Source: Nanobdellota archaeon (GTDB lineage Archaea; EX4484-52; LFW-46). Taken from it: a stretch of 64,000 nucleotides of DNA. Below, piece after piece: positions 1-64,000 of the stretch (positions within the stretch are counted from its first letter, which is position 1; each line of letters starts with the position of its first letter). The translations under genes were made by a program, and so were the position numbers. The notes under the pieces are model-generated. The model had not been told where the DNA came from and ran no database searches. It worked only from the letters and a program-made list of their open reading frames with translations. Location: positions 1,385 to 65,384 of the forward strand of contig JAHILE010000048.1 in the NCBI GenBank assembly GCA_018897155.1. The letters run 5' to 3'.

Positions 1-1
1 A

Positions 2-3000
2 TTCAACCCAGGATGCACCCCGAAATATTCTATAGGGATACATGGCTGGAAGGGCGGGGTAACTGACGATTCCTGCTATGTAAACACAAACAGCTCAATA
101 TACAGCCTTAACATAACCACAGCCCCGCTAATTGCTGCAATAGAGCAGCCAAACGATGCAATGTTTAGAAGAGATATAGATAACATTACTTTGCGCGGCA
201 ATGTAACCGACGACTGCGGCCTTGTAAACGGCTCGACAACAAGCCTTTCGGCGTATAACGGCCAGAGCTACCAGAACTGTACTGCAGGAATGATAAATGA
301 CGAGGGCGCCGGCTGGTACAACTGCACGCTTACCCCGGTTTCTCCAGAATGGAGTGTCGGGCAATACGGCAAATACAATACAAGCATGTATGCCTCAAAG
401 CAGTATTACAACATATCAAATATCACAACAATGTCGCCGTCTTTCAACCTGACAGACCCTCCTGAAATAAAGGATATGACCTGGACATCAAGCAACCCGG
501 TAACAAGCGGATGGGGAACAAGGCACACATTCACTGTGAAAGTAAAGGACGATGAAGCAGGATATGATACAGACACGGTTTATTTATGGAAATGGCATAC
601 TTCAACAGGGTGGGCGCTTATAAATTCAACCACTGTAATAAACAACCCGCTGTTTACAACAGTTTCATTTGAACAAAGATTCACGTGCGCAGATATCGGG
701 ACAAATTATTACAAATTCAATGTCTCGGACAGATGGGGAAATACTAATGAAACGCAAAATGCAAGCTTTACAATAGGAAAAGATGCCGTATTTGTCCAAT
801 TAATACCTGCAAGCAATGTTGACCGAGAAGGCCCTGCAACAACAAACCTGAAAGTGCGCGTCAGAGACACTGACAACGACTCGGTTGCATTCAACTGGAT
901 ACCTGAAGGATATAGCGGCAAAATGTTTGTAACTACAAACGGCTCCGGAAGCAATGTATGGACTGTAGCAAACGGATCTATGTATACGGATTCCGGAAGC
1001 TATTTGAGTTTTGATTTCAATCCCGAATGCGCTCCGCTATATAAAGTCGGGGCCCAGGACTGGCGCGGAGGAATGGACAACGACACCTGTTTTGTAGACA
1101 CCAACTCATCATCCGGCACGTTCACCATAACCGGCCAGCTTAAAGAAGGCATTGATTTACCGCCTTACGGCTCCGTATACGCAGTAGGCACAAACGTGAC
1201 AATACGGACAAATTCAACAACAGACTGCAGCGAATTGGTGAATGACTCTGCAATCAGCATACAATTAAGCAGCCCGCTGTCCGTATGGGAAAACTGCTCG
1301 GCAACAATAAACAATGAAGGAAACGGATATTATAACTGCTCATGGAACACGGAATTCCACTATGGAGGCTACTATAATGTGCAGATGAATTCGAGCAGAA
1401 CTAATTATTATTTCAATACAACTACGTGGAATAGCCAATTCTATATGAACAACACGCCTCCAAATGTAGAAAACTTTTCAGTTTCCCCCGAATCCGAAGG
1501 CTGGGGGAGTGTATATACATACCGCGCAGAAATATATGACGCGCAAAAAGACAACATAACTTGCGCGTTATATGTAAACACATCAGAATCAACCGGGTGG
1601 GTGCTGAAAAATAGCACAACAATAGAAACTCAGCCAGCCCAAGGGCGTGCAAACTGCACGCTTTCAGTTTCAAACTTTGCTTGCGGCGAAATGGGAACAG
1701 ACAATAGCTACAAATTCCAGATATATGACGGAACAAACCTGCTGAACACAAGCGTAATCTCTGGCCCGAACCTGACAGAAGATTCTGTTTCGATATCTTA
1801 TTTCTACGGAAACAATTCTGTTGTGAATAGGTCCGGAACCGAAACAACGCGCTTCATTGTGAGCGCCCTAGATACTGATAGAGGAAGCATCCCGGTACTG
1901 ACTGGATCAAACATAAAATTCTGGGTAACTAAAAACGGTGCCGTATATGATGCGGGAACTGATATTGCGACCAATTCTTCGGGATATGCAAATTATGATT
2001 TCGACCCGACATGCAGCCCGACAAAATATGATGTGGGTCCGGAATATTGGGCTGCCGGCATTATTGACGGATGCTATGTTGCAACAAACCTGTCACAGAA
2101 TCTCACTACAACCGTAATTGGAAGCCTGATAAACACTATACAAATCCCGGATATCGGAACAGAATTCCTGCGAGGAGAAAACATCACGATAAAAAGCAAC
2201 TCTGTAGCTACTATACAAAGCGATTGCGTGCCCGAAGGCCTTGACGGCGTAAATAATGAAATAATTTTCCATAATGAAAACGGAATCAACAACTATTCCT
2301 GCGTAACCGGTCCCGGTACGGAAGGGTATTATGAATGCACAAGAAACACAACAGACATGAAAGCGAGATGGTACAACACAACAATGCGCTCATGGATGCA
2401 ATACTACCACAATGGAACGTCACTAAATGCAAGCCATTTCTTTGTCAAAACATTGCCTGTTCTAACAAACGAAACAGCAATCACAAATCCGGGCGGCTGG
2501 GGCGAAACATTCTATTTTAAAGTAAACCTTACTGATGAGGACCTTGATAATGTTACTGTAAACTTATATGCAAGAGATACTGCAGGCGGCTCATGGGGTG
2601 GGGCAAAAAACTCAACAATTATATCGGCCCCGATAAATCAAACTGTTGTAATTTACTGGAACACCGTGCCTTATTGCGCCATAGGAACGTGGGAATATTA
2701 TTTTGATGCAACAGACACGCACAACCCGTTAGATATAGTATCTACAACACCAAAGAATTTCACAATAGAACAAGACGATGTACAAATAGCTCTTGTGAGC
2801 GGCGACAATTCGTTCGCGTGGAGAAACGGCACATATAATACAACATTTACGCTCAATATAACCGACACTGACAGAAAAAACATAACAATAGGCGATAGCT
2901 CTTCGCGCTTCTGGGTGACTGTCAATGCAAGCAACCCAGGCTCTTTTGATGCCGGAAAAGACACAATGAGCTCCGGCGGATTAATAACATATTATTTCAT

Positions 3001-4090
3001 GCAGCAGCTGCCGGATGGCGGGCAAAAATGCGACTATTCTGTCGGAATTCAAAAATGGAAAGGCGGCACATTCAATGACGTCTGCTACAAAGATGCAAAT
3101 TCAACCGCGTATTCCGTAATTATAAACTCAAGCCTAATGCCGAACATAACAAACCTGCATGACCAGGGATATTTAAGAGGGGACAAGATTCCAATAAATG
3201 TATCTGTAATTGATGATTGCCAGACAGTCGAAAATGCAACAGTTATAAACAGCTTAGTAAATCCGCCAAACACATACTACTGCAGCAAACAAGATAACTG
3301 GGCATGGAACGAAAGCAACGGAACGTATATATGCATATGGGATTCGACAAACAAGCCGTATAAATGGTACAATGTCACGGCAACAGTTTCAAAGAATTAT
3401 TATGTGCAAAGCTCAACACCGGGCACAGACAGGTTCTTCTTAGGCACAACGCCGAAGCTGGATTTCCCTTCAGTAAACCCGACATTCGGCGGATGGGGTG
3501 AGAACCATCAATTCAGCGTGAGGCTGACAAGCCTTGACCTTGCAACAAACAATGTATCCCTCTGGAAAAGCCTTGACAACATTTCATGGAACGTTGTCAA
3601 CTGGCAGTTAGTAAATACACCGGTAAACCAGTGGGTCTACTTCAACGAAAGATTTACTTGCAATGACTACTTGACGCCGCCTTCGGGACGTAATTATTAC
3701 CAGATAAAATCCGCAAGCGTGTTCGGATTCAGCAACGAAACGCCAATACTTAATTTCACTCTCGACTATGACAATATAACCATACCAACATTAGGGGGGA
3801 ACGACAGTGTAAGGAGGCTTGGCACAACAACGGCATTCCTCCAAGCAAGAATCTATGACAGCGATTATGGAGTTTATCAAAATAATACTGCAGGAAATAT
3901 TTGGATAACGTCGGACGGAAATAATTTCAGCTCAAACCAGACGTGCACAACATCAAACGGATATTGCAATATAAATTACGATCCACAATGCGATATATCC
4001 ACAGGAGTGCAAAAATGGAAGCTGGCAGTTGAGGATGCATGCTATCAAAAAGTAAACTCCACAAATGCAACGCTGACTGTCATGGGCCAG
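2..4090 (+). repeat. Protein-level tandem super-repeat (~330 aa / ~990 nt, 4 copies plus a partial one) inside giant gene 1
   Basis: The Trp codons of the GWG motif lie at 512, 1502, 2498 and 3494 (spacing 990-996 nt). Each unit is a GWG..F.V..D Ig-like domain, a domain ending in C-x(16-19)-C (D..C..KY.VG..W.GG..D.CY, seen 5 times including the window edge), and a Cys-containing YNC.W domain. The DNA itself has diverged. Confidence 0.7.
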
Positions 4091-7000
4091 CTATATAGCA
4101 ACCACGTAAATCCGACAACAAATGCAATCATCAACAGAAACACCACAACGCCTTTGAATACCACAGTAATTAATGACTGCAACGGCGCAATTACCGGCGC
4201 CACAATATATTGGTACAATAGCACTCCAAAGCAGATTGCAATAGGATATAATACAACATGGAAGGTTCCTGTAACTTATGCAAAAGGACCTGAAACAATA
4301 ACAACAAACGCAACGCAACAGTACTATGACAACGGAACAAACTCAACACAAGTCTATATATATGGATGGAGTAAGATAAACTACACCAGCCTCTCAAACA
4401 GCTCAAGCTATCTTGCAGGTGAGTATGTTGAATCATATTGCATGGTAATAGATGCCAACACAACTGCATATCTTCAAAATTACAACGTAAGCTATTACAA
4501 AAACGGAAGTTTGCAGACCTCTGCAATGACAAATGAAAACGGAACTGCATTATGGAATTGGTCCACAGCATCTGAAAACTTCGGATGGTATAATATAACG
4601 TGTATAATTTCAAATGATAACGCCCAATACTATACGCCGTCAATTCCGCAAATTGAAAGCAATGTGAGAATAAACAGATCCACGGTTCTTAAGTCCCTAT
4701 CGCTTTCCAACTCATCAATATTCAGGAATGATTCCTATAACCCGTACAAAACAAACATATCAGTAACTATCTATGACGCAGTTATAGGGCCTGCAGACGG
4801 GGCAAACGTCACATTCTATAATTCAACCGAACTTATCGGCAATTGCACGACTAATCCGAGTGGCAACTGCTTCATAACATATAATGCGCCAGACAATTCA
4901 ACTCCGGGAATTTACATAATATATATAAACTCAACCAAGACAGGACTTGAGCCATCCATAACAAATCAGACCAACATCACTGTGACAGGAGTACTATTCA
5001 TAAACATAACACAGCCAGCAAACGATTCGTCGTGGGGTAAATCGACGACGCTCAATGTAACGTCCGATATATGGAATGAAAACGGCTATATTGATAACGC
5101 AACTGTAAATTGGTATATTGATACAAACTATGTTGCAAGCGGACAAAACGCGTCGTTTTCGCTATCGTCGCAAACGCCAGGAAGCAGAAAATTGACCGCG
5201 AATGCAACGAAATCATATTACCAACAGGCAGCGTCAAATATATCCCTAAGAATAAACGGTCTTGCTGACGTAAACTGGTGGTACCCGCCGGACAGCTCTC
5301 TGCAGCCATATCCGGTTCCATTTGAAATACAGTGCCGCGTAACAGACAACACGTCAGCAAGTGTCATTCAGGGATATGATGTCAATTTCTGGTACTGGAA
5401 CGGCTCAAGTTATATCTTCAACGGAACATATGCAACAGATAATTTCGGCATTGCAGGCACTACATGGTATCCGGATTCAAAAGGAAGCATAACCTTCATG
5501 TGCAACATAACTGAGAATACAACAATGTATTATTCGCCGAATATTAAAAGTGCAACTGCAACAATAATGGTGCAGGATACAAACCCGCCGTCAATAACGA
5601 ATACAAGCATACTGCCAAACCAGAGCATTGAAGCAAATCTCAACTCAACAGCAATAACTGCAAATGTTACTGACGATTTAAATGTTTCTTCAGTCATCGC
5701 AAGAATAGTTTTACCCAACAGCAGCGTAATAAACCGAACAATGGCAAATATATCACAAAACATATACACAGTCCAATACCTGCCGCCCATAGGAGGAAAT
5801 TATTCAGTGACAATAATGGCGTGGGATTCGCCGCCCGAAAGCAACTTAAATGCAACGTATGCGGGAAACTTTACTGTATGGGGAAAAATAAACATGACTT
5901 CTGTTCAAACCGATGAAGCAGTAATAAACGGCATAACGCAATCAAACGGGGCACAATTTGTAATTGAAGCCAATGCAACTAATCTCGGGCCTGCAAACGC
6001 GTATAATGTAACACTGACCATGTCTGATTCCCCGCCGGGCGTCTTATCCTACAACACCACGCAATACTCTTGCGGAAACCTCAGCACAGGCCAGAATTGC
6101 TCGCGCGCGTTCCTTGTAACTGTACCCCCGGCAACGCCGCCACAAATAATATATTCAAAAGTCACAACATCCTGGCGCAATCCGGATCTGACGCTTGAAA
6201 ATGTCGAAAATATAACAGACGTAATAATCTCGGCAAATCCAATAATTGATATATATGAGCCATCTCTCATAAACAACACTCCGCATGGAATGACAACCAA
6301 AGCAGGAACATTAACAATAATATCTGCAGGAAACTGGCCTGTTGACAACATAGCCATAAACACCGTGGGCGGAAATCTTGCAACATCATGCCCGGGATGC
6401 AACATCACAATAAGCCAGCCCCTATGGGGAACTCTTCCGGCAGGAAGCAATTTCACAACAGACATAACTGTTGTAGTGCCGTTTGGGCAGCCGCCCGGCA
6501 ACTACTGGACATCCGTGCTTGCATCATCAGATGCCGGCGTTGATTGGATAATCATGAACCTTACGGTTCCGCTCAACACTTCATGGACCAGAAATCCGGC
6601 GACATTCGGAACAATACTCGCACTGGTAAATTCAAGCGATTCAGTAGGCAATATAGTTGCAACGCATATAGGCAACCAAAAGATAGATTTCAAGCTATAT
6701 GAATCACAAAACGGAAGCGCGCTTGTTTCATTTGCTCCGCTGGCATTCACATTAAATGTCCTTTCATCAGTCAATATTTCGCTGAATTACACAATTCCGA
6801 TAAGCCAGACACCGGGCATGTATTACTATCAGCTTCTGATAAGAAACACATCGGCAAATCCGCCGGAATACATAACAGACATGTGGCTGAATGTAACCGA
6901 CACACCGCCGACAATATCAAATGTCATCATTAATCCGATGGGCTATGAGGCGGGCACAGAATACACAAACATAACCGCAAGAATAACAGACAATGTGGCT

Positions 7001-10000
7001 GTGGCGTCAGCATGGATAAACGCGACAAAGCCGAACGGAACAGAATTCATAAAATACTTTGATACAAACGGCCCCGAAGTTTTCACAAACTACAGCGAAA
7101 ATGAAACAGGAATACACAGAATCAGAATATGCGCAAGCGATGTTATGGGGCTTGAAGGATGCACGCAGGAGTATAATGTCAGCGTGATGATGAACACTAC
7201 GCTTTTGGCAGAAACAAACATAACGAATTCATCAATAGGCGGGGTTCTTCTTGCGTCCGGAGTAAATGTTTCGTTCAATTTCAGCATAAGAAATATCGGC
7301 TATTCACGGGCACTGAACGCAAACACCACAATAAGCGTTCCTGAAAACTGGAGCGTAACGGACAGCTTTTTCACTGCCGGAAACATCATAAAAGACAATG
7401 CATATAGCAATACGACAATGCTTCAGATTGCACCCGACTCCATGGGCACATATTACATAAACTTCACATCAAACTGGACAAACTTCGATAATACAACCGA
7501 TTGGAGCCTAACACAAATAAAGATAATTGTGACTTCAAATCCCGCACTGGATGTTATTGATGATCCGCTTACGATGTATGTTGAAAGCGGAAGTTCCGGC
7601 AATTACACATTTGTTTTGAATTCAACCGGAAACGACATTGCACAAAACATACAAATAAACTGCACGGGTGGTATTGCATGCACTGCATTCAACATGTCAC
7701 TCAACCCACAGTACATAGCATCTCTTGTAAAGGGAAATGCTTCAAACATCACCATCAATGCATCTATTCCAGTAGGATATATTCCCGGAGTATATAACGG
7801 CGTGTTAAATGTGTCTTCCGACACATCAAGTATAAAAGCAAACATCTCAGTAATTGTTCCTGCAAACCTTACGTGGAGGCATTCTCCGACATCAATAAAA
7901 ATGGAAGTCGCGGCAGGCACTAACGGAACATTCGGAATTGTGACGGTCTCAAACATAGGCAATCTTCCGGTTGTCTTGCAATCGCTGTCAACCAATACAA
8001 CACTATTCACAGTAAATGCCAGCACAATAAACCTGCCGGTTGGAACTTATTCGACAGTGGCTGTAAACTACACTGCCCCGCTGGTAAGTGCAATTGAAAA
8101 TTATATCGCTTATTTCAGGACAGTCAATTCAACCGCAGTTCCGCAGAACCAGTCGACACTCCTAAATATCACTGTGCAGCCAATATATTTGTATATTGTA
8201 TCGCCAACTACCGCTTCTCCAAAAATAAATGTATCAAGCGGAAACACTGTAGAAACCACAATAAACCTCACCTATTCATTGCAGCCTTTGTATGAAAATG
8301 TGACCTGGGAGATCAATCTTACAAACGAAGGCTCGCTTGTAACCGTGAACACAACATACGCCAACTACTCAAACACAACAAAGCTCTGGACAATAAACTT
8401 TACAGCACCGGCAATAATGGAAGGCGCTGCACACACGCTTATTGCAAAGGCATTCTACTCCACAAAGAACATATCGGTTGAAGGCATTCAGAAAGATGCT
8501 ATTGTGTATGTGGACTCTGCAGCGCCTCTAATATCTCTTTCGGCGCCCACTGCAGCAAACCGCAACTCAATAGTGCCGATATATGTAAACATTACTGATT
8601 CCGGCGGCGTGAGAAACGCATTGCTTGAAATAACAGATCCAAGCAGCCTATTGCAGAGTGTTAATGCAACATTGATGGGTTCTTCCGGAAACTTGTATAG
8701 ATTCAATTATAATTATAGCAATACATCACTCCTTGGAACATATAGAATTGTTGCAAAGGGCTATGACCTTTCAGGAAATATGAACACCACAAATACGACA
8801 TTCGACATATATAATCCGGCTTACATAAGCGGATACCTGCTTGACATAGAAAGCCCGAACAGCACGGCACCAATTCCGGGCAATTTCAGGATGTATAAAA
8901 ATGATACTGGCACGCTTTTGCACAGCTTTGCAACTAACAACATAACAGGATATTACTATCAAAGCGCATTTGTACGAATGTATGATGTTCTTTTAGACGC
9001 CCTAAATGTCAGCATGAAATTCAAGAACTTTAATATGCCGTCAGAAGGAATTACCGATCCCGTATCGCTTGGAAACATACCTTTGTCGCTCATTGGTTCG
9101 GGGCCGCTTAAGGCGGTTTATGTAACAAGCAAAATGAATGCGCAATATATGAATATAACATTCGACTATTCGCCATACATCGGAGTAAGCGCAAATGATG
9201 TGCAGGTTTATTATTGCGGCAACTGGACAAACCAGATTGGATGCACTGGAACGTGGTTCAGGCAAAACAGCTCTGTTGATACGCTCACAAGAACAGTAAT
9301 GCTAAATACTCAGGCATCTGCAGGAGCATATGCCCTATCGCAGTTTATCTGCGGAAACAAAATGTGCGAATCAATTTACGGAGAATCGAATGCAAACTGC
9401 CCGAAAGACTGCCCGATTCCTGAAGGCCAGGAAATACCGCCCATAATAGGCGGCGGAAGCACTAGCGGAGGCGGTGGAGGAGGAGGAGGAGGAGGAGGCA
9501 CTAGCGGAGGCGGCGGAAGCAGCGGCGGAGGCTCTGCAGGAGTTCCTGTCGCAACAATTAAACCGGATAACAGAACAACCACTGACAACGTGCCAATTGA
9601 AATAAAGTCAACCCTGCTTTACATAACGCTTGCTCCTGGAGAGCGGGAAATCCATTCAATAGAAATAAAGAACAACCTAAACGAAATAATAAATTCAAAA
9701 TTAACTGTTGAAGGGCTTGTCTGGGAACTGATAAAAATTGAAAAAACTGATTTCGATTTAGGCCCAAAATCAACCGAAAACGTAAAGATAGAAGCATATG
9801 CGCTTCCATCAACACGGCCCGGAATATATACCGGAGATATTGTTGCAGTAACAGGAAATATGACATACAGGACGCCGATTACAATAAAGATTGAACTAAA
9901 GGAAGAGCCGCTGCTTGACGTAATACTAAAAATGCTTTCAGACATTGTAAGGCCCGGAGACGATGCACAATTCCTTGTAACTATCAAAAACATGGGAGAA

Positions 10001-11467
10001 ACTGCATCTGTAGAAGACATAATAATGAATTATGTTGTGAAAAACCTCCAGGATGGAACTGTTCTGACAACTGATAAAGAAACTCTTGCAGTCAATCAGA
10101 CGCTCACCTATACAAAGACTATAAGAATACCGAATGGTACCGCAGAGGCGCGCTACGTAATTGATGCAAACGCAACTTATGCGAACGGAGTAAAATACGC
10201 CGGCTCTGCTGCGACCTTTGACGTAAGCATGCAGCCATGGCCAGTCATTATTCTGCGAAGGCTATTCACAAGCTGGCTGACGTATATAATATTACTAATA
10301 GTAATTCCGGGAATTTATTTTGGAAGGCGCGCCTACAATGCATATAAGGACAAGAAAGCAAGAGATGCGCGATATATATTCCCGATGGACTACGCCAAGC
10401 TGCCGCAAAAAGGCGATAAAAGCCTGCAGGTTGGAAAGATTGCAGAAACAGACATTAATTCATACCTTGATATCAAGAACCTGACAATGCATTCAATAGC
10501 AGCAGGGGGTACAGGTTCAGGAAAGAGCGTAACTGCAATGGTCACTGCAGAAGAACTTCTCAAGCGCGGAATACCTGTCGTAGTATTCGACCCGACAGCA
10601 CAATGGTCCGGTTTCATCAGGCCATGTAAAGACCCGCACATGATTGAACTTTACGCGAAATACGGCCTCAAGCCGGAGGATGCAAAGGCATTCAAAACAA
10701 ATATAATAGTTGTCAACAGCGCGAACAGCCTTACCGATGATGAAATAGACCTACGCAAATACATGAAACCCGGAGAAATCACAGTATTTATAATGAGCAA
10801 ATTGCGCTCATCAGAACTCGACGCGTTTGTCAGGCGCACTATCCAAAAAATATTCAGCATACAATGGCCTGAGGCAAATACGCTCAAAGTGCTTGTTGTC
10901 TACGACGAAATGCACAGGCTGCTTCCGAAGTACGGAGGCAAAGGCGGATATGTAGAACTTGAGAGAGGGTGCAGAGAATTCCGTAAATGGGGCATCGGCT
11001 TATTCTTGATATCACAAGTCCTCTCAGACTTCAAGGGTTCAATCAGGGCAAACATTGCAAACGAAATACAGCTGCGAACCAAGTACAATGGAGACATAAA
11101 TCGTGTCAAGCAAAGATACGGAACAGACTACGCGCTTCGGGTTGTCAAGCTAACAGTTGGCGCAGGGCTCCTGCAGAACCCGGAATTCAATGAAGGAAAG
11201 CCGTGGTTCATACAGTTCAGGCCGCTGCTTCACGACACAGGCAGGCTGAGCGAAGAAGAGCTTACCACATATACGAACATAAAGCAGAATATCTTGAATA
11301 TGGAAACCAAGATAGCGGCGCTAAAATCGCGAGGTATCGACACATATGATATAGAGCTTGAACTGAATATGGCGCGCGACAAAACAAAACAGGGAATGTT
11401 TAAGATGGCGGAGACCTACATGGAATCAGTTAAAGCAAGGCTGAGTTCCATGGGTGGCGGAGCATAG
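2..11467 (+). CDS. Giant surface protein (>3,800 aa, N-terminus outside window) ending in a TM helix plus cytoplasmic HerA/FtsK-like (DUF87-type) P-loop ATPase domain
   Basis: The frame of ORF 161..11467 stays open back to nt 2. The edge sequence FNPGCTPKYSIGIHGWKGGVTDDSCYVNTNSS is the same Cys-pair module seen in later repeats. Beta-rich repeat modules, with N-x-S/T roughly every 10 aa in sampled stretches. Gly-run hinge, then hydrophobic helix WPVIILRRLFTSWLTYIILLIVIPGIYFG (10238-10324). Then Walker A AAGGTGSGKS (10499-10528), Walker B VLVVYDEMH (10889-10915) and REFRKWGIGLFLISQ. Confidence 0.85.
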   Translation, partial: FNPGCTPKYSIGIHGWKGGVTDDSCYVNTNSSIYSLNITTAPLIAAIEQPNDAMFRRDIDNITLRGNVTDDCGLVNGSTTSLSAYNGQSYQNCTAGMINDEGAGWYNCTLTPVSPEWSVGQYGKYNTSMYASKQYYNISNITTMSPSFNLTDPPEIKDMTWTSSNPVTSGWGTRHTFTVKVKDDEAGYDTDTVYLWKWHTSTGWALINSTTVINNPLFTTVSFEQRFTCADIGTNYYKFNVSDRWGNTNETQNASFTIGKDAVFVQLIPASNVDREGPATTNLKVRVRDTDNDSVAFNWIPEGYSGKMFVTTNGSGSNVWTVANGSMYTDSGSYLSFDFNPECAPLYKVGAQDWRGGMDNDTCFVDTNSSSGTFTITGQLKEGIDLPPYGSVYAVGTNVTIRTNSTTDCSELVNDSAISIQLSSPLSVWENCSATINNEGNGYYNCSWNTEFHYGGYYNVQMNSSRTNYYFNTTTWNSQFYMNNTPPNVENFSVSPESEGWGSVYTYRAEIYDAQKDNITCALYVNTSESTGWVLKNSTTIETQPAQGRANCTLSVSNFACGEMGTDNSYKFQIYDGTNLLNTSVISGPNLTEDSVSISYFYGNNSVVNRSGTETTRFIVSALDTDRGSIPVLTGSNIKFWVTKNGAVYDAGTDIATNSSGYANYDFDPTCSPTKYDVGPEYWAAGIIDGCYVATNLSQNLTTTVIGSLINTIQIPDIGTEFLRGENITIKSNSVATIQSDCVPEGLDGVNNEIIFHNENGINNYSCVTGPGTEGYYECTRNTTDMKARWYNTTMRSWMQYYHNGTSLNASHFFVKTLPVLTNETAITNPGGWGETFYFKVNLTDEDLDNVTVNLYARDTAGGSWGGAKNSTIISAPINQTVVIYWNTVPYCAIGTWEYYFDATDTHNPLDIVSTTPKNFTIEQDDVQIALVSGDNSFAWRNGTYNTTFTLNITDTDRKNITIGDSSSRFWVTVNASNPGSFDAGKDTMSSGGLITYYFMQQLPDGGQKCDYSVGIQKWKGGTFNDVCYKDANSTAYSVIINSSLMPNITNLHDQGYLRGDKIPINVSVIDDCQTVENATVINSLVNPPNTYYCSKQDNWAWNESNGTYICIWDSTNKPYKWYNVTATVSKNYYVQSSTPGTDRFFLGTTPKLDFPSVNPTFGGWGENHQFSVRLTSLDLATNNVSLWKSLDNISWNVVNWQLVNTPVNQWVYFNERFTCNDYLTPPSGRNYYQIKSASVFGFSNETPILNFTLDYDNITIPTLGGNDSVRRLGTTTAFLQARIYDSDYGVYQNNTAGNIWITSDGNNFSSNQTCTTSNGYCNINYDPQCDISTGVQKWKLAVEDACYQKVNSTNATLTVMGQLYSNHVNPTTNAIINRNTTTPLNTTVINDCNGAITGATIYWYNSTPKQIAIGYNTTWKVPVTYAKGPETITTNATQQYYDNGTNSTQVYIYGWSKINYTSLSNSSSYLAGEYVESYCMVIDANTTAYLQNYNVSYYKNGSLQTSAMTNENGTALWNWSTASENFGWYNITCIISNDNAQYYTPSIPQIESNVRINRSTVLKSLSLSNSSIFRNDSYNPYKTNISVTIYDAVIGPADGANVTFYNSTELIGNCTTNPSGNCFITYNAPDNSTPGIYIIYINSTKTGLEPSITNQTNITVTGVLFINITQPANDSSWGKSTTLNVTSDIWNENGYIDNATVNWYIDTNYVASGQNASFSLSSQTPGSRKLTANATKSYYQQAASNISLRINGLADVNWWYPPDSSLQPYPVPFEIQCRVTDNTSASVIQGYDVNFWYWNGSSYIFNGTYATDNFGIAGTTWYPDSKGSITFMCNITENTTMYYSPNIKSATATIMVQDTNPPSITNTSILPNQSIEANLNSTAITANVTDDLNVSSVIARIVLPNSSVINRTMANISQNIYTVQYLPPIGGNYSVTIMAWDSPPESNLNATYAGNFTVWGKINMTSVQTDEAVINGITQSNGAQFVIEANATNLGPANAYNVTLTMSDSPPGVLSYNTTQYSCGNLSTGQNCSRAFLVTVPPATPPQIIYSKVTTSWRNPDLTLENVENITDVIISANPIIDIYEPSLINNTPHGMTTKAGTLTIISAGNWPVDNIAINTVGGNLATSCPGCNITISQPLWGTLPAGSNFTTDITVVVPFGQPPGNYWTSVLASSDAGVDWIIMNLTVPLNTSWTRNPATFGTILALVNSSDSVGNIVATHIGNQKIDFKLYESQNGSALVSFAPLAFTLNVLSSVNISLNYTIPISQTPGMYYYQLLIRNTSANPPEYITDMWLNVTDTPPTISNVIINPMGYEAGTEYTNITARITDNVAVASAWINATKPNGTEFIKYFDTNGPEVFTNYSENETGIHRIRICASDVMGLEGCTQEYNVSVMMNTTLLAETNITNSSIGGVLLASGVNVSFNFSIRNIGYSRALNANTTISVPENWSVTDSFFTAGNIIKDNAYSNTTMLQIAPDSMGTYYINFTSNWTNFDNTTDWSLTQIKIIVTSNPALDVIDDPLTMYVESGSSGNYTFVLNSTGNDIAQNIQINCTGGIACTAFNMSLNPQYIASLVKGNASNITINASIPVGYIPGVYNGVLNVSSDTSSIKANISVIVPANLTWRHSPTSIKMEVAAGTNGTFGIVTVSNIGNLPVVLQSLSTNTTLFTVNASTINLPVGTYSTVAVNYTAPLVSAIENYIAYFRTVNSTAVPQNQSTLLNITVQPIYLYIVSPTTASPKINVSSGNTVETTINLTYSLQPLYENVTWEINLTNEGSLVTVNTTYANYSNTTKLWTINFTAPAIMEGAAHTLIAKAFYSTKNISVEGIQKDAIVYVDSAAPLISLSAPTAANRNSIVPIYVNITDSGGVRNALLEITDPSSLLQSVNATLMGSSGNLYRFNYNYSNTSLLGTYRIVAKGYDLSGNMNTTNTTFDIYNPAYISGYLLDIESPNSTAPIPGNFRMYKNDTGTLLHSFATNNITGYYYQSAFVRMYDVLLDALNVSMKFKNFNMPSEGITDPVSLGNIPLSLIGSGPLKAVYVTSKMNAQYMNITFDYSPYIGVSANDVQVYYCGNWTNQIGCTGTWFRQNSSVDTLTRTVMLNTQASAGAYALSQFICGNKMCESIYGESNANCPKDCPIPEGQEIPPIIGGGSTSGGGGGGGGGGGTSGGGGSSGGGSAGVPVATIKPDNRTTTDNVPIEIKSTLLYITLAPGEREIHSIEIKNNLNEIINSKLTVEGLVWELIKIEKTDFDLGPKSTENVKIEAYALPSTRPGIYTGDIVAVTGNMTYRTPITIKIELKEEPLLDVILKMLSDIVRPGDDAQFLVTIKNMGETASVEDIIMNYVVKNLQDGTVLTTDKETLAVNQTLTYTKTIRIPNGTAEARYVIDANATYANGVKYAGSAATFDVSMQPWPVIILRRLFTSWLTYIILLIVIPGIYFGRRAYNAYKDKKARDARYIFPMDYAKLPQKGDKSLQVGKIAETDINSYLDIKNLTMHSIAAGGTGSGKSVTAMVTAEELLKRGIPVVVFDPTAQWSGFIRPCKDPHMIELYAKYGLKPEDAKAFKTNIIVVNSANSLTDDEIDLRKYMKPGEITVFIMSKLRSSELDAFVRRTIQKIFSIQWPEANTLKVLVVYDEMHRLLPKYGGKGGYVELERGCREFRKWGIGLFLISQVLSDFKGSIRANIANEIQLRTKYNGDINRVKQRYGTDYALRVVKLTVGAGLLQNPEFNEGKPWFIQFRPLLHDTGRLSEEELTTYTNIKQNILNMETKIAALKSRGIDTYDIELELNMARDKTKQGMFKMAETYMESVKARLSSMGGGA
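9449..9540 (+). repeat. GGN trinucleotide microsatellite encoding a Gly/Ser hinge
   Basis: Encodes GGGSTSGGGGGGGGGGGTSGGGGSSGGGSAG. Seven consecutive in-frame GGA codons at 9476-9496. Confidence 0.9.
10380..11467 (+). other. HerA/FtsK/VirB4-like P-loop NTPase domain (C-terminal, cytoplasmic part of giant gene 1)
   Basis: Walker A GGTGSGKS, Walker B VVYDEMH, then RGCREFRKWGIGLFLISQVLSDF. This block order is typical of DUF87/HerA-type ATPases. It follows the TM helix and a basic stretch (GRRAYNAYKDKKARDAR). Confidence 0.7.
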
Positions 11468-11485
11468 AGTAAAAAGGGCGATAAT

Positions 11486-11526
11486 ATCTTGAAAGCGTTT
11501 GCAAAAATGCGCTTTCAAGATTTTTA
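11486..11526 (+). terminator. Hairpin plus T5 terminator after giant gene 1
   Basis: Perfect 12-bp inverted repeat: ATCTTGAAAGCG (11486-11497) and CGCTTTCAAGAT (11510-11521). It is followed by TTTTT, 19 nt after the TAG stop. Confidence 0.6.
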
Positions 11527-11567
11527 GCCCAGATAGAATGGCAAAAAATTAATGGAGATGGCTAAAA

Positions 11568-14150
11568 ATGGCGGAAAAAAAGAGCAAAAAGACAAACGAA
11601 CTTGACGAGATGAGCCTCGACGAGCTGATAGAAAGATGCAAGCAGATAAAAGAGCTTCTTGCGAACCTTGAGAACCAGTACAGATCTGCGGAAATTACTG
11701 AACAAAGCTACAAGCAGACAAAGGACGCAAACACAAAAAAGCTCGGTGAAGTAAGAAAGCGCCTTGAAGACTGGGGAATTAAGGACGAAGATATTCCTGC
11801 GCCACTTTCCGCTGCGCAAAAGCCTGCCGCGAGCACTTCCGCCGCTCCAGCATCAGCACTTTCGCAGCCTCAAGCCTCCGCAACGCCAGCCGCTACAACA
11901 CTATCGTCAGCAGCCCAAAAACCCGCACCGGTTCCGCCGCCGGTACAAGCGCCGGTTTTTACTCCGCCGATAGAAACACAAGAAACAAACGAATCTGCCC
12001 AAGAAACGCCGGTTGCCCCGCCAGCACCGAGCACTCCAATATCATTCACGCAAAAACTGAAACAACAATTTATGCCGTCTTCCCAAAGGTCGCCGGAAGA
12101 TCCCGCATATATTTCGCAGACTGTGCAGCTTGAGCTCCAAAAATTCCAGGAAAAATTCAATGTGGATCTTGAGCGCATAAAGGCATCAATCGATGCTATT
12201 AAAGAGACACGCGCATCATCTGAAGAAAGAATACATATGCTGACTGAAGGAATTGCCGAACTCAGGTCAAACGTATTTCAGCGCGAGGCAAATTTAAAAG
12301 AGCAGGAAATGAAGCTTACTAAACTGAAGGAAATGGTTGATGACGTCGAGCCGCAAAAAATAAGCAAAGAATTCTCAAAACGCGACAAGACATCTTCGGA
12401 CATTGAAGTCCGGCTTGAAAAGCTGGAAGTAAAAACAAACGACCTCATAAAGACAGTTAATGAAATAAATGCTTTGCTCAAAAGCATTGGAGGGCTTGAA
12501 AATGTGGCAGATGTAAACCATGAAGTTACGAAAAAATTCGAAGAGATACGCGAAATAAACACCGCCACAGAAAGGCTGTCTTCAAAAGTCGAAAAGATAT
12601 TCATAGATATAAACAAGCGGCTTGAAAAATTCAACATATACGAAGCCAGGCAGGACAATATAAGCGAAATTGTCAACGACATGATACGAAACTTCGACGC
12701 ACTTTCGCTGAAGTTTGAATCCTATGCGGAAAAAAAGGATCTGACCACTACCAAAGAAGACATCACAGACATCCAAAAAAAAATGGAAGAGCTGAAAAAG
12801 ACGCTGAAAAGGGTAGTGCCATTTGCAGAGGCGCAAGTTCCGGAAGAAATCCAGGCGCTTCAGACTGAGCGGGAAGATATCGAATCGCTTCTTTCCTCAA
12901 TAGAATACGAACATGAAAAAAAGCAAATCACCGACGATGAATACGCATCAATAAGGGAAAAGAATGGCGTACGGCTCAAAGAAATAAAGCAGAAAATCGC
13001 AAACGCTGTGAAAAAAATCGCGCCTGCCGATGAAGAAAAGGATGCTGCGTCAAATACGAAAAATCAGAACCCATCATTGGTTGATGCGATGTCAAAAGAC
13101 ATGGACGCAATCAAAACTGCGGCAAAAAAGAATGCTGAAGAATCCAAAAAGAAAGATGAAGCTGCCAAAAAAGAAGCTGAAGAAGCAGCTGAAACCGAAA
13201 ATGAAAAAAATGTTGAAGAAACAACTGATGAAGAAAATGATGAGTCCGACAAAGAAAACGAAGCTGAAAGCCCTGACGCAAAAGAGAAAAAAGAAACGCA
13301 GGGAAAAAAGCATTCAAATGCAAAATCGGCTAATCCAAAAAGTTATGAAAATGCACCTGAAAAAACAGAGATAATTAATGAAGCGGGAAAAGAACCGCTG
13401 CCGGAAATAAAAAAAGAAATGATGGAACAAACAGTTGCAGAAGAAAATAAAGATGAAACGTTTGCGCAACATGTGCCCGTTCCCGCCGCCGATACAAAAC
13501 ATAAAGAAAAATGGCGCGCCAAATCCAAAAAGGCGAAACATAACAAACAGAAAATAGTTCGAAAGGCACGCGAAACAAAAGAGAAAAATGAACAAGTGGA
13601 GCGCGCAACGCGAATGTTTTTGCGCGCAAATGAAATTGAGCGTCCGAATGCTGTTCGCGCAAAAAAAGCAGCTTTAAAAAAGAAACTAAAGAAAAAAGTG
13701 GCGCCATCAAAACAAAACAAAATGCATGCAAAAAGACATGCACATCATGCAGCCAAATCTACCGCGAAAAAAACAATAGCATCTTCGCGTGCAGTGAGGC
13801 TCGAAAATCGCGCAATTGCAAAAGAGAAAATAAAAACAGCCACAAATAACGCAGCCCAAACATCAAGAAAATCTCTTCGCTCATCCCACGGCCTGTTTGT
13901 TCCTGCAAAAGAGATTACAGATATAAAAAGTGTTATATCAGCCGGCGCGCAGAATGCGCAAACGCCAAAAAAACAGGATATTTCGCCGCAGAAAAATGCC
14001 GAAGCTGCAAAAGAAATAGCAAACGCGCCGGCAAAAAAAGGCGAAAATGAAACAAATCCACTGCTTGCAGAACTCACTGAATCGCTGAAGCAAGGGCTTA
14101 TTTCAAAAGAGACTTACGAAAATACAAAGAAGCTGCTAATGATGGGTTAG
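11568..14150 (+). CDS. Cytoplasmic coiled-coil / low-complexity (K/E/A/P-rich) protein with SHOCT-like helical motifs
   Basis: 860-aa ORF with no hydrophobic segment. Ala/Pro-rich stretch, long heptad-like K/E region and a Lys-rich tail. C-terminus is LTESLKQGLISKETYENTKKLLMMG. GGAG lies 11 nt upstream of the ATG. The stop is 17 nt before the next gene. Confidence 0.7.
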   Translation: MAEKKSKKTNELDEMSLDELIERCKQIKELLANLENQYRSAEITEQSYKQTKDANTKKLGEVRKRLEDWGIKDEDIPAPLSAAQKPAASTSAAPASALSQPQASATPAATTLSSAAQKPAPVPPPVQAPVFTPPIETQETNESAQETPVAPPAPSTPISFTQKLKQQFMPSSQRSPEDPAYISQTVQLELQKFQEKFNVDLERIKASIDAIKETRASSEERIHMLTEGIAELRSNVFQREANLKEQEMKLTKLKEMVDDVEPQKISKEFSKRDKTSSDIEVRLEKLEVKTNDLIKTVNEINALLKSIGGLENVADVNHEVTKKFEEIREINTATERLSSKVEKIFIDINKRLEKFNIYEARQDNISEIVNDMIRNFDALSLKFESYAEKKDLTTTKEDITDIQKKMEELKKTLKRVVPFAEAQVPEEIQALQTEREDIESLLSSIEYEHEKKQITDDEYASIREKNGVRLKEIKQKIANAVKKIAPADEEKDAASNTKNQNPSLVDAMSKDMDAIKTAAKKNAEESKKKDEAAKKEAEEAAETENEKNVEETTDEENDESDKENEAESPDAKEKKETQGKKHSNAKSANPKSYENAPEKTEIINEAGKEPLPEIKKEMMEQTVAEENKDETFAQHVPVPAADTKHKEKWRAKSKKAKHNKQKIVRKARETKEKNEQVERATRMFLRANEIERPNAVRAKKAALKKKLKKKVAPSKQNKMHAKRHAHHAAKSTAKKTIASSRAVRLENRAIAKEKIKTATNNAAQTSRKSLRSSHGLFVPAKEITDIKSVISAGAQNAQTPKKQDISPQKNAEAAKEIANAPAKKGENETNPLLAELTESLKQGLISKETYENTKKLLMMG

Positions 14151-14167
14151 ATACAAGATACAATTCA

Positions 14168-17100
14168 ATGGGATTCAAAATGAAACAAAGAGTTATTTTG
14201 TTTGCAATGATTGCAGCGATAGCTCTGCTTTTATCACCTCTACTTGTCAATATTGCCAATGCGCCGACAGACCCTTACTGGTTCGATACGTCGTGGCATT
14301 TCAGGATTGCGCTGGCAATCAACAATACAGATTATGCGCGAGATAACTGGCCGATTGAACATGATATGAATTTCACCGCATTGATAACACAAACTGGAAA
14401 AAGCGGCACTTTCGATTACAATTCCATACGCATTTACGCGCATAACTCAACCGGCGGCGTAATGCACCCGATGAAATACCAGTTCGACAACGCGTCGGAC
14501 TCAAGTGCAGCATCAAATGCCGCAGGAACTCTTGTATTCCTCTTGAATGGCACAACAGCGGCAAATGAAATCCGGTATTTCTACGTTTATTTCGACACAA
14601 TTGAAAATGGCGCGAAAAGCCCGCCGTCATTTTCCACAAACCTCAACTATTCATGGGATGGCAAAGAAGCGCATGTGAATAACAGCATGCTGCGATGGAA
14701 AATAGATACGATGCGAAATGAAAATACTTCTGGATTATATGATGCAAAAGGAAACTCAGCAACCATATTTACGCAGGCAACTTCAAACAGAACAATCGAA
14801 TACATACAATATTCAAACGGAACAAATAATTTTTCTTTTGATTTTAGGAACAATGCGACGTTTATTTCAGGACCTATAATGCTGAGGCTCGAACAAGCCG
14901 GAAATGAAATGCTTTGGAACAACCCCGACGCAATAACTGGAGCCGGATGGATGAAAAAGACGTACGTATTTTATGAAAATACAAAATGGCTTAAGATAAT
15001 TCAAAACTTCACAAATATCGGCGGCTCTTCCATAACAAGAAACTCAACAAACGGAGGCGCGCTTTCCGTGAATGAACTCATAGACAACAGCTTACTACCG
15101 CCTTTTGGAAACGAAAGCAATCCGATGTCCAGATACGGCGCTTCTGACGGCAGCAGAGGTGTCGGAATAATAAATGTGAATTCCAGCAGCAACGCGAATT
15201 ACTCCGCAGTTTACGATGCGGCTCTTGACAGGATAGGGATTAATCTTAACAGCACAACACTGGCTCCGCAGGAATCCATAATACAAACAACAGTAATGCA
15301 ATTCGATGATGTCCAGTACAGCGATGACCAAAACCTTCTTCCGTTAAGAAACCAGCTGCTTTACCCTCCAATAATTACGCAAGACAATCCGCAATACATA
15401 ACATTTATGCTGGAATCAAAAACAAACTACACCATCCACAACAGAAACGAAAGCGTGCTGATTACTGGAAATACTACATTCGATCCGTACAACATCAGTT
15501 CATCAATGAATGCCACTCTTGATATGGGAACGGCGGATTCTGCGGACGATATAACAATAGTTTTGTATGACGACGGAAGTGCTGAACATGGCGATGCAAC
15601 TGCATCAGACACTATATTCTCCAACTACTTCAACTTATCCGAGGATAGCGTATTTGGAACATGGAATATCACCATAAACGCGTATGATATTTCAGACATT
15701 CTTCTGAACCAAAGCATCACAGCATTCAATGTAACAAATGAATACAGTACAAGCATAAATATAAGCAATCCTGACGGGTTTGTCGACCGCATAATAAACA
15801 CTACACTAAATGTGAAAAATAAAAGATACGACACGTTTATTCCGGGCGCAACGCTTAACTGCAGCTACAGCGGCTCCGGCGAGCTGACAAATATAACAGA
15901 CTACGGCAATGGCACATACCTCTTGAATTTTACAGCCCCTTCAATAACCGGCTCATATCTTCTTAATTGCAGCGCGATAAAATTCAACAACACTGGATGG
16001 GCCGCCCAATGGTTCTATACTGAAACCAGCGAGACAATGCTATTACTGAACATAACTCCGGAAAACCACACAACAAGCAATATAACGCGAGCAACAGGCA
16101 ATTCATTTATAATTAATCTTAATGCCACAGACATTGGAGGCGCAAATGCAAAATATACGAATATGACTCTTTCGCTGCCTCAAAACATCACTGCAAATGC
16201 AACAAACGCAAGCTGCGGAACTGTAATAATGGGAACCTCTTGCCTGAGGGATTTCAATATAACAATAGCCAACGGAACCTCGCCCGGAAACTATACACTA
16301 AATACAAGCGTGGTGTGGGAGAACCCGGACACTTCAAAAAATACAACAAATTCATCAGTTACCATATACGTCTTATCAAATCCTCAAATTAATATAACTC
16401 CAGCAAATATTTCCGGTAACGCTCCTGACGGGAAAACGGTTACCATAGGAACATTTACGGTATGGTCTATAGGAAATGACAACATCACAAACACTACGTT
16501 TAATGTGACCGGAATTCCGGACTTTTCAGTGTCTTTCAGCCCGCAAAACATATCCGGCCTTGCAGCCGGAAGCTCACAGCCGGTTTCAGTAAACGTGACT
16601 GTTCCATCAGATTATGCGCCGGGAAACTATACTGGAACAATAAATGCCAGCACAATAAACGATGGATGGAAAACAATAGAGCTTAATGTAGCCGTGCCTT
16701 CAACAACAAACCTATCGATAAACATAACGCCTCAAAACTACACATCCCGAAACATATCTTATTCAAACAGCGAATCATTCAACATAACTATCAATACTAG
16801 TAACACGGGCGTAACCGGCGCAAAAGACGTAAACATAAGCCTATCGCTTCCGCAAAATCTCAGCGCAAATTCGACAATTGAAAACTGCGGCAACATCAGC
16901 ACAAATTCATTCTGCATAAATCAATTCAACATAACAATAAGCAATCAAACAGCTCCGGGAAATTATACATTCAACATAACGGCAACATGGAAAAATCCCG
17001 ATTTGTCGATAAATTCAACAACCACCAATATGACCGTTGCTGTGCTATCCAATCCACTATTAAATGTTTCAGAAGGCGGCATATCAACAATACTCTTTGA

Positions 17101-20100
17101 CAATACGACAGCATATGCGGGCAATTTCACAACATACTCGCTTGGAAATGACAACCTGACAAACATCACGTTCAATGTTACCGGACTCTCGAACTTTACA
17201 TTCACCTTTTTGCCGGCAAACATCTCAACTTTAGGAGTAAACAGCTCACAGCTTGTCTCTGTAAATGTTTCTGTTCCGTTCGCATATTCTCCAGGTAACT
17301 ATACCGGAACAATAAATATGAGTTCGATTAATGACGGCTGGAAGGTTATTGAAATAAATGTAAGTGTCCTTATAAGACGCGAATGGAGCATTTCTCCGAC
17401 ACATTGCGAAAGGGCGGAAAATCCCGACACCGGAACAGTATGCTCTGTAGCCGTATCCAACACAGGAAACGCACCCATAAACTTTACTGTCAATCCTTCC
17501 GGAATAAATTATACTTCGGCAAATGAAACCAATTTCACAGTGGCTAAGAATTCAACACACTCGCTCGTATTTCTTTATAATGTCTCAAACATCACAAAGG
17601 ATTTTTTCTATTCCTTTTATACCATTAACGCCACAGACGCGGATGCATCTCCGCAGTATAGCAACTTCAACATAACCTTAATACCCTATGTTATACCGTT
17701 GTTTTCAGTGAACGTCCTGCCGAACGAAACCGAGCAGAGAAAAAATGTCGAGATAATGGTAAATGTTACCGACCGCTCCACAACCGGAATAAACTGGACT
17801 CAAATGAATATAACGCTTCCAAACGGCACGCTTGAAACGCATAACCTGACGCGTATAGACGTAAACGGAACTTTCAGCCAATGGTATTTTAATTATTCAG
17901 GAATTATGAATATCTCCAATCTGACAAACATGAGCGGCAATTTATCAAACATCACATTAAATTACACGGGAAGCACAGCATTGCGCGGCACCTATAATAT
18001 ATCCATCACATCACAGGATAATACTGGAGTTGCTGGAGATGTAAATGGAAGCTTCAAAATACATGCAAAAATGCTTATTGGATTCCTTCCGGGATCAACA
18101 AAATATTATCAGGGCTCAACAGGTTCTCTTTATTATGCTGCAACTGATTCTGAGGATAATGCGCTTAGCGGAGCAAATGTAACTATAAAGATAAAAGACT
18201 CTTCAGGAAACTTGACTTATCTCCAAACATTCTCAACAGGATCAAGCGGACAAATACTTCCAACCCCGACATTCCTTTTGCCAAATGATGCTAAAGTCGG
18301 GCAATACAACATTTCTGCATACACAACATATTATGATGCGATTGCAGACAAAATATTAAATGCAACTAACAATGCATCATTCAGCCTGCAATCCGGTTCA
18401 TCTGGCGGTGGAGGCGGACTTGCCGCATATGTGGACACTGCTGTTGTCTGGTACCCTGACAATGTGATGCGCTTTGAAATGTGGTTCTCATATGCAGGAA
18501 ATGTGACTGATCCAGACAATATGACTTTGTTTGTGTATGATCCTGCGAGCAACCTGTATTTTAACATAAGCCTTACAAACGCAAACAGATCATCCGCAGG
18601 ATTGTATAATTACAGGTATGCTATGCCGATTAATACTGCTTCAGGATATTACTTCGCCATCCTCACAGCATCAAAAGAAGGCTTTGTAAGCCAGATGGTA
18701 AAGCCTTTCAGAGTTGCAAAAGGCGGCCCCTATGACGTAAAGCTGACAGTATTGCCGCCTCTTGAAGTGTCGCGGCAAGACTACCTTAGCTTTGAAGTGC
18801 TTGTGGAAAACATGGGAGAAGTCACGCAGGACGTTTATATCGATTATTGGACGTCCTATGAAAACAATACATATTATTATAGTGGAGAAGCCATACTGAC
18901 GCCCGTGGGCGTGAATATAACAATAATAAGAACGGCATACATCTTTTCCAATCAGCCTCTTGGGATGAACACGCTAAACTTAAAAGTGACATACGACAGC
19001 GTACAGGCACCGATACTTTTGAGCGCCAATTTTGAAGTAGTTGATGATTATATAAACATACCTCCTCCTCCGCCACAACCGCCTCCGCCAGACTATGACT
19101 ATGAAAGTGGAGGGGGTGGTGGGGGAGTTATTGAAAGAATAATTTATTTGCCGCCTGAAGAACTTCCGGAAACCGATGCGGCTGGAATTGGCAAAAGATC
19201 AAGCATAGAAATAGAGAGCTATAACAAAGAAATAAACATAGTGCGAGGATGGACATCGCTTGAAAGCGTAAAAGTGAAAAATACAGGCAACACAACACTG
19301 AAAAACATAACGCTTTTGTTATCCGGAATACCTTCTTCATGGTTCAAAATAACTCCAAAATATTATGAAAGCCTAACTTCCGGAAACAGCACAATATTTT
19401 TGATAGAATTCAAAATACCAAATAATGCCGAGTCTGGAACATACAACATCGTTTTCACAGCATCATCTATTGAAAGAACAACTGAAAAAGTCGGCCGCCT
19501 GATAATTTTCACATCGATTGAAGAACTCGTAAATCAAGAGATTATAAACCTTAAAATAGATGTAGAAAAGCTTGAGGAAGACACAGACTATTCCGAACGG
19601 CTTGGAAGAAATATTTCGCAAATCCGGGATATTATAGCATCTGCGCGAGCCCAAATAAAACTAGCTGAAGACAATGCAAAAAAGAAGGTATTTGATGACG
19701 CGCTCCTTAACACGCAAACAGCGTCAGGCCTGATAAAGCGCGGAAAACGCCTGCTTGAGTCCCTTGTAACCGAAGAGCCATCAGTCTCGCAGAAACCAAC
19801 ACGAAATGTCTGGCTTATGGGGCTTGAAGCGCTTTTAATAATTATTTTAATAGCTGCAATAGCGCTATGGACGATACGGTCGCGCGGGAAGCTCAAATGG
19901 GAAAACATAAAGGCATACCTCAAGAAGAAAACCGAAAAGAGCGCGACAAATGAAGAATTGAAGAAAGAGCTTGTTGCAGAAAAGGAAAAAATAGCCCGAA
20001 TGACAAAACTCCTTGAAAGCGAGCTTAAAGAAGGCATAATAACGCAGAACGCATATAATGAGCTGAAGAAGAGAAATGATGAAAAGCGAGCTAAGATAGA

Positions 20101-20122
20101 GCAGCAAATCAAAAAGATTTAA
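14168..20122 (+). CDS. Giant (1,984 aa) surface protein: signal/anchor helix, sequon-saturated Ig/CARDB(NEW3)-like repeats, Pro/Gly hinge, C-terminal TM helix, coiled-coil cytoplasmic tail
   Basis: N-terminus MKQRVILFAMIAAIALLLSPLLVNIANA. I hand-counted about 23 N-x-S/T in one ~215-aa module. Hinge PPPPPQPPPPDYDYESGGGGGG (19061-19126). TM helix VWLMGLEALLIIILIAAIALWTI (~19807-19875). The tail ends LKEGIITQNAYNELKKRNDEKRAKIEQQIKKI. Confidence 0.85.
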   Translation: MGFKMKQRVILFAMIAAIALLLSPLLVNIANAPTDPYWFDTSWHFRIALAINNTDYARDNWPIEHDMNFTALITQTGKSGTFDYNSIRIYAHNSTGGVMHPMKYQFDNASDSSAASNAAGTLVFLLNGTTAANEIRYFYVYFDTIENGAKSPPSFSTNLNYSWDGKEAHVNNSMLRWKIDTMRNENTSGLYDAKGNSATIFTQATSNRTIEYIQYSNGTNNFSFDFRNNATFISGPIMLRLEQAGNEMLWNNPDAITGAGWMKKTYVFYENTKWLKIIQNFTNIGGSSITRNSTNGGALSVNELIDNSLLPPFGNESNPMSRYGASDGSRGVGIINVNSSSNANYSAVYDAALDRIGINLNSTTLAPQESIIQTTVMQFDDVQYSDDQNLLPLRNQLLYPPIITQDNPQYITFMLESKTNYTIHNRNESVLITGNTTFDPYNISSSMNATLDMGTADSADDITIVLYDDGSAEHGDATASDTIFSNYFNLSEDSVFGTWNITINAYDISDILLNQSITAFNVTNEYSTSINISNPDGFVDRIINTTLNVKNKRYDTFIPGATLNCSYSGSGELTNITDYGNGTYLLNFTAPSITGSYLLNCSAIKFNNTGWAAQWFYTETSETMLLLNITPENHTTSNITRATGNSFIINLNATDIGGANAKYTNMTLSLPQNITANATNASCGTVIMGTSCLRDFNITIANGTSPGNYTLNTSVVWENPDTSKNTTNSSVTIYVLSNPQINITPANISGNAPDGKTVTIGTFTVWSIGNDNITNTTFNVTGIPDFSVSFSPQNISGLAAGSSQPVSVNVTVPSDYAPGNYTGTINASTINDGWKTIELNVAVPSTTNLSINITPQNYTSRNISYSNSESFNITINTSNTGVTGAKDVNISLSLPQNLSANSTIENCGNISTNSFCINQFNITISNQTAPGNYTFNITATWKNPDLSINSTTTNMTVAVLSNPLLNVSEGGISTILFDNTTAYAGNFTTYSLGNDNLTNITFNVTGLSNFTFTFLPANISTLGVNSSQLVSVNVSVPFAYSPGNYTGTINMSSINDGWKVIEINVSVLIRREWSISPTHCERAENPDTGTVCSVAVSNTGNAPINFTVNPSGINYTSANETNFTVAKNSTHSLVFLYNVSNITKDFFYSFYTINATDADASPQYSNFNITLIPYVIPLFSVNVLPNETEQRKNVEIMVNVTDRSTTGINWTQMNITLPNGTLETHNLTRIDVNGTFSQWYFNYSGIMNISNLTNMSGNLSNITLNYTGSTALRGTYNISITSQDNTGVAGDVNGSFKIHAKMLIGFLPGSTKYYQGSTGSLYYAATDSEDNALSGANVTIKIKDSSGNLTYLQTFSTGSSGQILPTPTFLLPNDAKVGQYNISAYTTYYDAIADKILNATNNASFSLQSGSSGGGGGLAAYVDTAVVWYPDNVMRFEMWFSYAGNVTDPDNMTLFVYDPASNLYFNISLTNANRSSAGLYNYRYAMPINTASGYYFAILTASKEGFVSQMVKPFRVAKGGPYDVKLTVLPPLEVSRQDYLSFEVLVENMGEVTQDVYIDYWTSYENNTYYYSGEAILTPVGVNITIIRTAYIFSNQPLGMNTLNLKVTYDSVQAPILLSANFEVVDDYINIPPPPPQPPPPDYDYESGGGGGGVIERIIYLPPEELPETDAAGIGKRSSIEIESYNKEINIVRGWTSLESVKVKNTGNTTLKNITLLLSGIPSSWFKITPKYYESLTSGNSTIFLIEFKIPNNAESGTYNIVFTASSIERTTEKVGRLIIFTSIEELVNQEIINLKIDVEKLEEDTDYSERLGRNISQIRDIIASARAQIKLAEDNAKKKVFDDALLNTQTASGLIKRGKRLLESLVTEEPSVSQKPTRNVWLMGLEALLIIILIAAIALWTIRSRGKLKWENIKAYLKKKTEKSATNEELKKELVAEKEKIARMTKLLESELKEGIITQNAYNELKKRNDEKRAKIEQQIKKI
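16046..17389 (+). repeat. Tandem duplication of a ~224-aa (672-nt) double-domain module in giant gene 2
   Basis: Copy 1 starts LNITPENHTTSNITRATGNSF (16046) and copy 2 starts INITPQNYTSRNISYSNSESF (16718). Both end ...PGNYTGTIN.S.INDGWK.IE.NV.V. A related single module lies in giant gene 1 at ~5890-6560 (...PPGNYWTSVLASSDAGVDWIIMNLTVP). Confidence 0.75.
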
Positions 20123-20149
20123 GCCGCAAACAAATCAAAAACCATGCGG

Positions 20150-20455
20150 TTATTTGCTCAAAATTCTCTTCTTTTCAAAAACAATCGCTATAAATACAAG
20201 GCCCATAAACGCAGTTATCACAAGAATGCTTGCGGTATAGCTGACAATATCATTTATTATGTGATATGCACTTCCTTCTTTTGTGGTGCATGTCGTTTCA
20301 CCGCCCTGCATAAAAAAAGAGTACTTTATTTCCGCCGCACCTCCGAAACTTTCGCAGATTTCCGCATGTATCGATTCGTGAAAGTATGTCTGTATTGAAT
20401 TTACAAAAAGAAACATAATTATGAGAACAATTATGTCGAAAATATAGTGCTTCAT
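20150..20455 (-). CDS. Small two-TM membrane protein with HExxH motif (possible minimal zincin-like peptidase)
   Basis: 101 aa. Hydrophobic N- and C-terminal helices flank YFHESIHAEICESFGG. ATG start. Convergent with giant gene 2. Confidence 0.4.
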   Translation of the reverse strand: MKHYIFDIIVLIIMFLFVNSIQTYFHESIHAEICESFGGAAEIKYSFFMQGGETTCTTKEGSAYHIINDIVSYTASILVITAFMGLVFIAIVFEKKRILSK

Positions 20456-20513
20456 GAAATAAGATACTGCATCACAAGCTTAAAAATCGATAAATAATTG
20501 CGCGACAGATAAT

Positions 20514-21083
20514 TCAAGACTTTCTTCTAATGCTTACAACGGTTTTTCCGTTCTGAACCCCTTCATTTTTAACAATAAGCGAATAGGTTCCTGGAGATAG
20601 CTTATAATCTCCTGTCAAATTTATTCCTTTTTCGAAATATTCAAGTCCAACAGCCACCATATTTTTTTTAATAAAGGGAAATGCAAATGAAGGGATCACA
20701 TATGTTTCAAAAACGCCGGACAAAACATCAGGCATTCTATCAGAGATTGTTCCAACATTGCCTTTTGTGAAAACAAAATACGCATTATTGTAATCCAAAT
20801 CTTCGCTGATTGTCATTGAAGTCGCTGTAGAATCAACATTGTAAAAAATGCCGCCGCGGCTTACTACCGCAATTACTGTGGAATTTGCAAAATTCGATGC
20901 ACCATATCTGCCTGATGTGCTTGTGACCGGCGCAAGTGTTGGAGATTCCACAGACACTTCAACCGAATGGCCCGAAGATGCATACGAAACATATGCCAGG
21001 GATGCAAATAATACAACTATACTCAAAGAGAGTAAAATGCAATTACTGCGTTCTTTGAAAAAAGCAGACATTTTACATAGCAT
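20514..21083 (-). CDS. Secreted/anchored hypothetical protein
   Basis: 189 aa. N-terminal hydrophobic helix ILLSLSIVVLFASLAYVSYA, then beta-rich sequence. Alternative ATG at 21071. Confidence 0.5.
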   Translation of the reverse strand: MLCKMSAFFKERSNCILLSLSIVVLFASLAYVSYASSGHSVEVSVESPTLAPVTSTSGRYGASNFANSTVIAVVSRGGIFYNVDSTATSMTISEDLDYNNAYFVFTKGNVGTISDRMPDVLSGVFETYVIPSFAFPFIKKNMVAVGLEYFEKGINLTGDYKLSPGTYSLIVKNEGVQNGKTVVSIRRKS

Positions 21084-21162
21084 AAAAACACAATATACTA
21101 TTATTTGCGCCCGCTTATATACGTACGGCGCAGCTCTTTGTGGTTCGCATCGAGTGGCGAAA

Positions 21163-21173
21163 ACATATAAATC
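21163..21173 (+). promoter_or_regulatory. Candidate TATA box for atpD
   Basis: ACATATAAATC is centred ~33 nt upstream of the ATG at 21201. This spacing fits a very short leader. Confidence 0.3.
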
Positions 21174-21200
21174 TATAGAATTATCTATTAGTGTGATGCT

Positions 21201-21815
21201 ATGGAAATAAAGCCGACGCGCTCGGAACTAATGAAGCTAAAGAAGAAAATCAAGCTTGCTAAAAGCGGCCATAATCTTCTTAAGAAAAAACGCGACGGAT
21301 TAATCATAGAGTTCTTTGAAATTCTAAAACAGGCAAAAACAGTGCGCAAAGAGCTAACTGACGCTTACAAAAAAGCCCGCCATAATGTTGATGTCGCATC
21401 TGCCGTTGAAGGTGTATTTCCGCTTAAAACAGCAGCTATGACAGTAAGCCCCTATACCCCAATAGAGCTTTCTAGCAAAAACATAATGGGTGTGGTGGTG
21501 CCGAAAATAAAGACTGAAAAAAACACCAAAACACAAGTTTACAGCTATATAAGGGGCTCAATAGCGATTGATGAAGCGATAGCGACATACAAACAGGTTC
21601 TTGAAAAAGCAGTGACTGCTGCCGAAGTAGAGACGGCGATGCTTAAGCTTCTCCAAGAGATAGAAAAAACAAAGCGCCGAGTAAACGCACTCGAATTCTC
21701 ACTCATACCAAAAATGCAGAAAGAGGCTTCTTTTGTCACGCTGCGCCTCGAAGAAATGGAACGTGAGAATATCTTCAGACTGAAGAGAATCAAAAATAGA
21801 CTTAAGTCAGCTTAA
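21201..21815 (+). CDS. atpD: V/A-type ATP synthase subunit D
   Basis: MEIKPTRSELMKLKKKIKLAKSGHNLLKKKRDGLIIEF... and a C-terminal coiled coil ending ...MERENIFRLKRIK. This is the typical subunit D sequence pattern. Confidence 0.85.
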   Translation: MEIKPTRSELMKLKKKIKLAKSGHNLLKKKRDGLIIEFFEILKQAKTVRKELTDAYKKARHNVDVASAVEGVFPLKTAAMTVSPYTPIELSSKNIMGVVVPKIKTEKNTKTQVYSYIRGSIAIDEAIATYKQVLEKAVTAAEVETAMLKLLQEIEKTKRRVNALEFSLIPKMQKEASFVTLRLEEMERENIFRLKRIKNRLKSA

Positions 21816-21863
21816 AAACAACATACTAGTAACGCTTATTAACTGTCTTAAGCAATATATATT

Positions 21864-22610
21864 ATGGTAGTTTCCAGCAATCCCATAACAAAAATACTTC
21901 TCGAAGTGCCCGCCAATGCAGACTTGGGCGATATTTCAATAACACACGGCGCTGTTGCAGAAGTTTTTGATTCAACAGGGGCTCTTTCGCGCAAGCCTTT
22001 CGAGCTTGCGGAACATGCACATCCTGCCGAGGTTTGGTTCGAGCTGAATATTTCAAATAGCCGCTTCAAAGATGGGCTTGAGGAAATGAATAAACTGGCG
22101 CACATGGGATTTTCAAACTTTAAAATACTGCTCTCAGGGTTAAAAGATCCAAGCGACATCTATCGCGTGCGCCTTATTGCGGCTGAGCAAGGATTTTCCT
22201 TCGGCATGGAAATTCCTTTCGGAATTCTTGTCGAATACCCTGCAATGGCCCTTTCATACGAAGCGATTTCAAAAGCAGGCGCCTCATTTGCCCTTATGGA
22301 TATAGACACCCTCTCAAAAAGAATATTATTTTCTGAAAAAACGCCTGACGGACTTCCTGATCCGGTGGCTAAAGTAATGGAAGATTCAATAACGCACTTC
22401 AAAGGTATGCGAATGCACGTCTCTGCGCGCGGAAATATGCTTGAAAATGCCGCAGTCATAAAGGAACTGACAAATTTGGGAATTGATTCTGTCGTATCAC
22501 ACCCCGATAAAAAGGAAAGACTGAAGCTAAAACTGCTTCATGCAGAAAAAAGCCATGAGATTGATTTCTTAAAGGCTAAGATGCGCATGCACCTCAAGTC
22601 GCGAGCGTAA
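21864..22610 (+). CDS. Stand-alone PEP-utilising-enzyme C-terminal (TIM barrel)-like domain protein with divergent motifs
   Basis: GILVEYPAMAL / SFALMDIDTLSK / VSARGNMLENA / LTNLGIDSVV align by eye with the PpsA/PPDK blocks GIMIEVPSAAL / DFFSIGTNDLTQ / GICGEMAGDP / LGLGLDELS. The NDLTQ and CGE positions are changed. Confidence 0.45.
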   Translation: MVVSSNPITKILLEVPANADLGDISITHGAVAEVFDSTGALSRKPFELAEHAHPAEVWFELNISNSRFKDGLEEMNKLAHMGFSNFKILLSGLKDPSDIYRVRLIAAEQGFSFGMEIPFGILVEYPAMALSYEAISKAGASFALMDIDTLSKRILFSEKTPDGLPDPVAKVMEDSITHFKGMRMHVSARGNMLENAAVIKELTNLGIDSVVSHPDKKERLKLKLLHAEKSHEIDFLKAKMRMHLKSRA

Positions 22611-22780
22611 AAAATCACAATCCAGTTGATTTTCAAGCTTTCGACGTGGCCAAAAAGTTTGTCGAGCAAACGGCATGAGTTTCATCGCATTCATACTCAC
22701 ATTGCAATGAAAAATCAATAGACGTACAGAGATTGAACAAAGAAGCGGTCGGAAATATATCAAAGTATTTAAATAGCGGT

Positions 22781-22792
22781 GTATATATAATA
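22781..22792 (+). promoter_or_regulatory. Candidate TATA box for tbp
   Basis: GTATATATAATA is centred ~31 nt upstream of the ATG at 22817. A second A/T box, GTATTTAAATA, lies at ~22765. Confidence 0.4.
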
Positions 22793-22816
22793 GACTATCA
22801 TTTCTAAGGGATTCTA

Positions 22817-23359
22817 ATGGGGGGTAATACAATAATAAGAAACGTAGTTGCATCTTGCAGCACTGATTCAAAAATACCGCTTTCTCGCCTGGCTGTGGGC
22901 CTTGAGGGTACTGAATACGAGCCGGAGCAATTTCCGGGACTCGTCATGCGCCTGACTGATCCAAAAGCTGCTGCGCTAATATTCAACTCGGGAAAAATCG
23001 TGTGCACTGGAACAAAATCGCCCGAAGATGCAAAATGCGCAATCGATAAATTAGTGCAGACAATACAGACTCTTGGCGTAAATATCGGAAAAGTAAGAGA
23101 CATCACAATACAAAATATTGTGGCGTCAGCAAACATGGATGCAAAATTGAATCTTAATAAAATAGCTGTGGAACTTGAAGGAACAGAATATGATCCCGAA
23201 CAGTTTCCCGGACTGATTTACCGGCTTGATGATCCACGGGTTGTGTTTCTCTTATTCACATCCGGAAAAGTGATATGCACCGGAGGAAAAAGCCAAAAGG
23301 AACTGAATAGAAGCATTGAAAAGCTTCGTGAGAACCTGATTGGAATTAACGCGCTTTGA
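22817..23359 (+). CDS. tbp: TATA-box binding protein
   Basis: Two direct TBP repeats: RNVVASC...LEGTEYEPEQFPGLVMRLTDPKAAALIFNSGKIVCTGTKS and IQNIVASA...LEGTEYDPEQFPGLIYRLDDPRVVFLLFTSGKVICTGGKS. Confidence 0.97.
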   Translation: MGGNTIIRNVVASCSTDSKIPLSRLAVGLEGTEYEPEQFPGLVMRLTDPKAAALIFNSGKIVCTGTKSPEDAKCAIDKLVQTIQTLGVNIGKVRDITIQNIVASANMDAKLNLNKIAVELEGTEYDPEQFPGLIYRLDDPRVVFLLFTSGKVICTGGKSQKELNRSIEKLRENLIGINAL

Positions 23360-23371
23360 ATATCATTCGCA

Positions 23372-23397
23372 ATTTTCGGCAAATAAAATCCGAAAAT
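23372..23397 (+). terminator. Hairpin just downstream of tbp
   Basis: ATTTTCGG (23372-23379) pairs with CCGAAAAT (23390-23397) around a 10-nt loop, 13 nt after the stop. No clean T-tract follows. Confidence 0.3.
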
Positions 23398-23664
23398 CCC
23401 GATAGACATTTATCAAACTACGAACACAAAAAAATCGGGGGGTTTTTAATAAGGCTATCTTCTACGCTGATTCCCAGCCGGAATAATTTGATATCCCATT
23501 CTGTCGGCCGCCTGTTTTTCGGCAATGTCTATATATTCGCATATCAGCGCGCATCATTCAACAAAAATAGGCAACGAATGGATAAGAAGAATGTTTTTTG
23601 TTGCAGTGCTTCGTATGTTGCTGGAATTGATATTAAAAAATTAAAATAATAAGAAAAATATAAA

Positions 23665-23693
23665 GCGAAACCCCGAAATGCCGGGAGTTTCGC
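23665..23693. terminator. GC-containing hairpin in the convergent tbp/gatE intergenic region
   Basis: GCGAAAC-CCCG...CGGG-A-GTTTCGC gives 7 + 4 bp with one bulged A. It lies ~50 nt downstream (minus strand) of the 16-codon micro-ORF. Confidence 0.4.
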
Positions 23694-23743
23694 AAATTAA
23701 TTAATTTAGAGAGATTAAAATTGAGTTAAAATAAATTTCGGGA

Positions 23744-23794
23744 TTATTTTTTCTTTTTCTTGCCCTTTGCTACTGCTTTCTTCTTTGCTGCCAT
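23744..23794 (-). CDS. Candidate 16-aa Lys-rich micro-protein (MAAKKKAVAKGKKKKK)
   Basis: ATG at 23794 and TAA at 23744-23746. GGGGTGAT, a near-perfect match to the archaeal anti-SD, lies 4 nt upstream. A/T-rich TATA-like sequence lies further upstream, and the hairpin is downstream. Too short for the ORF track. Confidence 0.3.
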   Translation of the reverse strand: MAAKKKAVAKGKKKKK

Positions 23795-23953
23795 TTTATC
23801 ACCCCATAATTTTGAATTGCTTGAAAAATACACAAGTATTTCAAGATAGTAACTATTATATGCCCCATAGTATATATAGTTTTTTTTAAAAATACTTTTT
23901 TCAGAAAAAATTTCAGAATTTTTTTCAAATATTTTTTTAGAAAAAAATAAAAA

Positions 23954-25780
23954 TTATTTTGCAATAATTCTTTTCAGCACCTCTGCAATCTCTTTTCCGC
24001 TTGCGCGCCCGGCAAGCTCTTTCATTGCCGCGCCGATAATGACATTCATTTTGCCGGTTTTTTCGCGCAAAATTATTTCTTCAAGTATTTTTTCAAGATC
24101 CTGCGCAGAAATTTTGGGCGCTGCTGAAATTATTTCTGAAATCGGCTTTCCTGTGCGCGAATATTCCAGAACAACCTGCGCAATTTTGTTTTTTTCGATT
24201 TTCCCATTTGAAAGCAACTCAAAGATTTCACGAAAAATAGCTTCGCTGATTTTCTCAATCTCAATGTTTTCCCGGGATTTTAATTGTGGAAGCGTGTTTG
24301 TAAAAAATATTGCGATAGTTTTTTTCTCGGATTCGTGTTTTTCTGCGATGCTTTCAAAAATATCCAGATAATCCGACGCAATTATCTGGCCTGCAAGCTC
24401 TCCGCCGATTTCTTTTTGGATATGCGCAAATTTTTCATCAAGCGTTTCAGGTCTCTTTATTTTCCGAATTTCCGATTTCAAAACAACAATTGGCGCGACA
24501 TCAGTTTCCGGATACATCCTTGCCGCGCCCGGAAGAGGGCGCATAAATTCCGAATCGCCATTTGCAAGGGCGCGGCGCGTCTCTTTAGGAACGCCATCAA
24601 GCAATTCATTTACACGATTTAGAACTGCATTCATCGCATTTTCCGCAGTATTTTTATCTGCGGCGACAATCGCGATAAGGTCACCATCCTTTGCTCCGAG
24701 AAATTTTCGCAGCTCGACAAATTCATTTATTATGCCGTATTTTGCCAGGTCTTCATCAGAATGTATTATTCCTTTGACTTTTGCTTTTGCGCGCGCGAAA
24801 CCTGCGACTTCATTTCCAAGAGTCCTAAAATCATTAAGCTTTTCCTTGAAAAGTCCTGCGATTTTTTCCAGCTTTATTGCATAAATCTCTTTTCCGCCAA
24901 GTATTTTTGACTGCGAGCCCTTGAAAACCGATGTTGCGTTGATAAAATACAATTCCTGTTTTTTGAAATCCCTTTCTTGGAGTTTTTGTTTTATATTCAA
25001 AAGCCCCGTCTGGCGCAAAACTTCCTGATTCACAAGTTCAGGAATCATTTTAAGGTCCTGCGCGCCTTTTATTTCCGTCCGTGCGCCGTCTTTTATTGAA
25101 ACATTTACATCCTGCCTGATTGTGCCTATGCCGCGCATCACATTTCCCGTGCTTTTCAGAAGCATGCCGATTTTTTCCGCGGTTTCTTTTGCATGCTCAG
25201 GGCTCTTTATATCCGGCGCAGTCCCGATTTCAACAAGCGGAATTCCGAGGCGGTTAAGGCCAAAAACAGTTTCCCCATCGCGAGTTTCAAGAATCTGGCA
25301 GCTTTCCTCCTCAAGCGAAATATTTGCTATGCCGACAAACCCTTTGGATGTTTCCAGATTTCCGTCAATTCCGACAATCGCGGTTCTCTGGAATCCTGAA
25401 GTGTTTGAGCCGTCAATCACTGTCTTTCGCATGAAATGAAGCTCTTGTGGAATTTTTGCAGAAAACATTTTTGATATAAGAAGCGAGATTTTGAGGGCGT
25501 CCTGATTTACGCTATGCGGCGGCTCTTCATCCATTTCCACAAGGCATGATGATTTCGGATAGATCTTGTAAATAAATTCCTTTTCGCGGCCAAGCTCGTG
25601 CATTACTGCGGCATCCACTTTACCAAGCTCGCCAGCCACTGCGCGCAGCTTGCGCGTTATTTCTGATTTTGAGGCTTCATCCACATCAGTCGCGCAATTG
25701 CAGAATAATTTCTTTGTCTTAAGGCGGCGGTGTATTTCAATGCCGCATTTAAATCCCATCTTCTGGTAATCAAGTTCCAT
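23954..25780 (-). CDS. gatE: Glutamyl-tRNA(Gln) amidotransferase subunit E
   Basis: MELDYQKMGFKCGIEIHRRLKTKKLFCNC..., 608 aa. Typical archaeal GatE N-terminus, length and C-terminal GatB/YqeY-like tail. Confidence 0.93.
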   Translation of the reverse strand: MELDYQKMGFKCGIEIHRRLKTKKLFCNCATDVDEASKSEITRKLRAVAGELGKVDAAVMHELGREKEFIYKIYPKSSCLVEMDEEPPHSVNQDALKISLLISKMFSAKIPQELHFMRKTVIDGSNTSGFQRTAIVGIDGNLETSKGFVGIANISLEEESCQILETRDGETVFGLNRLGIPLVEIGTAPDIKSPEHAKETAEKIGMLLKSTGNVMRGIGTIRQDVNVSIKDGARTEIKGAQDLKMIPELVNQEVLRQTGLLNIKQKLQERDFKKQELYFINATSVFKGSQSKILGGKEIYAIKLEKIAGLFKEKLNDFRTLGNEVAGFARAKAKVKGIIHSDEDLAKYGIINEFVELRKFLGAKDGDLIAIVAADKNTAENAMNAVLNRVNELLDGVPKETRRALANGDSEFMRPLPGAARMYPETDVAPIVVLKSEIRKIKRPETLDEKFAHIQKEIGGELAGQIIASDYLDIFESIAEKHESEKKTIAIFFTNTLPQLKSRENIEIEKISEAIFREIFELLSNGKIEKNKIAQVVLEYSRTGKPISEIISAAPKISAQDLEKILEEIILREKTGKMNVIIGAAMKELAGRASGKEIAEVLKRIIAK

Positions 25781-25862
25781 TATATCCGCCTAAATATAGT
25801 TATTTATCTAATGAAGTATATTAATAATATGAATATACGCCTATTAAGGGGTTGAAAGATCA

Positions 25863-26786
25863 ATGAAATCAGGAATTGTAGCATTTTTGGCAGTGCTTGT
25901 AATTATGTCAAGCACTAGCAATGCGATGAAAATAGAATCATACGGCATTGTATCGGAAATTACTGATGATAACGCGGTTCGCCAGAAAATGCTGATAACA
26001 ATATTAAACAATGAAGCCCGCGAACTTAACAGCGGCTCAATTTCCGCGCCTTTGGATTCCAAAATAGTTTCAATAACTGACAATTACGGCGACCTCGATT
26101 ACAATATCGAGAAAAACGGCAAGTCAGATATCCTATTCAGGTTATCAAAGCCGTTGCAAAGTGGCGAGCCGCGCATCATAGTGATATATCTCGAAACCAC
26201 AGGCCTTATAAAGAATACGGGGGATTATTTCGAATACTTGTTGGTATTTACGCCAAAACAAAACATATCTAATTTCGAGCATCTCCTGAAACTTCCCGAG
26301 GGCGCAAAGCTATACTCTTCCGAGCAATTTGCAGTTGTTTTCCCGGAGGCAAAAATCGGAAAAATAAATGATGTGATCTCTGTTGAATGGATTTCTGATC
26401 TGGCTGCCGGAGAGCCGCAGGTATTTCTCGCAAGATTCAAAACAGAACACATTAACTGGAAATCCATGGGCATGGCGGTTGCATTAATTATGGCAATGAT
26501 TGTTCTGGGGCGTTACCTACAAAAAATTCTGAAAAAAAACATCAACAGAAAAAAAGAAGATTTTGTAGTGCGCTCGTTGAACCTGTTAAACGAAAGCGAA
26601 AAGCCCATTGTAGAATCAGTTATAAGACATCCTGGAATAAAGCAGAATGAACTTCGCGAGATGCTAAATTACAGAAAATCGGCGATAAGCAAAATTATAA
26701 GCAGGCTTGAAGCAAGAGAAATAATAGAGCGCAAGAAATCCGGCAAGATAAACCGGATTTATCCGGGAGATCGCCTGAAAAACTAA
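25863..26786 (+). CDS. Membrane-tethered winged-helix (MarR/TrmB-like) regulator with extracellular N-terminal domain
   Basis: Signal-like helix IVAFLAVLVIMSSTSNA, a ~180-aa ectodomain and TM helix MGMAVALIMAMIVLG. Cytoplasmic LNESEKPIVESVIRHPGIKQNELREMLNYRKSAISKIISRLEAREIIERKKSGKINRIY. Confidence 0.6.
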   Translation: MKSGIVAFLAVLVIMSSTSNAMKIESYGIVSEITDDNAVRQKMLITILNNEARELNSGSISAPLDSKIVSITDNYGDLDYNIEKNGKSDILFRLSKPLQSGEPRIIVIYLETTGLIKNTGDYFEYLLVFTPKQNISNFEHLLKLPEGAKLYSSEQFAVVFPEAKIGKINDVISVEWISDLAAGEPQVFLARFKTEHINWKSMGMAVALIMAMIVLGRYLQKILKKNINRKKEDFVVRSLNLLNESEKPIVESVIRHPGIKQNELREMLNYRKSAISKIISRLEAREIIERKKSGKINRIYPGDRLKN

Positions 26787-26870
26787 TTTTTGCAACGGTT
26801 TCCACAACAGATAGTTATATGGTTTCCGCCAAAAAAATAAGAGGCTTAAATAACAGCCCAAGGTGAAATT

Positions 26871-29033
26871 ATGAATTGTGCGTATGGAAAAGACATATAT
26901 AAACAAGAAAACAAAGAGTATTTCATGAAACTAAAAAAACAGTTTGTTTTCTTATTTACAATATTGGTTGTGAGTGGATTTCTATTCGGAAATGTTTTTG
27001 CCGAAAATACTGCTCTAACAGCGGCTGGTGCTCGAACAGTATCCGCCCCGAGTGACGCTACCACTGCAAACGCGGCGGTAAATGACGCGACAGGCACTAT
27101 AAAATCATACGCGTCTGGTGCTGTAACCAGAAATGTTCTAAAGGCAAAGCTTGAGGAAAAATATGCCGCAGGCACGCTTACGAGGCAGGACTTAAAAAAC
27201 GCCCTTACAATAGCTTACCGCTACAACGTTCTGAAAAGAGAAGATCTAAGATATATCATTACCAACATGTACAAAGAGAACACGCTTACTCGAGATGACC
27301 TTAAATGGATTCTTAACCAGGCATATGCCCACAAAGAGCTTACCCGAGATGACCTAAGATACATAATAACTGTGGCTTACAAGAACGGCGAATTGACAAG
27401 AGAAGATATCAAGTTTCTTGTAATAGAAGCATACAAAGCGGGCGAACTTAAAAGAGATGATGTAATGTGGCTGATTGTACGCGCATACAAGAACGGCGAG
27501 CTTACAAAAGAAGACCTTAAATGGCTTGTTGTAAACAGCTATAAAGAAGGCAAGCTCACGCGAGATGATTTAAGAGCGCTCATAACCGCAGCATACAGCC
27601 AAGGCGAACTTACAAAAACGGATGTTAGATGGCTGCTTGTGAACTCCTACAAAGAAGGCGTATTAACAAGAGACGATTTAAGAACCGTAATTGCCGCAGC
27701 ATACAATCATGGAGAGCTCACAAGAGCAGACATTAAGTGGCTGTTCATTAACAGCTACAAGGAAGGTATCCTGACAAAAGAAGATGTTAAGGAACTCTTA
27801 AGGGCTGCTTATAAAAAGGGCGAACTCAGAAAGTCCGATGTTGAATGGATACTGAACGAAGGATACAAAACAGGAGAAATCACGCAATCTGAAATCAGCA
27901 TTGCTGAAACTACCGGGGAAACAGTTGCTGTTGAAGCCCAGCCGGCATCGGTTGCAAGCATGCCTGAAGTAACGACAACAACAGTAGCCACTGCAGCAGA
28001 ATCTTCTGACACAACAACATCAGGAACTTCAGCCACAACCGCTGTAAGAGATGAGCTTAAGACAACACAAGCATGGATGCTATATAAATACGCTCTTGTA
28101 CCTATGGAAAGGCACAGGATTGGCATGGAAGCGCTTATAGGCTATGTTGAAGGCATAAACGGAAGCACCGCAAAACTTGTCGAGCTTAAAAACCAGTTCG
28201 TAGCACAGCAGGATAGCCTCAAGGCAGCTGCAGAGAAATCAGATTACACCGGCGGAAGGGCTATTGTTGAACAGATGAAAAAGACAGTTGCCGACTTCAG
28301 AACAAATGTAAGGGCGCAAATAGGAACCAATACAGAAGCCGCAAAAGCCGCTTTGAACAATGCGCTTGAAGCAAACGAAGAATATCTTGATTCATTAGTA
28401 ACTGAAGCAAGAGAAGCTAAAAAGAACAGGAACCTTGAAGCTTTCGACTTTACAAACGCAAAAATACAGGCGCGACTTGATAAAGAAAAATCAAACGGAG
28501 CCGATGTATCTGCACTGCAAGCAAAACTTGATGAAATAAAAGACACAAGAAGCGCTTTAATTGATGCAATGAATACTGGAATAGAGTCGTGCAAAGGAGA
28601 AGGAATCGGAAAATGCACTAAAACCGAAGCGCAGAATCATATAAAACTGCGGGCAGAGCTTGAAACAGACTATATGCAGCTGCGCGAGCTTGCAAAGCAA
28701 ATCGGACAGAGCCAGAAAATAGGCAATGCGATTACGCAGGCATATAATATAATAGCAAATGCCGAAAAAACAATTGCCGCTGCAGAAAGAAATGGCTTAG
28801 ATGTTTCTGTCCAGAAAGCAAGACTTGCGGAAATAAAAGGAATAGTTAATGGCGCCAATGCAAAGTACCTGGCAAGAGAGTATACTGGCGCAGCCAATGA
28901 CCTTAAATCAGCACAATCTGCTTTCGAAACGCTGAAGAAAAACACTGTGACAACTGCCGCACCAACCGGTGCAAGACCCGCTACTGCAACCAATCCGGCC
29001 GGTACAAGGCCAATAGCAGCAACTAATAGATGA
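26871..29033 (+). CDS. Secreted protein with 13 tandem 18-aa repeats and an alpha-helical C-terminal half
   Basis: AGGTGA lies 5-10 nt upstream of the ATG at 26871. Hydrophobic signal KKQFVFLFTILVVSGFLFGNVFA (alternative ATG at 26925). Repeat consensus LT[RK]xDL[KR]W[LI]xxxAYKxGE. Thr-rich linker, then a coiled-coil-like tail. Confidence 0.75.
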   Translation: MNCAYGKDIYKQENKEYFMKLKKQFVFLFTILVVSGFLFGNVFAENTALTAAGARTVSAPSDATTANAAVNDATGTIKSYASGAVTRNVLKAKLEEKYAAGTLTRQDLKNALTIAYRYNVLKREDLRYIITNMYKENTLTRDDLKWILNQAYAHKELTRDDLRYIITVAYKNGELTREDIKFLVIEAYKAGELKRDDVMWLIVRAYKNGELTKEDLKWLVVNSYKEGKLTRDDLRALITAAYSQGELTKTDVRWLLVNSYKEGVLTRDDLRTVIAAAYNHGELTRADIKWLFINSYKEGILTKEDVKELLRAAYKKGELRKSDVEWILNEGYKTGEITQSEISIAETTGETVAVEAQPASVASMPEVTTTTVATAAESSDTTTSGTSATTAVRDELKTTQAWMLYKYALVPMERHRIGMEALIGYVEGINGSTAKLVELKNQFVAQQDSLKAAAEKSDYTGGRAIVEQMKKTVADFRTNVRAQIGTNTEAAKAALNNALEANEEYLDSLVTEAREAKKNRNLEAFDFTNAKIQARLDKEKSNGADVSALQAKLDEIKDTRSALIDAMNTGIESCKGEGIGKCTKTEAQNHIKLRAELETDYMQLRELAKQIGQSQKIGNAITQAYNIIANAEKTIAAAERNGLDVSVQKARLAEIKGIVNGANAKYLAREYTGAANDLKSAQSAFETLKKNTVTTAAPTGARPATATNPAGTRPIAATNR
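27177..27878 (+). repeat. 13 x 54-nt (18-aa) in-frame tandem repeat with a 108-nt higher-order alternation
   Basis: LTRQDLKNALTIAYRYNV / LKREDLRYIITNMYKENT / LTRDDLKWILNQAYAHKE ... LRKSDVEWILNEGYKTGE. From copy 7 onward, W..VNSYKEG units alternate with ..I.AAY..GE units. Confidence 0.9.
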
Positions 29034-29043
29034 GGTTGATGAT

Positions 29044-29277
29044 ATGAAAAAAACAACTGTTTTGTTTTTGGCATTTTTAGTGCTTGTAGTGGCTATAAGC
29101 GGCTGCTTTGGGAATAAAGAAACAAATACACCTACAACAAGCGGCTCTCAGCAAACCGTGCCAAGCGGCATCAGTACAAGTGAAAGCATACCTTCTGCAG
29201 ATGATGGCGCGGGATTAACTATTGAAACACCGCAGGCATCAGCTGACGAAAATGTCGATCTTGGAAGCCTAATATAA
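29044..29277 (+). CDS. Small lipoprotein-like secreted protein
   Basis: MKKTTVLFLAFLVLVVAISGCFGN has a lipobox-like ISGC, followed by Thr/Ser-rich sequence. Starts 10 nt after the previous stop. Confidence 0.55.
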   Translation: MKKTTVLFLAFLVLVVAISGCFGNKETNTPTTSGSQQTVPSGISTSESIPSADDGAGLTIETPQASADENVDLGSLI

Positions 29278-29304
29278 ACAAGCCAAAAGAACTATAAATC
29301 AAAT

Positions 29305-29344
29305 GAGTTAAAGCGGCAAACGCTTTAACTCTTTTTTATTTTTT
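29305..29344 (+). terminator. Strong hairpin plus T-tract terminator
   Basis: GAGTTAAAGCG (29305-29315), loop GCAAA, CGCTTTAACTC (29321-29331), then TTTTTTATTTTTT. Confidence 0.75.
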
Positions 29345-29392
29345 AAAGAATAATCTCTTTCAAACATGCGTTTGATTAATAAATTCGATAAT

Positions 29393-29947
29393 CTACAAAC
29401 TCAACTTCTCCGCAATCTCTTTCATTGCCTTAAGCGAAATTTCAACAAACAAGTCATAAGGAATTCCCGCGTTCTCACATTCCATAATATTCTCGCGCTT
29501 TGAGCCCGCAGCAAAGCCTTTTTTCTTGAACGCGTTTTTGACAGAATCCTCGCTGACGTTATCAATCTTTTTGCCTTTCACCATCGCGCAGGCGATTATC
29601 AGGCCGGTCATCGAATCTGCGGCAACTAATATGTGCTCCATTTTTGTTTCGCGCGCAACCGGATTTGCAATCATTGAGTTGTGGGCAAGAATCGCGCGCA
29701 AAACATCATCCGGAATTCCTTTGCCTTTCAGCAGCTCCTGCGCCAAAACTCCGTGCATCACCGGATTTTCCTTTGTCTTCTCGAAATCTATGTCATGCAA
29801 AAGGCCGCAGAGCGCCCACATCTCGGCGTTTTCGCTCAAAAACTGCGCGGATGATTTCATTATTGCCTCTGTCGCATACATGTGCTTCAAAAGAAATTCG
29901 CCTTTTACGTGCTGTTTTACTAATTCTCCTGCTTCTGAACTGTTCAT
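29393..29947 (-). CDS. HD-domain phosphohydrolase family protein
   Basis: HMYATEAIM...CGLLHDIDFEK...ILAHN is the H..HD..H..D pattern of the HD superfamily. Confidence 0.7.
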   Translation of the reverse strand: MNSSEAGELVKQHVKGEFLLKHMYATEAIMKSSAQFLSENAEMWALCGLLHDIDFEKTKENPVMHGVLAQELLKGKGIPDDVLRAILAHNSMIANPVARETKMEHILVAADSMTGLIIACAMVKGKKIDNVSEDSVKNAFKKKGFAAGSKRENIMECENAGIPYDLFVEISLKAMKEIAEKLSL

Positions 29948-29968
29948 AATATCACAATTTATTTTTCG

Positions 29969-30706
29969 TTACTGATTTTTAAAAGCATATTCGACAGCCG
30001 CTTTTGCATGTATTTCCGCAGTGTCAAACAGCGGAATTCGGCAATCTTTCTGTTTTATCAATAAAGGTATTTCAGTGCAGCCAAGAATAACACCATCTGC
30101 GCCGTTTTTTTCGAGGTTCGCGATTATTTTTTTGAATTGTTCCCGCGAAGTATCGCTTATTTTTCCGATGCAAAGCTCATTGTAGATTACATCATGCACA
30201 ACCTGCCGCTCTTTTTCATTAGGCATAATAACTTCTATGCCGTGATTTTTGCTTAATCTGCCTTTGTAAAAATCCTCTTCCATCGTGTACTTTGTGCCAA
30301 GAAGGCCAACTTTTTTAATTCCCATTTCCTTGATATTTTCCGCAGTGGCATCAACAATGTGCAGTATAGGAATCTTGATGTTTTTCTGCAACTCATCAAA
30401 TACTTTATGCATGCTGTTTGTGCAAATGATAATAAAATCCGCGCCAGCGCGCTCAAGGCTTTGCGCAGCATCAATCATCATTTTCGTTGCTTCACTCCAG
30501 TTTCCGGAATGCTGCAGTTTTGCAATTTCATCAAGATCGAAAGAATACATAATGCATTTTGCAGAATGAAGCCCGCCAAGCATCTTTTTAACGCCCTCGT
30601 TTATAATGCGGTAATATTCTATAGAAGATTCCCAGCTCAATCCGCCTATTAGGCCGATGGTTTTTATTTTCAGTTCTGTGCTGCCATTCTCTTTTTTCGG
30701 ATACAT
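29969..30706 (-). CDS. Aspartate/glutamate racemase family protein (aspartate racemase-like)
   Basis: IGLIGGLSWESSIEYYRIINE, IIICTNSMH and ILGCTEIPLL, with two catalytic-Cys contexts. The ORF-track start at 30757 is TTG. The first ATG, at 30706 (MYPKKENG...), is preferred. Confidence 0.8.
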   Translation of the reverse strand: MYPKKENGSTELKIKTIGLIGGLSWESSIEYYRIINEGVKKMLGGLHSAKCIMYSFDLDEIAKLQHSGNWSEATKMMIDAAQSLERAGADFIIICTNSMHKVFDELQKNIKIPILHIVDATAENIKEMGIKKVGLLGTKYTMEEDFYKGRLSKNHGIEVIMPNEKERQVVHDVIYNELCIGKISDTSREQFKKIIANLEKNGADGVILGCTEIPLLIKQKDCRIPLFDTAEIHAKAAVEYAFKNQ

Positions 30707-30771
30707 TTTTCTCACAGCGCATATTATGCGCGGCAGATTATAAGTAATTATACCCAATCCTTACGGGTATT

Positions 30772-31410
30772 TCATATGCCAAATTCCCTGTTCATAATCT
30801 TTATCTCGGCTTTTCTCAAATGCTCAAGAAGCGTTGCTTTGTTGAACCCTAACTTTTTTGCCAAATCCTGCGCAGAGATTTTTCTCGGCCAATTGTAATA
30901 GCCGCGCGCAACGGCATACTTCAGCACCATTTCCTGCTGGTCTGAAAGATTAAATCCATCAAATGTTGATTTTTTGACATATAGAAGTTCAAGCGCGCCG
31001 AGTTTTTTAATCGCTTCAATTGCATTTTTTATCGCGCCCTTTTCCGGCGCGGCAATTGTCCAGATTTCCCATCCGCCTTTCAGAAAGACTTTGCGCGATG
31101 CAAAGCAGTTGTTTTTCAGGATTGTGTGAACAACTGACTTGAATTTTATGCCTGATGTGTCCGTAAATACCTGCACAATCAGCTTCTTTTCAATTTCTTC
31201 AAGGACATTCCACTTCGCGATTATTTGGGATTTATCAAAATATTTCTTGATTGCATCTGCTTCGCCTTTTGCCAAAGATATTTCGGTAATATCCTGCACA
31301 AAATCCTTTGTAAGGCTAACTGTGATGTGCGTGAGAAATTCACTTTTAAATTTCACAAGACCGCCTGTCCAGCAGCCGTTGTGCTTCAATTTGAATCTGG
31401 CTTCGAACAT
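30772..31410 (-). CDS. HTH_10 (bacterio-opsin activator-type) DNA-binding protein
   Basis: C-terminal LSDQQEMVLKYAVARGYYNWPRKISAQDLAKKLGFNKATLLEHLRKAEIKIM. Confidence 0.7.
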   Translation of the reverse strand: MFEARFKLKHNGCWTGGLVKFKSEFLTHITVSLTKDFVQDITEISLAKGEADAIKKYFDKSQIIAKWNVLEEIEKKLIVQVFTDTSGIKFKSVVHTILKNNCFASRKVFLKGGWEIWTIAAPEKGAIKNAIEAIKKLGALELLYVKKSTFDGFNLSDQQEMVLKYAVARGYYNWPRKISAQDLAKKLGFNKATLLEHLRKAEIKIMNREFGI

Positions 31411-31471
31411 AGAATATGATTACATTTCTGAATTTATATGTGATTTCAAAGCAGTGGGCTAAACAAGGGCA

Positions 31472-32926
31472 TTACTGCACACCCTCATCCGCAATTGCCT
31501 CTTCAATGACTTCCTCGCGCATCCTGAAGTTCTCATTTAGTTTTGATTCGCGCCACGAGCCGCTCCGGTACCACAAAACTGCGGCAACTCCGGCAACAAC
31601 ATTTGCAACAGGAAACGCCCACCATATGCCGCTTGCTGCAAGAGCGGTGTGCTTTGAAAGAACGTATGCCAAAGGAAACCTCAGGACCCAAAGCGCGAAA
31701 ATTGCAAGGATCATAGGAATGAATGTATCGCCCCAGCCGCGAAACGCGCCTGCCAGCACCTGCTGCACGCCGATAAAGCCGAATGTCAGCGCAGTAATGC
31801 GAACAAAAAGCGCGCTTCCTTCAATAACCGCGATGTCTCCTGGTATGAACAATGCCGCAAGCGGCTTTGCGAATATGAAAATTATTATGCCGGCAAAAGT
31901 CAGGATAAGAAACGCCATAATCGCGCCCTTTTTTGTAATCTCACGCGCCCGGTCTTTTTTTCCGGCGCCGATATTCTGGCTGACAAGAGTTGATGTGGCA
32001 ATCGAAAATCCTATTGCCGGTATTATAACAAAGCTGATTATTCTTCCGCCGATGCCGTACATTGCCACTACCTCAGTCCCGAAACTTGCGACAAGAAAAG
32101 TCATCACTGCCATTCCGAGAGCCTGCGAAGACTGCTCAAGAGATGCCGGAACCCCGAGCGCAAAAATCCGTTTTATAACCGAATAGTCCGGCGCAAGATT
32201 TTTCAGATTCAAATGTATGCCGTACTTCCCGCTGAAAAGCATCCAAAGGCCGATTATTGCAGCAAGCCCTTGAGTAATGACTGTCGCAATAGCTGCTCCG
32301 GCAACGCCGTATGCTGGAATGGGGCCGTAGCCCATGATAAACAACGGATCAAGCACGTAATTCAAAGCAACTGTGCCAAGGACAACGTATATCGGCGTTT
32401 TTACGTCTCCGACCCCGCGCATGAGCGACTGGAAAACGAAATAACCGAATACGAAAACAAGGCCTGCAAAAGAGATCTGAAGGTATGAAACCGCGCCAGT
32501 AAAAACTGCCGCATCCGCACCCATCAGCTTTATGAGGTACGGAGATGCAAAATACCCTATTATTGAAAGCGGTATAGATACCAAGACCATCATCAGAAAT
32601 GTCTGGGCTGAAACATAATTAATGCTGTGCTGCCTGCCTCCGCCCTTATGGTGGGCGACAAGTATTGTCCCTGCGATTGCAAGCCCTCCGCCGATGGATA
32701 TTATCAAAAAGAGTATCGGAAAGCTTAATGAAACCGCGGCGATTGCATTCGCGCCAAGCCTGCCGACCCAGAACGTGTCGATAAGCTGGTACATTGTCTG
32801 GAGAATATTTGCAAAGATAATCGGCAATGCAAGGGCAAGCATTGATGATATTATGGGCCCTTCAGTGAGGTGGTTTCCGGCGCCTTTGGGATGGATTTGC
32901 GCGCCGCGCGATTTTTCAGAATCCAT
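31472..32926 (-). CDS. MATE family efflux transporter
   Basis: 484 aa with ~12 predicted TM helices. N-terminal LALPIIFANILQTMYQLIDTFWVGRLG and an internal duplicate, ALGVPASLEQSSQALGMAVMTFLV. Confidence 0.85.
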   Translation of the reverse strand: MDSEKSRGAQIHPKGAGNHLTEGPIISSMLALALPIIFANILQTMYQLIDTFWVGRLGANAIAAVSLSFPILFLIISIGGGLAIAGTILVAHHKGGGRQHSINYVSAQTFLMMVLVSIPLSIIGYFASPYLIKLMGADAAVFTGAVSYLQISFAGLVFVFGYFVFQSLMRGVGDVKTPIYVVLGTVALNYVLDPLFIMGYGPIPAYGVAGAAIATVITQGLAAIIGLWMLFSGKYGIHLNLKNLAPDYSVIKRIFALGVPASLEQSSQALGMAVMTFLVASFGTEVVAMYGIGGRIISFVIIPAIGFSIATSTLVSQNIGAGKKDRAREITKKGAIMAFLILTFAGIIIFIFAKPLAALFIPGDIAVIEGSALFVRITALTFGFIGVQQVLAGAFRGWGDTFIPMILAIFALWVLRFPLAYVLSKHTALAASGIWWAFPVANVVAGVAAVLWYRSGSWRESKLNENFRMREEVIEEAIADEGVQ

Positions 32927-32964
32927 CAGAACTCATTGTGCGCCAAATATATAAGGATTTGTTT

Positions 32965-33411
32965 TTAGCGAATGTACTTAAGGGAATCAACCGGATACAA
33001 TTTACCGGAAAGATAATCGCGCACCACAGCCTTTATTGTTTTTCCGCGCAACTTTGAATCATCCATTGCAAGAATTTCTTTGGGGGTGAACCAGCGCGCG
33101 TCCATAATTTCGTTCTTCGGAATATTCAATTCGCCGGAAACTATTAATGCTTTGAAACGAAAATGGATCCTCATAAAATCGTTGTCTGTGTTCGGAGGGT
33201 TCTGATATATCCCCACAAGGCCATCAAGTTTAACATCAAATCCGGTCTCTTCCTTTACTTCGCGCCGGGCCCCGTCAGCAATATCTTCCGGAGGGTCAAA
33301 TCCGCCTGCAGGAAAATTCCATAGCCCACGCACCCGTTCTTTTGCTTCCTGCACAAGCAATATTTTTCCATCCTTCTGGACAAGCGCGCCGACAGTTATT
33401 ATTATTTCCAT
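32965..33411 (-). CDS. NUDIX hydrolase
   Basis: Nudix box GGFDPPEDIADGARREVKEETGF. Confidence 0.85.
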   Translation of the reverse strand: MEIIITVGALVQKDGKILLVQEAKERVRGLWNFPAGGFDPPEDIADGARREVKEETGFDVKLDGLVGIYQNPPNTDNDFMRIHFRFKALIVSGELNIPKNEIMDARWFTPKEILAMDDSKLRGKTIKAVVRDYLSGKLYPVDSLKYIR

Positions 33412-33418
33412 ACAATAC

Positions 33419-34294
33419 CTATACGATCGCCAAAATATAAATTCCCATTATAAGCAAAATCGCGCCGATTACGCGCGCAACCCCGTGTTTCTCTTTCAGC
33501 GCGAGCCATCCAATCAGAGCGGCAAAAAGCGGAAGCGTTCCTGATATCGGAAGAACTTTTGCAGCGTTCTGCATTGAAAGCGCGTAGAACTGGAAAGCGA
33601 CCCCAATAGGCGCGGCAATCGATGCCGCAAAAATCAGCCGGACGAGTTTTTTTTCGGAACGTATGGCATTGATTGTTTCTATAAGTTGTTTGCGCTTTGT
33701 TGCAAACGAAAAAAGAACAAAATAAATCGCAACAAAAACATACATGTAAAGCGATAGCATTAGAGGATGCATTGAGCCGACGCCAAGCTTTGCAACTATG
33801 CCGATAAGCGCAAGAAAAACAGCGGATATTGCTATAAGAACCATTCCGGCGGATTTTTTCGGGACTATTATTTTTCCATCTGTCCAGACAATGTATCCGC
33901 CCAAAACAATAACCACGACTCCAAGAAAATCAATCGCAAGAAATTTTTCTGACAAAAGAATTACTGCGAAAAAAAATGACAAACTCACGGAAATGGCATC
34001 GCGATAAGGAATCAGTTTTGACACTTCACCTGCTTTAAGCGCGTAAAAATATGTTATTGCAGCTAAAAAATAAAGTAGGGACAACGCAATCGCCAGATAA
34101 TTTATGCCGAATGCGGAGAACGGAATTGCAAGGGCAAGAACAAAAATATATGCGACAACCGCATTGATAGAAAACCTTATTGCAGAAAGCGCGAGAGCAT
34201 CGACTTTCGCGCTCTTCAGAATATGCCTGTCAAAAACAGCAACAAGCGCGTGCAAGAACGCAAAGGTCAAAGCGAAAATAAGCCATGTTTGCAT
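33419..34294 (-). CDS. EamA/DMT family transporter
   Basis: ~10 TM helices in a two-fold EamA-like arrangement. The ORF-track start at 34309 is TTG. The first ATG is at 34294 (MQTWLIF...). Confidence 0.7.
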   Translation of the reverse strand: MQTWLIFALTFAFLHALVAVFDRHILKSAKVDALALSAIRFSINAVVAYIFVLALAIPFSAFGINYLAIALSLLYFLAAITYFYALKAGEVSKLIPYRDAISVSLSFFFAVILLSEKFLAIDFLGVVVIVLGGYIVWTDGKIIVPKKSAGMVLIAISAVFLALIGIVAKLGVGSMHPLMLSLYMYVFVAIYFVLFSFATKRKQLIETINAIRSEKKLVRLIFAASIAAPIGVAFQFYALSMQNAAKVLPISGTLPLFAALIGWLALKEKHGVARVIGAILLIMGIYILAIV

Positions 34295-34352
34295 ACTATT
34301 CAATATCAATTAATAAACCATATATTTAAAGATTGAAACGAATATGTAATTA

Positions 34353-37313
34353 ATGATAAACGAGAGCGGTGTAAGGGAGCGCATTACATCTTTGCTGATG
34401 GATTACAATAAACTGCATAATAAAGAAGACGAAGCAGAAAAACTGGCAGAGGAATTCATAAGAGAGCTTTTTGAATCGTTGGGCTGGAGCTGGCGCGGCG
34501 GCGAGATAAAATTTCAAAAAAGGATAAAAAGTGCCCAGAAAACAACGCGCGTGGATTTTTCTTTCAAAAAAAGCGGCGAGTTGCGCCCTTCATTCTATCT
34601 TGATGCAAAACGCTTTTCAAACCGCCTTGAAGACCAAAAAGACGTACAACAGGTTCTTGATTACGGCAAAAACAGCGGGATACGATGGGTTATTTTGACC
34701 AATTTCATAAAATGGAGAGTATTTAATTCAGATTATTTCGATGAACCAGAACATGCGGAGCTATTTGAGTTTGATTTAAACGGCTGCCTGGGAAATCCGG
34801 AATATATGCGTTGGTTATTACTGTTCTCAAGAGACACTAGCGGAGTTGCGCTGAACGAGTACGCAAAAAGCCATAAAAAATGGAAAGAAAGCGCGGATAT
34901 AGAGGATTTGCTAACTGAACAATTGCTTGAAGCACGTCAAAAACTCGGCGTTGCAATCAGAGATCAAAATCTTCCGAAATTCGACACTGGGCAAAATATG
35001 GAAGAATCAATTGATTATTGCGTACAAACAATCCTTGACAGGATTATTTTTTGCAGAATGCTTGAGGATAACGGCTGCGACCCTGACAGAAAAATGCAGG
35101 ATGCTCTTGAGCGATGGGAAAACGGAGACAAACGAATTCAATTCTACAAGGATTTTCTTTGCCCATTTTTCGGAAAAATGCATGACAAGTACGACAGCAC
35201 CATATTTGACCAAGACAGAATAGACAGATTATCGATCAAAAATGAAGATTTTGTCCCTGTTTTGAAATCATTCTATAATCACCCGAAAACAAATTTAAGA
35301 TACCGATTTGATGTTATCAACACAGACGTTTTAGGGCATGCATACGAAAATTATCTATCTTACAAAGTAACTGCTAAGAAAAGGGGGCTTGAAGAGGAAC
35401 AGTACAAAAGAAAGCAAAGCGGAATATACTACACTCCGGAATTTCTTGTCGATTTTCTTGTGCGTGCGACGCTTGGAGAGCGCCTGAAAAAATGCAAAAA
35501 TCAGGCAGATGCGCTTAAAATCAGGGTTATTGACCCTGCTTGCGGCTCAGGCACATTTCTTGTCCGTGCGTTTGAGGAATTTAAAACATGGTTTACGGAA
35601 CATGAAAGAAAAAAGGAAAAATCCGATAACAGTTCGCAAACTCAGCTGGATGCGCATAGTGAAACAGGAACATCCGGCTTTCTTGACAAAGTTTTAGAGA
35701 ACTGCCTCTACGGCATCGATTTGGACTCGCGCGCCGTGAGGTTGGCGAGACTAAACTTATTTTTGCGCGCTGTCGATACGCCAAAACAGCTCCCGCAGCT
35801 TAAAATTATCGAAAGAAATTCGCTTGTATGGGATAATGAAATCCCGGGAGCGCTCAAAATAGAAAGAGATTTTCCGCTTGTCGCGGAAGCCGGAGGATTT
35901 GATATAGTTCTCGGCAATCCGCCGTGGGAAAAATGGAAGCCGGATTCACAGGAATTCTTTGAACAATTTTATCCGGGCTTCGGCAAACTGCCTGTTCAAG
36001 AGGCGAAGAAAAAAATAGAGGAGCTTACCAAAAAGCCGTACATAAAGAAAAAATGGATTGAAACGCAAGCGCATTACGAGATGTATTCCACGATTTTCCG
36101 GGAAAATTACGAATTCCAGAGCGCGGAAAGCAACGGAAAAAGCGTATCCGGAGATTTGGATTTATACAAGATATTCACCGAACGCGCGCATCAATTGCTT
36201 AAAGACGGCGGCATGTGCGGCTTTGTAGTTCCAAGCGGAATTTACACGGATTTGGGGGCAAAAGGATTAAGGACCATGCTTTTCGACCATTCAAAGATTA
36301 ATGCGCTTTACTCGTTTGAAAACCGAAAGTTCATATTCCGGGATATTGACCAGCGATACAAGTTTGTTCTTTTAGCTTATGAAAAAGGCGGAAAAACAAA
36401 ATCGTTCCCGTGCGCGTTTTTCCTGCACGACAAAGAAGATTTAGAGATGGCAGAAGAAAATCCAACAATACTCGACGTTGAATTTGTAAAGAGTTCATCG
36501 CCTACTGCATGGAGTATGCTGGAAATAAAAACGCCAAAAGATTATGGAATTGTCAAGAAATTGCTTAAAAATCCTTTACTTGGAGAAAAAATAGAAGGCG
36601 CGTGGAATGTGGGAATGCAAAGCGGCTTCCACATGACAAATGATAGTCATCTCTTCAAAACAGGACTTTATGGCGTGTCGATGCTTGAAGGAAAAAATAT
36701 CCACCAATTTACACATAATTTTAGTGAATCGCCAACGACACGATTTAAGATATTAGAAAAAGATATCGAAGCGAATCTGAAACCAGATAAAATATATCAT
36801 AAAAGCTATTGGATGGCGTATAGATTGATTGCGAGGTCGATGGATACAAGAACTTTCATATCTACGATAGTGCCGCCGGGTTATGTGTGCGGAAACTCAA
36901 TAGCCATAGTAAGAACGCCGGACTTAAAACAATTATGCTTCCTTTGCGGTGTGATGAACAGCTTTGTAGTCGATTACTTTATGAGACAGAAAGTCAGCGC
37001 GAATATCAATATGTTCTACTTCCTTGAAACACCGATTCCTCGCCTTTCTTCAGGCAAAGAATTTGACTCAATCGTGCGCAAAGTCGTTCAATTAGTGGCA
37101 GTAACGCCTGAATTTGACGCGCTGAAAAAAGAAGCCGGAGTTGAACACGCGCTGACAAATGAAAATGACAGGATGCATGCACGCGCGCAACTTGATGCAA
37201 TAGTGGCGAAACTCTATGGCATTACAAAAGAAGAATTGCAATTTATTCTCGCGCAGTTCCCGCTTGTGGATGAGAAGCAGAAGGAGATGGTGTTAGAGAA
37301 TATTAAAATATAA
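34353..37313 (+). CDS. Type IIG restriction-modification enzyme (PD-(D/E)xK nuclease fused to gamma-class N6-adenine methyltransferase, Eco57I/MmeI-like)
   Basis: N-terminal RVDFSF...FYLDAKRF...WVILTNFIKWRVFN (nuclease core). SGIYYTPEFLVDFLV, VIDPACGSGTFLVRAFE (motif I), YGIDLDSRAVRLARLNL and FDIVLGNPPWEKW (motif IV NPPW). Long C-terminal target-recognition region. Confidence 0.85.
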   Translation: MINESGVRERITSLLMDYNKLHNKEDEAEKLAEEFIRELFESLGWSWRGGEIKFQKRIKSAQKTTRVDFSFKKSGELRPSFYLDAKRFSNRLEDQKDVQQVLDYGKNSGIRWVILTNFIKWRVFNSDYFDEPEHAELFEFDLNGCLGNPEYMRWLLLFSRDTSGVALNEYAKSHKKWKESADIEDLLTEQLLEARQKLGVAIRDQNLPKFDTGQNMEESIDYCVQTILDRIIFCRMLEDNGCDPDRKMQDALERWENGDKRIQFYKDFLCPFFGKMHDKYDSTIFDQDRIDRLSIKNEDFVPVLKSFYNHPKTNLRYRFDVINTDVLGHAYENYLSYKVTAKKRGLEEEQYKRKQSGIYYTPEFLVDFLVRATLGERLKKCKNQADALKIRVIDPACGSGTFLVRAFEEFKTWFTEHERKKEKSDNSSQTQLDAHSETGTSGFLDKVLENCLYGIDLDSRAVRLARLNLFLRAVDTPKQLPQLKIIERNSLVWDNEIPGALKIERDFPLVAEAGGFDIVLGNPPWEKWKPDSQEFFEQFYPGFGKLPVQEAKKKIEELTKKPYIKKKWIETQAHYEMYSTIFRENYEFQSAESNGKSVSGDLDLYKIFTERAHQLLKDGGMCGFVVPSGIYTDLGAKGLRTMLFDHSKINALYSFENRKFIFRDIDQRYKFVLLAYEKGGKTKSFPCAFFLHDKEDLEMAEENPTILDVEFVKSSSPTAWSMLEIKTPKDYGIVKKLLKNPLLGEKIEGAWNVGMQSGFHMTNDSHLFKTGLYGVSMLEGKNIHQFTHNFSESPTTRFKILEKDIEANLKPDKIYHKSYWMAYRLIARSMDTRTFISTIVPPGYVCGNSIAIVRTPDLKQLCFLCGVMNSFVVDYFMRQKVSANINMFYFLETPIPRLSSGKEFDSIVRKVVQLVAVTPEFDALKKEAGVEHALTNENDRMHARAQLDAIVAKLYGITKEELQFILAQFPLVDEKQKEMVLENIKI

Positions 37314-37336
37314 ACTTTCGAGAAAACACTCTAATT

Positions 37337-38041
37337 ATGGAACACGAAACTAAGCCACTTAAAATATTTCTAAGTCATGCTGATAGAGATAAACTACTAG
37401 CATCAAAAATCAAGGCTGGGTTGGGAACTTATGGATTGAATGTTTTCTTAGCACACGAAGATATAAACCCAACTTCTGATTGGAGTGCTGTATTGATTGA
37501 TGAACTAGAAATGTGTGATATTTTTATCGCGTTATTGACTCCAAATTATAAAGAAGCCGATTATCCCGATCAAGAAGCGGGAATAGCATATTATATGACA
37601 ACAAAGTACAACAAGGTTATTCTATCTCTATCGACAGAAAGAACGCCTCATGGGTTCTTATGTAAGTTTCAGTCTTTGAAAATAGATGAATTTCTCCTAG
37701 ATATAGGAAAGGGCAAACCATTTCATTTTTGTAAGGCTGTATTAACTGCGCTTTACGAAAACAAACTATGTAAAGAAAGGATAAAAACAAGTCTTATAGA
37801 TACTTTCTGCAATAGTCATAGTTTTGAGCAGTCTAGTAGAACTATCTATATGGTGTATAGGTTATTACACCCAAAGTTACTAACTTCGGAAGAAGCGGAT
37901 AGATTAGTTGATGCAGCCCTAATTAATTGCCAAATATATGGCGCAGCTGGCGTTATAGAACGTCTAAAAACTGTTGTGGAAAAACACTATGCAGAACCAT
38001 CTAAAAAAATCAAACTCAATCAATTATCAAATTTAATGTAA
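37337..38041 (+). CDS. TIR-domain protein with uncharacterised helical C-terminal domain
   Basis: KIFLSHADRDKLLASKIKAGLGTYGLNVFLAHEDINPTSDWSAVLIDELEMCDIFIALLTPNYKEADYPDQEAGIAYY follows the prokaryotic TIR pattern (FxSH..D, W...I...L, conserved E). Starts 23 nt after the RM gene. Visibly more AT-rich than its neighbours. Confidence 0.7.
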   Translation: MEHETKPLKIFLSHADRDKLLASKIKAGLGTYGLNVFLAHEDINPTSDWSAVLIDELEMCDIFIALLTPNYKEADYPDQEAGIAYYMTTKYNKVILSLSTERTPHGFLCKFQSLKIDEFLLDIGKGKPFHFCKAVLTALYENKLCKERIKTSLIDTFCNSHSFEQSSRTIYMVYRLLHPKLLTSEEADRLVDAALINCQIYGAAGVIERLKTVVEKHYAEPSKKIKLNQLSNLM

Positions 38042-38044
38042 ACA

Positions 38045-38108
38045 TCAATACAAAAACATCTCATCCGCAACGCGCCCGTAAATCTCGCCGGCGCAGTTTC
38101 CCAAAAAC
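38045..38108 (-). repeat. Diverged duplicate of the gatD 3' end (last ~20 codons plus stop); direct repeat of 39109-39172
   Basis: 38047-38065 is identical to 39111-39129 (19/19). A ~14-nt diverged core follows. After that, about 27 of 29 positions are identical up to 38108/39172. The minus strand reads ..FLGNCAGEIYGRVADEMFLY-TGA, against the gatD end ..FLANCAGEISERIVDEMFLY-TAA. Confidence 0.85.
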
Positions 38109-38149
38109 TGCCCGGAACCTTTTTATACTTTGACCACCAGTAATCATGT

Positions 38150-38737
38150 ATGAACACTGATGTTCAAAAAATCATAAAGTATCCGCAAATACTGCGGCTT
38201 TTTCTGAAGTATCCTGAAAGGAGATTTACGCCGCTTGAGCTATCGAAAATTGCGCGCATTCCATACCCGACAGCACGCCGCTACGTTCTTCTTCTAGGAA
38301 AAGCTGGAATTGCGGATATCGAGCGCGTCGGGGCATATAATGTATGCCGGCTTAACGCCGGCTCGCCGCTGATTCCGGAAATAAAAAAAGTTTTGCAGTC
38401 CGAATTATCGCCGCATAAGCATGCCATCAGGGAATTCGCAGATAATCTGAAGCAAATAAAAGAAATAAAAAGGGCCATCCTTTTCGGAAGCGTCGCCGGA
38501 GGAAAAGAGACGCTTTCAAGCGATATAGACATAGCGGTTATTGCAGAAAAGAAATCGGGCGCGCTTGAAAAGAAAATAATCATGCTCTCCGGAAAAATAC
38601 TTGATAAATCGCGCATGAGGATTGTTCCAATACTGCTTACGGAAACCGAAGCAAGAGAGACCCCGCAATTCAGAGAGGAATTGAAAAAAGGAGTTGTAGT
38701 ATATGAGCGACATAAAAGAATCCGAATTTTGGCTTGA
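38150..38737 (+). CDS. Minimal nucleotidyltransferase (MNT) with N-terminal wHTH, antitoxin-like partner of HEPN
   Basis: wHTH FTPLELSKIARIPYPTARRYVLLLGKAGI. NTase motif AILFGSVAGGKETLSSDIDIAVI. Confidence 0.8.
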   Translation: MNTDVQKIIKYPQILRLFLKYPERRFTPLELSKIARIPYPTARRYVLLLGKAGIADIERVGAYNVCRLNAGSPLIPEIKKVLQSELSPHKHAIREFADNLKQIKEIKRAILFGSVAGGKETLSSDIDIAVIAEKKSGALEKKIIMLSGKILDKSRMRIVPILLTETEARETPQFREELKKGVVVYERHKRIRILA

Positions 38738-39089
38738 AGGCGCAAAAAAAGTAAGCAATTCCGGAGAATCAGAAAAGGAAAAATACACCGTAGCAGTTGC
38801 CATGACTATTCACTCAATAATAAAGGCCAATGATGCCCTTACGGTAAAATTTATGAATAAGCGCGCTGTTAGACACGATGAAGCGCCGGAGCTTTTCCGC
38901 CAGCTTGTGCAATTCAATAAAATCCCGGCAAAATTCTCGGATTTGCGGCTGTCGGTGCTTGCCCCGGCAATTCAAATAAAATCGAAAGCGGATTATAAAG
39001 GATTTGAAGCAAGCAAATCAGATACAGAACGATGGATTAGAAGCGCAGACAAATTCCTGAATGCTGTCAAGGAGTGTTTGAACGAATAA
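38703..39089 (+). CDS. HEPN domain protein (toxin-like partner of MNT)
   Basis: 128 aa, all-helical. NKRAVRHDEAPELF contains the R-x-x-x-H-type HEPN motif context. Overlaps the MNT gene by 35 nt. Confidence 0.7.
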   Translation: MSDIKESEFWLEGAKKVSNSGESEKEKYTVAVAMTIHSIIKANDALTVKFMNKRAVRHDEAPELFRQLVQFNKIPAKFSDLRLSVLAPAIQIKSKADYKGFEASKSDTERWIRSADKFLNAVKECLNE

Positions 39090-39108
39090 TCTTGTATGAT
39101 ATTATGAC

Positions 39109-40434
39109 TTAATACAAAAACATCTCATCTACAATCCTTTCGGAAATCTCGCCGGCGCAGTTTGCCAGAAACATTTCGCGCGCTTTCTTCATATCTTTCG
39201 TATGCCCGAGAACCCAGCCGAGCTTGACATAAGCGACTTCCGGCAGCATGTCCTTTGCAAAAATAACGCCTGCCTCGTCCATCTCGATTGCTGCGCGATA
39301 AACATGCGGATGCGTGCTGCCGTAAAGCGTCTGCGATGCACTCACAAGAACAACTCCGGATTTTATTGCATTCTTTACTGCTGTTTTCCACGATTTTTTC
39401 GCATCTATTGTGTCCCACGGAACATGGCCGAGCGCGGTTGTCTGCATAACAATTCCGCGAAAGCCTTTCTTGACGTAAAAATCAATTATTGACGGGTCTG
39501 AACCGGGATAAACTGCAACCTGAGCAACTTTTTCCTCGAACTTTGTATCTGCAACAACTTTAGATTCAGAGCGCATTCTGAAATTTCCGTCCATAACATC
39601 CAATTTTCCGTCAGGCCAGATTTTTCCGATTGGAAGCGAGTTTATCGGCCTGAATGCGTCGCGTCGGGATGTGTGCATTTTCCTGACTTTTGTGCCGCGG
39701 TTTATCAGGCAATAATCGTCATTTGTTGTTCCGTGCATCACGATTGCAACTTCGGCAATATCCGACAGGCAGTAATGCGCCGCGCATGCAAGATTCATTC
39801 CGCCGTCAAAGCTTGCGCGGTCAGGAGAACGCTGCGCTCCGACAACTGCAACGGGCTTGCTCAAATTTTGTAGCATAAATGAAAGCGCGGCTGAGGTATA
39901 ATGCAAAGTGTCTGTTCCGTGTGTGATAATTATTCCGCGCGCGTCAGTATTCAATTCTTTGGCAGCCGCTTTTGCGATTTCCTGCCACTGTTCCGGCGCC
40001 ATGTCTTCGGATGCAATCCGAAACGGGCTCTTGATGGATTTAATATTTACAAAATCGCGAAGCTCAGGAGTTGTGCGAAGTATTTCATCAGGCTCCATCA
40101 GCATGGAAACTCCGCCGGTTTTATAATCCACGCGCGATGAAATTGTTCCGCCGGTTGCAATGAGAGATATCGGCGGCTTTGATTTATCAAAAGACAAATT
40201 GCCTATCGGCGCAGTTCCGATTTTTGCTGAGGAATGCCCTAATTTTTCCAGTTTTGCGCCTTTTTCGAATTTAATGCCGACATTATATCCGCTGTCAAGC
40301 TTTAGAACAATACTATCAGTATCGCCGACATCAGAGCGTGGCATAAGAATGCCTTCGAAATCATCAATTTTAATCCTATCTCCAACCGCGATTTTTTTTG
40401 ACTTGAGAATCTGCTCGACATCTTTGGAATACAT
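39109..40434 (-). CDS. gatD: Glutamyl-tRNA(Gln) amidotransferase subunit D (asparaginase-like)
   Basis: N-terminal AVGDRIKIDDFEGILMPRS. Asparaginase motifs ATGGTISS and IIITHGTDTL. 441 aa. Confidence 0.93.
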   Translation of the reverse strand: MYSKDVEQILKSKKIAVGDRIKIDDFEGILMPRSDVGDTDSIVLKLDSGYNVGIKFEKGAKLEKLGHSSAKIGTAPIGNLSFDKSKPPISLIATGGTISSRVDYKTGGVSMLMEPDEILRTTPELRDFVNIKSIKSPFRIASEDMAPEQWQEIAKAAAKELNTDARGIIITHGTDTLHYTSAALSFMLQNLSKPVAVVGAQRSPDRASFDGGMNLACAAHYCLSDIAEVAIVMHGTTNDDYCLINRGTKVRKMHTSRRDAFRPINSLPIGKIWPDGKLDVMDGNFRMRSESKVVADTKFEEKVAQVAVYPGSDPSIIDFYVKKGFRGIVMQTTALGHVPWDTIDAKKSWKTAVKNAIKSGVVLVSASQTLYGSTHPHVYRAAIEMDEAGVIFAKDMLPEVAYVKLGWVLGHTKDMKKAREMFLANCAGEISERIVDEMFLY

Positions 40435-40456
40435 ATCAATTTATTGAAAAAGAGAA

Positions 40457-40467
40457 TTTATATAAAA
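40457..40467 (-). promoter_or_regulatory. Candidate TATA box for gatD
   Basis: The minus strand reads TTTTATATAAA, centred ~28 nt upstream of the ATG at 40434. Confidence 0.4.
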
Positions 40468-40782
40468 CAAAATATGTTGGAAATTGAAAAGTGAATAAAA
40501 AAATCCGCAAAAATTGAAAGAAAAAATCCAAAAAAAATCCGTTATACGCTTATTGTCGAATAATATTTTGCGCGCAAAAAAATCTATATATACTAGTTCA
40601 GCACATATACTTTTTGTGAGCAAAATGGCACAAACAACAACGCTTTGGAGTTCTATGAATTCGTTTGTGTCAGTGTCCACAAAATATTTTGTATCCTGCA
40701 TTAACCTATACCCAATAACTGCTTAATGCGGGATGATTCCTACAAAATAAAATTCTTGGATGACCGTACCTTTTTCATATTA

Positions 40783-40938
40783 TTAATTAGTATTCAATCT
40801 ATCCCAAAAGGCTTTGATGCGCTTCGAGTTGCCGCTTGACGCGCCGATATCAGGGTTCGGACCGAATGTTTCCGGAGCAATTCCGTTTTTTACCATTGCA
40901 GGATCCGAACCCTGACGAAGCCTAAAATTTGTTAGCAT
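40783..40938 (-). CDS. Candidate 51-aa ORF (MLTNFRLRQGSDPAMVKNGIAPETFGPNPDIGASSGNSKRIKAFWDRLNTN); could instead be a structured RNA
   Basis: ATG at 40938 and TAA at 40783-40785. TATA-like TTTATATA lies ~35-45 nt upstream on the minus strand. Contains a perfect 12-bp inverted repeat: TCAGGGTTCGGA (40850-40861) and TCCGAACCCTGA (40894-40905). No family recognised. Confidence 0.25.
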   Translation of the reverse strand: MLTNFRLRQGSDPAMVKNGIAPETFGPNPDIGASSGNSKRIKAFWDRLNTN

Positions 40939-41013
40939 TGTATTAAATTAAAGAGCGCAATAGCTCCAATTATGTATTTTGCAGTATATAAATGTTTTTA
41001 GTTGTCTAAATGT

Positions 41014-41442
41014 ATGGTTGAAAAACTTCCGAAAGCAGTTATAATCCTTCATAAATGCACATCCATATATCCGCGATTTTACGAGATTGTGGCGCAAAAC
41101 GAATATTTGGAAGAAGTCAAAACGTCTTTTGAAAGATATCTCAAACATTCAAACGTAGATACCGCAGAAAGCAAAACCTGTAGTGCCATTTCTAAAGATT
41201 CTGCAAAAAAATTAAAAGAATTGTTCAGAATTGATTGGATTCCTGTCGGTTCTCAGAGCCTTATTGGCCGCCAATACATACATCCATTTCTAAAGCTTGC
41301 CTTAGAAAAAGAGTATCCAGTATATTATCACGATGGCAAAGAACTTATCGAAACGGATTCGACAAAAGAAAATTTAGAATGGATGGTTTACGATTCAGAT
41401 AGAAAAGAAAAACTCCGAATGCCTCACGTCCACAACCTTTAA
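41014..41442 (+). CDS. Hypothetical protein
   Basis: The ORF-track start at 41002 is TTG. The first ATG is at 41014 (MVEKLPKAVIILHK...), ~25 nt after GTATATAAATG. No recognisable family. Confidence 0.5.
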   Translation: MVEKLPKAVIILHKCTSIYPRFYEIVAQNEYLEEVKTSFERYLKHSNVDTAESKTCSAISKDSAKKLKELFRIDWIPVGSQSLIGRQYIHPFLKLALEKEYPVYYHDGKELIETDSTKENLEWMVYDSDRKEKLRMPHVHNL

Positions 41443-41523
41443 AAACCTTCCTAAAGAACATAAGGTATTTAGCATTCATGTTCTTGAACAGAATAGAATG
41501 AAAAGAAACTGTAGGGAATTTAT

Positions 41524-43719
41524 ATGGCACGAGCAAGTTTTATCGAAGACCTGAAAACGATTATCAAAGACGCAAAACAGATTAGAAATATCGCTATTTG
41601 CGCGCATATTGACCATGGAAAAACAACGCTTTCCGACAACTTACTGTCAGGAGCAGGCTTGATCTCAAGCGACCTGGCAGGAAAGCAGTGCTTCATGGAC
41701 TTTGACAAACAAGAACAAGAGAGAGGCATAACAATTTATTCTGCAAACGTATCAATGATTCATAGTGTTGGTAACAAAGACTTTGCCATCAATCTTATAG
41801 ATACGCCCGGCCACGTAGATTTTGGCGGAGATGTGACAAGAGCCATGAGGGCGGTTGACGGCTGCGTTGTTGTGGTTTGCGCAGTAGAAGGCGCAATGCC
41901 GCAGACAGAAACAGTTCTAAGGCAGGCATTAAAGGAGCAGGTAAAACCGATTCTATTCATAAACAAAGTCGACAGATTGATAAAAGAACTCAAATTATCA
42001 CCTGAGGAAGTTCAACAGAGGCTTGCAAAGCATATTGCTGCAGTGAACACACTTATCAAAAAATACGCACCTCTTGAACGCCAGGCAGATTGGATGGTTG
42101 ATGTAAACTCAGGAAAGGTTGTATTTGGCTCAGCATATCATAACTGGGCGATTTCAATTCCTTTCATGAAGAAATCAGGAATAACATTTAAAGATATTTT
42201 TGACGCAGTAAACGGAGGAACTGAAAAAGAGTTCGCAAAAAGAGCGAAAGCATATGAAGTGCTTCTTGATTCAGTCATTATGCACCTTCCAAGTCCTTTC
42301 GAAGCTCAGAGATACAGAATCAAGAAAATCTGGACTGGTGAGCCCGACAGCCCTGAAGGAAAATCAATGTCCGAATGTAATCCAAACGGACCTCTTGTTG
42401 GCGTTATAACTAATGTCAGCGTAGATATGCACGCAGGTAGCATCAGCACAGTAAGGCTTTTCTCAGGGACTATAAAAGAAGGCCAGGCAGTCTATCTTAT
42501 AAGCCAGGAATCAGATGAACGGGTACAACAGGTTGGAGTCTATGCAGGACCGCGAAGAGTGCAGCTCGGCGAGATTTCATGCGGAAATATCATTGCAATA
42601 TCAGGGCTTTCAAAGGCATTTTCAGGAGAAACAATCTGCTCTGCAGAAATAAAGACTGCGCCATTTGAGAGCATAAAGCACATATTCGAGCCGGTTGTGA
42701 CAAAATCCATTGAAGTAAAAGATGTCAAGAATCTGCCAAAAATGATTGAGCTTCTAAGACAGCGCTCAAGAGAAGATCCAACAATAGCGATAAAAATCTC
42801 TGAAACCACTGGAGAAACACTCGTATCTGGTCTTGGAGAACTTCACCTAGATGCAAAAATCGAAAGATTTTTGCGCGACAGAGGCATAGACATCATTGTT
42901 TCAAAGCCGATAATTATCTATAAGGAAAGTATTTTCAACAGTTCGAACGAATACGAAGGCAAGTCCCCCAACAAACACAACAAATTCTTTGTAACGGTGA
43001 CTCCAATGCCTGAGAGCGTACTCTCTGCAATGAACGCAGGGCTTGTAGAAGAAGGAAAAGTCCGAAAGCAGGATGTAAAATCCACTGTCGAAGAGCTAGT
43101 TACTGCTGGAATGAATCGTGACGAAGCAAAAAAAGTAATTGACCTTTACAAGGGAAATATACTTTTGAACGACACAAAAGGCATAGTGCAGCTCAGCGAA
43201 GTTATGGAGCTTGTAGTGCAGTCTTTCCATGAAATAAGCGACCAGGGCCCTCTTGCAGGAGAGCCGGTAACTGGAATGCTGATACATCTCACAGATGCCA
43301 AGCTTCATGAAGATGCAATACATCGAGGCCCGGCACAGGTGCTTCCGGCAGTCAAGGGCGCGATAAAGAACGCGATGGTTGATGCCAAAGCAGGCCTTCT
43401 TGAACCGAAGCAAATACTTAGGGTCGATACGCCAATGGAGCGAATCGGCGACGTAATGAATGAAATACAAAACAGGCGAGGCCAGATTCTTGAAATGACT
43501 GAGGACTCAGGAATGTCAGTCATCAAATGCAAGCTTCCGGTAGCCGATATGTTTGGTTTTGAAGGTGCGCTTAAATCTGCAACAGGAGGACGAGGATTCC
43601 AGTCTCTCATAGACATCATCTACGAGAAGCTTCCGAACGACATGCAGGATAGAACAATTCTTGCAATAAGGAAGAGAAAAGGCATGAAAGAAGAGTTGCC
43701 GAGCATAGATGTTGAATAG
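41524..43719 (+). CDS. fusA: Translation elongation factor 2 (aEF-2)
   Basis: IRNIAICAHIDHGKTTLSDNLL (G1), DTPGHVDF (G3), NKVDR (G4) and the diphthamide-loop HEDAIHRGPAQ. 731 aa. Confidence 0.97.
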   Translation: MARASFIEDLKTIIKDAKQIRNIAICAHIDHGKTTLSDNLLSGAGLISSDLAGKQCFMDFDKQEQERGITIYSANVSMIHSVGNKDFAINLIDTPGHVDFGGDVTRAMRAVDGCVVVVCAVEGAMPQTETVLRQALKEQVKPILFINKVDRLIKELKLSPEEVQQRLAKHIAAVNTLIKKYAPLERQADWMVDVNSGKVVFGSAYHNWAISIPFMKKSGITFKDIFDAVNGGTEKEFAKRAKAYEVLLDSVIMHLPSPFEAQRYRIKKIWTGEPDSPEGKSMSECNPNGPLVGVITNVSVDMHAGSISTVRLFSGTIKEGQAVYLISQESDERVQQVGVYAGPRRVQLGEISCGNIIAISGLSKAFSGETICSAEIKTAPFESIKHIFEPVVTKSIEVKDVKNLPKMIELLRQRSREDPTIAIKISETTGETLVSGLGELHLDAKIERFLRDRGIDIIVSKPIIIYKESIFNSSNEYEGKSPNKHNKFFVTVTPMPESVLSAMNAGLVEEGKVRKQDVKSTVEELVTAGMNRDEAKKVIDLYKGNILLNDTKGIVQLSEVMELVVQSFHEISDQGPLAGEPVTGMLIHLTDAKLHEDAIHRGPAQVLPAVKGAIKNAMVDAKAGLLEPKQILRVDTPMERIGDVMNEIQNRRGQILEMTEDSGMSVIKCKLPVADMFGFEGALKSATGGRGFQSLIDIIYEKLPNDMQDRTILAIRKRKGMKEELPSIDVE

Positions 43720-43753
43720 TTCATTTAAAAAATTTTGAAATCAATCCGAAGAC

Positions 43754-43966
43754 ATGACATACATCGGTCCAATGGCGAGCTTTAATCAAGAAAAAAAGAA
43801 TCATCCGGCAGATATTAAGATTTTCAGAGATATTGTAGACATCTCTGCTGAAGAATGGCTGGAATACATGGAAAACCAGAAAAACTGGACTAAGGACGAC
43901 TGGAAACTACACATACAATATGTTGATGCATTAGGCAGTAAACGTATGCACGGATATTGTAAGTAA
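43754..43966 (+). CDS. Small hypothetical protein
   Basis: 70-aa ORF with an ATG start and Trp/Asp/Lys-rich sequence (EEWLEYMENQKNWTKDDWKLH). No recognised family. Confidence 0.3.
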   Translation: MTYIGPMASFNQEKKNHPADIKIFRDIVDISAEEWLEYMENQKNWTKDDWKLHIQYVDALGSKRMHGYCK

Positions 43967-44035
43967 AACAAATAGTATGTGAGGATGGTGCGCGAACTAC
44001 AAACACACACAAGTTTTCTATAGAGTGTGAAACAT

Positions 44036-44803
44036 ATGCCTCAAGCGCACATAAAAAAGAAAGTTCTTATCACAGGTCATGCCGGATCTATCGGCACGGT
44101 TCTTCGGGAAAGCTATCTAAAGGAAAAATACGATTTCTCGTTCTTAGACAAGAAAAAAATGGATGGCGTAACTTCTTTTCTGGCGGATATTAGCAGTGAC
44201 GACATATCGCCGGCTTTCAAAGGCATCAATACAGTAGTGCATCTGGCTGCAGACCCTCGCGAAGACACTCCGTTTGAAAGCGTTTTAAAAAATAATATTC
44301 TTGGAACAGAAAGGGTTTTCGAAGCTGCAAGAAATGCGAATATCAAAAAAATAATATTTGCAAGCTCTGTAAGAGCCACTGATATGTATTTGTTAAGCAA
44401 AATGCCTAAAGGAACTGAAGGCAATTGGTGGGACTTATGGGAAAAATTCGGCACAAAACCGCCAAAAATCATAACTCCAAAAGATCCTGCGAATCCATAT
44501 AATCATTACGGCATAAGTAAAGTATACGGCGAAAATCTGGGGAGATACTATTCTGAAAGATATGGCCTATCAGTAATCTGTCTTAGAATTGGCGGATTCG
44601 GGCGCGAAAAACCGGCAAACTATTTCTTAAAAAGCGTGTGGATAAGCCACAGAGATGCAATTGACGGCTTTGACAAATCAATTGAAACCAAGAATATCAA
44701 ATTCGGCATATACTACCTGATTTCAAACAATAAGACAAATGTCTATGACATATCAAGCACAATCAAGGACTTAAAATACGCTCCAAAAGATAATTCGGAT
44801 TAA
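44036..44803 (+). CDS. NAD-dependent epimerase/dehydratase (extended SDR) family protein
   Basis: KKVLITGHAGSIGTVL (Rossmann GxxGxxG) and YGISKVYGE (YxxxK). The ORF-track start at 44027 is GTG. The ATG is at 44036. Confidence 0.8.
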   Translation: MPQAHIKKKVLITGHAGSIGTVLRESYLKEKYDFSFLDKKKMDGVTSFLADISSDDISPAFKGINTVVHLAADPREDTPFESVLKNNILGTERVFEAARNANIKKIIFASSVRATDMYLLSKMPKGTEGNWWDLWEKFGTKPPKIITPKDPANPYNHYGISKVYGENLGRYYSERYGLSVICLRIGGFGREKPANYFLKSVWISHRDAIDGFDKSIETKNIKFGIYYLISNNKTNVYDISSTIKDLKYAPKDNSD

Positions 44804-44835
44804 TCAAAATTCTAATCAATAAAAAAGAAAAAACA

Positions 44836-44865
44836 AGGCGCGCCACCCACGAAAGCGGCGCGCCT
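44836..44865. terminator. GC-rich hairpin between convergent genes (possible bidirectional terminator)
   Basis: AGGCGCGCC (44836-44844) pairs with GGCGCGCCT (44857-44865) around a 12-nt loop. Flanked by an A-run and a T-containing tract. Confidence 0.5.
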
Positions 44866-44884
44866 CTATTAATTAAATCCTAAT

Positions 44885-46000
44885 TTATGCCCCGCATCCG
44901 CCTGCCGGAACTTCCGCAGTTTGAACTGCTGATGTATCTATTGCCCGATCACATTCTGCAGGAGCTGTATTAAATGCCGCGCAAATACCACTAAGGAATG
45001 CGTCAGCTGTTCTCTGACCATTATAAGCTCCAGAGTTTATCTTTATTGTGGGCGAGCCGCCAACTCCAAGCTCATCAGCAAGCTTTATATTCTCTGCAAG
45101 AAGATCCGCACCTTCTTTGCCTTCAGAGCAGATTTTTATTTTGGCAACATCTATTTTTGCCTCGGTTGCGCATCCCTGCCATTCTGTGCTTCGGTAATCC
45201 TTGTTCCTGCAAACAACGTAGTTCATATAGGTGGTAGGAGCATATTTTGCTGCGCACAACTGCCTTACATTTTCATCAACTTCTGCTTGTCCGTGAAGTG
45301 ATGAGAATGTTCCGTCAGCTTTTTGGTTTGCTATAAATCTGAGCTCGAAGGAAATTTTATCCTTAAGTGTATCAAGAACCGGCTTTATTGCATTTTCAGC
45401 CTGCACTCCGTATGGACACTGGCTCATTACAAAGAGCTGAACAATAGGTTTATCGGATTTAATCGCCGCTTGAACTGGAGGTGCCTCGGTTGCTCCGCTT
45501 TCCTTTATCTGCTTTGCCTGTTCTGCGACTTTTGCAACATCTAATACTTGCGGGAATAAAAGAGCCCCGTCCTTGGTTGCGTATGATAGTGCTGCAAGCT
45601 TTCCATCAATCATAACTGAAAATTTGTAAAGGCCGTTTTCTTCAGTAAGATTCTCTATAGCAACCTCGGCAGCGTTCTGTGTAAGGGATTCCTGTATGAA
45701 GTTCTTCATATTAAGAGAAAACTGCTGCGCATCAAGGCTCTTTGACGCACCGGGCGCGTTTGAGCTGACAGTCTGGCCGGAAAACAAAGAAATCAAAAGC
45801 AGTGCTGCAAGAACTGCCGAGAGGGCTGGCCAGAACGGGATTTTGTTTTTTCCTTGTTTTGCATCATTCGAAACGCTTTTCTTGTGCGCCTCATGATGTG
45901 CATCATGCTTTGCCTCGTGCTTCACTTCGTGTTTTACTTCAGGTTTTTTGCTTTCAACATTTTCGGTTTCCATAGAATCACCAATTAATATTATCCGCAT
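44885..46000 (-). CDS. Membrane-anchored thioredoxin-fold (DsbA/GILT-like) protein with His/Lys-rich N-terminus
   Basis: KHEVKHEAKHDAHHEAHKK, TM helix FWPALSAVLAALLLISLF, LFVMSQCPYGVQAENAIKPVL and several further Cys in the C-terminal half. Alternative ATG at 45973 (METENVE...). Confidence 0.55.
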   Translation of the reverse strand: MRIILIGDSMETENVESKKPEVKHEVKHEAKHDAHHEAHKKSVSNDAKQGKNKIPFWPALSAVLAALLLISLFSGQTVSSNAPGASKSLDAQQFSLNMKNFIQESLTQNAAEVAIENLTEENGLYKFSVMIDGKLAALSYATKDGALLFPQVLDVAKVAEQAKQIKESGATEAPPVQAAIKSDKPIVQLFVMSQCPYGVQAENAIKPVLDTLKDKISFELRFIANQKADGTFSSLHGQAEVDENVRQLCAAKYAPTTYMNYVVCRNKDYRSTEWQGCATEAKIDVAKIKICSEGKEGADLLAENIKLADELGVGGSPTIKINSGAYNGQRTADAFLSGICAAFNTAPAECDRAIDTSAVQTAEVPAGGCGA

Positions 46001-46374
46001 ATATTCCCATTAATGCATAAATTACAGTTTTTAAGCGTTGGTATTGCTTCCCGATGAAGCTTGCATAAAATCCCTGATTTTCTTATATCGCGGCATACTG
46101 TGCAGAGGATTCCGGACTCAAAAGGATTTTTAGCAGTACTAAGTATTTTTGCTGCGTCAGTTATCGATTTTCTCACCACGATATTTTCCTCAAGCAGCTT
46201 TGCCTTTTTGCCGCGCAATTCGCGCTTGTACTGCGATATCGCCGGCTGCGTCACACCCATTTTCAGCGCGGTTTCAGCCTGATTGTAATTGAACGTTTCC
46301 ATAAGGTCGCGCGCGATAAGCGCCCGAACGGTCGGAAATATCTCCTGAACCATGATTTCGCAAAACGGGCGCAT
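45991..46374 (-). CDS. HTH (XRE-like) transcriptional regulator with C-terminal Cys cluster
   Basis: FNYNQAETALKMGVTQPAISQYKRELRGKK, then CTVCRD..ILCKLH..CNLC. The ORF-track start at 46446 is GTG and overlaps the upstream gene. ATGs lie at 46392, 46374 and 46353, so the start is uncertain. Confidence 0.6.
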   Translation of the reverse strand: MRPFCEIMVQEIFPTVRALIARDLMETFNYNQAETALKMGVTQPAISQYKRELRGKKAKLLEENIVVRKSITDAAKILSTAKNPFESGILCTVCRDIRKSGILCKLHREAIPTLKNCNLCINGNICG

Positions 46375-46423
46375 AATATAGTTTGACACCATAAATATAA
46401 ATATCCCTGCCAAAAGAAAGAAG

Positions 46424-47500
46424 TCATTCAGAATCCGGGGACACAACCAAGTTTATACGGTTGCTCAAAAACTTAGCTCTAAGAACAGGATCTAATAAAA
46501 CTTCGGCTTTTTTTAGTTTCTGCCCAATCTCGCATATAAGCGGGCGGCACAATTCTTTATACGATTCAAGCGGTGCGGCGGCGGCACTTTTAATTGCTTG
46601 CGCGCAATTAAATCCGCTCCTTAAGGCAAAACTAATGCCATCTCCTGTGCTTGGCGATACCAAGCCCGCTGCCTCACCCACAAGGAATATGTTATTGCTT
46701 CCCAGGCAGATTTCCTCCGTCGACTTTATCTTTGTAAGAAGACATGCCTCCTTTTTGTAAAAAGCAGCATCATTGCCCATTACATGTTTAATCTTCTGCT
46801 TAAGCAGCTGAAATTTTTTCAAAACATCCGTCCCTATAGGAAATGCTGTACCGCATACAAAAGAATTTCCTTTGGGTATTAGCCAAGAATAATAATTTGT
46901 CACATCTTTTGAAAAGATAAAATAAAATGCATCTATATTGTGATTGCCCGAGAACCATTCCTGCATAGCGATAAGCTGATTCATTTTAGTGCCCGTTGCT
47001 TTTTTCCTTACTGTCGAAAGAGCGCCATCCGCCCCTATTAAAAACCGCGACTTAACAGCCGTTTTTTTGCCGTTTTTTTCCAAAATCATCTTATATCCAT
47101 CTGCACCTCCGTTTATCTCTTCAGCGCCTAAAAACCGTGTGTTAGAAGAAAAATCAATGCTGTTTTTTGAAAGATTTAAAAGCTCAAAATCAAAGGCATT
47201 TCGGTCTACATTCAAATAATTTTTTTTTTGTCTTACATCTATGCCATTGTCATGATCCATATAGGTTATATCCACATATTCCGGCGTAGAGAACACCGAA
47301 TCAGGAAGCTTGATCTTTTTTATAAAATCCTTTGATTCTTCTGTCAATAGGCCTCCGCAAGGCTTGCTTCGGGGAAATGCGGCGCTGTCAACCATCAAAA
47401 CTTTAAAATCGTTTTTTAGAAAATTAGCCGTAAAGCATCCGCCAGGTCCTGCACCGACAATAACTGCATCATAAAAAGAAGACGTTGTAAACTGCTCCAT
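46424..47500 (-). CDS. Geranylgeranyl reductase family FAD-dependent oxidoreductase
   Basis: YDAVIVGAGPGGCFTANFL and PRSKPCGGLL. The ORF-track start at 47509 is GTG. The ATG at 47500 has GGTGG 6-10 nt upstream. Confidence 0.8.
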   Translation of the reverse strand: MEQFTTSSFYDAVIVGAGPGGCFTANFLKNDFKVLMVDSAAFPRSKPCGGLLTEESKDFIKKIKLPDSVFSTPEYVDITYMDHDNGIDVRQKKNYLNVDRNAFDFELLNLSKNSIDFSSNTRFLGAEEINGGADGYKMILEKNGKKTAVKSRFLIGADGALSTVRKKATGTKMNQLIAMQEWFSGNHNIDAFYFIFSKDVTNYYSWLIPKGNSFVCGTAFPIGTDVLKKFQLLKQKIKHVMGNDAAFYKKEACLLTKIKSTEEICLGSNNIFLVGEAAGLVSPSTGDGISFALRSGFNCAQAIKSAAAAPLESYKELCRPLICEIGQKLKKAEVLLDPVLRAKFLSNRINLVVSPDSE

Positions 47501-47604
47501 ATTTGCCACCCATTAACCAACCATATGATTTTAGTATATCAATAACTTTAAAAAAGCATTACAGAACCCCCCGTACAAAACATACCTACAGGCATATTAG
47601 CCTG

Positions 47605-48738
47605 CTACTCTGATACAACCACGCTAAAATAACCTTGCGAGATGTCTGTCTTAACGCGGGATAAAATAACTTTCTTTCCAAAAAATCTGGTCAGCATACC
47701 CGATAATATTCCCCGAAACATAGTATATTTTATATCTTTTGAAAGCTTTGTCCACGGGAAAAAATTCGAGAAAACACTATATTTCCCAGATTTTTTGAAT
47801 ACAGATATATCCCCCCATCCAAGCGAAGACATGAACTCAGAAATAAATTGCTCAGGATGCATATTTAAAGAAATTGATTTTCCTTCAGAATCTTTTTCTT
47901 TTCCCGCAATCTGCGCCCCCCAATCAAATGATACATTGAATAAAATCTTATCCGCGTCTTTACTGCGCACAATCATTTTTTCCATAATGTACATCAAGCT
48001 TGATTCACAAAGAAAAAACCGTTCGTTTTTATAATCAATCGTTCCGTGGTCATATTTAAAAACGCCAAAATCTATGAATTTTTTAAGAGAATAGCTTGAA
48101 AATTGGGTCTTATGCTCTTTATTAACTTCAAGATATTCGTAATCTATCAAGAGGTCATAAATTTCCTTTGAAATATACTGCTTAATCCCTTTTTTAGCAA
48201 GAATTGCTGATGGCGCGCAAATCACTTCGCAAAGAGTATCTTTCCGTCCCTGACATTTCAACTGTATGCCTTCTATGGATTTGTCTGAAAAAGCATAAGC
48301 ACAGAAGCCTGCAAAGGTCCCTTCAATAATTGTGTGACCAATACCGTTCTTGGAGCATATTATAAAATCTTTTGCAGTCATCTGAAATATTTTATCGCCA
48401 TAATCTATTGTGTGATTCAATTTACGGCCATAAGAAATGCTTTCTATATACCGAACCATGAAGTAAAAGCCGTTAAGAAACTTATTTTTATCAACAGCTC
48501 CGATAACCAACGTGTCAGTATTTCGCGCATAATTGTATCCGAAGATTTTACCTGCAGTATAAAGCATTTGCCCATCGAGCTTTTTTTCAAGCTCAATAAA
48601 AATATACTCCGGAAATGCGATATCCCGAAGATATTTCTTATTGCCGTTTACAAAAATGAATCCACTCTTATCGATAACTTCTATCCTTGGAAGGTATACG
48701 TTCCTAAGAAACCAATTCAGAATTTCATCTTTAACCAT
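47605..48738 (-). CDS. Hypothetical protein with two V4R-like (4-vinyl-reductase-type) small-molecule-binding domains
   Basis: FIICSKNGIGHTIIEGTFAGFCAYAF...IQLKCQGRKDTLCEVIC resembles the V4R C-terminal pattern E..C..G...C. The second half ends ...LGWGDISVF. Assigned by eye only. Confidence 0.4.
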   Translation of the reverse strand: MVKDEILNWFLRNVYLPRIEVIDKSGFIFVNGNKKYLRDIAFPEYIFIELEKKLDGQMLYTAGKIFGYNYARNTDTLVIGAVDKNKFLNGFYFMVRYIESISYGRKLNHTIDYGDKIFQMTAKDFIICSKNGIGHTIIEGTFAGFCAYAFSDKSIEGIQLKCQGRKDTLCEVICAPSAILAKKGIKQYISKEIYDLLIDYEYLEVNKEHKTQFSSYSLKKFIDFGVFKYDHGTIDYKNERFFLCESSLMYIMEKMIVRSKDADKILFNVSFDWGAQIAGKEKDSEGKSISLNMHPEQFISEFMSSLGWGDISVFKKSGKYSVFSNFFPWTKLSKDIKYTMFRGILSGMLTRFFGKKVILSRVKTDISQGYFSVVVSE

Positions 48739-49579
48739 AAAACACGCCGTATATACAAATCATGCCTGCAGTAAAAATAAAGACGCCATCAACAAACAAG
48801 TCATAATACACTAGTTTATTTAGTTTTCCATTCATATATAGGTATATGTAGGTGTATGCAAATAGTAAAGACAAAATTATTGCCTTTTTTGGAAAGATTC
48901 CTGAAGCCAGCCCCCAAACAAACAGAAAAAATGAAATTGTAGTTACTACATAACCAATAAGGACTGTATTTCTTGATCCGATGATCTCAGGAATCGTCTT
49001 AATATTAACCGCTTCATCCCCCTTCACATCTTTTATGTCCGAGATTATAGTGTTTATGAAAAATAATGCAGAAATTATTAGAGAAAAAAGAAGCAGAGGC
49101 ATTGTAAACGCGCTGTTATACAATCCGACAAAAATAATAATCATTCCCCACACAATGGCGATATATATATTTTTTATCAAAAAATATTTCTTTATGCGGT
49201 ATACGCTATATACCAGTCCAAATAGCGTTTGCACAAAAATGAAAAGAAACGCATACAGGTTTACCGCAATAACTTGCAATAATAAATAAATGTATATCAT
49301 CACTCCTGCAGTAATCAATGGTTTTGTATATTTATTGACAAATAACCTTCTTTCCGGAGCATTTATAGCATCTTCGTCAAAATCCGTCAAGCGATTAAGA
49401 TTATATGCAATAAAGAATTCAAAGAAAATGATTGAAAGAATAATAGGATTTGAAGAAAGATTCATCAAAAAAAGAGTGATGTAAGCAACGCACGACGCTC
49501 CTAATGCTATATAAATGTTGCTTTTTAGCAAAAAATTAATCGCAGATTCAAAAAAACTTTTTTGCATAAGATCAGTCAT
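48731..49579 (-). CDS. UbiA-family prenyltransferase
   Basis: 8-9 TM helices. First Asp-rich motif NRLTDFDEDAINAPER, second SDIKDVKGDE. Confidence 0.8.
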   Translation of the reverse strand: MTDLMQKSFFESAINFLLKSNIYIALGASCVAYITLFLMNLSSNPIILSIIFFEFFIAYNLNRLTDFDEDAINAPERRLFVNKYTKPLITAGVMIYIYLLLQVIAVNLYAFLFIFVQTLFGLVYSVYRIKKYFLIKNIYIAIVWGMIIIFVGLYNSAFTMPLLLFSLIISALFFINTIISDIKDVKGDEAVNIKTIPEIIGSRNTVLIGYVVTTISFFLFVWGLASGIFPKKAIILSLLFAYTYIYLYMNGKLNKLVYYDLFVDGVFIFTAGMICIYGVFYG

Positions 49580-49602
49580 ACAGTAATCAAAAAAATATTC
49601 TT

Positions 49603-50697
49603 TTACTCAAATTGTTTAGTGGTGTAATAATCATAAACTAAGTTCAATCCCCCACCAATGGCTTCGTAAAAATATATATTTATTAAATCCAAATAGTCTT
49701 TGGGTTCAAATAACCTGAAAAAAATCTCCGCAAACTTCCCTTGACATTCGTATTCTGTTCCTGGAAAGCAATTTATCACAGTATCAAATTCCAATTCTTT
49801 TTTATCATTTAACTCTGCCGCTTGCATCATCCGGCATATCGGCGTGATAGAACAATAATTTTTATCAACTTTTTCTTTTGTAGAGCCTGTTTTATTATTC
49901 CAGTCAGCTGCCCTGCCTATAAGAATATTGCTGCCCGTTTTTTCAAGATTCAACTGATAAATATCCCCATTACGTATTATTTTATTCGAGTGACAACCTA
50001 AAGTAAAAATGTCTTTAGTTTCATTCTTAAGGGTTCTTTCAAAAAACTGAATTATTTTGATTTTTGAAGATAAGGCATCGAGTTCATATTTCTTATCAAA
50101 ACACTGCACCATAGAATGGCCTGTTCGATTACCTCGATTTTTCTGATTTAAAAGATCTCTTATTTTTCCATATTGTTTCACAGACATAAACGCAATTTCC
50201 TTATTAGTTGCTTCAATTATTTTTTCTTTATAGGTTTTTGGAACTGGAGCACCTTCTCTTCTATATTTCTCCCAAATTGCTTTATTCGTGTCATTGAGAT
50301 CATTGTATAATAATGTAATAATTTTTGTTTTGTTGGGTAATAGATTGTAAACTTCAAGTCCTAAATCAAGGGAATCAAGAATCACTTTAGGTATATCTGT
50401 TTGTAGATTATTTTTAGAGTGTGCGCAGGTAATGGCCACCTTATCTTTTGATTCGACGTAAGGCAATAATGCAGATATTATTTCAGACATTACTTCTCCA
50501 TGATTCGATCCATAAAATGAACCGCTTGCTTTGTAAACTATAGTGTCTCCTTTAACTATGTGTTTCTTAAAATCAAGACCCCCATCACGTAAGCATGAGG
50601 CGTATGTGTCTTCTAATACCATACTATTAAGAAGAAAGAAAACTATAAAAACTAATGTATAAAAGCGCGCGCGCATGTTAAACATATGGCGGCACAT
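49603..50697 (-). CDS. Secreted hypothetical protein (AT-rich gene)
   Basis: N-terminal hydrophobic FYTLVFIVFFLLNSMVL. 364 aa, with several Cys. No family recognised. Confidence 0.5.
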   Translation of the reverse strand: MCRHMFNMRARFYTLVFIVFFLLNSMVLEDTYASCLRDGGLDFKKHIVKGDTIVYKASGSFYGSNHGEVMSEIISALLPYVESKDKVAITCAHSKNNLQTDIPKVILDSLDLGLEVYNLLPNKTKIITLLYNDLNDTNKAIWEKYRREGAPVPKTYKEKIIEATNKEIAFMSVKQYGKIRDLLNQKNRGNRTGHSMVQCFDKKYELDALSSKIKIIQFFERTLKNETKDIFTLGCHSNKIIRNGDIYQLNLEKTGSNILIGRAADWNNKTGSTKEKVDKNYCSITPICRMMQAAELNDKKELEFDTVINCFPGTEYECQGKFAEIFFRLFEPKDYLDLINIYFYEAIGGGLNLVYDYYTTKQFE

Positions 50698-50790
50698 CTA
50701 ACCCCATCAGACTACCGCATATAACTATAAAAATTCCTCAGGTTAGCTTCATGACGCCTATAACCCTAACTAAACTATGGCGAAGTTCGC

Positions 50791-51495
50791 TCACACCACA
50801 ACAATTCCTTTCGAAGTCATTTCAATACTTTTTATCCCTTCAGACGTGCTTGTCCTTCGCATCTTACGCACTTCAAGAGTCCTGTTCACGGTAGAACCCA
50901 TTGCCAAGTAACGCAAAACAATAACGCCATCAACGACAAATTCCTCTACGCCGTACCTTGAAAGCAGCTTGCTATCCTCAGTTATTTCAGAGGAAAGAAC
51001 TGCGGTGCAATTTGAGGATTTTATTGCAGAAACAAGCGAAAACAGACCTTTTCGTATTTTATACTCATCTTTTATGTACATGCCGAAAAGAGATGTCGAA
51101 TCAATTGCAACGCGCCGGTAATTATTTGTAGTTATAAGGTCCTTGAGCCGAAGGTTTATGTCGGTAAGCTCAAACGGATCATATATCTCTATTCTCAGCT
51201 GCCCTGTTTTTTCATATTTCATCAGGTCCCAGCCAAACTGCATTGCATCTGCTCTTAAATCCTCAATAGGCTCTTCAAGAGTTATGTAGATACAGTTTTC
51301 GCCGTTTTTCAAGCCTTCCCAAATAAATTGAAGCATGAGTGTGGTTTTGCCGGTGCCGGCGCCGCCAGTAATCAATATGCACGAACCACTTGGAAATCCA
51401 CCCAACAGCATCTTATCAAGACCGATTATACCTGTTGATACACGGATGGATGCCCGAGACATATTTGAGAGTTTAGAAATATTTTTTTTAGACAT
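50791..51495 (-). CDS. KaiC/RadA-like single-domain RecA-superfamily ATPase
   Basis: STGIIGLDKMLLGGFPSGSCILITGGAGTGKTTLMLQF (Walker A) and RVAIDSTS (Walker B-like). ATGs lie at 51507 and 51495. GTATATATAC lies ~29 nt upstream of 51495. Confidence 0.8.
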   Translation of the reverse strand: MSKKNISKLSNMSRASIRVSTGIIGLDKMLLGGFPSGSCILITGGAGTGKTTLMLQFIWEGLKNGENCIYITLEEPIEDLRADAMQFGWDLMKYEKTGQLRIEIYDPFELTDINLRLKDLITTNNYRRVAIDSTSLFGMYIKDEYKIRKGLFSLVSAIKSSNCTAVLSSEITEDSKLLSRYGVEEFVVDGVIVLRYLAMGSTVNRTLEVRKMRRTSTSEGIKSIEMTSKGIVVV

Positions 51496-51531
51496 ATATA
51501 TAATCATGCATGCGGTTGTATATATACGTTA

Positions 51532-52308
51532 CTACGGCTTTGTTCTGATTATCTTATAGTAAGTGACATCACCTTCTTCATCTACAATAGCCATAAGAGC
51601 GGTCGCCCTTATGTTGTGAGAAAGCCTCACATATCTCGACCATTCCTGAGGCATTAGCATGTGGTTTTCAGAATATGCATGAACATTATATTTTGTATGC
51701 TCTTTGGTTTCCTTGCTGCCTTCTTTGTAGGGATTCACGCCCCTGTCGTAAACTCTAAAATGCGTTCCGAATTTGAAGCCGGATTTTACGATATAACCGC
51801 GGTTTCTTAAATCCCTGTAAACAGTAAATTTCTGCGGGAACTCCTTATCAACAATCATGCATTTTTCATAGAATACCTGTGAAGTTATGGGTTTTCCTTC
51901 ATAGTTAATTTTTATGTGTCCTCGGTCAATCAGAAGCATCGCTTCCTCCAGGCTTAGCTGAAGATAAGTTACTTTTTCCTCATCAATCCATTTTCCGAAA
52001 TATTTCTCTGAATATATCCGATTCCCTTCGTCCTTGCTCCAAACAACGACCTTGCTTTCAAGGAATTCCGCATTTGCAAGAATTTCGCCGATCTTAAATA
52101 AGGGTTGAGCCTCCGGCTTTTGCATCTCAATAGTGTCTGAGACTTTAGAATTTTCAATTAGCTCTAGAGACTCACCAGTAAGTTCCGGATTTTCTGCAGA
52201 AGCCTTATTTTTTTGTTTTTTTGACATAAATTGCCTCAATTCAATAATATTACAATCCAAAGCATATAAGATAGGTTGTAACTCTTCTCGCTTCGCCACA
52301 TTAACCAT
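51532..52308 (-). CDS. endA: tRNA-splicing endonuclease
   Basis: YRDLRNRGYIVKSGFKFGTHFRVYDRG...KEHTKYNVHAY...VRLSHNIRATALMAIVDEEGDVTYYKI. The ORF-track GTG start at 52389 overlaps tRNA-Phe, so an ATG at 52308 or 52227 is more likely. Confidence 0.85.
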   Translation of the reverse strand: MVNVAKREELQPILYALDCNIIELRQFMSKKQKNKASAENPELTGESLELIENSKVSDTIEMQKPEAQPLFKIGEILANAEFLESKVVVWSKDEGNRIYSEKYFGKWIDEEKVTYLQLSLEEAMLLIDRGHIKINYEGKPITSQVFYEKCMIVDKEFPQKFTVYRDLRNRGYIVKSGFKFGTHFRVYDRGVNPYKEGSKETKEHTKYNVHAYSENHMLMPQEWSRYVRLSHNIRATALMAIVDEEGDVTYYKIIRTKP

Positions 52309-52366
52309 TAATCGCGAAGCTCGAAGCTTTTTTGTTTTGCAATGCATAAAACATATGCAAAACAAA

Positions 52367-52440
52367 TGGGGCCGACGTGATTTGAACACGTGACACCTAG
52401 ATCTTCAGTCTAGCGCTCTCCCAGGCTGAGCTACGGCCCC
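52367..52440 (-). tRNA. tRNA-Phe(GAA): tRNA-Phe (anticodon GAA)
   Basis: Hand fold of the reverse complement: GGGGCCG TA GCTC AGCCTGGGA GAGC G CTAGA CTGAAGA TCTAG GTGTC ACGTG TTCAAAT CACGT CGGCCCC A. No encoded CCA. Confidence 0.9.
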
Positions 52441-52444
52441 ATAG

Positions 52445-52517
52445 CGCCCTGGGCAGGACTTGAACCTGCGACAACATGGTTAACAGCCATGCACTCTACC
52501 TGCTGAGTTACCAGAGC
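52445..52517 (-). tRNA. tRNA-Asn(GTT): tRNA-Asn (anticodon GTT)
   Basis: Hand fold: GCTCTGG TA ACTC AGCAGGTA GAGT G CATGG CTGTTAA CCATG TTGTC GCAGG TTCAAGT CCTGC CCAGGGC G. One G-U pair in the acceptor stem. Lies 4 nt upstream of tRNA-Phe. Confidence 0.88.
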
Positions 52518-52604
52518 ACATATAAAGTTTTGCATTTTTGCAGCTAATCAAATATCAAAATTATGTGAATAAATGTTTATAAATCCGTTCACAGCGTTCT
52601 CGGC

Positions 52605-52629
52605 TTTTCAAATTTTCCGAATTTGAAAA
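52605..52629 (-). terminator. Hairpin immediately downstream of dcd
   Basis: Perfect 10-bp inverted repeat: TTTTCAAATT (52605-52614) and AATTTGAAAA (52620-52629). Lies 12 nt from the dcd stop. Confidence 0.4.
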
Positions 52630-52640
52630 TCCTTAGAACA

Positions 52641-53249
52641 TTACGCTTTCTTCACTTCATCCGCCCTGCTTTGGCTCGCGCCGCGTTCATTAAAGTATTT
52701 CGCGGTCTTTTTCGCGCCGTAAGGCACTTCCGCTGGGCTTGAAAGCAATTCAAGAACAAGCTGGCATATCCGCATACCAGGCGTCAGCTTTATCGGAAGC
52801 TTCCCTATATTTGCAAGCTCAAGCGTCAAATGACCTTTGTATCCTGCATCAACAACGCCTGCGGTGCTGTGCACTTGCAAGCCCAATCTGCCAAGCGAGC
52901 TTCTGCCCTCAAGCCGGCCAACAAGATCTGTCGGCATCTCGACATGCTCCATAAGCGATGCCAGAACGAATTCTCCTGGATGAAGAACAAACGGCTTTTC
53001 GGAAATTATGAGCGTGCTATATTCATATTCCTCGATTTCTGCACCATCCGACTGCCACTCAGATATTTTTGTATCGCTAAATGTCGCAGGATCTATTATG
53101 GAATGGTTCGACAGCTTGAATGTGCGGAACCGCGTGCCTAGGCGCAAATCAACAGAGCTTGCGCCCAACTGGAGCGAAAGATCAATCGGCTCGGCTTTGA
53201 AGTCGCCCTTTAAAAGGCGCGCCTTTATATCGCGGTCTGAGAGAACCAT
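52641..53249 (-). CDS. dcd: dCTP deaminase (possibly bifunctional dCTP deaminase/dUTPase)
   Basis: MVLSDRDIKARL..., GASSVDLRLG, VHSTAGVVDAGYKGHLTLEL. Confidence 0.92.
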   Translation of the reverse strand: MVLSDRDIKARLLKGDFKAEPIDLSLQLGASSVDLRLGTRFRTFKLSNHSIIDPATFSDTKISEWQSDGAEIEEYEYSTLIISEKPFVLHPGEFVLASLMEHVEMPTDLVGRLEGRSSLGRLGLQVHSTAGVVDAGYKGHLTLELANIGKLPIKLTPGMRICQLVLELLSSPAEVPYGAKKTAKYFNERGASQSRADEVKKA

Positions 53250-53301
53250 ACCACATTATTCCAAAAGAAGTTTTATAAATTATGGCGCGCGCATATAACT
53301 T

Positions 53302-53643
53302 ATGCCAGTCATACGTCTTCCAAAAGAATATTCTTTTGAAAAATTCGGAATAAAAGGCAGAACATTTGACACAAAATCTATAAACAACGCCATCAAGTTC
53401 AATATTATCGAAACCGAAAAAGGGCATGAAACGCGAATAAGGGAGAAAGAATGCACATTCCACTACTTCATAATTGAAGGCGCAGGAAATTTTGAAATTG
53501 ACGGCAACGTAAAAAGTTGCCAAAAAGGCGATTTAGTGATTGTGCGTAAAGGCGCGGCTTTTAAGTACACCGGAAAAATGAAGATGCTGTTGGTTTCGCA
53601 GCCCTGGTGGAATCCAGAGCAGGAAGAGATATTGGCAGATTAA
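53302..53643 (+). CDS. Cupin-domain protein
   Basis: HETRIREKECTFHYFIIEGAGNFEIDGNVKSCQKGDLVIVRKGAAFKYTG follows the cupin two-motif pattern. Confidence 0.65.
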   Translation: MPVIRLPKEYSFEKFGIKGRTFDTKSINNAIKFNIIETEKGHETRIREKECTFHYFIIEGAGNFEIDGNVKSCQKGDLVIVRKGAAFKYTGKMKMLLVSQPWWNPEQEEILAD

Positions 53644-54819
53644 TTAAAACCATTTCTTCTCTTTCTTCTTTTCCTCTTCCTCTTCTTTCTTCTGCACCTT
53701 CCAAACAGGCTTGAGCTTTTCGTCAAGGCCTTTTAGCGATGCTTTTGTATTGCCTACGCCGCAGGTATTTCCAACACCGACAATAAGGATTTTCTTCTTT
53801 TTAGTTTCAGTCACAAGCCGCTCAAGAATATTTACAACGCCTTCCTGCGCGTCAAAGACCTCTTTCTTCAAAGGTATTGAAGCTTCATCAGGCGCCATTT
53901 TTATCGCAATGCCGTCTGTTGGGATGTCATATTTCACCGCAACTTCTTCAATCTGCGAGCGCTCGACTCCCACACCACCCATCATGACGCCCACGCCTTC
54001 TGCAATAGAGCCGGTCTCTTCTCCTTCAAGCTTTCCTGCAGCATCTATTGTAATTATGTAGTCGATTTTCTCTTTCTTATGAAGCGCTTCAACCGCTTTG
54101 CCAAGCTTTCCAAGCGCGCTTCCAGGACCTTTTGCCTTAAGAACATATACCGTACGTCCTGCAAAAGTTTCTTTGCTCACAACAACCTCTTTTGCAACTT
54201 CATCGCCTTCTTTTGTCTTCAGGCTTGCAACAACCATTGGGCCTATCGCATCGCCAATCGGAATGCCGTCTGCAAATGCCTTTGTGGCTTTTGTATTTGC
54301 CTTTGCGACTTTCATAATCATCGGCATAATCATCTGAAGCATCATTGCATATTGCAGATTGTTCGTTTTCCGGATCATTATGACATAATGCCTTATAACT
54401 TTGTAAATTTGGTTAACCCCCATAGCGCCAATCATTGCAAATTTCAAGTTTGCTTTTTCAACCGCATCCATTTTAGGGGCAACGCTTTCGACAAAATATG
54501 AAAATCTGCGCTCGGACTGGTTCATTATGTGCTCAATCTTATGGACGATTCCATAGGGGTCCAGATCAACCGGTGGTGCGATGAAGAAATCCATAAAATT
54601 CTTTACAGCATTTTTCTGCTTTGCGTCCGGCTTGTCGCTGATTTTTTTCAGAACATATTCTTCGGACGCTTTTCGATAGCCTTCAAGCTCTTTTAGATCA
54701 CCATCAAGCTTGTAGGTCATCTGCCAGATCATAATTCTCGGATAGAGAAAGAAAAAAAGCATCATCAGTATAAACGAAATTATACCGTTATCGCCAGTCA
54801 AAAAGTTTGCATATGACAT
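53644..54819 (-). CDS. Conserved archaeal membrane-anchored protein (DUF1512-like; family assigned from memory only)
   Basis: Preferred ATG at 54819 (MSYANFLTGDNGIISFILMMLFFFLYPRIMIWQ...). Helical middle region, C-terminal ILIVGVGNTCGVGNT and a poly-Glu/Lys tail. The longer 54987 start would overlap the divergent neighbour. Confidence 0.5.
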   Translation of the reverse strand: MSYANFLTGDNGIISFILMMLFFFLYPRIMIWQMTYKLDGDLKELEGYRKASEEYVLKKISDKPDAKQKNAVKNFMDFFIAPPVDLDPYGIVHKIEHIMNQSERRFSYFVESVAPKMDAVEKANLKFAMIGAMGVNQIYKVIRHYVIMIRKTNNLQYAMMLQMIMPMIMKVAKANTKATKAFADGIPIGDAIGPMVVASLKTKEGDEVAKEVVVSKETFAGRTVYVLKAKGPGSALGKLGKAVEALHKKEKIDYIITIDAAGKLEGEETGSIAEGVGVMMGGVGVERSQIEEVAVKYDIPTDGIAIKMAPDEASIPLKKEVFDAQEGVVNILERLVTETKKKKILIVGVGNTCGVGNTKASLKGLDEKLKPVWKVQKKEEEEEKKKEKKWF

Positions 54820-54911
54820 GCAGTTACTTTTTATTTTCAGCTTTATATAGGTTAAACAACATAGTATATTATAATCGTTAATGTCGTAGTAATCACTTAA
54901 AGTGAGCAAAT

Positions 54912-55625
54912 ATGTCCGACTCAGATTCAGGTCATTCTGAAAGAAAAATCGCTGCATTGCTATTGATTGCAGTTGTTGCGGGTGCAATAGGCATTTATAG
55001 TTATGGGCAGGAACATCCGGAAAGCATGGATTCTTTCAGCTCTGTTTTTAAAAGCATAACTTTGCCGACGGGTTTTGCAATTTTCGGAAGCGAAAAATCG
55101 GAAGAACTTGTAATTGATGCAGAACTGATATTTGATATGCCTCCAACTGCTGAGGCAGAAATCAAAAGCCCCGCAGAATCCATACTAATTTCATTTGCAA
55201 ATCCGAACAATACATTTATAATAGAGAACACACCATGGCAATATCCTTCAAAAACAGAAATCATTCTTAAAAACTACACCGGTAAAATAGGTATTTCAGC
55301 TCCAACTTCGATAAAAGGTATTGCAAAAGGAGTTACTGTAAATTCGGCAACGATTCCATATTCGGACAAGAGTATCAGCGTATCCGCATCTTCTTTTGCA
55401 TTTGATTATATTGCTTTCAATAATGTATTGGGATTGAATCTGGAACTTAAAAACATAAGCGGAACCATAAAGGCAAAGAACAGCAAGAACTCCGCAGTAT
55501 ATACGGTTTCAAACAGCATTCTTTCACTTTCCTCTTTTTCGGGCGATATAACATACTATGGAACAAAACTCATTCTTCAAGGCTCCGGAAAAATTGACAC
55601 CGAGCTGTTAGGGGTAAAAAAGTAA
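54912..55625 (+). CDS. Membrane-anchored hypothetical protein
   Basis: N-terminal TM helix IAALLLIAVVAGAIGIYSY, then a beta-rich Ser/Thr/Ile ectodomain. Confidence 0.55.
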   Translation: MSDSDSGHSERKIAALLLIAVVAGAIGIYSYGQEHPESMDSFSSVFKSITLPTGFAIFGSEKSEELVIDAELIFDMPPTAEAEIKSPAESILISFANPNNTFIIENTPWQYPSKTEIILKNYTGKIGISAPTSIKGIAKGVTVNSATIPYSDKSISVSASSFAFDYIAFNNVLGLNLELKNISGTIKAKNSKNSAVYTVSNSILSLSSFSGDITYYGTKLILQGSGKIDTELLGVKK

Positions 55626-55639
55626 CGGATGTTACAGCC

Positions 55640-56071
55640 ATGTTTGAAAATCTTGCACTTACAGACAGTATGATTCTTGTATTCATACTTGCGGCTTTTC
55701 TTGTGATAGGATACAAGGTCCTGTCGATATTGAAAAATGTTGCGATAATAGCGTTTCTTGCATACATATTTCCGCTCGTTCTGAACAACATTTTCGGCGC
55801 GTCTTTTCAGACCGGCTTTGAAGCGCAACTGCATTACGTCACTATTGCTCTTGGGCTATATCTTGTGTATGAAGTCCTTGAGCTATTTGTCGGAATTGGC
55901 AGCATAATTTTTGGAATTTTCGAAATTCTTGCAATGCCAATTGTGTGGATATATGATGCGATAAAGGCGCTTCTTGGCGGGAAGAAGAAAATGAAAGAAA
56001 TAAAGAAAGAGAAACAAAAAGAGAAGGAGACAAATAATGATGATGAAAATCATACGGTTTCAAAAAATTGA
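55640..56071 (+). CDS. Multi-pass membrane hypothetical protein with Lys/Glu tail
   Basis: Four hydrophobic segments. C-terminal KKKMKEIKKEKQKEKETNNDDEN. Confidence 0.55.
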   Translation: MFENLALTDSMILVFILAAFLVIGYKVLSILKNVAIIAFLAYIFPLVLNNIFGASFQTGFEAQLHYVTIALGLYLVYEVLELFVGIGSIIFGIFEILAMPIVWIYDAIKALLGGKKKMKEIKKEKQKEKETNNDDENHTVSKN

Positions 56072-56607
56072 ACTGCAAATTTGCAGAATTCTATAATAAT
56101 TTCACGGTCTGTTTCAAATTCTTTCCTATTGCCCAGATACTGAAACTCTTTTCCATTTTTCAGTTCTTCTACTGTCGCGCATTTTATGTGCTTTTTTGAA
56201 ACAAGAACTATGTGCGCGTTTCTATACGGATACTCATCTCCGCCAAGGTCTTTGTAGGTAAATTCTCCACTCGCCCTGAATTTCACTTCGACAAAAAAGA
56301 CATCGTTAGTCTTTTTAGATTGAACTACGAAATCAGGCATTCTTTTGATATTTGTCGCAACATCGCCATGCACTCCTTTGAGCAAAGTCATAACACCGGG
56401 AATGCTGTTTTCCATTCCGTATCTGAAAACATTATAATTTAAAGTCAGAAATAGCTCCTCAATAATAGTCTCTGCAATGCGGCCCTTGATGACATTATAT
56501 CTGTAGTCCAATTCGTTCTCTTTTTTGCTTTCTTTTTTGAAGCAATCAAGACATAATGTATGTGTGCTGTTTTCGAGTTGCTTTCCGCATTTGGAACAAG
56601 AAACCAT
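56050..56607 (-). CDS. Zinc-ribbon plus PD-(D/E)xK (YraN/Hjc-like) nuclease-fold protein
   Basis: CSKCGKQLENSTHTLCLDC, then GRIAETIIEELF...MPDFVVQSKKTNDVFFVEVKFR (E..PD..ExK). The ORF-track start at 56616 is TTG. The ATG is at 56607. Confidence 0.55.
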   Translation of the reverse strand: MVSCSKCGKQLENSTHTLCLDCFKKESKKENELDYRYNVIKGRIAETIIEELFLTLNYNVFRYGMENSIPGVMTLLKGVHGDVATNIKRMPDFVVQSKKTNDVFFVEVKFRASGEFTYKDLGGDEYPYRNAHIVLVSKKHIKCATVEELKNGKEFQYLGNRKEFETDREIIIEFCKFAVQFFETV

Positions 56608-56682
56608 AATAAACAATGTGTTTCGGAGTTAATAAACAAGTGACTTCTTAAACTTTTTCGCGCACTATATATTTTATATCAC

Positions 56683-56884
56683 ACGGCAATGGTCTAGGGG
56701 TATGACATGAGCTTCCCACAACCGCATAATCGGTGACGTTTTTTGGCTCGAAAGAGACAAAAAAGCTTGGCACGTTAGTGCCATGACTTAGGGCGACCGC
56801 GCTTTGGCACGGTCACCTGTTTAGAGTCATCAATTATAGGCTCGGAAATAGCTTATAGCCTGGGTTCGATTCCCGGTTGCCGTA
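56683..56884 (+). tRNA. tRNA-Gly(CCC): tRNA-Gly (anticodon CCC) with a 131-nt intron at the canonical 37/38 position (intron 56719-56849)
   Basis: Acceptor stem ACGGCAA/TTGCCGT. D arm GTCT-AGGGGTA-TGAC. Anticodon stem TGAGC/GCTTA (one G-U). Anticodon loop TTCCCA|intron|A. T arm CTGGG-TTCGATT-CCCGG. Discriminator A. Nt 32-35 (TTCC) pair with the intron GGAA (56844-56847). This 4-bp helix is flanked by 3-nt bulges CA|C and AT|A, as in a bulge-helix-bulge (BHB) motif. Confidence 0.75.
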
Positions 56885-56932
56885 TATTTCATTATATTCT
56901 CAATTTAAAAATCTTGCGCCCGCACTTATTTC

Positions 56933-57478
56933 ATGGAATTCGGACTTAGCCCAAGAGAAAAAATCCTGCGCGAATTCGGCATAAGCGCGCATGATGTATG
57001 GTATGTGGGCGCGATTGACGAGCGGATATATGCAGACGAGATCCTCAAATCAAATGGCGTAACGGTGCAATCGGCAGTGCGTGAAGATGGCGGGATTAAA
57101 ATCGACCTCGATGTTGCATCTCACAAAAGCAGTGGCTCCTATAACGTAACGCTTTTTCTGGAAAAGCAATTCGAAATAGGCGGAATCGGCTATTATGCCG
57201 CAAAAATGGAAGAATCGATGCATAGATGCTTTGAAACCAGTTTCCGGCGCAGGGAGGCAGACCACCACATTCTTGCAGCCAATGAGTATGTTAAAAAGAA
57301 TCTCCAAAAAATAGGCAAAAAACATGGCTTGGGAAATATCGCATCCCATACTGAGCACAAGCCTATCCCGCCTACGATTGTAGATTATTTTTATACCTGC
57401 AAGTATGTCAATGCGAACGACCGCCTGAAAAATACTTATAATTATATAAAACAAAGATATGAGAAGGAAAGAAGGTAA
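56933..57478 (+). CDS. Hypothetical protein
   Basis: 181-aa ORF with an ATG start. Its stop is 5 nt before the CsaA-like gene. No family recognised. Confidence 0.5.
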   Translation: MEFGLSPREKILREFGISAHDVWYVGAIDERIYADEILKSNGVTVQSAVREDGGIKIDLDVASHKSSGSYNVTLFLEKQFEIGGIGYYAAKMEESMHRCFETSFRRREADHHILAANEYVKKNLQKIGKKHGLGNIASHTEHKPIPPTIVDYFYTCKYVNANDRLKNTYNYIKQRYEKERR

Positions 57479-57483
57479 GTGCT

Positions 57484-57973
57484 ATGGATGGCGATAAATT
57501 GAACATAACCTGGTCAGACTTTGAAAAAGTCGAGCTGCGCGCCGGCACAATCATAAAGGCAGAAGATTTTCCTGAAGCCAAAATCCTTTCGCAAGCTTCT
57601 CTTGCTCTAGGCTTTTCAAGCTTCGCTTGAAAAAGCCGGCATATAAGCTTCTGATTGACTTCGGCGAATTCGGGATAAAAAAATCAAGTCATGAAAATCT
57701 TCATGCATAATGTTCAGATTTTCAAGCCTTTGAAAGTTTCGCTCCGCAGTATTAATTAGCGGGGCTTCAACTATTCAAAACGCGCAAATCACAAAGCACT
57801 ACAAGAAAGATGAACTGGTCGGAAAGCAGGTAATCTGCGTGGTAAATTTCGCGCCGAAGCAAATCGGAAATTTCATATCCGAAGTTCTTACAACAGGATT
57901 TCCGGACGAGCGCGGCGATATAGTGCTGGCAGAGACTGAAAGAAAAGTACAGAACGGCGCGAAACTTATGTGA
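57484..57973 (+). pseudogene. csaA: CsaA/Trbp111-like tRNA-binding (EMAP/OB-fold) protein gene interrupted by two short insertions (50 nt and 92 nt); either a pseudogene or an unconventionally processed gene
   Basis: Three in-frame segments. Segment 1 is 57484-57582 (MDGDKLNITWSDFEKVELRAGTIIKAEDFPEAK). Segment 2 is 57633-57689 (KPAYKLLIDFGEFGIKKSS). Segment 3 is 57782-57973 ([63 protein letters not shown]). Joined, they give a 115-aa protein. By eye it is colinear with the B. subtilis CsaA pattern as I recall it (FPEAR.PA.KL.IDFG...GIK.SSAQIT..Y). Confidence 0.7.
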
Positions 57974-57976
57974 ATT

Positions 57977-58588
57977 TCAAATTTTAACGCCGGTTGCAGA
58001 AAGCTCTTTAATCAGTCCAACAAAATCCTTTTTCTCAAAATCAAAGAAGAGTGTCTTGAATCCCATGCGCGCGGGAATCTCAAGATTCTTTTTCGAGTTG
58101 TCGATAAAAACACATTCCTCTGGCTTTACTTTCAACGCGTCAAGCGCAACTTTAAATATTCGCTCTTCCTTTTTTGTCGAGCCGACATCTGCCGAAAGAA
58201 TTATGGCATCGAATTTCTCGCGCAGCCTGAACTCATCAACAATCGCGCCGAAGCGCGCTTTGGTGTTGTCGGTTATGATTCCGACTTTGTAGTTTTTGCG
58301 CAATTTTTCCGAAAGCGCAAGCATTTTTTCATTCACCGGCGTATTCCTGAATGCAGAATCAAGCAATGAAATGTCGATTTTTTTGCTGGTGCATTTGCAG
58401 AATCCTTCCCAAAAATCAGAATGAGAAATTTTCCCGGTATCAAGGCCGTTGCAATGCCTGAAATAGCACGTAAGGAGTTTCTCAAGTTCTATTCCCGTCT
58501 CATTATGCAAATTGAAGCAGACATTATAGGCTCCAAAACCGAAATTAGTAAGCACGCCGTCAAAATCAAAGAAAATGGCTTTTATCAT
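57977..58588 (-). CDS. HAD-superfamily hydrolase (subfamily IA-like)
   Basis: MIKAIFFDFDGVLT (motif I DxDG), GIITDN (motif II) and FIDNSKKN (motif III/IV region). Confidence 0.8.
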   Translation of the reverse strand: MIKAIFFDFDGVLTNFGFGAYNVCFNLHNETGIELEKLLTCYFRHCNGLDTGKISHSDFWEGFCKCTSKKIDISLLDSAFRNTPVNEKMLALSEKLRKNYKVGIITDNTKARFGAIVDEFRLREKFDAIILSADVGSTKKEERIFKVALDALKVKPEECVFIDNSKKNLEIPARMGFKTLFFDFEKKDFVGLIKELSATGVKI

Positions 58589-58652
58589 AGATATTTTTGC
58601 GCGCCAAAACTTAAATCATTATTACATTCTTACGGCGCTGATCAATCGGTTC

Positions 58653-58799
58653 TTACGCATCAACAATTTTCCAGAACTTCCTGTAATGCCTGCAGTAGCC
58701 TTTCATCTCTTTGCAGCCGTCTTTGTCGCGCACGCGCTTGTGGCTGAAAGCCATGCAGAACGTCCGCGCGCATTTTTTGCCAAGCATTTCACAGTGCAT
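58653..58799 (-). CDS. Candidate 48-aa Cys-rich basic micro-protein (MHCEMLGKKCARTFCMAFSHKRVRDKDGCKEMKGYCRHYRKFWKIVDA)
   Basis: ATG at 58799 and TAA at 58653-58655. GGGAGAT lies 5-11 nt upstream. Five Cys and three His. Fills the gap between the hydrolase genes on the same strand. Below the ORF-track length cut-off. Confidence 0.35.
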   Translation of the reverse strand: MHCEMLGKKCARTFCMAFSHKRVRDKDGCKEMKGYCRHYRKFWKIVDA

Positions 58800-58858
58800 C
58801 AGATATCTCCCGATTTATGTTCTGCACCAATTACACCAAAAACATTATATACTTTCAT

Positions 58859-59791
58859 CTACTGCGCGAATATTGCCTTCATCTCTTCATTCATCATCGG
58901 CGCCATCCCATCAGCCCATCCGTGCGTCTTGTAGTCAACAGTTATGAATTTCTTCGGCTCCAAAGCATAGCCGAAAGTCTTTTGCGCCATTTCAATCGGG
59001 ATGACCGTATCGTTTGTCGAGTGAACCATCAAAACAAATCGCTGCGAAATCTTCGCTACATAAGCATCAGGATCTATTGCCTTATAGAAGCGCGCGACAT
59101 CGCCGTTCTGGAACTGATTATCCAGGGAATCGTATCCTGCAGTGCTTACTCCGACAACAGCCTTTATCCGCGGCTCTATTGCAGCAGCCATTACCGCAAA
59201 TCTTCCGCCCATGCTCTCGCCGAAAACAATGATGTTTTTAGAATCAACATCATCGCGCTCTGCCAAAAAATCATACGCGCGGAGAACGTCAAAAACCATC
59301 TTGTGCGTAACCGGCTCACGGTTATCGATAAATGTCGCGTATTCTTCATCCCTCGAATTGATTCCGCCGCCTGTTTCACCGCTATTGCCGCGCTCATCAA
59401 GTGTCAAAGTAACATAACCCCATTCGGCGAATTTTGCCGCCCTGCCGTCTTCGCCTTCTTTTGTTACTTGCGCGCCCGGAAGAAGAATTATTGCAGGTTT
59501 ACGCGCATCAGTTGTTTTTGGAACGCGGAGAAGCGCATAGATGTTCTCCCCCTTGCTTTTATAAACAATCTTTGAAAGCTCGACTTGGGCAGTATCGTTC
59601 AGAATAGTTTTTGTGAATTCAACAGCGCCGCGATTTTGCGGATATGTGAGAAGCCCCTCCTCGGTAATGTCCCACTTGTCGCTTGGTGAAAACGGCGCGA
59701 TAATCTCGTTAAAATGGCGCACAAAAACAATGAGAAGAAAAATCGCAAGCATCAATCCGACAAACTTTCTGCCCTTCAGATAGCCGTTCAT
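58859..59791 (-). CDS. Membrane-anchored alpha/beta hydrolase (dienelactone hydrolase / S9-like)
   Basis: N-terminal TM helix FVGLMLAIFLLIVFV. Nucleophile elbow VFGESMGG. Later HSTNDTVIP and H in KTHGW. Confidence 0.75.
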   Translation of the reverse strand: MNGYLKGRKFVGLMLAIFLLIVFVRHFNEIIAPFSPSDKWDITEEGLLTYPQNRGAVEFTKTILNDTAQVELSKIVYKSKGENIYALLRVPKTTDARKPAIILLPGAQVTKEGEDGRAAKFAEWGYVTLTLDERGNSGETGGGINSRDEEYATFIDNREPVTHKMVFDVLRAYDFLAERDDVDSKNIIVFGESMGGRFAVMAAAIEPRIKAVVGVSTAGYDSLDNQFQNGDVARFYKAIDPDAYVAKISQRFVLMVHSTNDTVIPIEMAQKTFGYALEPKKFITVDYKTHGWADGMAPMMNEEMKAIFAQ

Positions 59792-59833
59792 GATTATTTT
59801 TCTGCATATATTTATAAATAACCCTTCTAAAAT

Positions 59834-60391
59834 ATGTCTATGGCCTTAAAGCAAATCCGCATACATGGAAGGGGCGGCCAGGGCGTTGTAACATGCGCAG
59901 AGCTTCTTGCTGCCGCTGCATTCAAGGACGGCAAACAATGCCAGGCATTCCCGTTTTTCGGGGTTGAAAGAAGGGGTGCTCCTGTGGCTGCTTTCTGCAG
60001 AATTGATGACAAAGCAATACGCACGCACGAGCAGGTTTATGAGCCGGATTATGTCATGGTTCTTGACGCAAGCCTTCTTGAGAAGGTCAATGTTGCAGAA
60101 GGATTGAATGAAAATGGAATCATAGTCATAAACACAACAGAACCTACGGAAAATATAAAGCTGGCGACGTCCGCTAAAATAAAAACAATCGATGCCACAA
60201 AAATCGCGCTTGACGCAATCGGAAAGCCTTTTGTCAACGCGCCGATGCTCGGCGCTTTTGTCGCTGCCACAGGGCTTGTAAAGCTTGACTCGCTGATTAA
60301 ATCTGTTGAAGAAGCGTTTAGCGGGGAAATCGCGCAAAAGAATGTGGTCGCGGTTAAAAAAGCGTATGAGGAAATGAAAAATAAAAAATAA
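59834..60391 (+). CDS. porC: Pyruvate/2-oxoacid:ferredoxin oxidoreductase gamma subunit
   Basis: IRIHGRGGQGVVTCAELLAAAAFKDGKQCQAFPFFGVERRGAPVAAFCRID. 185 aa. Confidence 0.88.
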   Translation: MSMALKQIRIHGRGGQGVVTCAELLAAAAFKDGKQCQAFPFFGVERRGAPVAAFCRIDDKAIRTHEQVYEPDYVMVLDASLLEKVNVAEGLNENGIIVINTTEPTENIKLATSAKIKTIDATKIALDAIGKPFVNAPMLGAFVAATGLVKLDSLIKSVEEAFSGEIAQKNVVAVKKAYEEMKNKK

Positions 60392-60418
60392 TAGTTAAAT
60401 TGAGTTAAGGCGTCATCT

Positions 60419-61159
60419 ATGAGATTCAAAAATAAAGTTGTTATTATAACGGGTTCTGGCAGAGGCATTGGAAGAGCAACTGCATTACTTTTTGCAAAAG
60501 AAGGCGCAAAAGTTGTAGTTGTTGCCGATGTTAATGACAAAGAAGGAGAAGAAACCGTAACGTCCATAAAAAATGCCAAAGAAGATGCGTTTTATGTAAA
60601 ATGCGATGTTTCAAAAGAAGAACAAGTTAAACAAATGATTGAAAAAACAATAAAAACTTTTGGCAAAATCGACATATTAGTAAATAACGCGGGCATTGTT
60701 TTCGATGTGCCGTTTGCAGAAAGAACTGTTGAGCAGTGGAGAAGAACTCTTGACGTAAATCTGATTGGCACCTTTCTTTGCGCCAAATACGTTGCGCCGC
60801 ATATGAAAAAACAGAATGGCGGCAAGATCGTCAATATATCATCCACTAACGGAATAGATAGCTTTAATCCGGCATCGATGGATTATGATGCGTCAAAAGC
60901 AGGAATTATTATACTCACAAGAGATCTTGCAAAAGAACTGGCTCCTACAATACAAGTTAATTCAGTAGCTCCCGGTTGGGTGAATACGGATATGAATAAA
61001 GATCTTCCCGAAGATTTTGTTGAAGAAGAGAGTAAAAAAATATATGCGAAACGGTTTGCCACGCCAGAAGAAATTGCAAAAGCAGTTTTATTTTTAGCGT
61101 CTGATGACGCGAGTTATATTACCGGAGTTACTTTAAAGGTCGATGGAGGATATGGCTAA
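60419..61159 (+). CDS. Short-chain dehydrogenase/reductase (FabG-like)
   Basis: VVIITGSGRGIGRATA (TGxxxGxG), NNAGI and YDASKAG (YxxxK). Confidence 0.88.
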   Translation: MRFKNKVVIITGSGRGIGRATALLFAKEGAKVVVVADVNDKEGEETVTSIKNAKEDAFYVKCDVSKEEQVKQMIEKTIKTFGKIDILVNNAGIVFDVPFAERTVEQWRRTLDVNLIGTFLCAKYVAPHMKKQNGGKIVNISSTNGIDSFNPASMDYDASKAGIIILTRDLAKELAPTIQVNSVAPGWVNTDMNKDLPEDFVEEESKKIYAKRFATPEEIAKAVLFLASDDASYITGVTLKVDGGYG

Positions 61160-61222
61160 TTGAATGCTTTTTTATTCGAATTATGTTTTTAAACATGTCT
61201 TCACAAATAGGTGTGTGATATT

Positions 61223-61465
61223 ATGGAATATACGTTTCCGGCAGTTGTGGTTAAGGAAGGCAAATTTTTTGTAGCGACCTGTCCTGAACCTGAAGTAACC
61301 AGCCAAGGCGAAACTATAGAAGAAGCGCTTGACAACTTGAAAGAAGCAATAGAACTATATCTGGAGGATGAAGACGCAAAAATACCAAACACTTGCGAAA
61401 GCCCTATAGTTACAACAGTGCGAGTAGATGCTAATGAGCAAAACACCTGTGTTATCCGGGCTTGA
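61223..61465 (+). CDS. hicB: HicB-family antitoxin
   Basis: MEYTFPAVVVKEGKFFVATCPEPEVTSQGETIEEALDNLKEAIELYLEDED is the typical HicB N-terminal fold pattern. The ORF-track start at 61211 is GTG. Confidence 0.75.
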   Translation: MEYTFPAVVVKEGKFFVATCPEPEVTSQGETIEEALDNLKEAIELYLEDEDAKIPNTCESPIVTTVRVDANEQNTCVIRA

Positions 61466-61661
61466 AGTTGTAAAGGCTTTAAGAAACGCGGGTTTTGAAA
61501 TTGTCGGAAGAAAGGGAAGCCATGTAAGGATGAAAAGAAAAAGCGAAAATAAATCTTCAATAGCGCTTGTGCCGCAACACAAAGAACTTGCAATCGGCAC
61601 TTTAAAATCCATTCTAAAGCAGGCAAATATGAATATTGAAGAACTTATGGAATTGCTATGA
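61434..61661 (+). CDS. hicA: HicA-family mRNA interferase toxin
   Basis: LSGLEVVKALRNAGFEIVGRKGSHVRMKRK...ALVPQHKELAIGTLKSILKQANMNIEE. Overlaps hicB by 32 nt. Confidence 0.8.
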   Translation: MSKTPVLSGLEVVKALRNAGFEIVGRKGSHVRMKRKSENKSSIALVPQHKELAIGTLKSILKQANMNIEELMELL

Positions 61662-61671
61662 GGCCATAATC

Positions 61672-61938
61672 ATGAAATCAAAAACTAGTGTCGGATGCAT
61701 AATACTTGAGCCGGGAAATTCCGGAGTCACAAAAACAGGCAGCTGGCGCACCTTCAGGCCAGTGGTTGATAAGGCCAAATGCACAGGATGCTCGATATGC
61801 GCGACTTTCTGCCCTGACGGCTGCATAGACATTGTCGAGAAAAAGGCAATTGTCAATTACGACTACTGCAAGGGCTGCATGATTTGCAAGACCGAATGCC
61901 CGTTCAGCGCTATAAAAGAGGAAAAGGAGAAGAAATAA
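61672..61938 (+). CDS. porD: Pyruvate:ferredoxin oxidoreductase delta subunit (2x[4Fe-4S] ferredoxin)
   Basis: GSWRTFRPVVDKAKCTGCSICATFCPDGCI...VNYDYCKGCMICKTECPFSAI. The ATG at 61672 (MKSKTSVG), 11 nt after the hicA stop, is preferred. The longer 61636 start would overlap hicA. Confidence 0.85.
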   Translation: MKSKTSVGCIILEPGNSGVTKTGSWRTFRPVVDKAKCTGCSICATFCPDGCIDIVEKKAIVNYDYCKGCMICKTECPFSAIKEEKEKK

Positions 61939-61949
61939 TTGGTGTTATT

Positions 61950-62327
61950 ATGGCTTACTCGGAAAAAGTATTAACTCAAGCAGATAATGAAGAACTCAAA
62001 AAAATAAGAAAAAAACTTCCGGAAATAACTGCCGCGTTACGGCTCGATCCAAAAGAAATTCCAGAAATCATGCGCACTACAAAATACCTTTCCGGCTTAA
62101 CCGAGAAGGATGTTTTTGAGCCCTTAGATACTAATGAAATCCGAAGTGAAACAAATAATCCTCAAAACATAAAAAAAATTCTTGCATCGTTAGATGCTAT
62201 TGGAATCCCGAAAAGAAATGAGAATGGCTATTGGCCGATAGAAAGTTCGAAGAATCCTATTTCAATCAGAAATCCGGGACTTGGATATTTCTGGGAACTG
62301 GATAAAAAAGAGAAAAGATATCAATAA
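61950..62327 (+). CDS. Hypothetical protein
   Basis: In-frame ATG at 61950 (MAYSEKVLTQ...), 12 nt after the porD stop. The longer ORF-track start at 61884 lies inside porD. Confidence 0.5.
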   Translation: MAYSEKVLTQADNEELKKIRKKLPEITAALRLDPKEIPEIMRTTKYLSGLTEKDVFEPLDTNEIRSETNNPQNIKKILASLDAIGIPKRNENGYWPIESSKNPISIRNPGLGYFWELDKKEKRYQ

Positions 62328-62337
62328 AACATTCCAT

Positions 62338-62994
62338 CTATAAAGCATCCTTGTAGAACTCATCAAAAAATTGCTTATTCTTCAAAAGTTCATCATTATA
62401 CAACACAATAAAAATCTTATCTATCGAATTTCCCGAACTCTCAATTGCAAAAAGTGTGGCTTCTGATGATTCTTCTTTTGATAAACCCCCTTTTCGCGTA
62501 CACATCACCGGAATTGCAACGCTTTTACACCCCAGTTTTTTCGCAAATCCAAAGCTTTTTTCAAGTGAATCCTGCACAGTTTTTTTTGTTGCCGGAATAA
62601 GTTTGGGCGGCGATTTTTTCCAATCATAAGTCATGCCTACAGCATTTGAAATTTGTAAATTATTAATAGTTATAGGAATAACCGCATCACCCCGCTTAAG
62701 CGGTCTTGAATCCCTTGAAACGACCATATCTTCGAGGCTTTCATATTGAAATCTAGTCGGTTCTCGTTTTCGAATACGGTACATATGATCCAAAGGAGAT
62801 TTCAGAGGCTCTTTAGCAATATTTACCAAATTCCAAAACTCCTGCAACTCATCACCAACCACACTTCCGGAATAATCCGCATATTGTTCTGCGGTTCCGC
62901 TTCCATGAAGTAGAAAACCATTAGACGAATTTACGTGCATGTCTGCGTTAACATAAGCAATATTTCCATACAGAACAGTTATTTTCGAAACCAT
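62338..62994 (-). CDS. Divergent Macro-domain-like protein
   Basis: LYGNIAYVNADMHVNSSNGFLLHGSGTAEQY and CKSVAIPVMCTRKGGLSKEES match the macro-domain blocks (GdI...aD.iVN.aN....G.G; siA.P.i.tG..G). The 218-aa length fits. Confidence 0.45.
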   Translation of the reverse strand: MVSKITVLYGNIAYVNADMHVNSSNGFLLHGSGTAEQYADYSGSVVGDELQEFWNLVNIAKEPLKSPLDHMYRIRKREPTRFQYESLEDMVVSRDSRPLKRGDAVIPITINNLQISNAVGMTYDWKKSPPKLIPATKKTVQDSLEKSFGFAKKLGCKSVAIPVMCTRKGGLSKEESSEATLFAIESSGNSIDKIFIVLYNDELLKNKQFFDEFYKDAL

Positions 62995-63021
62995 GAAACA
63001 ATTGTGTTTGAAAGGTTTAAA

Positions 63022-63990
63022 TCAATACTTCTGCACCCTTTCCGAATACTCCAGAATTATTTCCGCTGCTTTTTTTGCGCCGTTCATTTTTCGCGCGATT
63101 TTAGAATACTTCGCCGCGTTTTCTTTGTATTTTTTCCCGCGCAAAAGCATGCTGATTTTCCGGAAAAGATTTTGCGCGCCAAGATGAGAATAATCCAAAG
63201 TTTCTGCAACGCCAAGCGCTTTCATGCGCTCCGCATTGCTTCCCTGCTCTGCCTGGCCTTTGTCAGGAATTATCAGCGCCGGCTTTCCAAGTGCCAGGAT
63301 TTCCATCGCAGTGCTGTGGCCTGCCTGCGTGATTATTAGCTCTGCTGCGCGCATATACTCTGAAATATCGTCGGCAAACTCGCGCACAACAACATTCTTT
63401 GGAATTTTGTCGCTCTTGAATTTTGTGAATATCAGAAAGGTAACTTTCGGAAACTTTGGCGCAATCTCCAGAATGCCTTCAAAAATCGGAAGCCTGAATG
63501 CGTGGCCGCCAAGAATTGTCAGAACAAACGGGCGAGTTATATCAGGCGCGCCGCCTTTTCCGGGCTTCATAAATTCCGAAAAAACTACAGGGCCGGTAAA
63601 TATCTCTTTTTTCTTTATGTGCTTCATCCAGCCAAGCGTCCCAAGACAAACAGTATCTGGCGGCGGAAAATCGGGAATTAACACAACATCAGCAATAGAG
63701 ATTCCTGCGCTCAACGAGAACTCTGCATTTTTCCCGATAATGCGCATTACCGGATTGTCTTTCATGAAAAACGACTCAAGGCTTGTCTGGTTGGCGATGA
63801 CAACGCAGGGAATGCCAATCTGAAAAGCCGCAAGAATTGCCGCGCTCCTGCCGTCTGCAACCGCGCAGGTTGCTCCAAAGACACCCATATTCTTTTTTTC
63901 TTCAGCGACTATTTTTGAAAATCCGAGAGCGGGCTTACTGCTCTTTAGTATGGTTGCCTTCATGTCAAAAGAGCCATTATTTCCGGTCAT
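63022..63990 (-). CDS. GT-B glycosyltransferase (GT28 MurG/Alg13-like C-terminal domain); may extend beyond the window
   Basis: ELIITQAGHSTAMEILALGKPALIIPDKGQAEQGSNAERMKALGVAE. The reading frame stays open from 63990 to the window end (..EFE-MTGNN), so the true start may lie outside. Confidence 0.7.
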   Translation of the reverse strand: MTGNNGSFDMKATILKSSKPALGFSKIVAEEKKNMGVFGATCAVADGRSAAILAAFQIGIPCVVIANQTSLESFFMKDNPVMRIIGKNAEFSLSAGISIADVVLIPDFPPPDTVCLGTLGWMKHIKKKEIFTGPVVFSEFMKPGKGGAPDITRPFVLTILGGHAFRLPIFEGILEIAPKFPKVTFLIFTKFKSDKIPKNVVVREFADDISEYMRAAELIITQAGHSTAMEILALGKPALIIPDKGQAEQGSNAERMKALGVAETLDYSHLGAQNLFRKISMLLRGKKYKENAAKYSKIARKMNGAKKAAEIILEYSERVQKY

Positions 63991-64000
63991 TTCAAACTCG

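Follow-up and report, generated by a model that had tools for sequence, protein, structure and literature searches.

A SPEARE-type giant surface protein, its linked coiled-coil gene and a second giant at one locus of a DPANN archaeon

Three co-oriented open reading frames (ORFs), herein referred to as G1, CC and G2, fill the first 20 kb of the window (the whole 64,000-nucleotide stretch of archaeal DNA that was analyzed) and raise the question of what system they encode. The closest genome, LFW-46, represents a reduced, host-dependent DPANN lineage sister to Nanohaloarchaeota (the encompassing EX4484-52 lineage is labeled Aenigmarchaeota by sources), and the present archaeon is probably host-dependent as well. 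Here, we identify the cluster, carried by a DPANN archaeon of the EX4484-52 lineage, as a SPEARE-type surface module. SPEARE is a named family of giant DPANN surface proteins (Hamm et al. 2019, PMC6642349; Reva et al. 2023, PMC10266531) that still lacks a solved mechanism. Host-cell contact is the role presumed for the family; the function of the present locus, exchange with a host cell included, we infer.

Layout of the locus

2..11467, + strand: G1, SPEARE-type giant protein of at least 3,821 aa, frame open from base 2
14..4390, + strand: Cys-containing, beta-rich supermodule of ~330 aa, repeated in tandem at least 4.4 times, G1 aa 5-1463 (self-profile search)
5933..8242, + strand: NEW3-type Ig-like repeat block, G1 aa 1978-2747, paralogous to G2 aa 623-1301
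9449..9535, + strand: Gly/Ser hinge, G1 aa 3150-3178 (read directly in the sequence)
9578..10192, + strand: two membrane-proximal NEW3-like Ig domains, G1 aa 3193-3397 (G2-module profile)
10244..10321, + strand: sole predicted TM helix of G1, aa 3415-3440 (Kyte-Doolittle scan)
10409..11236, + strand: predicted HerA-clade P-loop ATPase core, G1 aa ~3470-3745 (Pfam DUF87, AF2, Foldseek)
11252..11455, + strand: three-helix C-terminal tip, G1 aa ~3751-3818 (AF2 helices)
11486..11522, + strand: hairpin of 13 bp followed by U5, in the G1-CC spacer
11568..14150, + strand: CC, predicted cytoplasmic coiled-coil protein of 860 aa (ORF; no TM helix)
12123..13037, + strand: conserved core of CC, aa 186-490 (family-wide invariant residues)
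14168..20122, + strand: G2, 1,984 aa (ORF, Pfam, hydrophobicity scan)
19199..20119, + strand: conserved membrane-proximal module of G2 (end-to-end alignment with a 344-aa mini protein)

A prior interpretation made from the letters alone (the sequence-only reading) had described three same-strand ORFs, and the ORF list bears out their sizes and the 17 nt between the CC stop and the G2 start; all details of that observation that could be checked proved right. G1 runs without a stop for at least 3,821 aa, its true N-terminus lying outside the window, and is separated from CC by a 100-nt spacer whose hairpin (-26.9 kcal/mol, z = -6.2; 0 of 200 shuffles fold equally well) is possibly an attenuator or RNA-processing site. 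At the same site in locus L005, a different 11-bp inverted repeat is visible by eye. The cluster sits among housekeeping genes in a conserved context; the window also carries a defence island of its own at 34-39 kb, outside which the G1 gene lies.

The first giant and the SPEARE family

G1 is predicted to adopt a type-I topology, with a glycosylated ectodomain, one TM helix and a cytoplasmic HerA-clade ATPase. The visible ectodomain begins with the supermodule array (copies at aa 5-341, 343-670, 671-999, 1011-1328 and 1333-1463), which matches no Pfam family and is all-beta in a low-confidence AF2 model; this distal array is presumably ligand-binding. The repeat block that follows shares 27% identity with its G2 counterpart (blastp E 9e-22 and 3e-16), and Pfam NEW3 (PF10633) is detected in both giants (7e-10 in G1, with a NEW3 stretch at aa 2420-2489, and 1.6e-33 in G2), in agreement with the CARDB/NEW3 assignment first proposed from the letters. 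Beyond the hinge, a profile of the G2 proximal module matches G1 at aa 3193-3320 (iE 3e-26) and aa 3316-3397 (iE 2e-9), a NEW3 pair that is kept in all relatives, 722-aa mini forms included. The AF2 model keeps the TM segment helical to about aa 3455. Protease, laminin-G or toxin-like domains were not detectable with Pfam in the visible G1 ectodomain.

The predicted topology can be compared with the distribution of N-x-S/T sequons, of which G1 carries 205 (72.9 +/- 7.2 expected from composition-preserving shuffles), G2 127 (42.8 +/- 5.4 expected) and CC 3 (6.1 expected). The sequons of both giants thus reach about three times the composition-matched expectation, far beyond chance, and are restricted to the ectodomains (204 in the ectodomain and one in the tail of G1; 127 and none in G2), a partition that fits the out/in topology. 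Both the saturation with sequons and the shared membrane-proximal plan of hinge, NEW3 Ig domain(s), one TM helix and tail had been claimed by the sequence-only reading, and both hold.

Its further assignment of an ATPase to the G1 tail is likewise upheld: Pfam DUF87/HerA matches above cutoff (6.8e-10; 39.8 bits vs 23.2), a phmmer search of the PDB recovers HerA (4d2i) at 1.6e-7 and, for an AF2 model with a pLDDT of 91.7, the best Foldseek match is Sulfolobus HerA (4d2i, E 6e-14). Foldseek PDB matches 1-35 are all HerA rings, the conjugative coupling protein TcpA following at rank 36 (E 1.6e-9). Walker A (aa 3503-3509), Walker B (VLVVYDEMH, aa 3630-3638) and an Arg motif (REFRKWG, aa 3658-3664) are invariant across 41 homologues, and with all motifs present the ATPase is predicted to be catalytically intact. 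REFRKWG aligns with REGRKFGVG of Sulfolobus HerA, a segment that we take to hold the trans-acting arginine finger; a finger of this kind would speak for assembly as a ring. The AF2 model places the TM helix of G1 in the position that the N-terminal domain occupies in canonical HerA, and at the other end the tail closes in three tip helices (H352-377, H383-397 and H401-419 in the tail model).

On sequence grounds G1 is a clear member of the SPEARE family. Its last 635 aa share 34% identity (E 3e-107) with SPEARE of Ca. Nha. antarcticus, the alignment is collinear through both NEW3 domains, the TM helix, the ATPase and the helical tip (which aligns to the extreme C-terminus of SPEARE), and the protein sets retrieved with the one tail and with the other as query overlap. 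The earlier statement that no characterized system of this composition could be named is therefore superseded, SPEARE being a named family whose Nha. antarcticus member has been detected by proteomics (Hamm et al. 2019, PMC6642349). Named members are NAR1_1133 of Ca. Nanohaloarchaeum antarcticus (PMC6642349) and SVXNc_0300 and BNXNv_0298 (PMC10266531); nanohaloarchaeal genomes carry several copies, with four in SG9 (PMC6642349). Relatives of the intracellular part were already noted in Aenigm-, Woese- and Micrarchaeota and Altiarchaeales, together with a 717-aa version (Hamm et al. 2019, PMC6642349), and the C-terminal tip has been called a "coiled-coil domain" (Reva et al. 2023, PMC10266531). 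We find the ATPase family to be very widespread in DPANN.

A linked coiled-coil gene and a second giant

A hydrophobicity scan finds no TM helix in CC, and no Pfam family matches it. Its core carries family-wide invariant residues (E202, E227, E231, R233 and P262) and the motifs DERIxxLxExIGELRS and EPxKIxKE, and a core profile retrieves 725 clusters at E<=1e-10, and only 909 matches in total, among 1.84 billion representatives. This small number of matches, together with the invariant charged residues and proline, indicates a specific family and not a generic coiled coil.

A CC homologue lies directly 3' of the ATPase gene in all 74 metagenomic loci, which are phylogenetically non-independent and come in many cases from one sample series, and the same holds for 16 of 17 further loci found via the ATPase. 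The arrangement recurs in loci labeled Nanohaloarchaea (L012, L014), Micrarchaeota (L010), Nanoarchaeota (L011) and Altiarchaeales (L019), as well as in a locus with no taxon label (L015), and in the reverse direction both of the independently found CC homologues that were looked up adjoin an ATPase gene. By gene linkage, CC is an obligatory partner of the ATPase. This linkage, the linkage of the G2-type gene and the miniature trio described below receive no mention in the SPEARE literature searched.

G2 comprises a signal-like helix (aa 7-33), a putatively glycosylated ectodomain of NEW3 repeats and MG2, a Pro/Gly hinge (about aa 1631-1653) and a conserved module made up of NEW3 (aa ~1678-1790), an extracellular helical segment of ~90 aa (1791-1878), the second hydrophobic helix as TM (1879-1907) and a 77-aa coiled tail (1908-1984). 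The module aligns with the whole of a 344-aa mini protein (hmm 10-323, iE 3e-124 after iteration; 7.5e-14 in first-pass blastp). A G2-type gene is next in order after CC in 38 of 44 metagenomic loci, with orthologues in the same position also in L001 and L006 and mini forms of 340-344 aa in L002, L009 and L017; it was not found in the nanohaloarchaeal loci sampled. Indeed, the entire trio also exists in miniature, at 722, 527 and 344 aa. On visual inspection, a helical motif stands out in CC as well as in the tail of G2; given this motif and the obligatory linkage, it is plausible that CC scaffolds the tails of both giants. The conserved synteny that the sequence-only reading had called for is thus present, and in a reduced DPANN lineage, which favors its proposal of a dedicated envelope-spanning surface apparatus.

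Possible function and comparison with known systems

We lean, with reserve, toward a SPEARE-type surface module in which a membrane-anchored ring translocase is fused to adhesin stalks. Every solved HerA/FtsK relative is, to our knowledge, a ring translocase, and the G1 ATPase would likewise assemble as a ring, probably a hexamer, held against the inner membrane face by its TM helices and displaying several stalks. In each stalk a flexible Gly hinge would carry >3,400 aa of Ig-like and beta-rich modules, heavily N-glycosylated. Where the stalks hold the host cell, the ring would use ATP hydrolysis to thread DNA or unfolded protein, as a polymer, through itself and so across the membrane of the symbiont. 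CC may dock on the ATPase tip and the G2 coiled tail as stator, scaffold or regulator, and G2, which has the proximal NEW3 in common with G1, could be a lineage-specific, co-assembling second stalk or membrane subunit. A role in surface interaction is suggested by the faster divergence of the ectodomain (58% identity with L005, vs 85% for the tail), by a size that spans about 300 aa to >7,800 aa on a constant core, by the several copies per nanohaloarchaeal genome and by the proteomic detection of SPEARE. Host contact is not an obligatory role, however, since the family also occurs in MAGs labeled Altiarchaeales, a group not known to be episymbiotic, and includes small forms whose ectodomain measures about 300 aa.

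A single TM helix per subunit would give DNA or protein only a narrow passage and counts against transport, known coupling proteins and FtsK having more helices or partner channels, and the locus conserves no substrate, channel-forming polytopic protein, nuclease or pilin. It is accordingly possible, if rather doubtful, that the giants form a glycoprotein coat or adhesin that ATPase and CC anchor, position, tension or recycle from inside, for example as stalks clustered at a contact patch, with no macromolecule crossing the membrane. The NEW3/MG2 Ig-like modules are typical of adhesins, and in 12 loci the gene after the trio encodes a positioning ATPase of the MinD/ParA type. Against this, neither the catalytic motifs nor the Arg motif change even at very deep divergence, the solved relatives are all ring translocases, and a purely structural anchor could do without a HerA core kept at 40-85% identity while the ectodomain varies.

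The MinD/ParA genes would also fit a role in positioning or division, and we regard as unlikely a DPANN analogue of FtsK/SpoIIIE, that is, a membrane-anchored HerA-type pump clearing or segregating chromosomes at division, with CC as a cytoskeletal or CdvA-like adaptor and MinD providing position. The superfamily of the ATPase, its wide distribution in DPANN and the housekeeping neighborhood are consistent with such a pump, as is a match of the CC N-terminus to the CdvA coiled-coil domain (E 6e-6), but that match is below threshold (26.7 bits, cutoff 30) and is seen again in just 2 of 40 members of the family. Giant, hypervariable, glycosylated ectodomains do not fit a division pump, nor do multiple paralogues (the four of SG9, tandem copies in L012) or the missing FtsK gamma and polytopic N-terminal domains.

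A membrane-anchored antiviral defence system of the Sir2-HerA or DUF4297-HerA type is very improbable: such complexes are among the Foldseek and PDB matches, but the PADLOC HerA matches (best 53 bits) are weak, partial and superfamily-level, no locus encodes an effector partner (Sir2, DUF4297 or a nuclease), and the gene's conserved housekeeping context lies apart from the defence island. Finally, although frame breaks or N-runs split the fusion gene in L001 and L014, the giants are not assembly artefacts or decaying pseudogenes: the window ORFs are unbroken over 11.4 kb (G1) and 6 kb (G2), an independent assembly (L005) has a collinear orthologue of 3,755 aa that is intact, no stop interrupts the fusion ORF anywhere in the flank in 32 of 34 metagenomic loci with a full 10-kb upstream flank, and sequon bias tracks predicted topology.

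Among known systems, the G1 ATPase shares its superfamily with FtsK/SpoIIIE and the archaeal DNA-import ATPase Ced, ring-shaped DNA pumps associated with the membrane, and the NCBIfam CedD model matches the G1 P-loop segment (E 4e-9), but over only about 60 residues and at 35.7 bits against a cutoff of 600; G1 lacks a polytopic N-terminal or gamma domain, and its neighborhood contains neither pilin genes nor a channel gene of the CedA type. The SPEARE ATPase has been assigned to type IV secretion (T4SS) ATPases (Reva et al. 2023, PMC10266531). VirD4/TrwB/TcpA and VirB4 do belong to the same ASCE/FtsK-HerA superfamily, and G1 resembles coupling proteins in that a membrane anchor precedes the ring ATPase on its N-terminal side. 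However, TraC and TraD models reach only E 0.003-0.007, far under their cutoffs, VirB4 is absent among the top 50 structural matches of the tail, G1 has no VirB4 N-terminal domain, and VirB2, VirB6 or VirB8-type genes are missing from the locus; membership in a T4SS is therefore not supported for this HerA-clade enzyme.

HerA of the HerA-NurA DNA end-resection system (4d2i), a hexameric ring translocase, is the best match to the ATPase core in both structure and sequence and shares Walker A, Walker B and the R-x-x-R-K-[FW]-G motif. G1 differs in being membrane-anchored, with a TM helix on the N-terminal side and a fused ectodomain, in lacking a NurA partner at the locus and in scoring 18-36 bits with NCBIfam HerA equivalogs (cutoffs 800-970). 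The window copy comes from a sister lineage of the published SPEARE, its visible ectodomain lacks detectable protease, laminin-G and toxin-like domains, and its locus holds G2 where the nanohaloarchaeal loci sampled have a second ATPase paralogue. G1 nonetheless has the SPEARE plan of giant adhesin-like ectodomain, NEW3 domains, one TM helix, P-loop ATPase and helical tip; the Nha. antarcticus protein has a poly-Gly run at the position of the G1 hinge, and the CC gene is present in both the window and the nanohaloarchaeal loci.

Architecture of the giant-protein locus and its genomic setting

The first 20 kb of the window, read directly from the sequence, hold three ORFs on one strand, as a sequence-only reading of this DNA had described, and two small convergent genes close the operon.

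2..11467: G1, a SPEARE-type giant with an ATPase tail, 3,821 aa, frame open from the first base
11568..14150: CC, a coiled-coil protein of 860 aa
14168..20122: G2, a second giant of 1,984 aa, beginning 17 nt past the CC stop
20150-20455, minus strand: 101-aa protein with two transmembrane (TM) helices, no Pfam match
20514-21083, minus strand: 189-aa secreted beta-rich protein with a C-terminal NEW3-like motif (YSLIVKNEG), no Pfam match

Because its frame is open from the first base, the N-terminus of G1 lies outside the window and its length is at least 3,821 aa. By hydropathy, this span contains a single hydrophobic helix, at aa 3415-3440; G2 contains two (aa 7-33 and aa 1879-1907) and CC none. 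The lack of such a helix in CC and the signal-like character of the N-terminal helix of G2 had both been proposed from the sequence and both hold. So does the claim that the giants are saturated with N-x-S/T sequons: G1 carries 205 (72.9 +/- 7.2 in composition-preserving shuffles) and G2 127 (42.8 +/- 5.4), with only 3 in CC (6.1 in shuffles). Their placement agrees with the predicted topology of both proteins: all 127 of the G2 sequons fall outside the cell, as do 204 of those in G1, leaving 1 inside. Pfam recognizes the Ig-like domain NEW3 (PF10633) in G1 and G2, MG2 in G2, and DUF87/HerA in the G1 tail; the NEW3 match of G1 scores 7e-10, and a profile adds many further NEW3-like repeats.

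The ectodomain of G1 is built of successive repeat blocks. The distal end (aa 5-1463) consists of 4.4 or more Cys-containing supermodules in tandem, ~330 aa apiece, followed by two repeats of ~280 aa each, a NEW3-repeat block of ~770 aa common to G2 at 27% identity, and a unique Cys-rich region that precedes the hinge. AlphaFold2 (AF2) prediction of a single 330-aa supermodule, with the five paralogous repeats as alignment, gave an unusable model (pLDDT 47). The closest related locus, L005, encodes an intact, collinear orthologue of 3,755 aa, to which the G1 ectodomain is 58% identical versus 85% for the tail; the ectodomain is the faster-evolving part. Among the 34 metagenomic loci having a full 10-kb upstream flank, the fusion ORF stays open across all of it in 32; closed forms in metagenomic loci range from 670 to 2,054 aa.

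The 100-nt spacer between G1 and CC contains a perfect 13-bp hairpin (11486-11522; -26.9 kcal/mol, z = -6.2) followed by UUUUU, which may govern the balance between G1 and CC/G2 transcripts; our terminator scan missed it because the loop exceeds 8 nt. L005 has a different 11-bp inverted repeat at the same position, overlapping the stop codon. A sigma-70 promoter scan returned the count expected from shuffles, and the sigma-70 model is not applicable to archaea.

L005 comes from MAG LFW-46, a reduced, host-dependent DPANN archaeon of p__EX4484-52 that is sister to Nanohaloarchaeota, with a GC content of 43.8% (PMC8561730); other close matches are labelled Aenigmarchaeota. Beyond this locus the window carries archaeal housekeeping genes, namely those for A-type ATPase subunit D, TBP, GatE/GatD, aEF-2 and a tRNA-intron endonuclease, and a small defence island. 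Further features are listed here.

26871-29033, plus strand: secreted protein, 720 aa, with a signal peptide, a Thr-rich linker and a helical C-terminal half
34353-38737, plus strand: defence island, comprising an Eco57I/MmeI-like type IIG restriction-modification fusion (986 aa), a TIR-domain protein (234 aa) and a Pol-beta-type nucleotidyltransferase (195 aa)
44027-44803, plus strand: NAD-dependent epimerase
within 51532-52517, minus strand: tRNA-Phe and tRNA-Asn, 2 nt apart
53644-54987, minus strand: DUF1512 protein

The 720-aa protein matches no Pfam family significantly and carries roughly twelve 24-aa helical repeats in tandem (consensus ~YKxGELTRDDLxWLxxxA). As listed, with a GTG start at 52389, the endonuclease ORF overlaps tRNA-Phe by 24 nt, and its real start is therefore probably further in. 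DUF1512 and epimerase genes also lie within a few kb of the compact trio in two related loci (L002 and L009), which suggests that this neighbourhood is old and loosely conserved.

SPEARE membership and the nature of the ATPase

SPEAREs were described from nanohaloarchaea as giant proteins reaching 8,553 aa, mostly extracytoplasmic, with a TM helix near the C-terminus and a conserved intracellular region (Hamm et al. 2019, PMC6642349). The authors consider that region the most conserved part of the family and report it also from Woesearchaeota, Aenigmarchaeota, Micrarchaeota and Altiarchaeales, and they note a version of only 717 aa; the type member is labelled a NEW3 domain protein in IMG (their Table S3), and proteomic detection is confined to Nha. 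antarcticus (PMC6642349). Later work re-annotated the intracellular part, assigning it to a VirB4/TraG-like ATPase that ends in a coiled coil, and proposed a T4SS-like "straw" (Reva et al. 2023, PMC10266531).

G1 resembles these proteins in its general plan, being a very long ORF with adhesion-type NEW3 domains, lying mostly outside the cytoplasm, with one TM helix close to the C-terminus and a cytoplasmic C-terminal region, encoded by a DPANN archaeon (as indicated by the archaeal housekeeping flanks and the MAG of L005). Our nanohaloarchaeal comparison comprised the type sequence printed for Nha. antarcticus (SI Fig. S18 of Hamm et al. 2019, PMC6642349) and metagenomic loci labelled Nanohaloarchaea (L012-L014). 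In blastp, the last 635 aa of G1 align with the type sequence at 34% identity (E 3e-107), collinear to the final residue and spanning both NEW3-like domains, the TM helix, the ATPase and the helical tip. Both proteins have a poly-Gly hinge in the same place, and searches seeded with either tail retrieve overlapping sets of proteins. The tail homology, the overlapping search sets and the shared hinge together show that G1 is a SPEARE-family member and place the locus firmly in that family. Neither Pfam nor NCBIfam finds a serine protease, laminin-G or "restriction endonuclease" domain in the visible 3,821 aa of G1, which lack the N-terminus; we do not treat this feature as defining, since Reva et al. 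(2023, PMC10266531) also dispute these assignments in the type proteins.

In the AF2 model of the G1 tail (pLDDT 91.7, 41-sequence alignment), the TM helix continues as a long helix, after which come a RecA-like core and, at the C-terminus, a tip of three helices. Foldseek against the PDB returned HerA rings as its top 35 matches, with Sulfolobus HerA (4d2i, E 6e-14) in first place; TcpA, a coupling protein, appeared at rank 36 and no VirB4 among the top 50. Walker A (aa 3503-3509), Walker B (aa 3630-3638) and the motif REFRKWG (aa 3658-3664) are invariant among 41 homologues, and the last of these aligns to the segment REGRKFGVG of Sulfolobus HerA, which holds the trans arginine finger. Given this agreement of predicted structure, motifs and sequence searches, the G1 enzyme is a HerA-clade ATPase with catalytically intact motifs.

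It shares with canonical HerA the RecA-like core bearing Walker A, Walker B and the arginine-finger motif; it differs in the TM helix and long helix that precede the core, so that in the AF2 model a membrane anchor occupies the place of the N-terminal HAS-barrel domain. It is not a canonical HerA, since it has no HAS-barrel, its gene neighbourhood contains no NurA, and the NCBIfam HerA equivalogs score it at 18-36 bits against cutoffs of 800-970. Assignment to T4SS VirB4/VirD4 likewise failed, for want of a Pfam match to the VirB4 N-terminal domain (PF03135) or to TraG/VirD4. TraC and TraD models reach E 0.003-0.007 (~15 bits against cutoffs above 360), VirB2, VirB6 and VirB8-like genes are absent from the flanks of the G1 locus, and, in further difference from T4SS, the first structural neighbours are HerA proteins. 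NCBIfam also gave no Ced membership. These sequence and model comparisons thus do not support the published VirB4/TraG assignment, and point to HerA ring translocases as the closest relatives.

The coiled-coil partner, the second giant and the compact trio

The sequence-only reading had tied its idea of a dedicated apparatus to conserved synteny in related genomes, and the ATPase-CC pair has it. A CC homologue lies immediately downstream in 16 of the 17 loci retrieved via the ATPase (L001-L015, L019 and L020), including loci labelled Nanohaloarchaea (L012/13, with a 7,878-aa SPEARE, and L014), Micrarchaeota (L010), Nanoarchaeota (L011) and Altiarchaeales (L019), and the unlabelled L015. Scanning genome contigs with a single protein yielded 4 loci and scanning metagenomes with an alignment a further 80, of which all 74 with at least 1.2 kb of downstream DNA have CC directly downstream; the loci counted are not phylogenetically independent. 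In the reverse direction, both CC homologues looked up from an independent search adjoin a SPEARE-type ATPase. The ATPase-CC linkage is obligatory.

CC matches no Pfam family. The CC core retrieved only 3 proteins in a word-indexed search, so that an exhaustive profile search was needed; among 1.84 billion representatives it matched 909 clusters at E<=1e-3, 725 at E<=1e-10 and 290 at E<=1e-30. This small number of clusters and a set of invariant residues (E202, E227, E231, R233 and P262) mark CC as a specific family rather than a generic coiled coil. A motif noted by eye at the ends of CC and in the G2 tail (I-[ST]-x-x-x-Y...K) resembles SHOCT or CdvA, but both score below their Pfam cutoffs, and we make no family claim: SHOCT (PF09851) reaches E 0.06 (13.5 bits against 27), and the CdvA coiled coil (PF18822), with E 6e-6 (26.7 bits against 30), recurs in just 2 of 40 members of the family. 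A metagenome protein of 769 aa (P0223) is 100% identical to CC over its length and has a later called start, which places the source genome, or one nearly identical to it, among public metagenome data.

Of the 44 loci that extend far enough, 38 have a G2-type gene after CC, in some cases with one to four small genes inserted. Its membrane-proximal module consists of NEW3, extracellular helices, a TM helix and a short coiled tail; the NEW3 domain is paralogous to the first of the two in G1 (iE 3e-26), and the whole module aligns end to end with a 340-344-aa protein found in loci where all three genes are small (722, 527 and 344 aa in L002). No G2-type gene was found in the sampled nanohaloarchaeal, Micrarchaeota and Nanoarchaeota loci. 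Some of these loci bear a second ATPase paralogue instead, consistent with a neighbour gene reported by Reva et al. (PMC10266531). In L012 (1-11878; labelled Nanohaloarchaea) a giant SPEARE is followed by a 625-aa mini fusion ATPase paralogue and then CC, and in L015 (1451-11254; no taxon label) by a 417-aa paralogue lacking the TM helix and then CC; these paralogues probably correspond to the "second VirB4-like ATPase" beside SVXNc_0300 (Reva et al., PMC10266531).

In 12 related loci, the gene next after the G2-type gene encodes a MinD/ParA-type ATPase with the motif GKGGVGKT (including L002 9308-10066, L009 14798-15553, L023, L024, L035, L060, L087, L092, L095, L097 and L100). The window has no such gene after G2; the ATPase may be a facultative fourth component with a role in positioning the machine. 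A protein of ~160 aa with three TM helices, a candidate membrane subunit, lies between CC and G2 in several loci (L059 13902-14393; L063 and L067 13937-14428; L053 9853-10323; L066 9026-9547) and is absent from the window.

Proposed mechanism and relation to known systems

We regard family membership, the topology signals, the intact catalytic motifs and the obligatory ATPase-CC linkage as established here. Our overall reading, which we judge to have slightly better than an even chance of being correct, is of a ring translocase with adhesin stalks: G1 ATPases would assemble into a ring at the inner face of the membrane, several stalks would extend from it outside the cell, ATP would power the movement of DNA or protein where a host is contacted, and CC would bridge the ATPase tip and the G2 tail, serving as stator or scaffold. 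It is weakened by the lack of a conserved channel or substrate gene in the locus, by the presence of only one TM helix per subunit, by the occurrence of the family in MAGs labelled Altiarchaeales and in small forms, and by the non-independence of the loci.

A non-transporting adhesin or coat, which the ATPase would only anchor or position, dispenses with a channel and a substrate and has to accommodate the invariant catalytic motifs; we consider it unlikely, though the likeliest of the rivals. An FtsK-like division pump would also employ a membrane-anchored ring motor, here joined to sequon-rich ectodomains of thousands of residues, and seems to us improbable. HerA-type defence shares the ATPase clade; membership of Sir2-HerA or DUF4297-HerA failed (best PADLOC match 53 bits, partial), no locus examined has an effector gene beside the ATPase, and we give this explanation very little credence. 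An artefact, set against the intact orthologue in L005 and the fusion ORFs that stay open in metagenomic loci, has a negligible probability.

The giant ATPase fusion thus joins a known, named family, with Aenigmarchaeota relatives already noted by Hamm et al. (PMC6642349). In the literature searched (DPANN with HerA, DUF87, VirB4 with giant, HerA-like) we found no description of a coiled-coil partner of the SPEARE ATPase, and no mention of a second giant with a shared proximal module, of a miniature trio or of HerA-closest evidence against the VirB4/TraG assignment; Makarova et al. 2014 do not describe this system. For the question of how DPANN archaea attach to host cells and trade material with them, SPEAREs are the leading candidates. 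The SPEARE gene does not stand alone. A specific, unannotated coiled-coil protein, whose family comprises at least 725 clusters at 50% identity, always accompanies it, and in the lineage of G1 so does a second giant with a common membrane-proximal module. These components and the HerA affinity make the system more tractable, and the compact trios, unlike the giants of 4,000-9,000 aa, are realistic targets for expression, cryo-EM and interaction assays.

The ring-translocase reading can be extended to a bolder proposal, possible and in our view rather doubtful, in which SPEARE and CC, with optional G2 and MinD, form the core of a hitherto unrecognised envelope machine that occurs across DPANN: a hexameric HerA-type motor, covalently joined to adhesin stalks of its own and served by a dedicated coiled-coil stator, would move DNA or proteins between symbiont and host, and the mini form (~720, 530 and 340 aa) would be the ancestral core. 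If this were true, the SPEARE machine would be a secretion or uptake system whose kinship with T4SS, T7SS and Ced goes no further than the ATPase superfamily.

Follow-up and report, generated by a model that had tools for sequence, protein, structure and literature searches.

The SPEARE architecture has been described in the Nanohaloarchaeota, with homologues noted in Aenigmarchaeota, Woesearchaeota and Micrarchaeota, and a SPEARE protein was detected by proteomics in Ca. Nanohaloarchaeum antarcticus (Hamm et al. 2019, PMC6642349). It was later re-annotated as a giant surface protein with a transmembrane (TM) segment, a VirB4/TraG-like ATPase and a coiled coil (Reva et al. 2023, PMC10266531). 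The window analysed here (the whole stretch of 64,000 nucleotides) carries an Aenigmatarchaeota-type member of these giant SPEARE surface proteins of DPANN archaea, and the gene product is a type I membrane protein of this kind; its identity, topology and family are close to certain. The fusion of a giant ectodomain to an ATPase is not new: the first-pass annotation knew of no characterised example, whereas the same architecture had been published as SPEARE (PMC6642349, PMC10266531). By alignment, the window protein is directly homologous to the published giants, and its C-terminal ~620-650 aa align with those of Nanohaloarchaea SG9 (8,553 aa) and Ca. Nanohalococcus occultus (9,409 aa). It shares with Nha. 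antarcticus NAR1_1133, the SG9 protein and SVXNc_0300 of Ca. Nanohalococcus occultus the giant ectodomain, two Ig-like domains, a single TM helix near the C-terminus, the P-loop ATPase, the C-terminal helices, a downstream gene for a coiled-coil protein, and a DPANN symbiont as carrier; identity is 35-36% over the last ~620-650 aa and 42-46% over the ATPase. However, the window protein belongs to another phylum (its best matches are in Aenigmatarchaeota), and its ectodomain is unrelated in detail, with no laminin-G, protease or toxin family found by Pfam in the extracellular region, where NPCBM_assoc was the sole match. Moreover, the gene has no short ATPase paralogue directly downstream, and is linked instead to a ~2,000-aa NEW3/MG2 membrane protein.

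Features of the giant gene and of the two genes linked to it (positions in the window)
Feature	Positions	Strand	Basis
Giant gene, 5'-truncated by window edge	2..11467	+	Frame open from base 2 to stop
Extracellular region, Asn/Ser/Thr-rich, with repeats and one NEW3/NPCBM_assoc beta-sandwich	2..9349	+	Self-comparison, Pfam
Cys motif CGNKMCESIYGESNANCPKDCP, then Gly-rich linker GGGSTSGGGGGGGGGGGTSGGGGSSGGGSAG	9350..9541	+	Sequence inspection
Two membrane-proximal beta-sandwich (Ig/FnIII-like) domains	9590..10231	+	AlphaFold, Foldseek, alignment
Single TM helix	10244..10324	+	Kyte-Doolittle scan; helix in model
Basic juxtamembrane stretch GRRAYNAYKDKKARDAR, cytoplasmic side	10322..10372	+	Charge count
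HerA-clade RecA-like ATPase core, without HAS-barrel	10370..11251	+	Pfam, PDB profile search, Foldseek
Walker A AAGGTGSGKS	10499-10528	+	Located in translated frame
FDPTAQWSGF motif	10586-10615	+	Within ATPase core
Walker B VLVVYDEMH	10889-10915	+	Located in translated frame
REFRKWG motif, REFRKWGIGLFLISQ	10973-11017	+	Located in translated frame
Three C-terminal helices ("coiled coil" in the literature)	11252..11455	+	Model; conserved to last residues
Coiled-coil protein gene, 860 aa, cytoplasmic	11568..14150	+	Translation; homologues downstream of ATPase
Type I membrane glycoprotein gene, 1,984 aa	14168..20122	+	Translation, Pfam

The reading frame of the giant gene is already open from window base 2, and thus the ATG at 161 is not its start. 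Within the window the gene comprises at least 3,821 codons and a stop codon at 11465-11467; no stop codon lies between ectodomain and ATPase, as had been noted, and the motifs quoted at that time were all located in frame. At 41.5% G+C, stop codons make up ~6% of a random frame, and the probability of 3,821 codons without a stop is, by simple arithmetic, roughly 1e-104; a chance open frame is excluded.

The fusion is genuine and not an assembly artefact, which bears out the earlier reading. Among 80 independent loci at species level, 73 have a frame open across the ectodomain/ATPase junction, and one HSP spans the junction in 69 of 82 loci. Of the 43 species-representative loci whose flank reaches the full 10 kb, 41 stay open to the edge, over 3,289 codons or more ahead of the TM helix. 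Orthologous fusions, for which a search had been proposed, were found; complete relatives of 4,619-7,878 aa carry N-terminal signal peptides. One relative (L009) matches the window protein in a single HSP (residues 38-3817, 41.6% identity), collinear in one frame. With 64% identity in this relative, against 42% overall, the cytoplasmic domain is the best-conserved part of the giant protein, in agreement with Hamm et al. 2019 (PMC6642349). That the ATPase is a separate gene behind the giant gene, joined to it only by an assembly chimera or a missed frameshift, has a practically negligible probability. Separate genes are indeed called in two loci (400 aa in L002 and 591 aa in L001), and all matches in a word-index protein search were of at most 709 aa. 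However, L001 is broken at 100-N scaffold gaps, one of which matches the position of the Cys motif and Gly-rich linker, and L002 has many indel frameshifts within conserved domains. Complete giants are also present in the representative library, and the same fusion exists in published complete genomes; the open frames and junction-spanning HSPs given above argue likewise.

The extracellular part (residues 1-3419) contains 51 Cys, and with 6.0 N-x-S/T sequons per 100 aa it could be heavily N-glycosylated. At least four repeats of ~330 aa were recognized by self-comparison in residues 1-1412, with additional repeats at offsets of ~300 and ~437 aa, so the term repeat ectodomain was apt, and a single NEW3/NPCBM_assoc beta-sandwich was detectable by Pfam. 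The two membrane-proximal domains are modelled as all-beta (AlphaFold, pLDDT 96.1), with tandem FnIII/macroglobulin-type structures such as RbmA as best Foldseek matches; they occur both in the short forms of the family (550-700 aa) and in the published giants, and align with those of SG9 and Nanohalococcus. A Kyte-Doolittle scan of the 3,821 residues gave no hydrophobic segment other than the TM helix. The hydrophobic stretch WPVIILRRLFTSWLTYIILLIVIPGIYFG is present in frame as had been annotated, but its strictly hydrophobic core is ~21-27 residues (protein residues 3415-3441) and not 29, and it is modelled as one helix continuous with the basic stretch. The P-loop domain lies on the cytoplasmic side of this single helix, as first proposed. 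This topology is supported by the positive-inside charge (six K/R in the 15 residues after the helix, against one in the 15 before) and by a 23-fold asymmetry of sequons (204 outside and one inside).

The first-pass assignment to a HerA/FtsK-superfamily P-loop ATPase held, and profiles together with the AlphaFold model (pLDDT 94.3) place the domain, in all likelihood, in the HerA clade of the FtsK-HerA superfamily and not with VirB4. This assignment is new relative to published SPEARE accounts. The ATPase scored 43.7 bits against Pfam DUF87 (curated cut-off 23.2) and 29.5 bits against HerA_C (cut-off 22). A PDB profile search gave eight HerA entries and YjgR, plus weak DotL, Foldseek ranks 1-49 were all HerA hexameric translocases, followed at rank 50 by the coupling protein TcpA, and the PADLOC match was HerA. 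Weak matches to TraC/TraD, TraB, CedD and T4SS-DNA_transf were also found; Pfam FtsK_SpoIIIE scored 17.9 (cut-off 24), and the NCBIfam equivalog HerA 43.9, far under its cut-off of 800. HerA, as in NurA-HerA, SIR2-HerA and DUF4297-HerA, is the best match in sequence and fold, sharing the RecA-like core, Walker A/B and the R-E-x-R-K-[FW]-G motif. However, the window ATPase has no HAS-barrel (alignment to Sulfolobus HerA begins at HerA residue ~117), and is instead anchored by the TM helix in its place, with no NurA or effector partner. All catalytic motifs are intact. None of 91 aligned sequences departs from Walker A, Walker B or the R-E-x-R-K-W-G motif, and catalysis is therefore under selection. 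The three C-terminal helices (339-364, 370-384 and 388-406 in the model) are also conserved: D371, E375 and Y394 are invariant in a 20-sequence alignment (A1), and across the 91 sequences of a second alignment (A2) Y394 does not vary, while D371 and K382 hardly do.

NurA-HerA is a DNA end-resection translocase, whereas SIR2-HerA and DUF4297-HerA are defence complexes. The best structural and PADLOC matches include such defence-system HerA proteins, and the ATPase might belong to an anti-virus module of this type, membrane-anchored by happenstance. This is highly doubtful: no SIR2, DUF4297 or nuclease effector is fused or adjacent, the scores are far under family level, no relatives were found in IMG/VR, and what defines the protein is an adhesin ectodomain of giant size, carried by obligate symbionts. 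The original SPEARE reading, in which a restriction-enzyme-like cytoplasmic domain degrades imported DNA (Hamm et al. 2019, PMC6642349), is very improbable as well. PF04851 is annotated in some relatives, but the ResIII match of the window protein (18.8 bits, cut-off 22.5) is below threshold and covers the shared P-loop region only. The 380-aa tail is a HerA-type core plus three helices throughout, with no nuclease domain, and an endonuclease was likewise not found by Reva et al. (PMC10266531). A restriction-enzyme-like tail is contradicted by the HerA-type fold.

A type IV-secretion-like injector was proposed by Reva et al. 2023 (PMC10266531), with the giant protein as a "straw" and protein effectors driven through it into the host by a VirB4/TraG-like ATPase. 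The ATPase shares superfamily and P-loop core with VirB4, family members match the T4SS-related Pfam entries PF02534, PF12846 and PF10412, and the weak TraC/TraD and DotL matches and TcpA at Foldseek rank 50 point the same way. However, no VirB4 structure occurs in the top 50 folds or among PDB profile matches at E up to 0.01, the VirB4 N-terminal domain was not found by Pfam, and no other T4SS component lies near the giant gene within the window. The beta-sandwich repeat ectodomain resembles an adhesin-like rod and not a conduit, and we consider the injector quite unlikely.

The best explanation as a whole, at a probability of roughly 0.4, is a membrane-anchored HerA-type ring motor at the contact with the host. 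Powered transfer where two cells touch, or powered assembly, as first suggested, is plausible. To our knowledge, every characterised HerA/FtsK-type ATPase forms a ring, and all such rings thread a polymer. By analogy, the cytoplasmic domains probably form a ring motor, presumably a hexamer. The TM helix would take the place of the HAS-barrel, with only ~15 helical residues between it and the ATPase core, so that the ring would lie flat on the inner face of the membrane. Its channel would face the membrane, and above it about six giant ectodomains, bundled together, would bind the host cell. ATP hydrolysis might move DNA (or another polymer) where symbiont and host meet, a tentative suggestion; DNA would be the most likely polymer, since the fold is that of HerA and membrane-anchored precedents exist in FtsK/SpoIIIE, Streptomyces TraB, coupling proteins and CedB.

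The closest match for such a working may be the membrane-anchored FtsK-HerA DNA pumps. FtsK/SpoIIIE, Streptomyces TraB, type IV coupling proteins and the Ced ATPase act at cell-cell or septal interfaces, and have two to four TM helices and no large ectodomain. As in FtsK/SpoIIIE, TraB, TrwB/VirD4/TcpA and the Ced ATPase, an N-terminal membrane anchor directly precedes the putative ring-forming P-loop motor. In contrast to these pumps, the giant protein has one TM helix and a giant ectodomain, its ATPase fold is closer to HerA (Foldseek), and neither a gamma domain nor an all-alpha domain is seen in the ATPase. Since each protomer contributes one TM helix, a hexamer would have six, a small number for a pore wide enough for DNA, which counts against the ring motor at the contact. 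Short forms with only one or two Ig domains carry the same ATPase; the motor therefore does not need the giant ectodomain, which counts against the same explanation. In the proteomics of Nha. antarcticus, the ectodomain was detected in other size fractions than the TM/cytoplasmic part (PMC6642349), so that the two may be separated after synthesis; this, too, counts against it.

The giant gene is the first of a conserved three-gene unit, in which a coiled-coil protein gene and a ~2,000-aa type I membrane protein gene are tightly linked to it; both are additions by the present analysis. No polytopic membrane protein is conserved beside the giant gene, nor is any nuclease, relaxase, pilin or other DNA-handling gene linked to it; both count against the ring motor at the host contact. 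This composition, with one TM helix per protomer and neither channel protein nor DNA enzyme in the unit, would also suit a motor for scaffolding or assembly. The ATPase ring would then act with its coiled-coil partner and with the tail of the second protein to cluster, anchor or remodel the adhesins, so that an attachment organelle is made of them; adhesion would be controlled from inside out, and no substrate would cross the membrane. This idea is favoured by the coiled-coil homologue that 78 of 82 loci carry on the same strand directly after the ATPase, by the cytoplasmic coiled coil at the end of the second protein, and by the conserved C-terminal helical bundle. It is nevertheless somewhat unlikely, given the polymer threading of all characterised rings of the clade and the full conservation of the catalytic and HerA-type motifs. 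Under the preferred ring motor at the host contact, the coiled-coil protein would serve as adaptor or scaffold. This 860-aa protein has a conserved core at about residues 170-500, no TM segment and no Pfam family found, and is weakly similar to the product of a gene that follows the SG9 genes (22% over 200 aa, E 8e-13). The 1,984-aa protein, in which translation and Pfam gave no ATPase, starts with a signal peptide; four NEW3 domains and one MG2 domain follow, a Pro/Gly linker leads to a membrane-proximal beta domain, and after the TM helix comes a short coiled-coil tail in the cytoplasm. Its homologues were recognized downstream in 55 loci, and in about 35 of these they are almost of full length.

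The frame of the giant gene is stop-free from base 2 of the window to its stop codon, a run of at least 3,821 codons whose chance occurrence at a G+C content of 41.5% is about 1e-104 by our own arithmetic. The ORF tool lists the gene from an ATG at 161, which was rejected as the start: the 53 codons ahead of it continue the frame without a stop and resemble the rest in sequence type, and over window 1–160 the frame is homologous as well as open from base 2. Because it is open from base 2, the gene is cut by the 5' edge of the window, and the true start and the expected signal peptide lie outside. Every motif quoted in the first-pass annotation was located in this frame (positions in the table), and the open frame together with these motifs confirms its overall observation that a giant ectodomain, a TM helix and an ATPase are encoded as one polypeptide.

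Features of the giant gene, its neighbours and other parts of the window (nucleotide positions in the window)
Feature	Position	Strand	Remarks
Giant gene	2–11467	+	at least 3,821 codons; stop codon at 11465–11467
Cys motif and 31-residue Gly-rich linker	9350–9541	+	C-G-N-x-x-C-E-x(9)-C-P-x-D-C, then the linker
Hydrophobic stretch	10244–10324	+	
S-W-[IL]-T-Y motif	10259–10290	+	outer end of the TM helix
GRRAYNAYKDKKARDAR	10322–10372	+	
Walker A, AAGGTGSGKS	10499–10528	+	
Walker B, VLVVYDEMH	10889–10915	+	
REFRKWGIGLFLISQ	10973–11017	+	
Coiled-coil partner	11568–14150	+	860 aa; no TM helix
Second membrane protein	14168–20122	+	1,984-aa type I glycoprotein; four NEW3, MG2, Pro/Gly linker, membrane-proximal beta domain, TM helix, short cytoplasmic coiled-coil tail
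ORF of 720 aa	26871–29033		
tRNA-Phe(GAA) and tRNA-Asn(GTT)	52366–52517	-	side by side, 2 nt between

The same fusion was found in many other genomes. A survey of one genome per GTDB species gave 80 related loci, or 82 with two more (L001 and L002) added. Of the 43 loci whose upstream flank has the full 10 kb, 41 keep the ATPase frame open as far as the edge, over at least 3,289 codons before the TM helix; of the 37 whose flanks are shorter, 32 keep it open to the contig end. A single HSP spans ectodomain, TM helix and ATPase in 69 of the 82. One locus (L009) matches residues 38–3817 of the window protein in one frame at 41.6% identity, and another (L003) is an orthologue at 86% identity. The search for orthologous fusions that the first-pass annotation had recommended thus indicates a genuine fusion, and a chimeric joint is excluded as far as sequence comparison can do so. 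In L001 and L002, both collinear with the entire window protein, the ATPase is called as a gene of its own (591 aa and 400 aa, respectively) behind large ORFs. A separate ATPase gene was nevertheless rejected for both, since the frame changes of L001 coincide exactly with two 100-N scaffold gaps and those of L002 are many indel frameshifts, recurring inside well-conserved domains; L002 reflects either many assembly errors or a copy in decay. In L002 (JGI 3300050342, Ga0527077_0545) the orthologue is split between 6000 and 10000 into seven called genes (8,615 aa plus fragments), and a similar frameshift pattern is seen in a 1.1-Mb contig (L029). One assembly gap of L001, at 9800–9900, falls precisely at the Gly-rich linker, and such linkers may be the points where assemblies of giant genes break.

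A full scan of 1.84 billion cluster representatives recovered 364 clusters at E-values up to 1e-30. Among the best 150 of these, the new proteins have a median length of 1,653 aa; 65 are at least 2,000 aa and 21 at least 4,000 aa long, and the longest has 7,878 aa. The ATPase of these relatives is always C-terminal or close to the C-terminus, and complete members (for example, P0132, P0133, P0136, P0140, P0152, P0212 and P0253) carry N-terminal signal peptides. There are also short forms of 550–700 aa, in which a signal peptide and one or two Ig-like domains precede the TM helix and the ATPase; the giant is therefore a type I membrane ATPase expanded at its N-terminus. The word-index protein search yielded only family members of up to 709 aa, many of them 'partial', and the giants, including L003, were reached only through the full-scan representatives and the genome scans. 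The stand-alone ATPase family that the word-index lengths would suggest is refuted by these giants. No relatives were found in the viral contigs of IMG/VR.

At least 3,414 residues of the ectodomain lie within the window. They include at least four repeat units of about 330 aa in residues 1–1412 and others at offsets of about 300 and 437 aa, and Pfam recognizes only beta-sandwiches of the NEW3/MG2 type. No laminin-G match at E up to 0.1 was obtained in the part of the ectodomain inside the window, the N-terminal part lying outside it, and no protease or toxin family was matched by Pfam in these approximately 3,400 residues. A Kyte-Doolittle scan of all 3,821 residues found one hydrophobic segment alone (residues 3415–3441), with one K/R among the 15 residues before the helix and six among the 15 after. 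Sequons of the N-x-S/T type number 204 (6.0 per 100 aa) in the N-terminal part, which also has 51 Cys; the 380 residues behind the helix have one sequon and two Cys. Since the surface proteins of archaea are N-glycosylated, the sequon asymmetry places the long part outside the cell and the P-loop domain inside; a cytoplasmic P-loop domain behind a single TM helix, as had been proposed from the sequence, is borne out by both charge bias and composition. The Gly-rich linker, which directly follows the Cys motif, divides the bulk of the ectodomain from two membrane-proximal Ig-like domains, and one short form (P0106) has a similar Cys motif. The S-W-[IL]-T-Y motif is conserved in other giant forms as well (P0077, P0140 and P0152, with the variant S-W-I-P-Y in P0128), and might be relevant to helix packing in an oligomer.

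Giant proteins of this architecture are already on record in DPANN archaea. The SPEARE proteins of Nanohaloarchaeota, as described by Hamm et al. 2019 (PMC6642349), reach 8,553 aa and are mostly extracytoplasmic. Their ectodomain has one or more laminin-G domains alongside other domains for adhesion, and a TM helix close to the C-terminal end leads to a cytoplasmic region that is conserved. These authors demonstrated production of the protein by proteomics, reported that four such genes account for 4% of the genome of Nanohaloarchaea SG9, and noted similar sequences in Woesearchaeota, Aenigmarchaeota, Micrarchaeota and Altiarchaeales. Reva et al. 2023 (PMC10266531) examined these proteins again, together with two new giants of 9,409 and 8,880 aa, and reported that Ig-like repeats and a TM helix are combined with a 'VirB4/TraG-like ATPase' in the cytoplasm and a coiled coil at the end, and SPEARE-like proteins of up to 12,127 aa are reported for the EX4484-52 lineage (PMC8470020).

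The window protein shares with them its great length, its mostly extracytoplasmic disposition, the one near-C-terminal TM helix and a homologous cytoplasmic domain. Its last 620–650 residues, which comprise two Ig domains, the TM helix, the ATPase and the helices behind it, can be aligned with the C-terminal ends of the SG9 8,553-aa protein and of SVXNc_0300, the 9,409-aa giant of Ca. Nanohalococcus occultus, at 35–36% identity overall and 42–43% over the ATPase (for the window tail, 43% over 403 aa with the former and 42% with the latter). The tail is also 46% identical to SG9 AQV86_02330 (E = 2e-123) and 44% identical to a 623-aa Nanohalococcus protein. The protease/nuclease feature ascribed to SPEARE proteins is absent from the window protein, which has no protease family and a HerA-type tail without a nuclease; since Reva et al. 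came to that view of the type proteins as well (PMC10266531), it is probably not a feature that really defines the group. In Nanohaloarchaeota, the giant gene is followed, with an overlap of 4 nt, by a paralogue of about 625 aa that has a signal peptide, Ig domains and a TM helix in front of the same ATPase (10001–11872 in locus L083 and 10001–11878 in L085), whereas the window has no such pairing and contains no second copy of the ATPase. Giant and short forms also occur on different contigs within some genomes of the GTDB scan (L023 and L074).

By its sequence, then, the window protein is an Aenigmatarchaeota-type addition to the SPEARE-type giants already described, and no new kind of system. 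The first-pass annotation knew of no characterised example of the fusion, but the same fusion has been described as SPEARE (PMC6642349, PMC10266531) and the homology is direct; its structural interpretation is supported, while its claim of novelty is not, the architecture having been published for Nanohaloarchaeota. What the present analysis adds is the assignment of the ATPase to the HerA clade, the near-universal in-frame conservation across species and a conserved coiled-coil partner gene.

The cytoplasmic domain is the most conserved part of the giant protein. Pfam places it with DUF87, the HerA central domain (43.7 bits; gathering cut-off 23.2), and HerA_C (29.5 bits; cut-off 22), and a profile of 91 family members recovered eight HerA entries, YjgR and, weakly, DotL (E = 0.005) among PDB sequences, in agreement with the HerA/FtsK placement proposed earlier. 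FtsK_SpoIIIE (PF01580), at 17.9 bits, stays below its cut-off of 24, and its match is confined to the Walker A region; T4SS-DNA_transf (PF02534) scored 23.0 bits against 20.1, at profile positions 31–80 of 468 only, which is again the Walker A region. NCBIfam gave weak matches to HerA, CedD, TraC and TraD, all far under the equivalog cut-offs (43.9 against 800 for HerA). Invariant across the 91 members are the Walker A G/K, the Walker B D-E, D-P-T-x-Q-W and R-E-x-R-K-W-G. The AlphaFold model from the 91-sequence alignment (pLDDT 94.3, pTM 0.90) has a long helix comprising the TM segment and the basic stretch (model residues 13–43), a RecA-like core (45–338) and three C-terminal helices (339–406). 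In a Foldseek search of the PDB with this model, ranks 1–49 were exclusively HerA hexameric translocases, led by Sulfolobus HerA (4d2i, E = 1.7e-13) and including HerA-NurA, SIR2-HerA and DUF4297-HerA; the first match outside HerA, at rank 50, was the coupling protein TcpA. The alignment with Sulfolobus HerA starts at about HerA residue 117, upstream of which the query has the TM helix and basic stretch alone, so that the HAS-barrel has no counterpart in the window protein and its place is taken by the TM helix.

These profile matches and the predicted fold identify the ATPase as a HerA-clade domain of the FtsK-HerA superfamily, which is neither a HerA orthologue nor VirB4. It shares with HerA proper, the helicase of the NurA-HerA system, the RecA-like core, the fold and the invariant motifs, but HerA proper has a HAS-barrel and an adjacent NurA nuclease, whereas the neighbours here are a coiled-coil protein and a surface protein. 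FtsK/SpoIIIE proteins have a multi-TM N-terminus and a gamma domain, in contrast to the one TM helix of the window protein. Type IV coupling proteins (VirD4/TraG/TrwB) combine an N-terminal TM anchor with a nucleotide-binding domain and an all-alpha domain; the window protein gave the short PF02534 match, the weak DotL match and TcpA at rank 50, and its model shows no evident all-alpha domain. Hamm et al. took the SPEARE cytoplasmic region as restriction-enzyme-like (PMC6642349); ResIII falls under the Pfam cut-off, no nuclease domain was seen in the tail in the model or by Foldseek, and the predicted fold contradicts that reading. VirB4 has PF03135 at its N-terminus and a C-terminal ATPase of its own type. 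The window protein matches neither, PF03135 being absent from its Pfam matches and VirB4 from both the profile search of PDB sequences and the top 50 folds. The model of Reva et al. (PMC10266531), in which the giants act as a type IV-like effector 'straw', seems improbable to us, since the affinity of the ATPase is to HerA, not VirB4, and the ectodomain is predicted to be rod-like and made of beta-sandwiches.

Two further genes accompany the giant gene. A homologue of the core of the coiled-coil partner lies just behind the ATPase, on the same strand, in 78 of the 82 loci, short-form loci included. The partner matched no Pfam family; its matches to SMC, JetC and LmuB are only of the coiled-coil type, and the word-index search gave only five hits. 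It has weak similarity (22% over 200 aa, E = 8e-13) to the protein encoded behind the SG9 SPEARE genes, with which it has the motif E-P-x-K-I-x-K-x-F-x-K in common; we found no mention of this partner in Hamm et al. 2019 or Reva et al. 2023 (PMC6642349, PMC10266531). The gene for the second membrane protein is linked in 55 loci, and within the conserved gene unit no nuclease, relaxase, pilin or polytopic membrane protein was found. The C-terminal layout of the second membrane protein (low-complexity linker, beta domain, TM helix and cytoplasmic coiled coil) parallels that of the giant protein, minus the ATPase.

To our knowledge, all characterised ATPases of the HerA/FtsK clade are rings that thread DNA, with VirB4 and EssC serving protein export, and we know of no biochemical characterisation of any member of the SPEARE-type family. 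By analogy with the clade, the cytoplasmic domains would assemble into a ring. Because the TM helix replaces the HAS-barrel and only about 15 helical residues separate it from the RecA-like core, this ring would lie flat beneath the membrane with its channel toward it, and the ectodomains would be bundled above; the proposed geometry is that of FtsK/SpoIIIE, TrwB-type coupling proteins, Streptomyces TraB and the Ced ATPase. In our preferred, though tentative, reading, to which we give a probability of about 35%, a ring motor anchored in the membrane where symbiont and host touch moves a polymer, most likely DNA. What speaks most against this reading is the single TM helix per protomer and the lack of a conserved channel partner. 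The same two points favour the alternative, which we consider rather unlikely but by no means negligible, of an attachment structure that is organised or regulated by the ring together with the coiled-coil proteins, with no transmembrane substrate. If the polymer-motor reading is extended, the giant protein, the coiled-coil partner and the second membrane protein could form a self-contained DPANN machine for cell-to-cell polymer transfer, in which six adhesin stalks would hold the host while the HerA-type ring beneath pulled host DNA or another polymer into the symbiont; we regard this full version as a long shot. Were it true, the mechanism would differ from those of type IV secretion, Ced/Ted and FtsK, and could account for the way in which organisms that make no nucleotides of their own feed on their hosts.

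Most biosynthesis is missing in DPANN archaea, which live attached to other archaea, and the passage of material from host to symbiont is the question on which this family bears. It combines a cytoplasmic ATPase, putatively a ring motor, with a host-binding ectodomain in a single polypeptide, and this coupling, together with the very large size of the gene (4% of the SG9 genome for four), makes it a prime candidate for the contact machinery. The comparison shows that dozens of Aenigmatarchaeota species have the giant gene in conserved, collinear form, and that its motor resembles HerA and not VirB4 or a restriction enzyme; conservation, HerA likeness and the linkage to the coiled-coil gene narrow down what to examine in cultivable nanohaloarchaeal systems.

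The window as a whole is archaeal chromosome, with genes for TBP, A-type ATP synthase subunit D and GatE, and its closest named matches are to Aenigmatarchaeota. The Pfam matches of the 720-aa ORF are unrelated and all sub-threshold, and two adjoining tRNA genes are found on the reverse strand.

Follow-up and report, generated by a model that had tools for sequence, protein, structure and literature searches.

Displacement of C-terminal (3') gene ends among Rhs, CDI and T6SS effectors has been proposed to proceed by homology-facilitated illegitimate recombination (Kirchberger et al., 2017; PMC5361080), a paper that also cites Jackson et al. (2009) on C-terminal displacement. In the E. coli pan-genome, defence islands are found at hotspots between conserved core genes (PMC10121019), and the candidate defence system PDC-M05, made up of a nucleotidyltransferase and a HEPN protein, is enriched in archaea (PMC12988326).

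The locus described here lies in a 64-kb stretch of archaeal DNA, referred to below as the window. A short second copy of the 3' end of gatD, on the same strand as the intact live gene, is positioned between a TIR gene with a type IIG restriction-modification (RM) gene on one side and a 1-kb MNT/HEPN-like cassette on the other. The reading we favour, and consider likely, is that this orphaned copy is the old gatD 3' tip, displaced as DNA from a related archaeon recombined in by a homologous and an illegitimate exchange. The footprint is an ordinary scar of a known kind.

The repeated gatD tip and the gene pair it brackets

A repeat search of the window recovered a direct repeat of 62 nt (38047-38108 and 39111-39172), its copies spaced 1064 nt apart and 84% identical. 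The computed alignment, with 52 of 62 positions identical, resolved into the same three parts that the first-pass annotation had described from the letters, namely a 19/19 block, a 14-nt core with eight mismatches and a 27/29 block; the mismatches are clustered and non-random (P about 8e-4). With up to three mismatches allowed, the window contains exactly two occurrences each of the 20-mer AAATCTCGCCGGCGCAGTTT and the 19-mer AATACAAAAACATCTCATC, against shuffle expectations of 0.00 and 0.04 respectively, so that the repeat is not a chance match and has no third copy in the 64 kb, including the region beyond the RM gene where one had been looked for. Homology does not continue past the 62 nt and the stop on either side (38108 and 39172), longer gapped homology being no better than that of shuffles. 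The occupied-site sequence is identical in at least four independent assemblies, and the orphan tip is therefore unlikely to be an assembly artefact. The occupied contigs trace to GCA_022013375.1, GCA_043814905.1, GCA_018897955.1, SRR11548473 and ERZ27247996.

gatD itself (39109..40434, minus strand) is predicted to encode a complete Glu-tRNA(Gln) amidotransferase subunit D of 441 amino acids (Pfam GatD_N, Asparaginase and Asparaginase_C), and its homologues in relatives are 82–88% identical. The live tip, delimited by the repeat, the translation and comparison with the related contig L034, comprises the last 21 codons and a TAA stop (39109..39172, minus strand; stop at 39109-39111), its translation ending in FLANCAGEISERIVDEMFLY. 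The orphaned tip, recognised by the repeat and its translation, is a decaying pseudogene fragment of 62 nt of coding homology plus a TGA stop (38045..38108, minus strand; stop at 38045-38047) and ends in FLGNCAGEIYGRVADEMFLY; both endings are as first annotated.

Between the copies, the MNT and HEPN-like genes are the only ORFs with family support, as had been noted. The MNT protein (38150..38737, plus strand; 195 amino acids) has an N-terminal wHTH-like region and a minimal nucleotidyltransferase domain (Pfam Polbeta 1e-11, NTP_transf_2 2.3e-8) with a GS-x(9-13)-DxD motif, read as FGSVAGGKETLSSDIDIAV. It matches PADLOC PDC-M05A (7.7e-16) and scores 37.6 bits against the NCBIfam MntA equivalog, below the cut-off of 60. 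A palindrome at 38151-38166 may be a binding site of its wHTH-like region. The partner gene (38703..39089, plus strand; 128 amino acids) overlaps MNT by 35 nt and matches Pfam HEPN (PF05168) over its full length at an E-value of only 0.019, whereas all six of its homologues match this family (best 1.1e-5); hhalign against a confident HEPN neighbour gave an E-value of 2.4e-5. Residues R54 and H58 are invariant and form an R-x3-H motif, as opposed to the canonical Rx4-6H. The profile of this protein had no match among PDB sequences, and the protein had none in PADLOC. The cassette is a putative example of the PADLOC candidate defence system PDC-M05 and resembles a type VII toxin-antitoxin pair.

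Homologues of the pair (67% amino acid identity) follow fen1 in relatives, where nucleotide homology covers exactly 38116-39085. No tip repeats surround the homologues at fen1 or at other loci in these relatives, and no MNT relatives were found in viral contigs. It is extremely improbable that the repeat arose without foreign DNA, as an in-situ tandem duplication or a chance similarity: beyond the existence of the repeat nothing speaks for this, the k-mer counts against shuffles exclude chance, the gene pair in between has homologous modules elsewhere in the genomes of relatives, and the synonymous sites at which the copies differ show an allele-type pattern.

The orphan is joined to the cassette at 38109..38149 (plus strand), a segment recognised by the break in homology, which we read as an illegitimate junction together with the MNT promoter. 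Homology to gatD ends at 38108 and homology to the fen1-linked MNT modules begins at about 38116-38121, with a TATA-like TTTATA (38122-38127) before MNT; the related contig L026 has this same joint, where the inner end of the orphan abruptly meets non-homologous DNA. The TGCCCGG of the junction completes a hairpin with the orphan tip (38088-38115), although four of 200 shuffles folded equally well. The idea that the GC-rich orphan core is shaped for a hairpin with its NCA codons was rejected, as the minimum-free-energy fold pairs 38088-38115 across the junction. Since the L026 version of this hairpin is weakened, no function is claimed for it.

Occupancy of the gatD–EamA interval in relatives

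Contig L034 presents an unoccupied site, with one live gatD tail followed by orf333 and the RM gene, and no trace of MNT/HEPN or of a second tail. L026 is an occupied sister, carrying RM, orf144, the orphan tip and the MNT/HEPN genes, with junction and cassette as in the window, to which it is 85.7% identical at the nucleotide level over 38047-39538. These two states support the initial proposal of an insertion footprint that supplied gatD with a replacement 3' end. Because L026 (about 86% nucleotide identity) has orphan tip, junction and cassette in common with the window, the insertion event is old. The nucleotide distances among L034, L026 and the window are roughly equal (85–87% identity), and the state of L034 could for this reason be a secondary loss via tip–tip recombination instead of the ancestral arrangement.

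In L002 the site is empty, with 28 nt between gatD and the EamA gene. Downstream of gatD, L008 carries orf215, L022 orf66, L024 an MFS gene and L025 orf232, HNH and RM genes. The six relatives (L002, L008, L022, L024, L025 and L034) thus have six different contents at this position, from which, together with the discordant relatedness of the flanking EamA–NUDIX genes, we conclude that the gatD–EamA interval is a small variable recombination hotspot. Extra copies of the gatD tip were absent from L002, L008, L022, L024 and L025.

In the window, the variable islet between gatD and EamA spans 4.8 kb (34313..39107) and is absent in L002; the variable unit is this whole interval and not the cassette alone. 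Its conserved far flank is an EamA-family transporter gene (33419..34309, minus strand; Pfam EamA), which adjoins gatD-side insertions in L002, L008, L022 and L024. The type IIG RM gene (34353..37313, plus strand; 986 amino acids; Pfam Eco57I, N6_Mtase and MmeI_Mtase; PADLOC REase_MTase_IIG 1.9e-58) has orthologues with conserved position and orientation in L025 (74% amino acid identity), L026 (81%) and L034 (76%), and is an older resident of the islet. The slot flanked by the RM stop and the orphan tip holds a gene with a TIR domain (37337..38041, plus strand; Pfam TIR_2 1.7e-13; GC 34%) that has no close homologues, the best being 33% identical. This slot beside the tip is hypervariable, with TIR in the window, orf144 in L026 and orf333 in L034. 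The empty site that had been predicted, with gatD directly beside the TIR gene, was not found; each lineage has a different gene in the tip slot.

Allele types of the tips and origin of the orphan

Comparison of tip alleles, which rests on 64–66 nt, showed a CGC Arg codon and a post-stop TGTT to be common to the orphan tip and the single live tail of L034. The orphan core is of the L034/L022 type, and in a BLAST comparison the L034 tail matches the orphan as far as window position 38041 (88% over 68 nt). The window orphan has four private changes, each at a site that does not vary in any of the live tails, and has a Glu-to-Gly change in common with its L026 counterpart, which carries a frame-breaking deletion. 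The window live tail is identical to that of L034 except at five synonymous, donor-type sites within the 13-nt core (P about 0.003); that of L026 differs from L034 at 14 of 66 sites, which are spread along the tail, and is nearest to the L024 tail (57/64). On 66 informative nucleotides we conclude with moderate confidence that the L026 live tail is wholly donor-type and the window live tail donor-type in its core only. The earlier suggestion that the two copies derive from different gatD alleles is supported by the orphan core and its post-stop bases, the L026 live tail and the core of the window live tail. A Thr-to-Met codon (ATG) present in both window tips was dropped as proof of window-specific gene conversion, since ATG also occurs in the L034 live tail.

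These alleles bear on the order of events. Were the MNT–HEPN pair the resident and the RM/TIR block the later arrival, the block would have brought 62 nt of a donor gatD tip with it. Both blocks do abut a gatD stop codon convergently, and the EamA–NUDIX flank beside RM shows discordant relatedness (77–83% to L024/L002 versus 57–65% to L022/L008). We nevertheless regard this order as very unlikely, as gatD is followed by RM without MNT–HEPN in L034 and L025, RM is present in four lineages and MNT–HEPN at this site in two, the orphan matches the L034 live tail in the core codon and post-stop bases, and the 64-nt data suggest that it groups with resident alleles.

In L026, identity between the two tip copies is only about 78%; they differ by an indel and lack any long perfect block, and the perfect blocks of the window repeat match the resident allele of L034. 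The window blocks are accordingly secondary: the perfect 19- and 20-nt stretches are probably the result of later homogenisation and not an att core. This weighs against a site-specific origin, in which the cassette would be an integrative element, decayed or trans-mobilised as the first-pass annotation had suggested, with an attP mimicking the gatD 3' end and with the copies as attL and attR. Such elements classically leave foreign DNA flanked by direct repeats of a gene 3' end, and the perfect blocks can be read as an att core, but an identical crossover core is not conserved in L026, five relatives have insertions at this position that lack a tip repeat, the cassette homologues are free of repeats at fen1 and elsewhere, and viral contigs yielded no MNT relative. 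No integrase or transposase families were revealed by Pfam annotation of every gene in the cassette and up to 10 kb to either side, over which distance the first-pass annotation was right that no integrase is present, and the only tRNA genes are about 13 kb away. With nothing pointing to it, a site-specific origin seems improbable.

Displacement by recombination is the reading that we consider likely. Four features of 3'-end displacement were found: a same-strand orphan, a single orthologous tail in L034, a donor-type live tip and an abrupt joint. The ancestor would have had gatD followed by a convergent variable gene and the type IIG RM gene, as L034 does today. Incoming DNA from a related archaeon, bearing the end of its own gatD allele and a convergent HEPN–MNT pair, would have paired homologously inside gatD on one side and been joined on the other, with no homology, at a point 62 nt before the stop codon of the resident gene; a dedicated recombinase would be unnecessary. 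The product would be a live gatD with an imported tip, the cassette with its TATA-type promoter, the orphaned resident tip and the old neighbours. We infer that the orphan then decayed, through the Glu-to-Gly change, the L026 frameshift and the four private changes in the window. The mosaic of the window live tail requires at least one extra event, presumably tip–tip exchange by gene conversion or further recombination, and such patchy homogenisation would have left both flanks identical and resident-type, with only the 13–14-nt core different. Among the genomes compared, none was found to be a donor with a B-type gatD followed by HEPN–MNT and no orphan tip. The upstream crossover within gatD was not located by sliding identity, which was noisy, and the L026 sequence includes no more than the final 430 nt of the gene.

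A Campbell-type event would leave a similar product. Here a circle of about 1.06 kb, consisting of a gatD tip with MNT and HEPN, would enter through one homologous crossover in the 62-nt tip and so duplicate it; the circle could arise by tip–tip recombination in an occupied genome and then spread to relatives. This agrees with direct repeats that bracket exactly one cassette, with tips that are both chimeric for resident-type and donor-type sites, and with a compact cassette that has its own promoter, and it also dispenses with a recombinase gene. We think it rather unlikely, however, given that the homology is just 62 nt, that neither a circular junction nor a second lineage with an independent insertion was seen, that MNT/HEPN homologues stand at other loci with no gatD tip, and that the origin of the first tip-bearing circle is left unexplained unless an illegitimate event is invoked.

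One extension is speculative and, in our estimation, improbable. The gatD tip might act as a reusable homology landing pad, from which tip-bearing cassettes loop out and re-enter relatives by single crossover while the orphan seeds swaps in the adjacent slot (TIR, orf144, orf333) and gene conversion into gatD. If this were true, it would amount to an integrase-free system by which genome-reduced archaea exchange cassettes, with a housekeeping gene as its anchor.

Comparison with known systems

No new kind of system emerges from this locus; the process is ordinary and the host a genome-reduced (DPANN-type) archaeon. The value of the locus lies in being a well-resolved natural case, seen in occupied, sister-occupied and unoccupied states, of the gain of a toxin-antitoxin or defence-like cassette beside an essential gene with no mobile-element machinery, in which the evolution of the scar can be followed through decay and sequence exchange with the live gatD.

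As in the displacement of Rhs, CDI and T6SS effector ends, the incoming module would bring a new 3' end and leave the old one orphaned downstream in the same orientation, with one homologous side, one abrupt non-homologous joint and no recombinase. In contrast to those systems, the gene concerned here, gatD, has a housekeeping role in translation and does not encode a polymorphic toxin, the displacement affects just 21 codons and leaves the protein as it was, an MNT/HEPN-like pair takes the place of an immunity gene as cargo, there is a single orphan instead of an array, and the host is a DPANN-type archaeon. Integrative elements that restore the 3' ends of tRNA or protein genes (attL/attR) similarly leave a 3'-end direct repeat around foreign DNA and an intact gene; this locus differs in having no integrase, diverged repeats and a cargo of 1 kb, in the lack of perfect blocks in the sister lineage and in the other insertions at the site that have no repeats.

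The cassette shares with type VII toxin-antitoxin MntA/HepT and with PDC-M05 an overlapping gene pair, a GS...DxD nucleotidyltransferase, a small, all-helical HEPN-like partner and scattered loci. It departs from MntA/HepT in its MntA score (37.6 against the cut-off of 60), in R-x3-H where Rx4-6H is expected, in sub-threshold HEPN matches and in the extra N-terminal wHTH-like region of MNT, and is a putative pair as read from sequence. Finally, the gatD–EamA interval is comparable to the defence-island hotspots of E. coli in its conserved flanks (gatD; EamA/NUDIX), its variable, often defence-related content and its empty site (L002), although it is small (0–4.8 kb), belongs to a reduced archaeal genome and has some non-defence occupants (an MFS transporter, unknown ORFs); like them, it is a place to mine for new defence candidates, here archaeal ones.

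Duplicated gatD tips around the MNT/HEPN-like pair

A repeat search of the window returned one 62-nt direct-repeat family (38047-38108 and 39111-39172) with a spacing of 1064 nt and 84% identity. By eye, 19/19 identities are followed by a 14-nt core with eight mismatches and then by 27/29 identities; repeat search and direct reading thus agree with the position and identities given in the first-pass annotation. Eight of the ten mismatches fall inside 14 nt (P ~8e-4 under uniform decay), and gapped local alignment found no homology above shuffles past either repeat end. On the minus strand the orphan tip (38045-38108) reads ...FLGNCAGEIYGRVADEMFLY-TGA, with its stop at 38045-38047, and the live tip (39109-39172), the end of functional gatD, reads ...FLANCAGEISERIVDEMFLY-TAA. 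Since each perfect block occurs exactly twice in the 64-kb window with up to three mismatches allowed (shuffle expectation 0.00 and 0.04), the window holds no third copy of the tip, a check that the annotation had proposed. An origin of the pair by in-situ duplication or chance is regarded as extremely improbable. At least four assemblies contain the region at 100% identity; the repeat region is therefore not an assembly artefact, and within-population variation is absent.

Between the tips lie only the minimal nucleotidyltransferase (MNT) gene, with a wHTH-like region (38150-38737, plus strand; Polbeta 1e-11, PDC-M05A 7.7e-16), and a 128-aa HEPN-like partner (38703-39089, plus strand) that overlaps it by 35 nt. 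On one side is gatD (39109-40434, minus strand; Pfam GatD_N, Asparaginase and Asparaginase_C); on the other are genes for a TIR-domain protein (37337-38041, plus strand; TIR_2 1.7e-13), a type IIG restriction-modification (RM) enzyme (34353-37313, plus strand; PADLOC 1.9e-58), an EamA-family transporter (33419-34309, minus strand; Pfam EamA) and a NUDIX hydrolase (32965-33411, minus strand; Pfam NUDIX). The 128-aa partner matches PF05168 over its full length at a sub-threshold E of 0.019, all six of its homologues match that family (best 1.1e-5), and hhalign aligns it with a confident HEPN neighbour at E 2.4e-5. R54 and H58 are invariant and form R-x3-H, one residue below the canonical Rx4-6H; no PDB sequence match was found for it. 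Judged by these matches it is HEPN-like, and not a certified HEPN protein. The sequence belongs to an uncultured archaeon of DPANN type: the names given to distant relatives of its GatD are DPANN, Aenigmarchaeota or Micrarchaeota, and among the TIR cluster members one carries the label 'Nanoarchaeota archaeon'.

A palindrome, TGAACActgaTGTTCA (38151-38166), overlaps the MNT start codon, with a related half-repeat 20 nt upstream (38131-38146); both are nearly invariant in 5/5 aligned MNT loci, and the palindrome is a plausible candidate operator to which MNT's N-terminal wHTH-like region may bind in autoregulation. A hairpin, CCGGCGCAGTTT-cccaa-AAACTGCCCGG (38088-38115), bridges the orphan tip's inner end, its stem being completed by 7 nt directly past the homology end. 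Four of 200 shuffles fold equally well, and the counterpart in the sister contig L026 is weakened by one mismatch; the hairpin may have arisen as a scar of snap-back synthesis at the illegitimate joint, or may serve as a terminator of the TIR gene.

A shared scar, an unoccupied site and the probable origin of each tip

The nearest MNT homologue (86% aa) is on L026 (ENA k141_1775745, 2.5 kb), where the order is RM 3' end, orf144 (a membrane ORF at the place of TIR), orphan gatD tip, MNT, HEPN-like gene and convergent gatD 3' end. L026 is 85.7% identical to window 38047-39538 with the same junction sequence, so the event is older than ~14% nucleotide divergence. Its orphan tip reads ...ISGRIVD..., a form midway between ISERIVD of the live tip and IYGRVAD of the window orphan, has a frame-breaking deletion, and is a decaying pseudogene.

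An unoccupied site was reached through GatD cluster member P0140, on L034 (GCA_017973895.1). There gatD (85% nt identity) has one live tail, ATG TTT CTG GCA AAC TGC GCC GGC GAG ATT TCA GAG CGC ATT GTG GAT GAG ATG TTT TTG TAT TAA followed by TGTT, and beyond it lie a 400-nt AT-rich spacer, orf333 and RM (76% aa), with no trace of MNT, the HEPN-like gene or a second gatD tail. The expectation that an empty site would have gatD next to the TIR gene was not borne out. In principle, L034 may have lost the cassette secondarily through tip-tip recombination; ancestral or not, its arrangement shows that the cassette is one insertion/deletion unit with the tips as its limits. GatD of L034 (L034:217-1632) also carries, by comparison with the window's protein, an insertion of 28 codons close to the N-terminal domain, which appears as a BLAST gap at L034 438-515.

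The window orphan shares the CGC Arg codon and the post-stop TGTT with the L034 tail, and their BLAST match reaches window position 38041 (88% over 68 nt). The window's live tail differs from the L034 tail at five sites, all five synonymous and all within a 13-nt core (P ~0.003); the L026 live tail differs from it at 14/66 sites, scattered, and is nearest the allele of L024 (57/64). In the window and L026 alike, four sites set the orphan apart from the live tip, and all four are in the core. The four private changes of the window orphan are at codon positions 1 or 2, at sites that do not vary among the live tails; those of the L026 orphan are distributed along its length. From these tail comparisons we infer that the resident tip was displaced and became the orphan, and that a different gatD allele supplied the live tip, which came in together with the cassette; the reverse order of arrival is thought very unlikely. 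Both tips' flanks would later have been homogenised to the resident type in the window lineage, which would explain why perfect blocks of 19 and 20 nt enclose the diverged core, and the core-only shared differences and private changes fit displacement of the resident tip followed by homogenisation. The perfect blocks were also considered as an att core; this was rejected in favour of secondary homogenisation, as the window live tail matches L034 outside the 13-nt core.

Variable DNA between gatD and EamA

Relatives with GatD 82-88% identical have different contents after gatD: a bare 28-nt spacer between gatD and EamA (L002), orf215 (L008), orf66 (L022), an MFS transporter (L024), or orf232, HNH and a type IIG RM gene in the same orientation as the window's and 74% identical to it (L025). 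None of these five has an additional gatD tip. All of 34313-39107 thus counts as accessory DNA; the cassette was inserted, as first annotated, but it is not alone in varying, since the entire gatD-EamA interval does so among relatives.

Between the stop of RM and that of gatD, orphan or live, is a slot with a different low-GC gene in 3/3 lineages: TIR in the window (37314-38044, 34% GC), a 144-aa membrane ORF in L026 (L026:586-1031, 32% GC), and a 333-aa unknown ORF in L034 (L034:1633-3090, 37% GC) with its spacer (30% GC). Its flanks have 42-48% GC, and the slot is a second, finer hotspot beside the tip.

An unknown protein family of 215-232 aa with a common N-terminal FSTKHPIADVET motif is encoded directly downstream of gatD in both L008 (L008:9377-10024) and L025 (L025:10314-11593), where in L025 an HNH endonuclease with ZorE-like matches (1.4e-9) follows; this locus is possibly a further small candidate for defence at the hotspot.

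Relatedness was compared between 32965-34309 (EamA, NUDIX) and both 39109-43719 (gatD, EF-2) and 30772-31410 (HTH_10). EF-2, GatD and HTH_10 are nearest L022/L008 (96/94%, 88/88% and 88/89% aa respectively), whereas EamA and NUDIX are nearest L024/L002 (77-83%) and distant from L022/L008 (57-65%). This discordance suggests that the islet flank was itself swapped by recombination.

Movement of the cassette and the route of insertion

L027, which shares its genome with L024, and L030 both have MNT/HEPN-like pairs 67% identical to the window's immediately behind fen1. The nucleotide similarity of these pairs to the window runs from 38116/38120 to 39082/39085; it covers the promoter and both genes and coincides exactly with what the two tips enclose. 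The cargo travels as one unit. More distant pairs follow a peptidase gene or form a tandem with a second MNT-HEPN pair. No flanking repeats surround the homologous pairs at these other loci, and no homologues were found in viral contigs. L033, a more distant relative, carries two tandem pairs (L033:3982-6000), the HEPN of one matching PF05168 confidently and the other pair being of the window's type, which shows that MNT-HEPN cassettes pile up side by side.

Neither the cassette nor the DNA within +/-10 kb contains an integrase or transposase family, as the first-pass annotation had noted of integrases, and the nearest tRNA genes are ~13 kb from the site. A site-specific element mobilised in trans is accordingly an unlikely candidate for the insertion, and so, to a somewhat lesser degree, is a circle bearing a tip and entering by a Campbell-type single crossover. 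The essentials of the original proposal, an insertion that brought a replacement gatD 3' end, are upheld by the unoccupied L034, the same scar in L026 and the tail comparisons, and we consider displacement of the 3' tip through homologous plus illegitimate recombination the probable route. Displacement of 3' ends via illegitimate recombination facilitated by homology is a process put forward for Rhs, CDI and T6SS loci (PMC5361080). The window matches those systems in its orphaned old tip, its abrupt non-homologous inner joint, its donor-type live tip and the lack of a recombinase, and the gatD-tip scar is a well-documented case of an already known kind of recombination scar.
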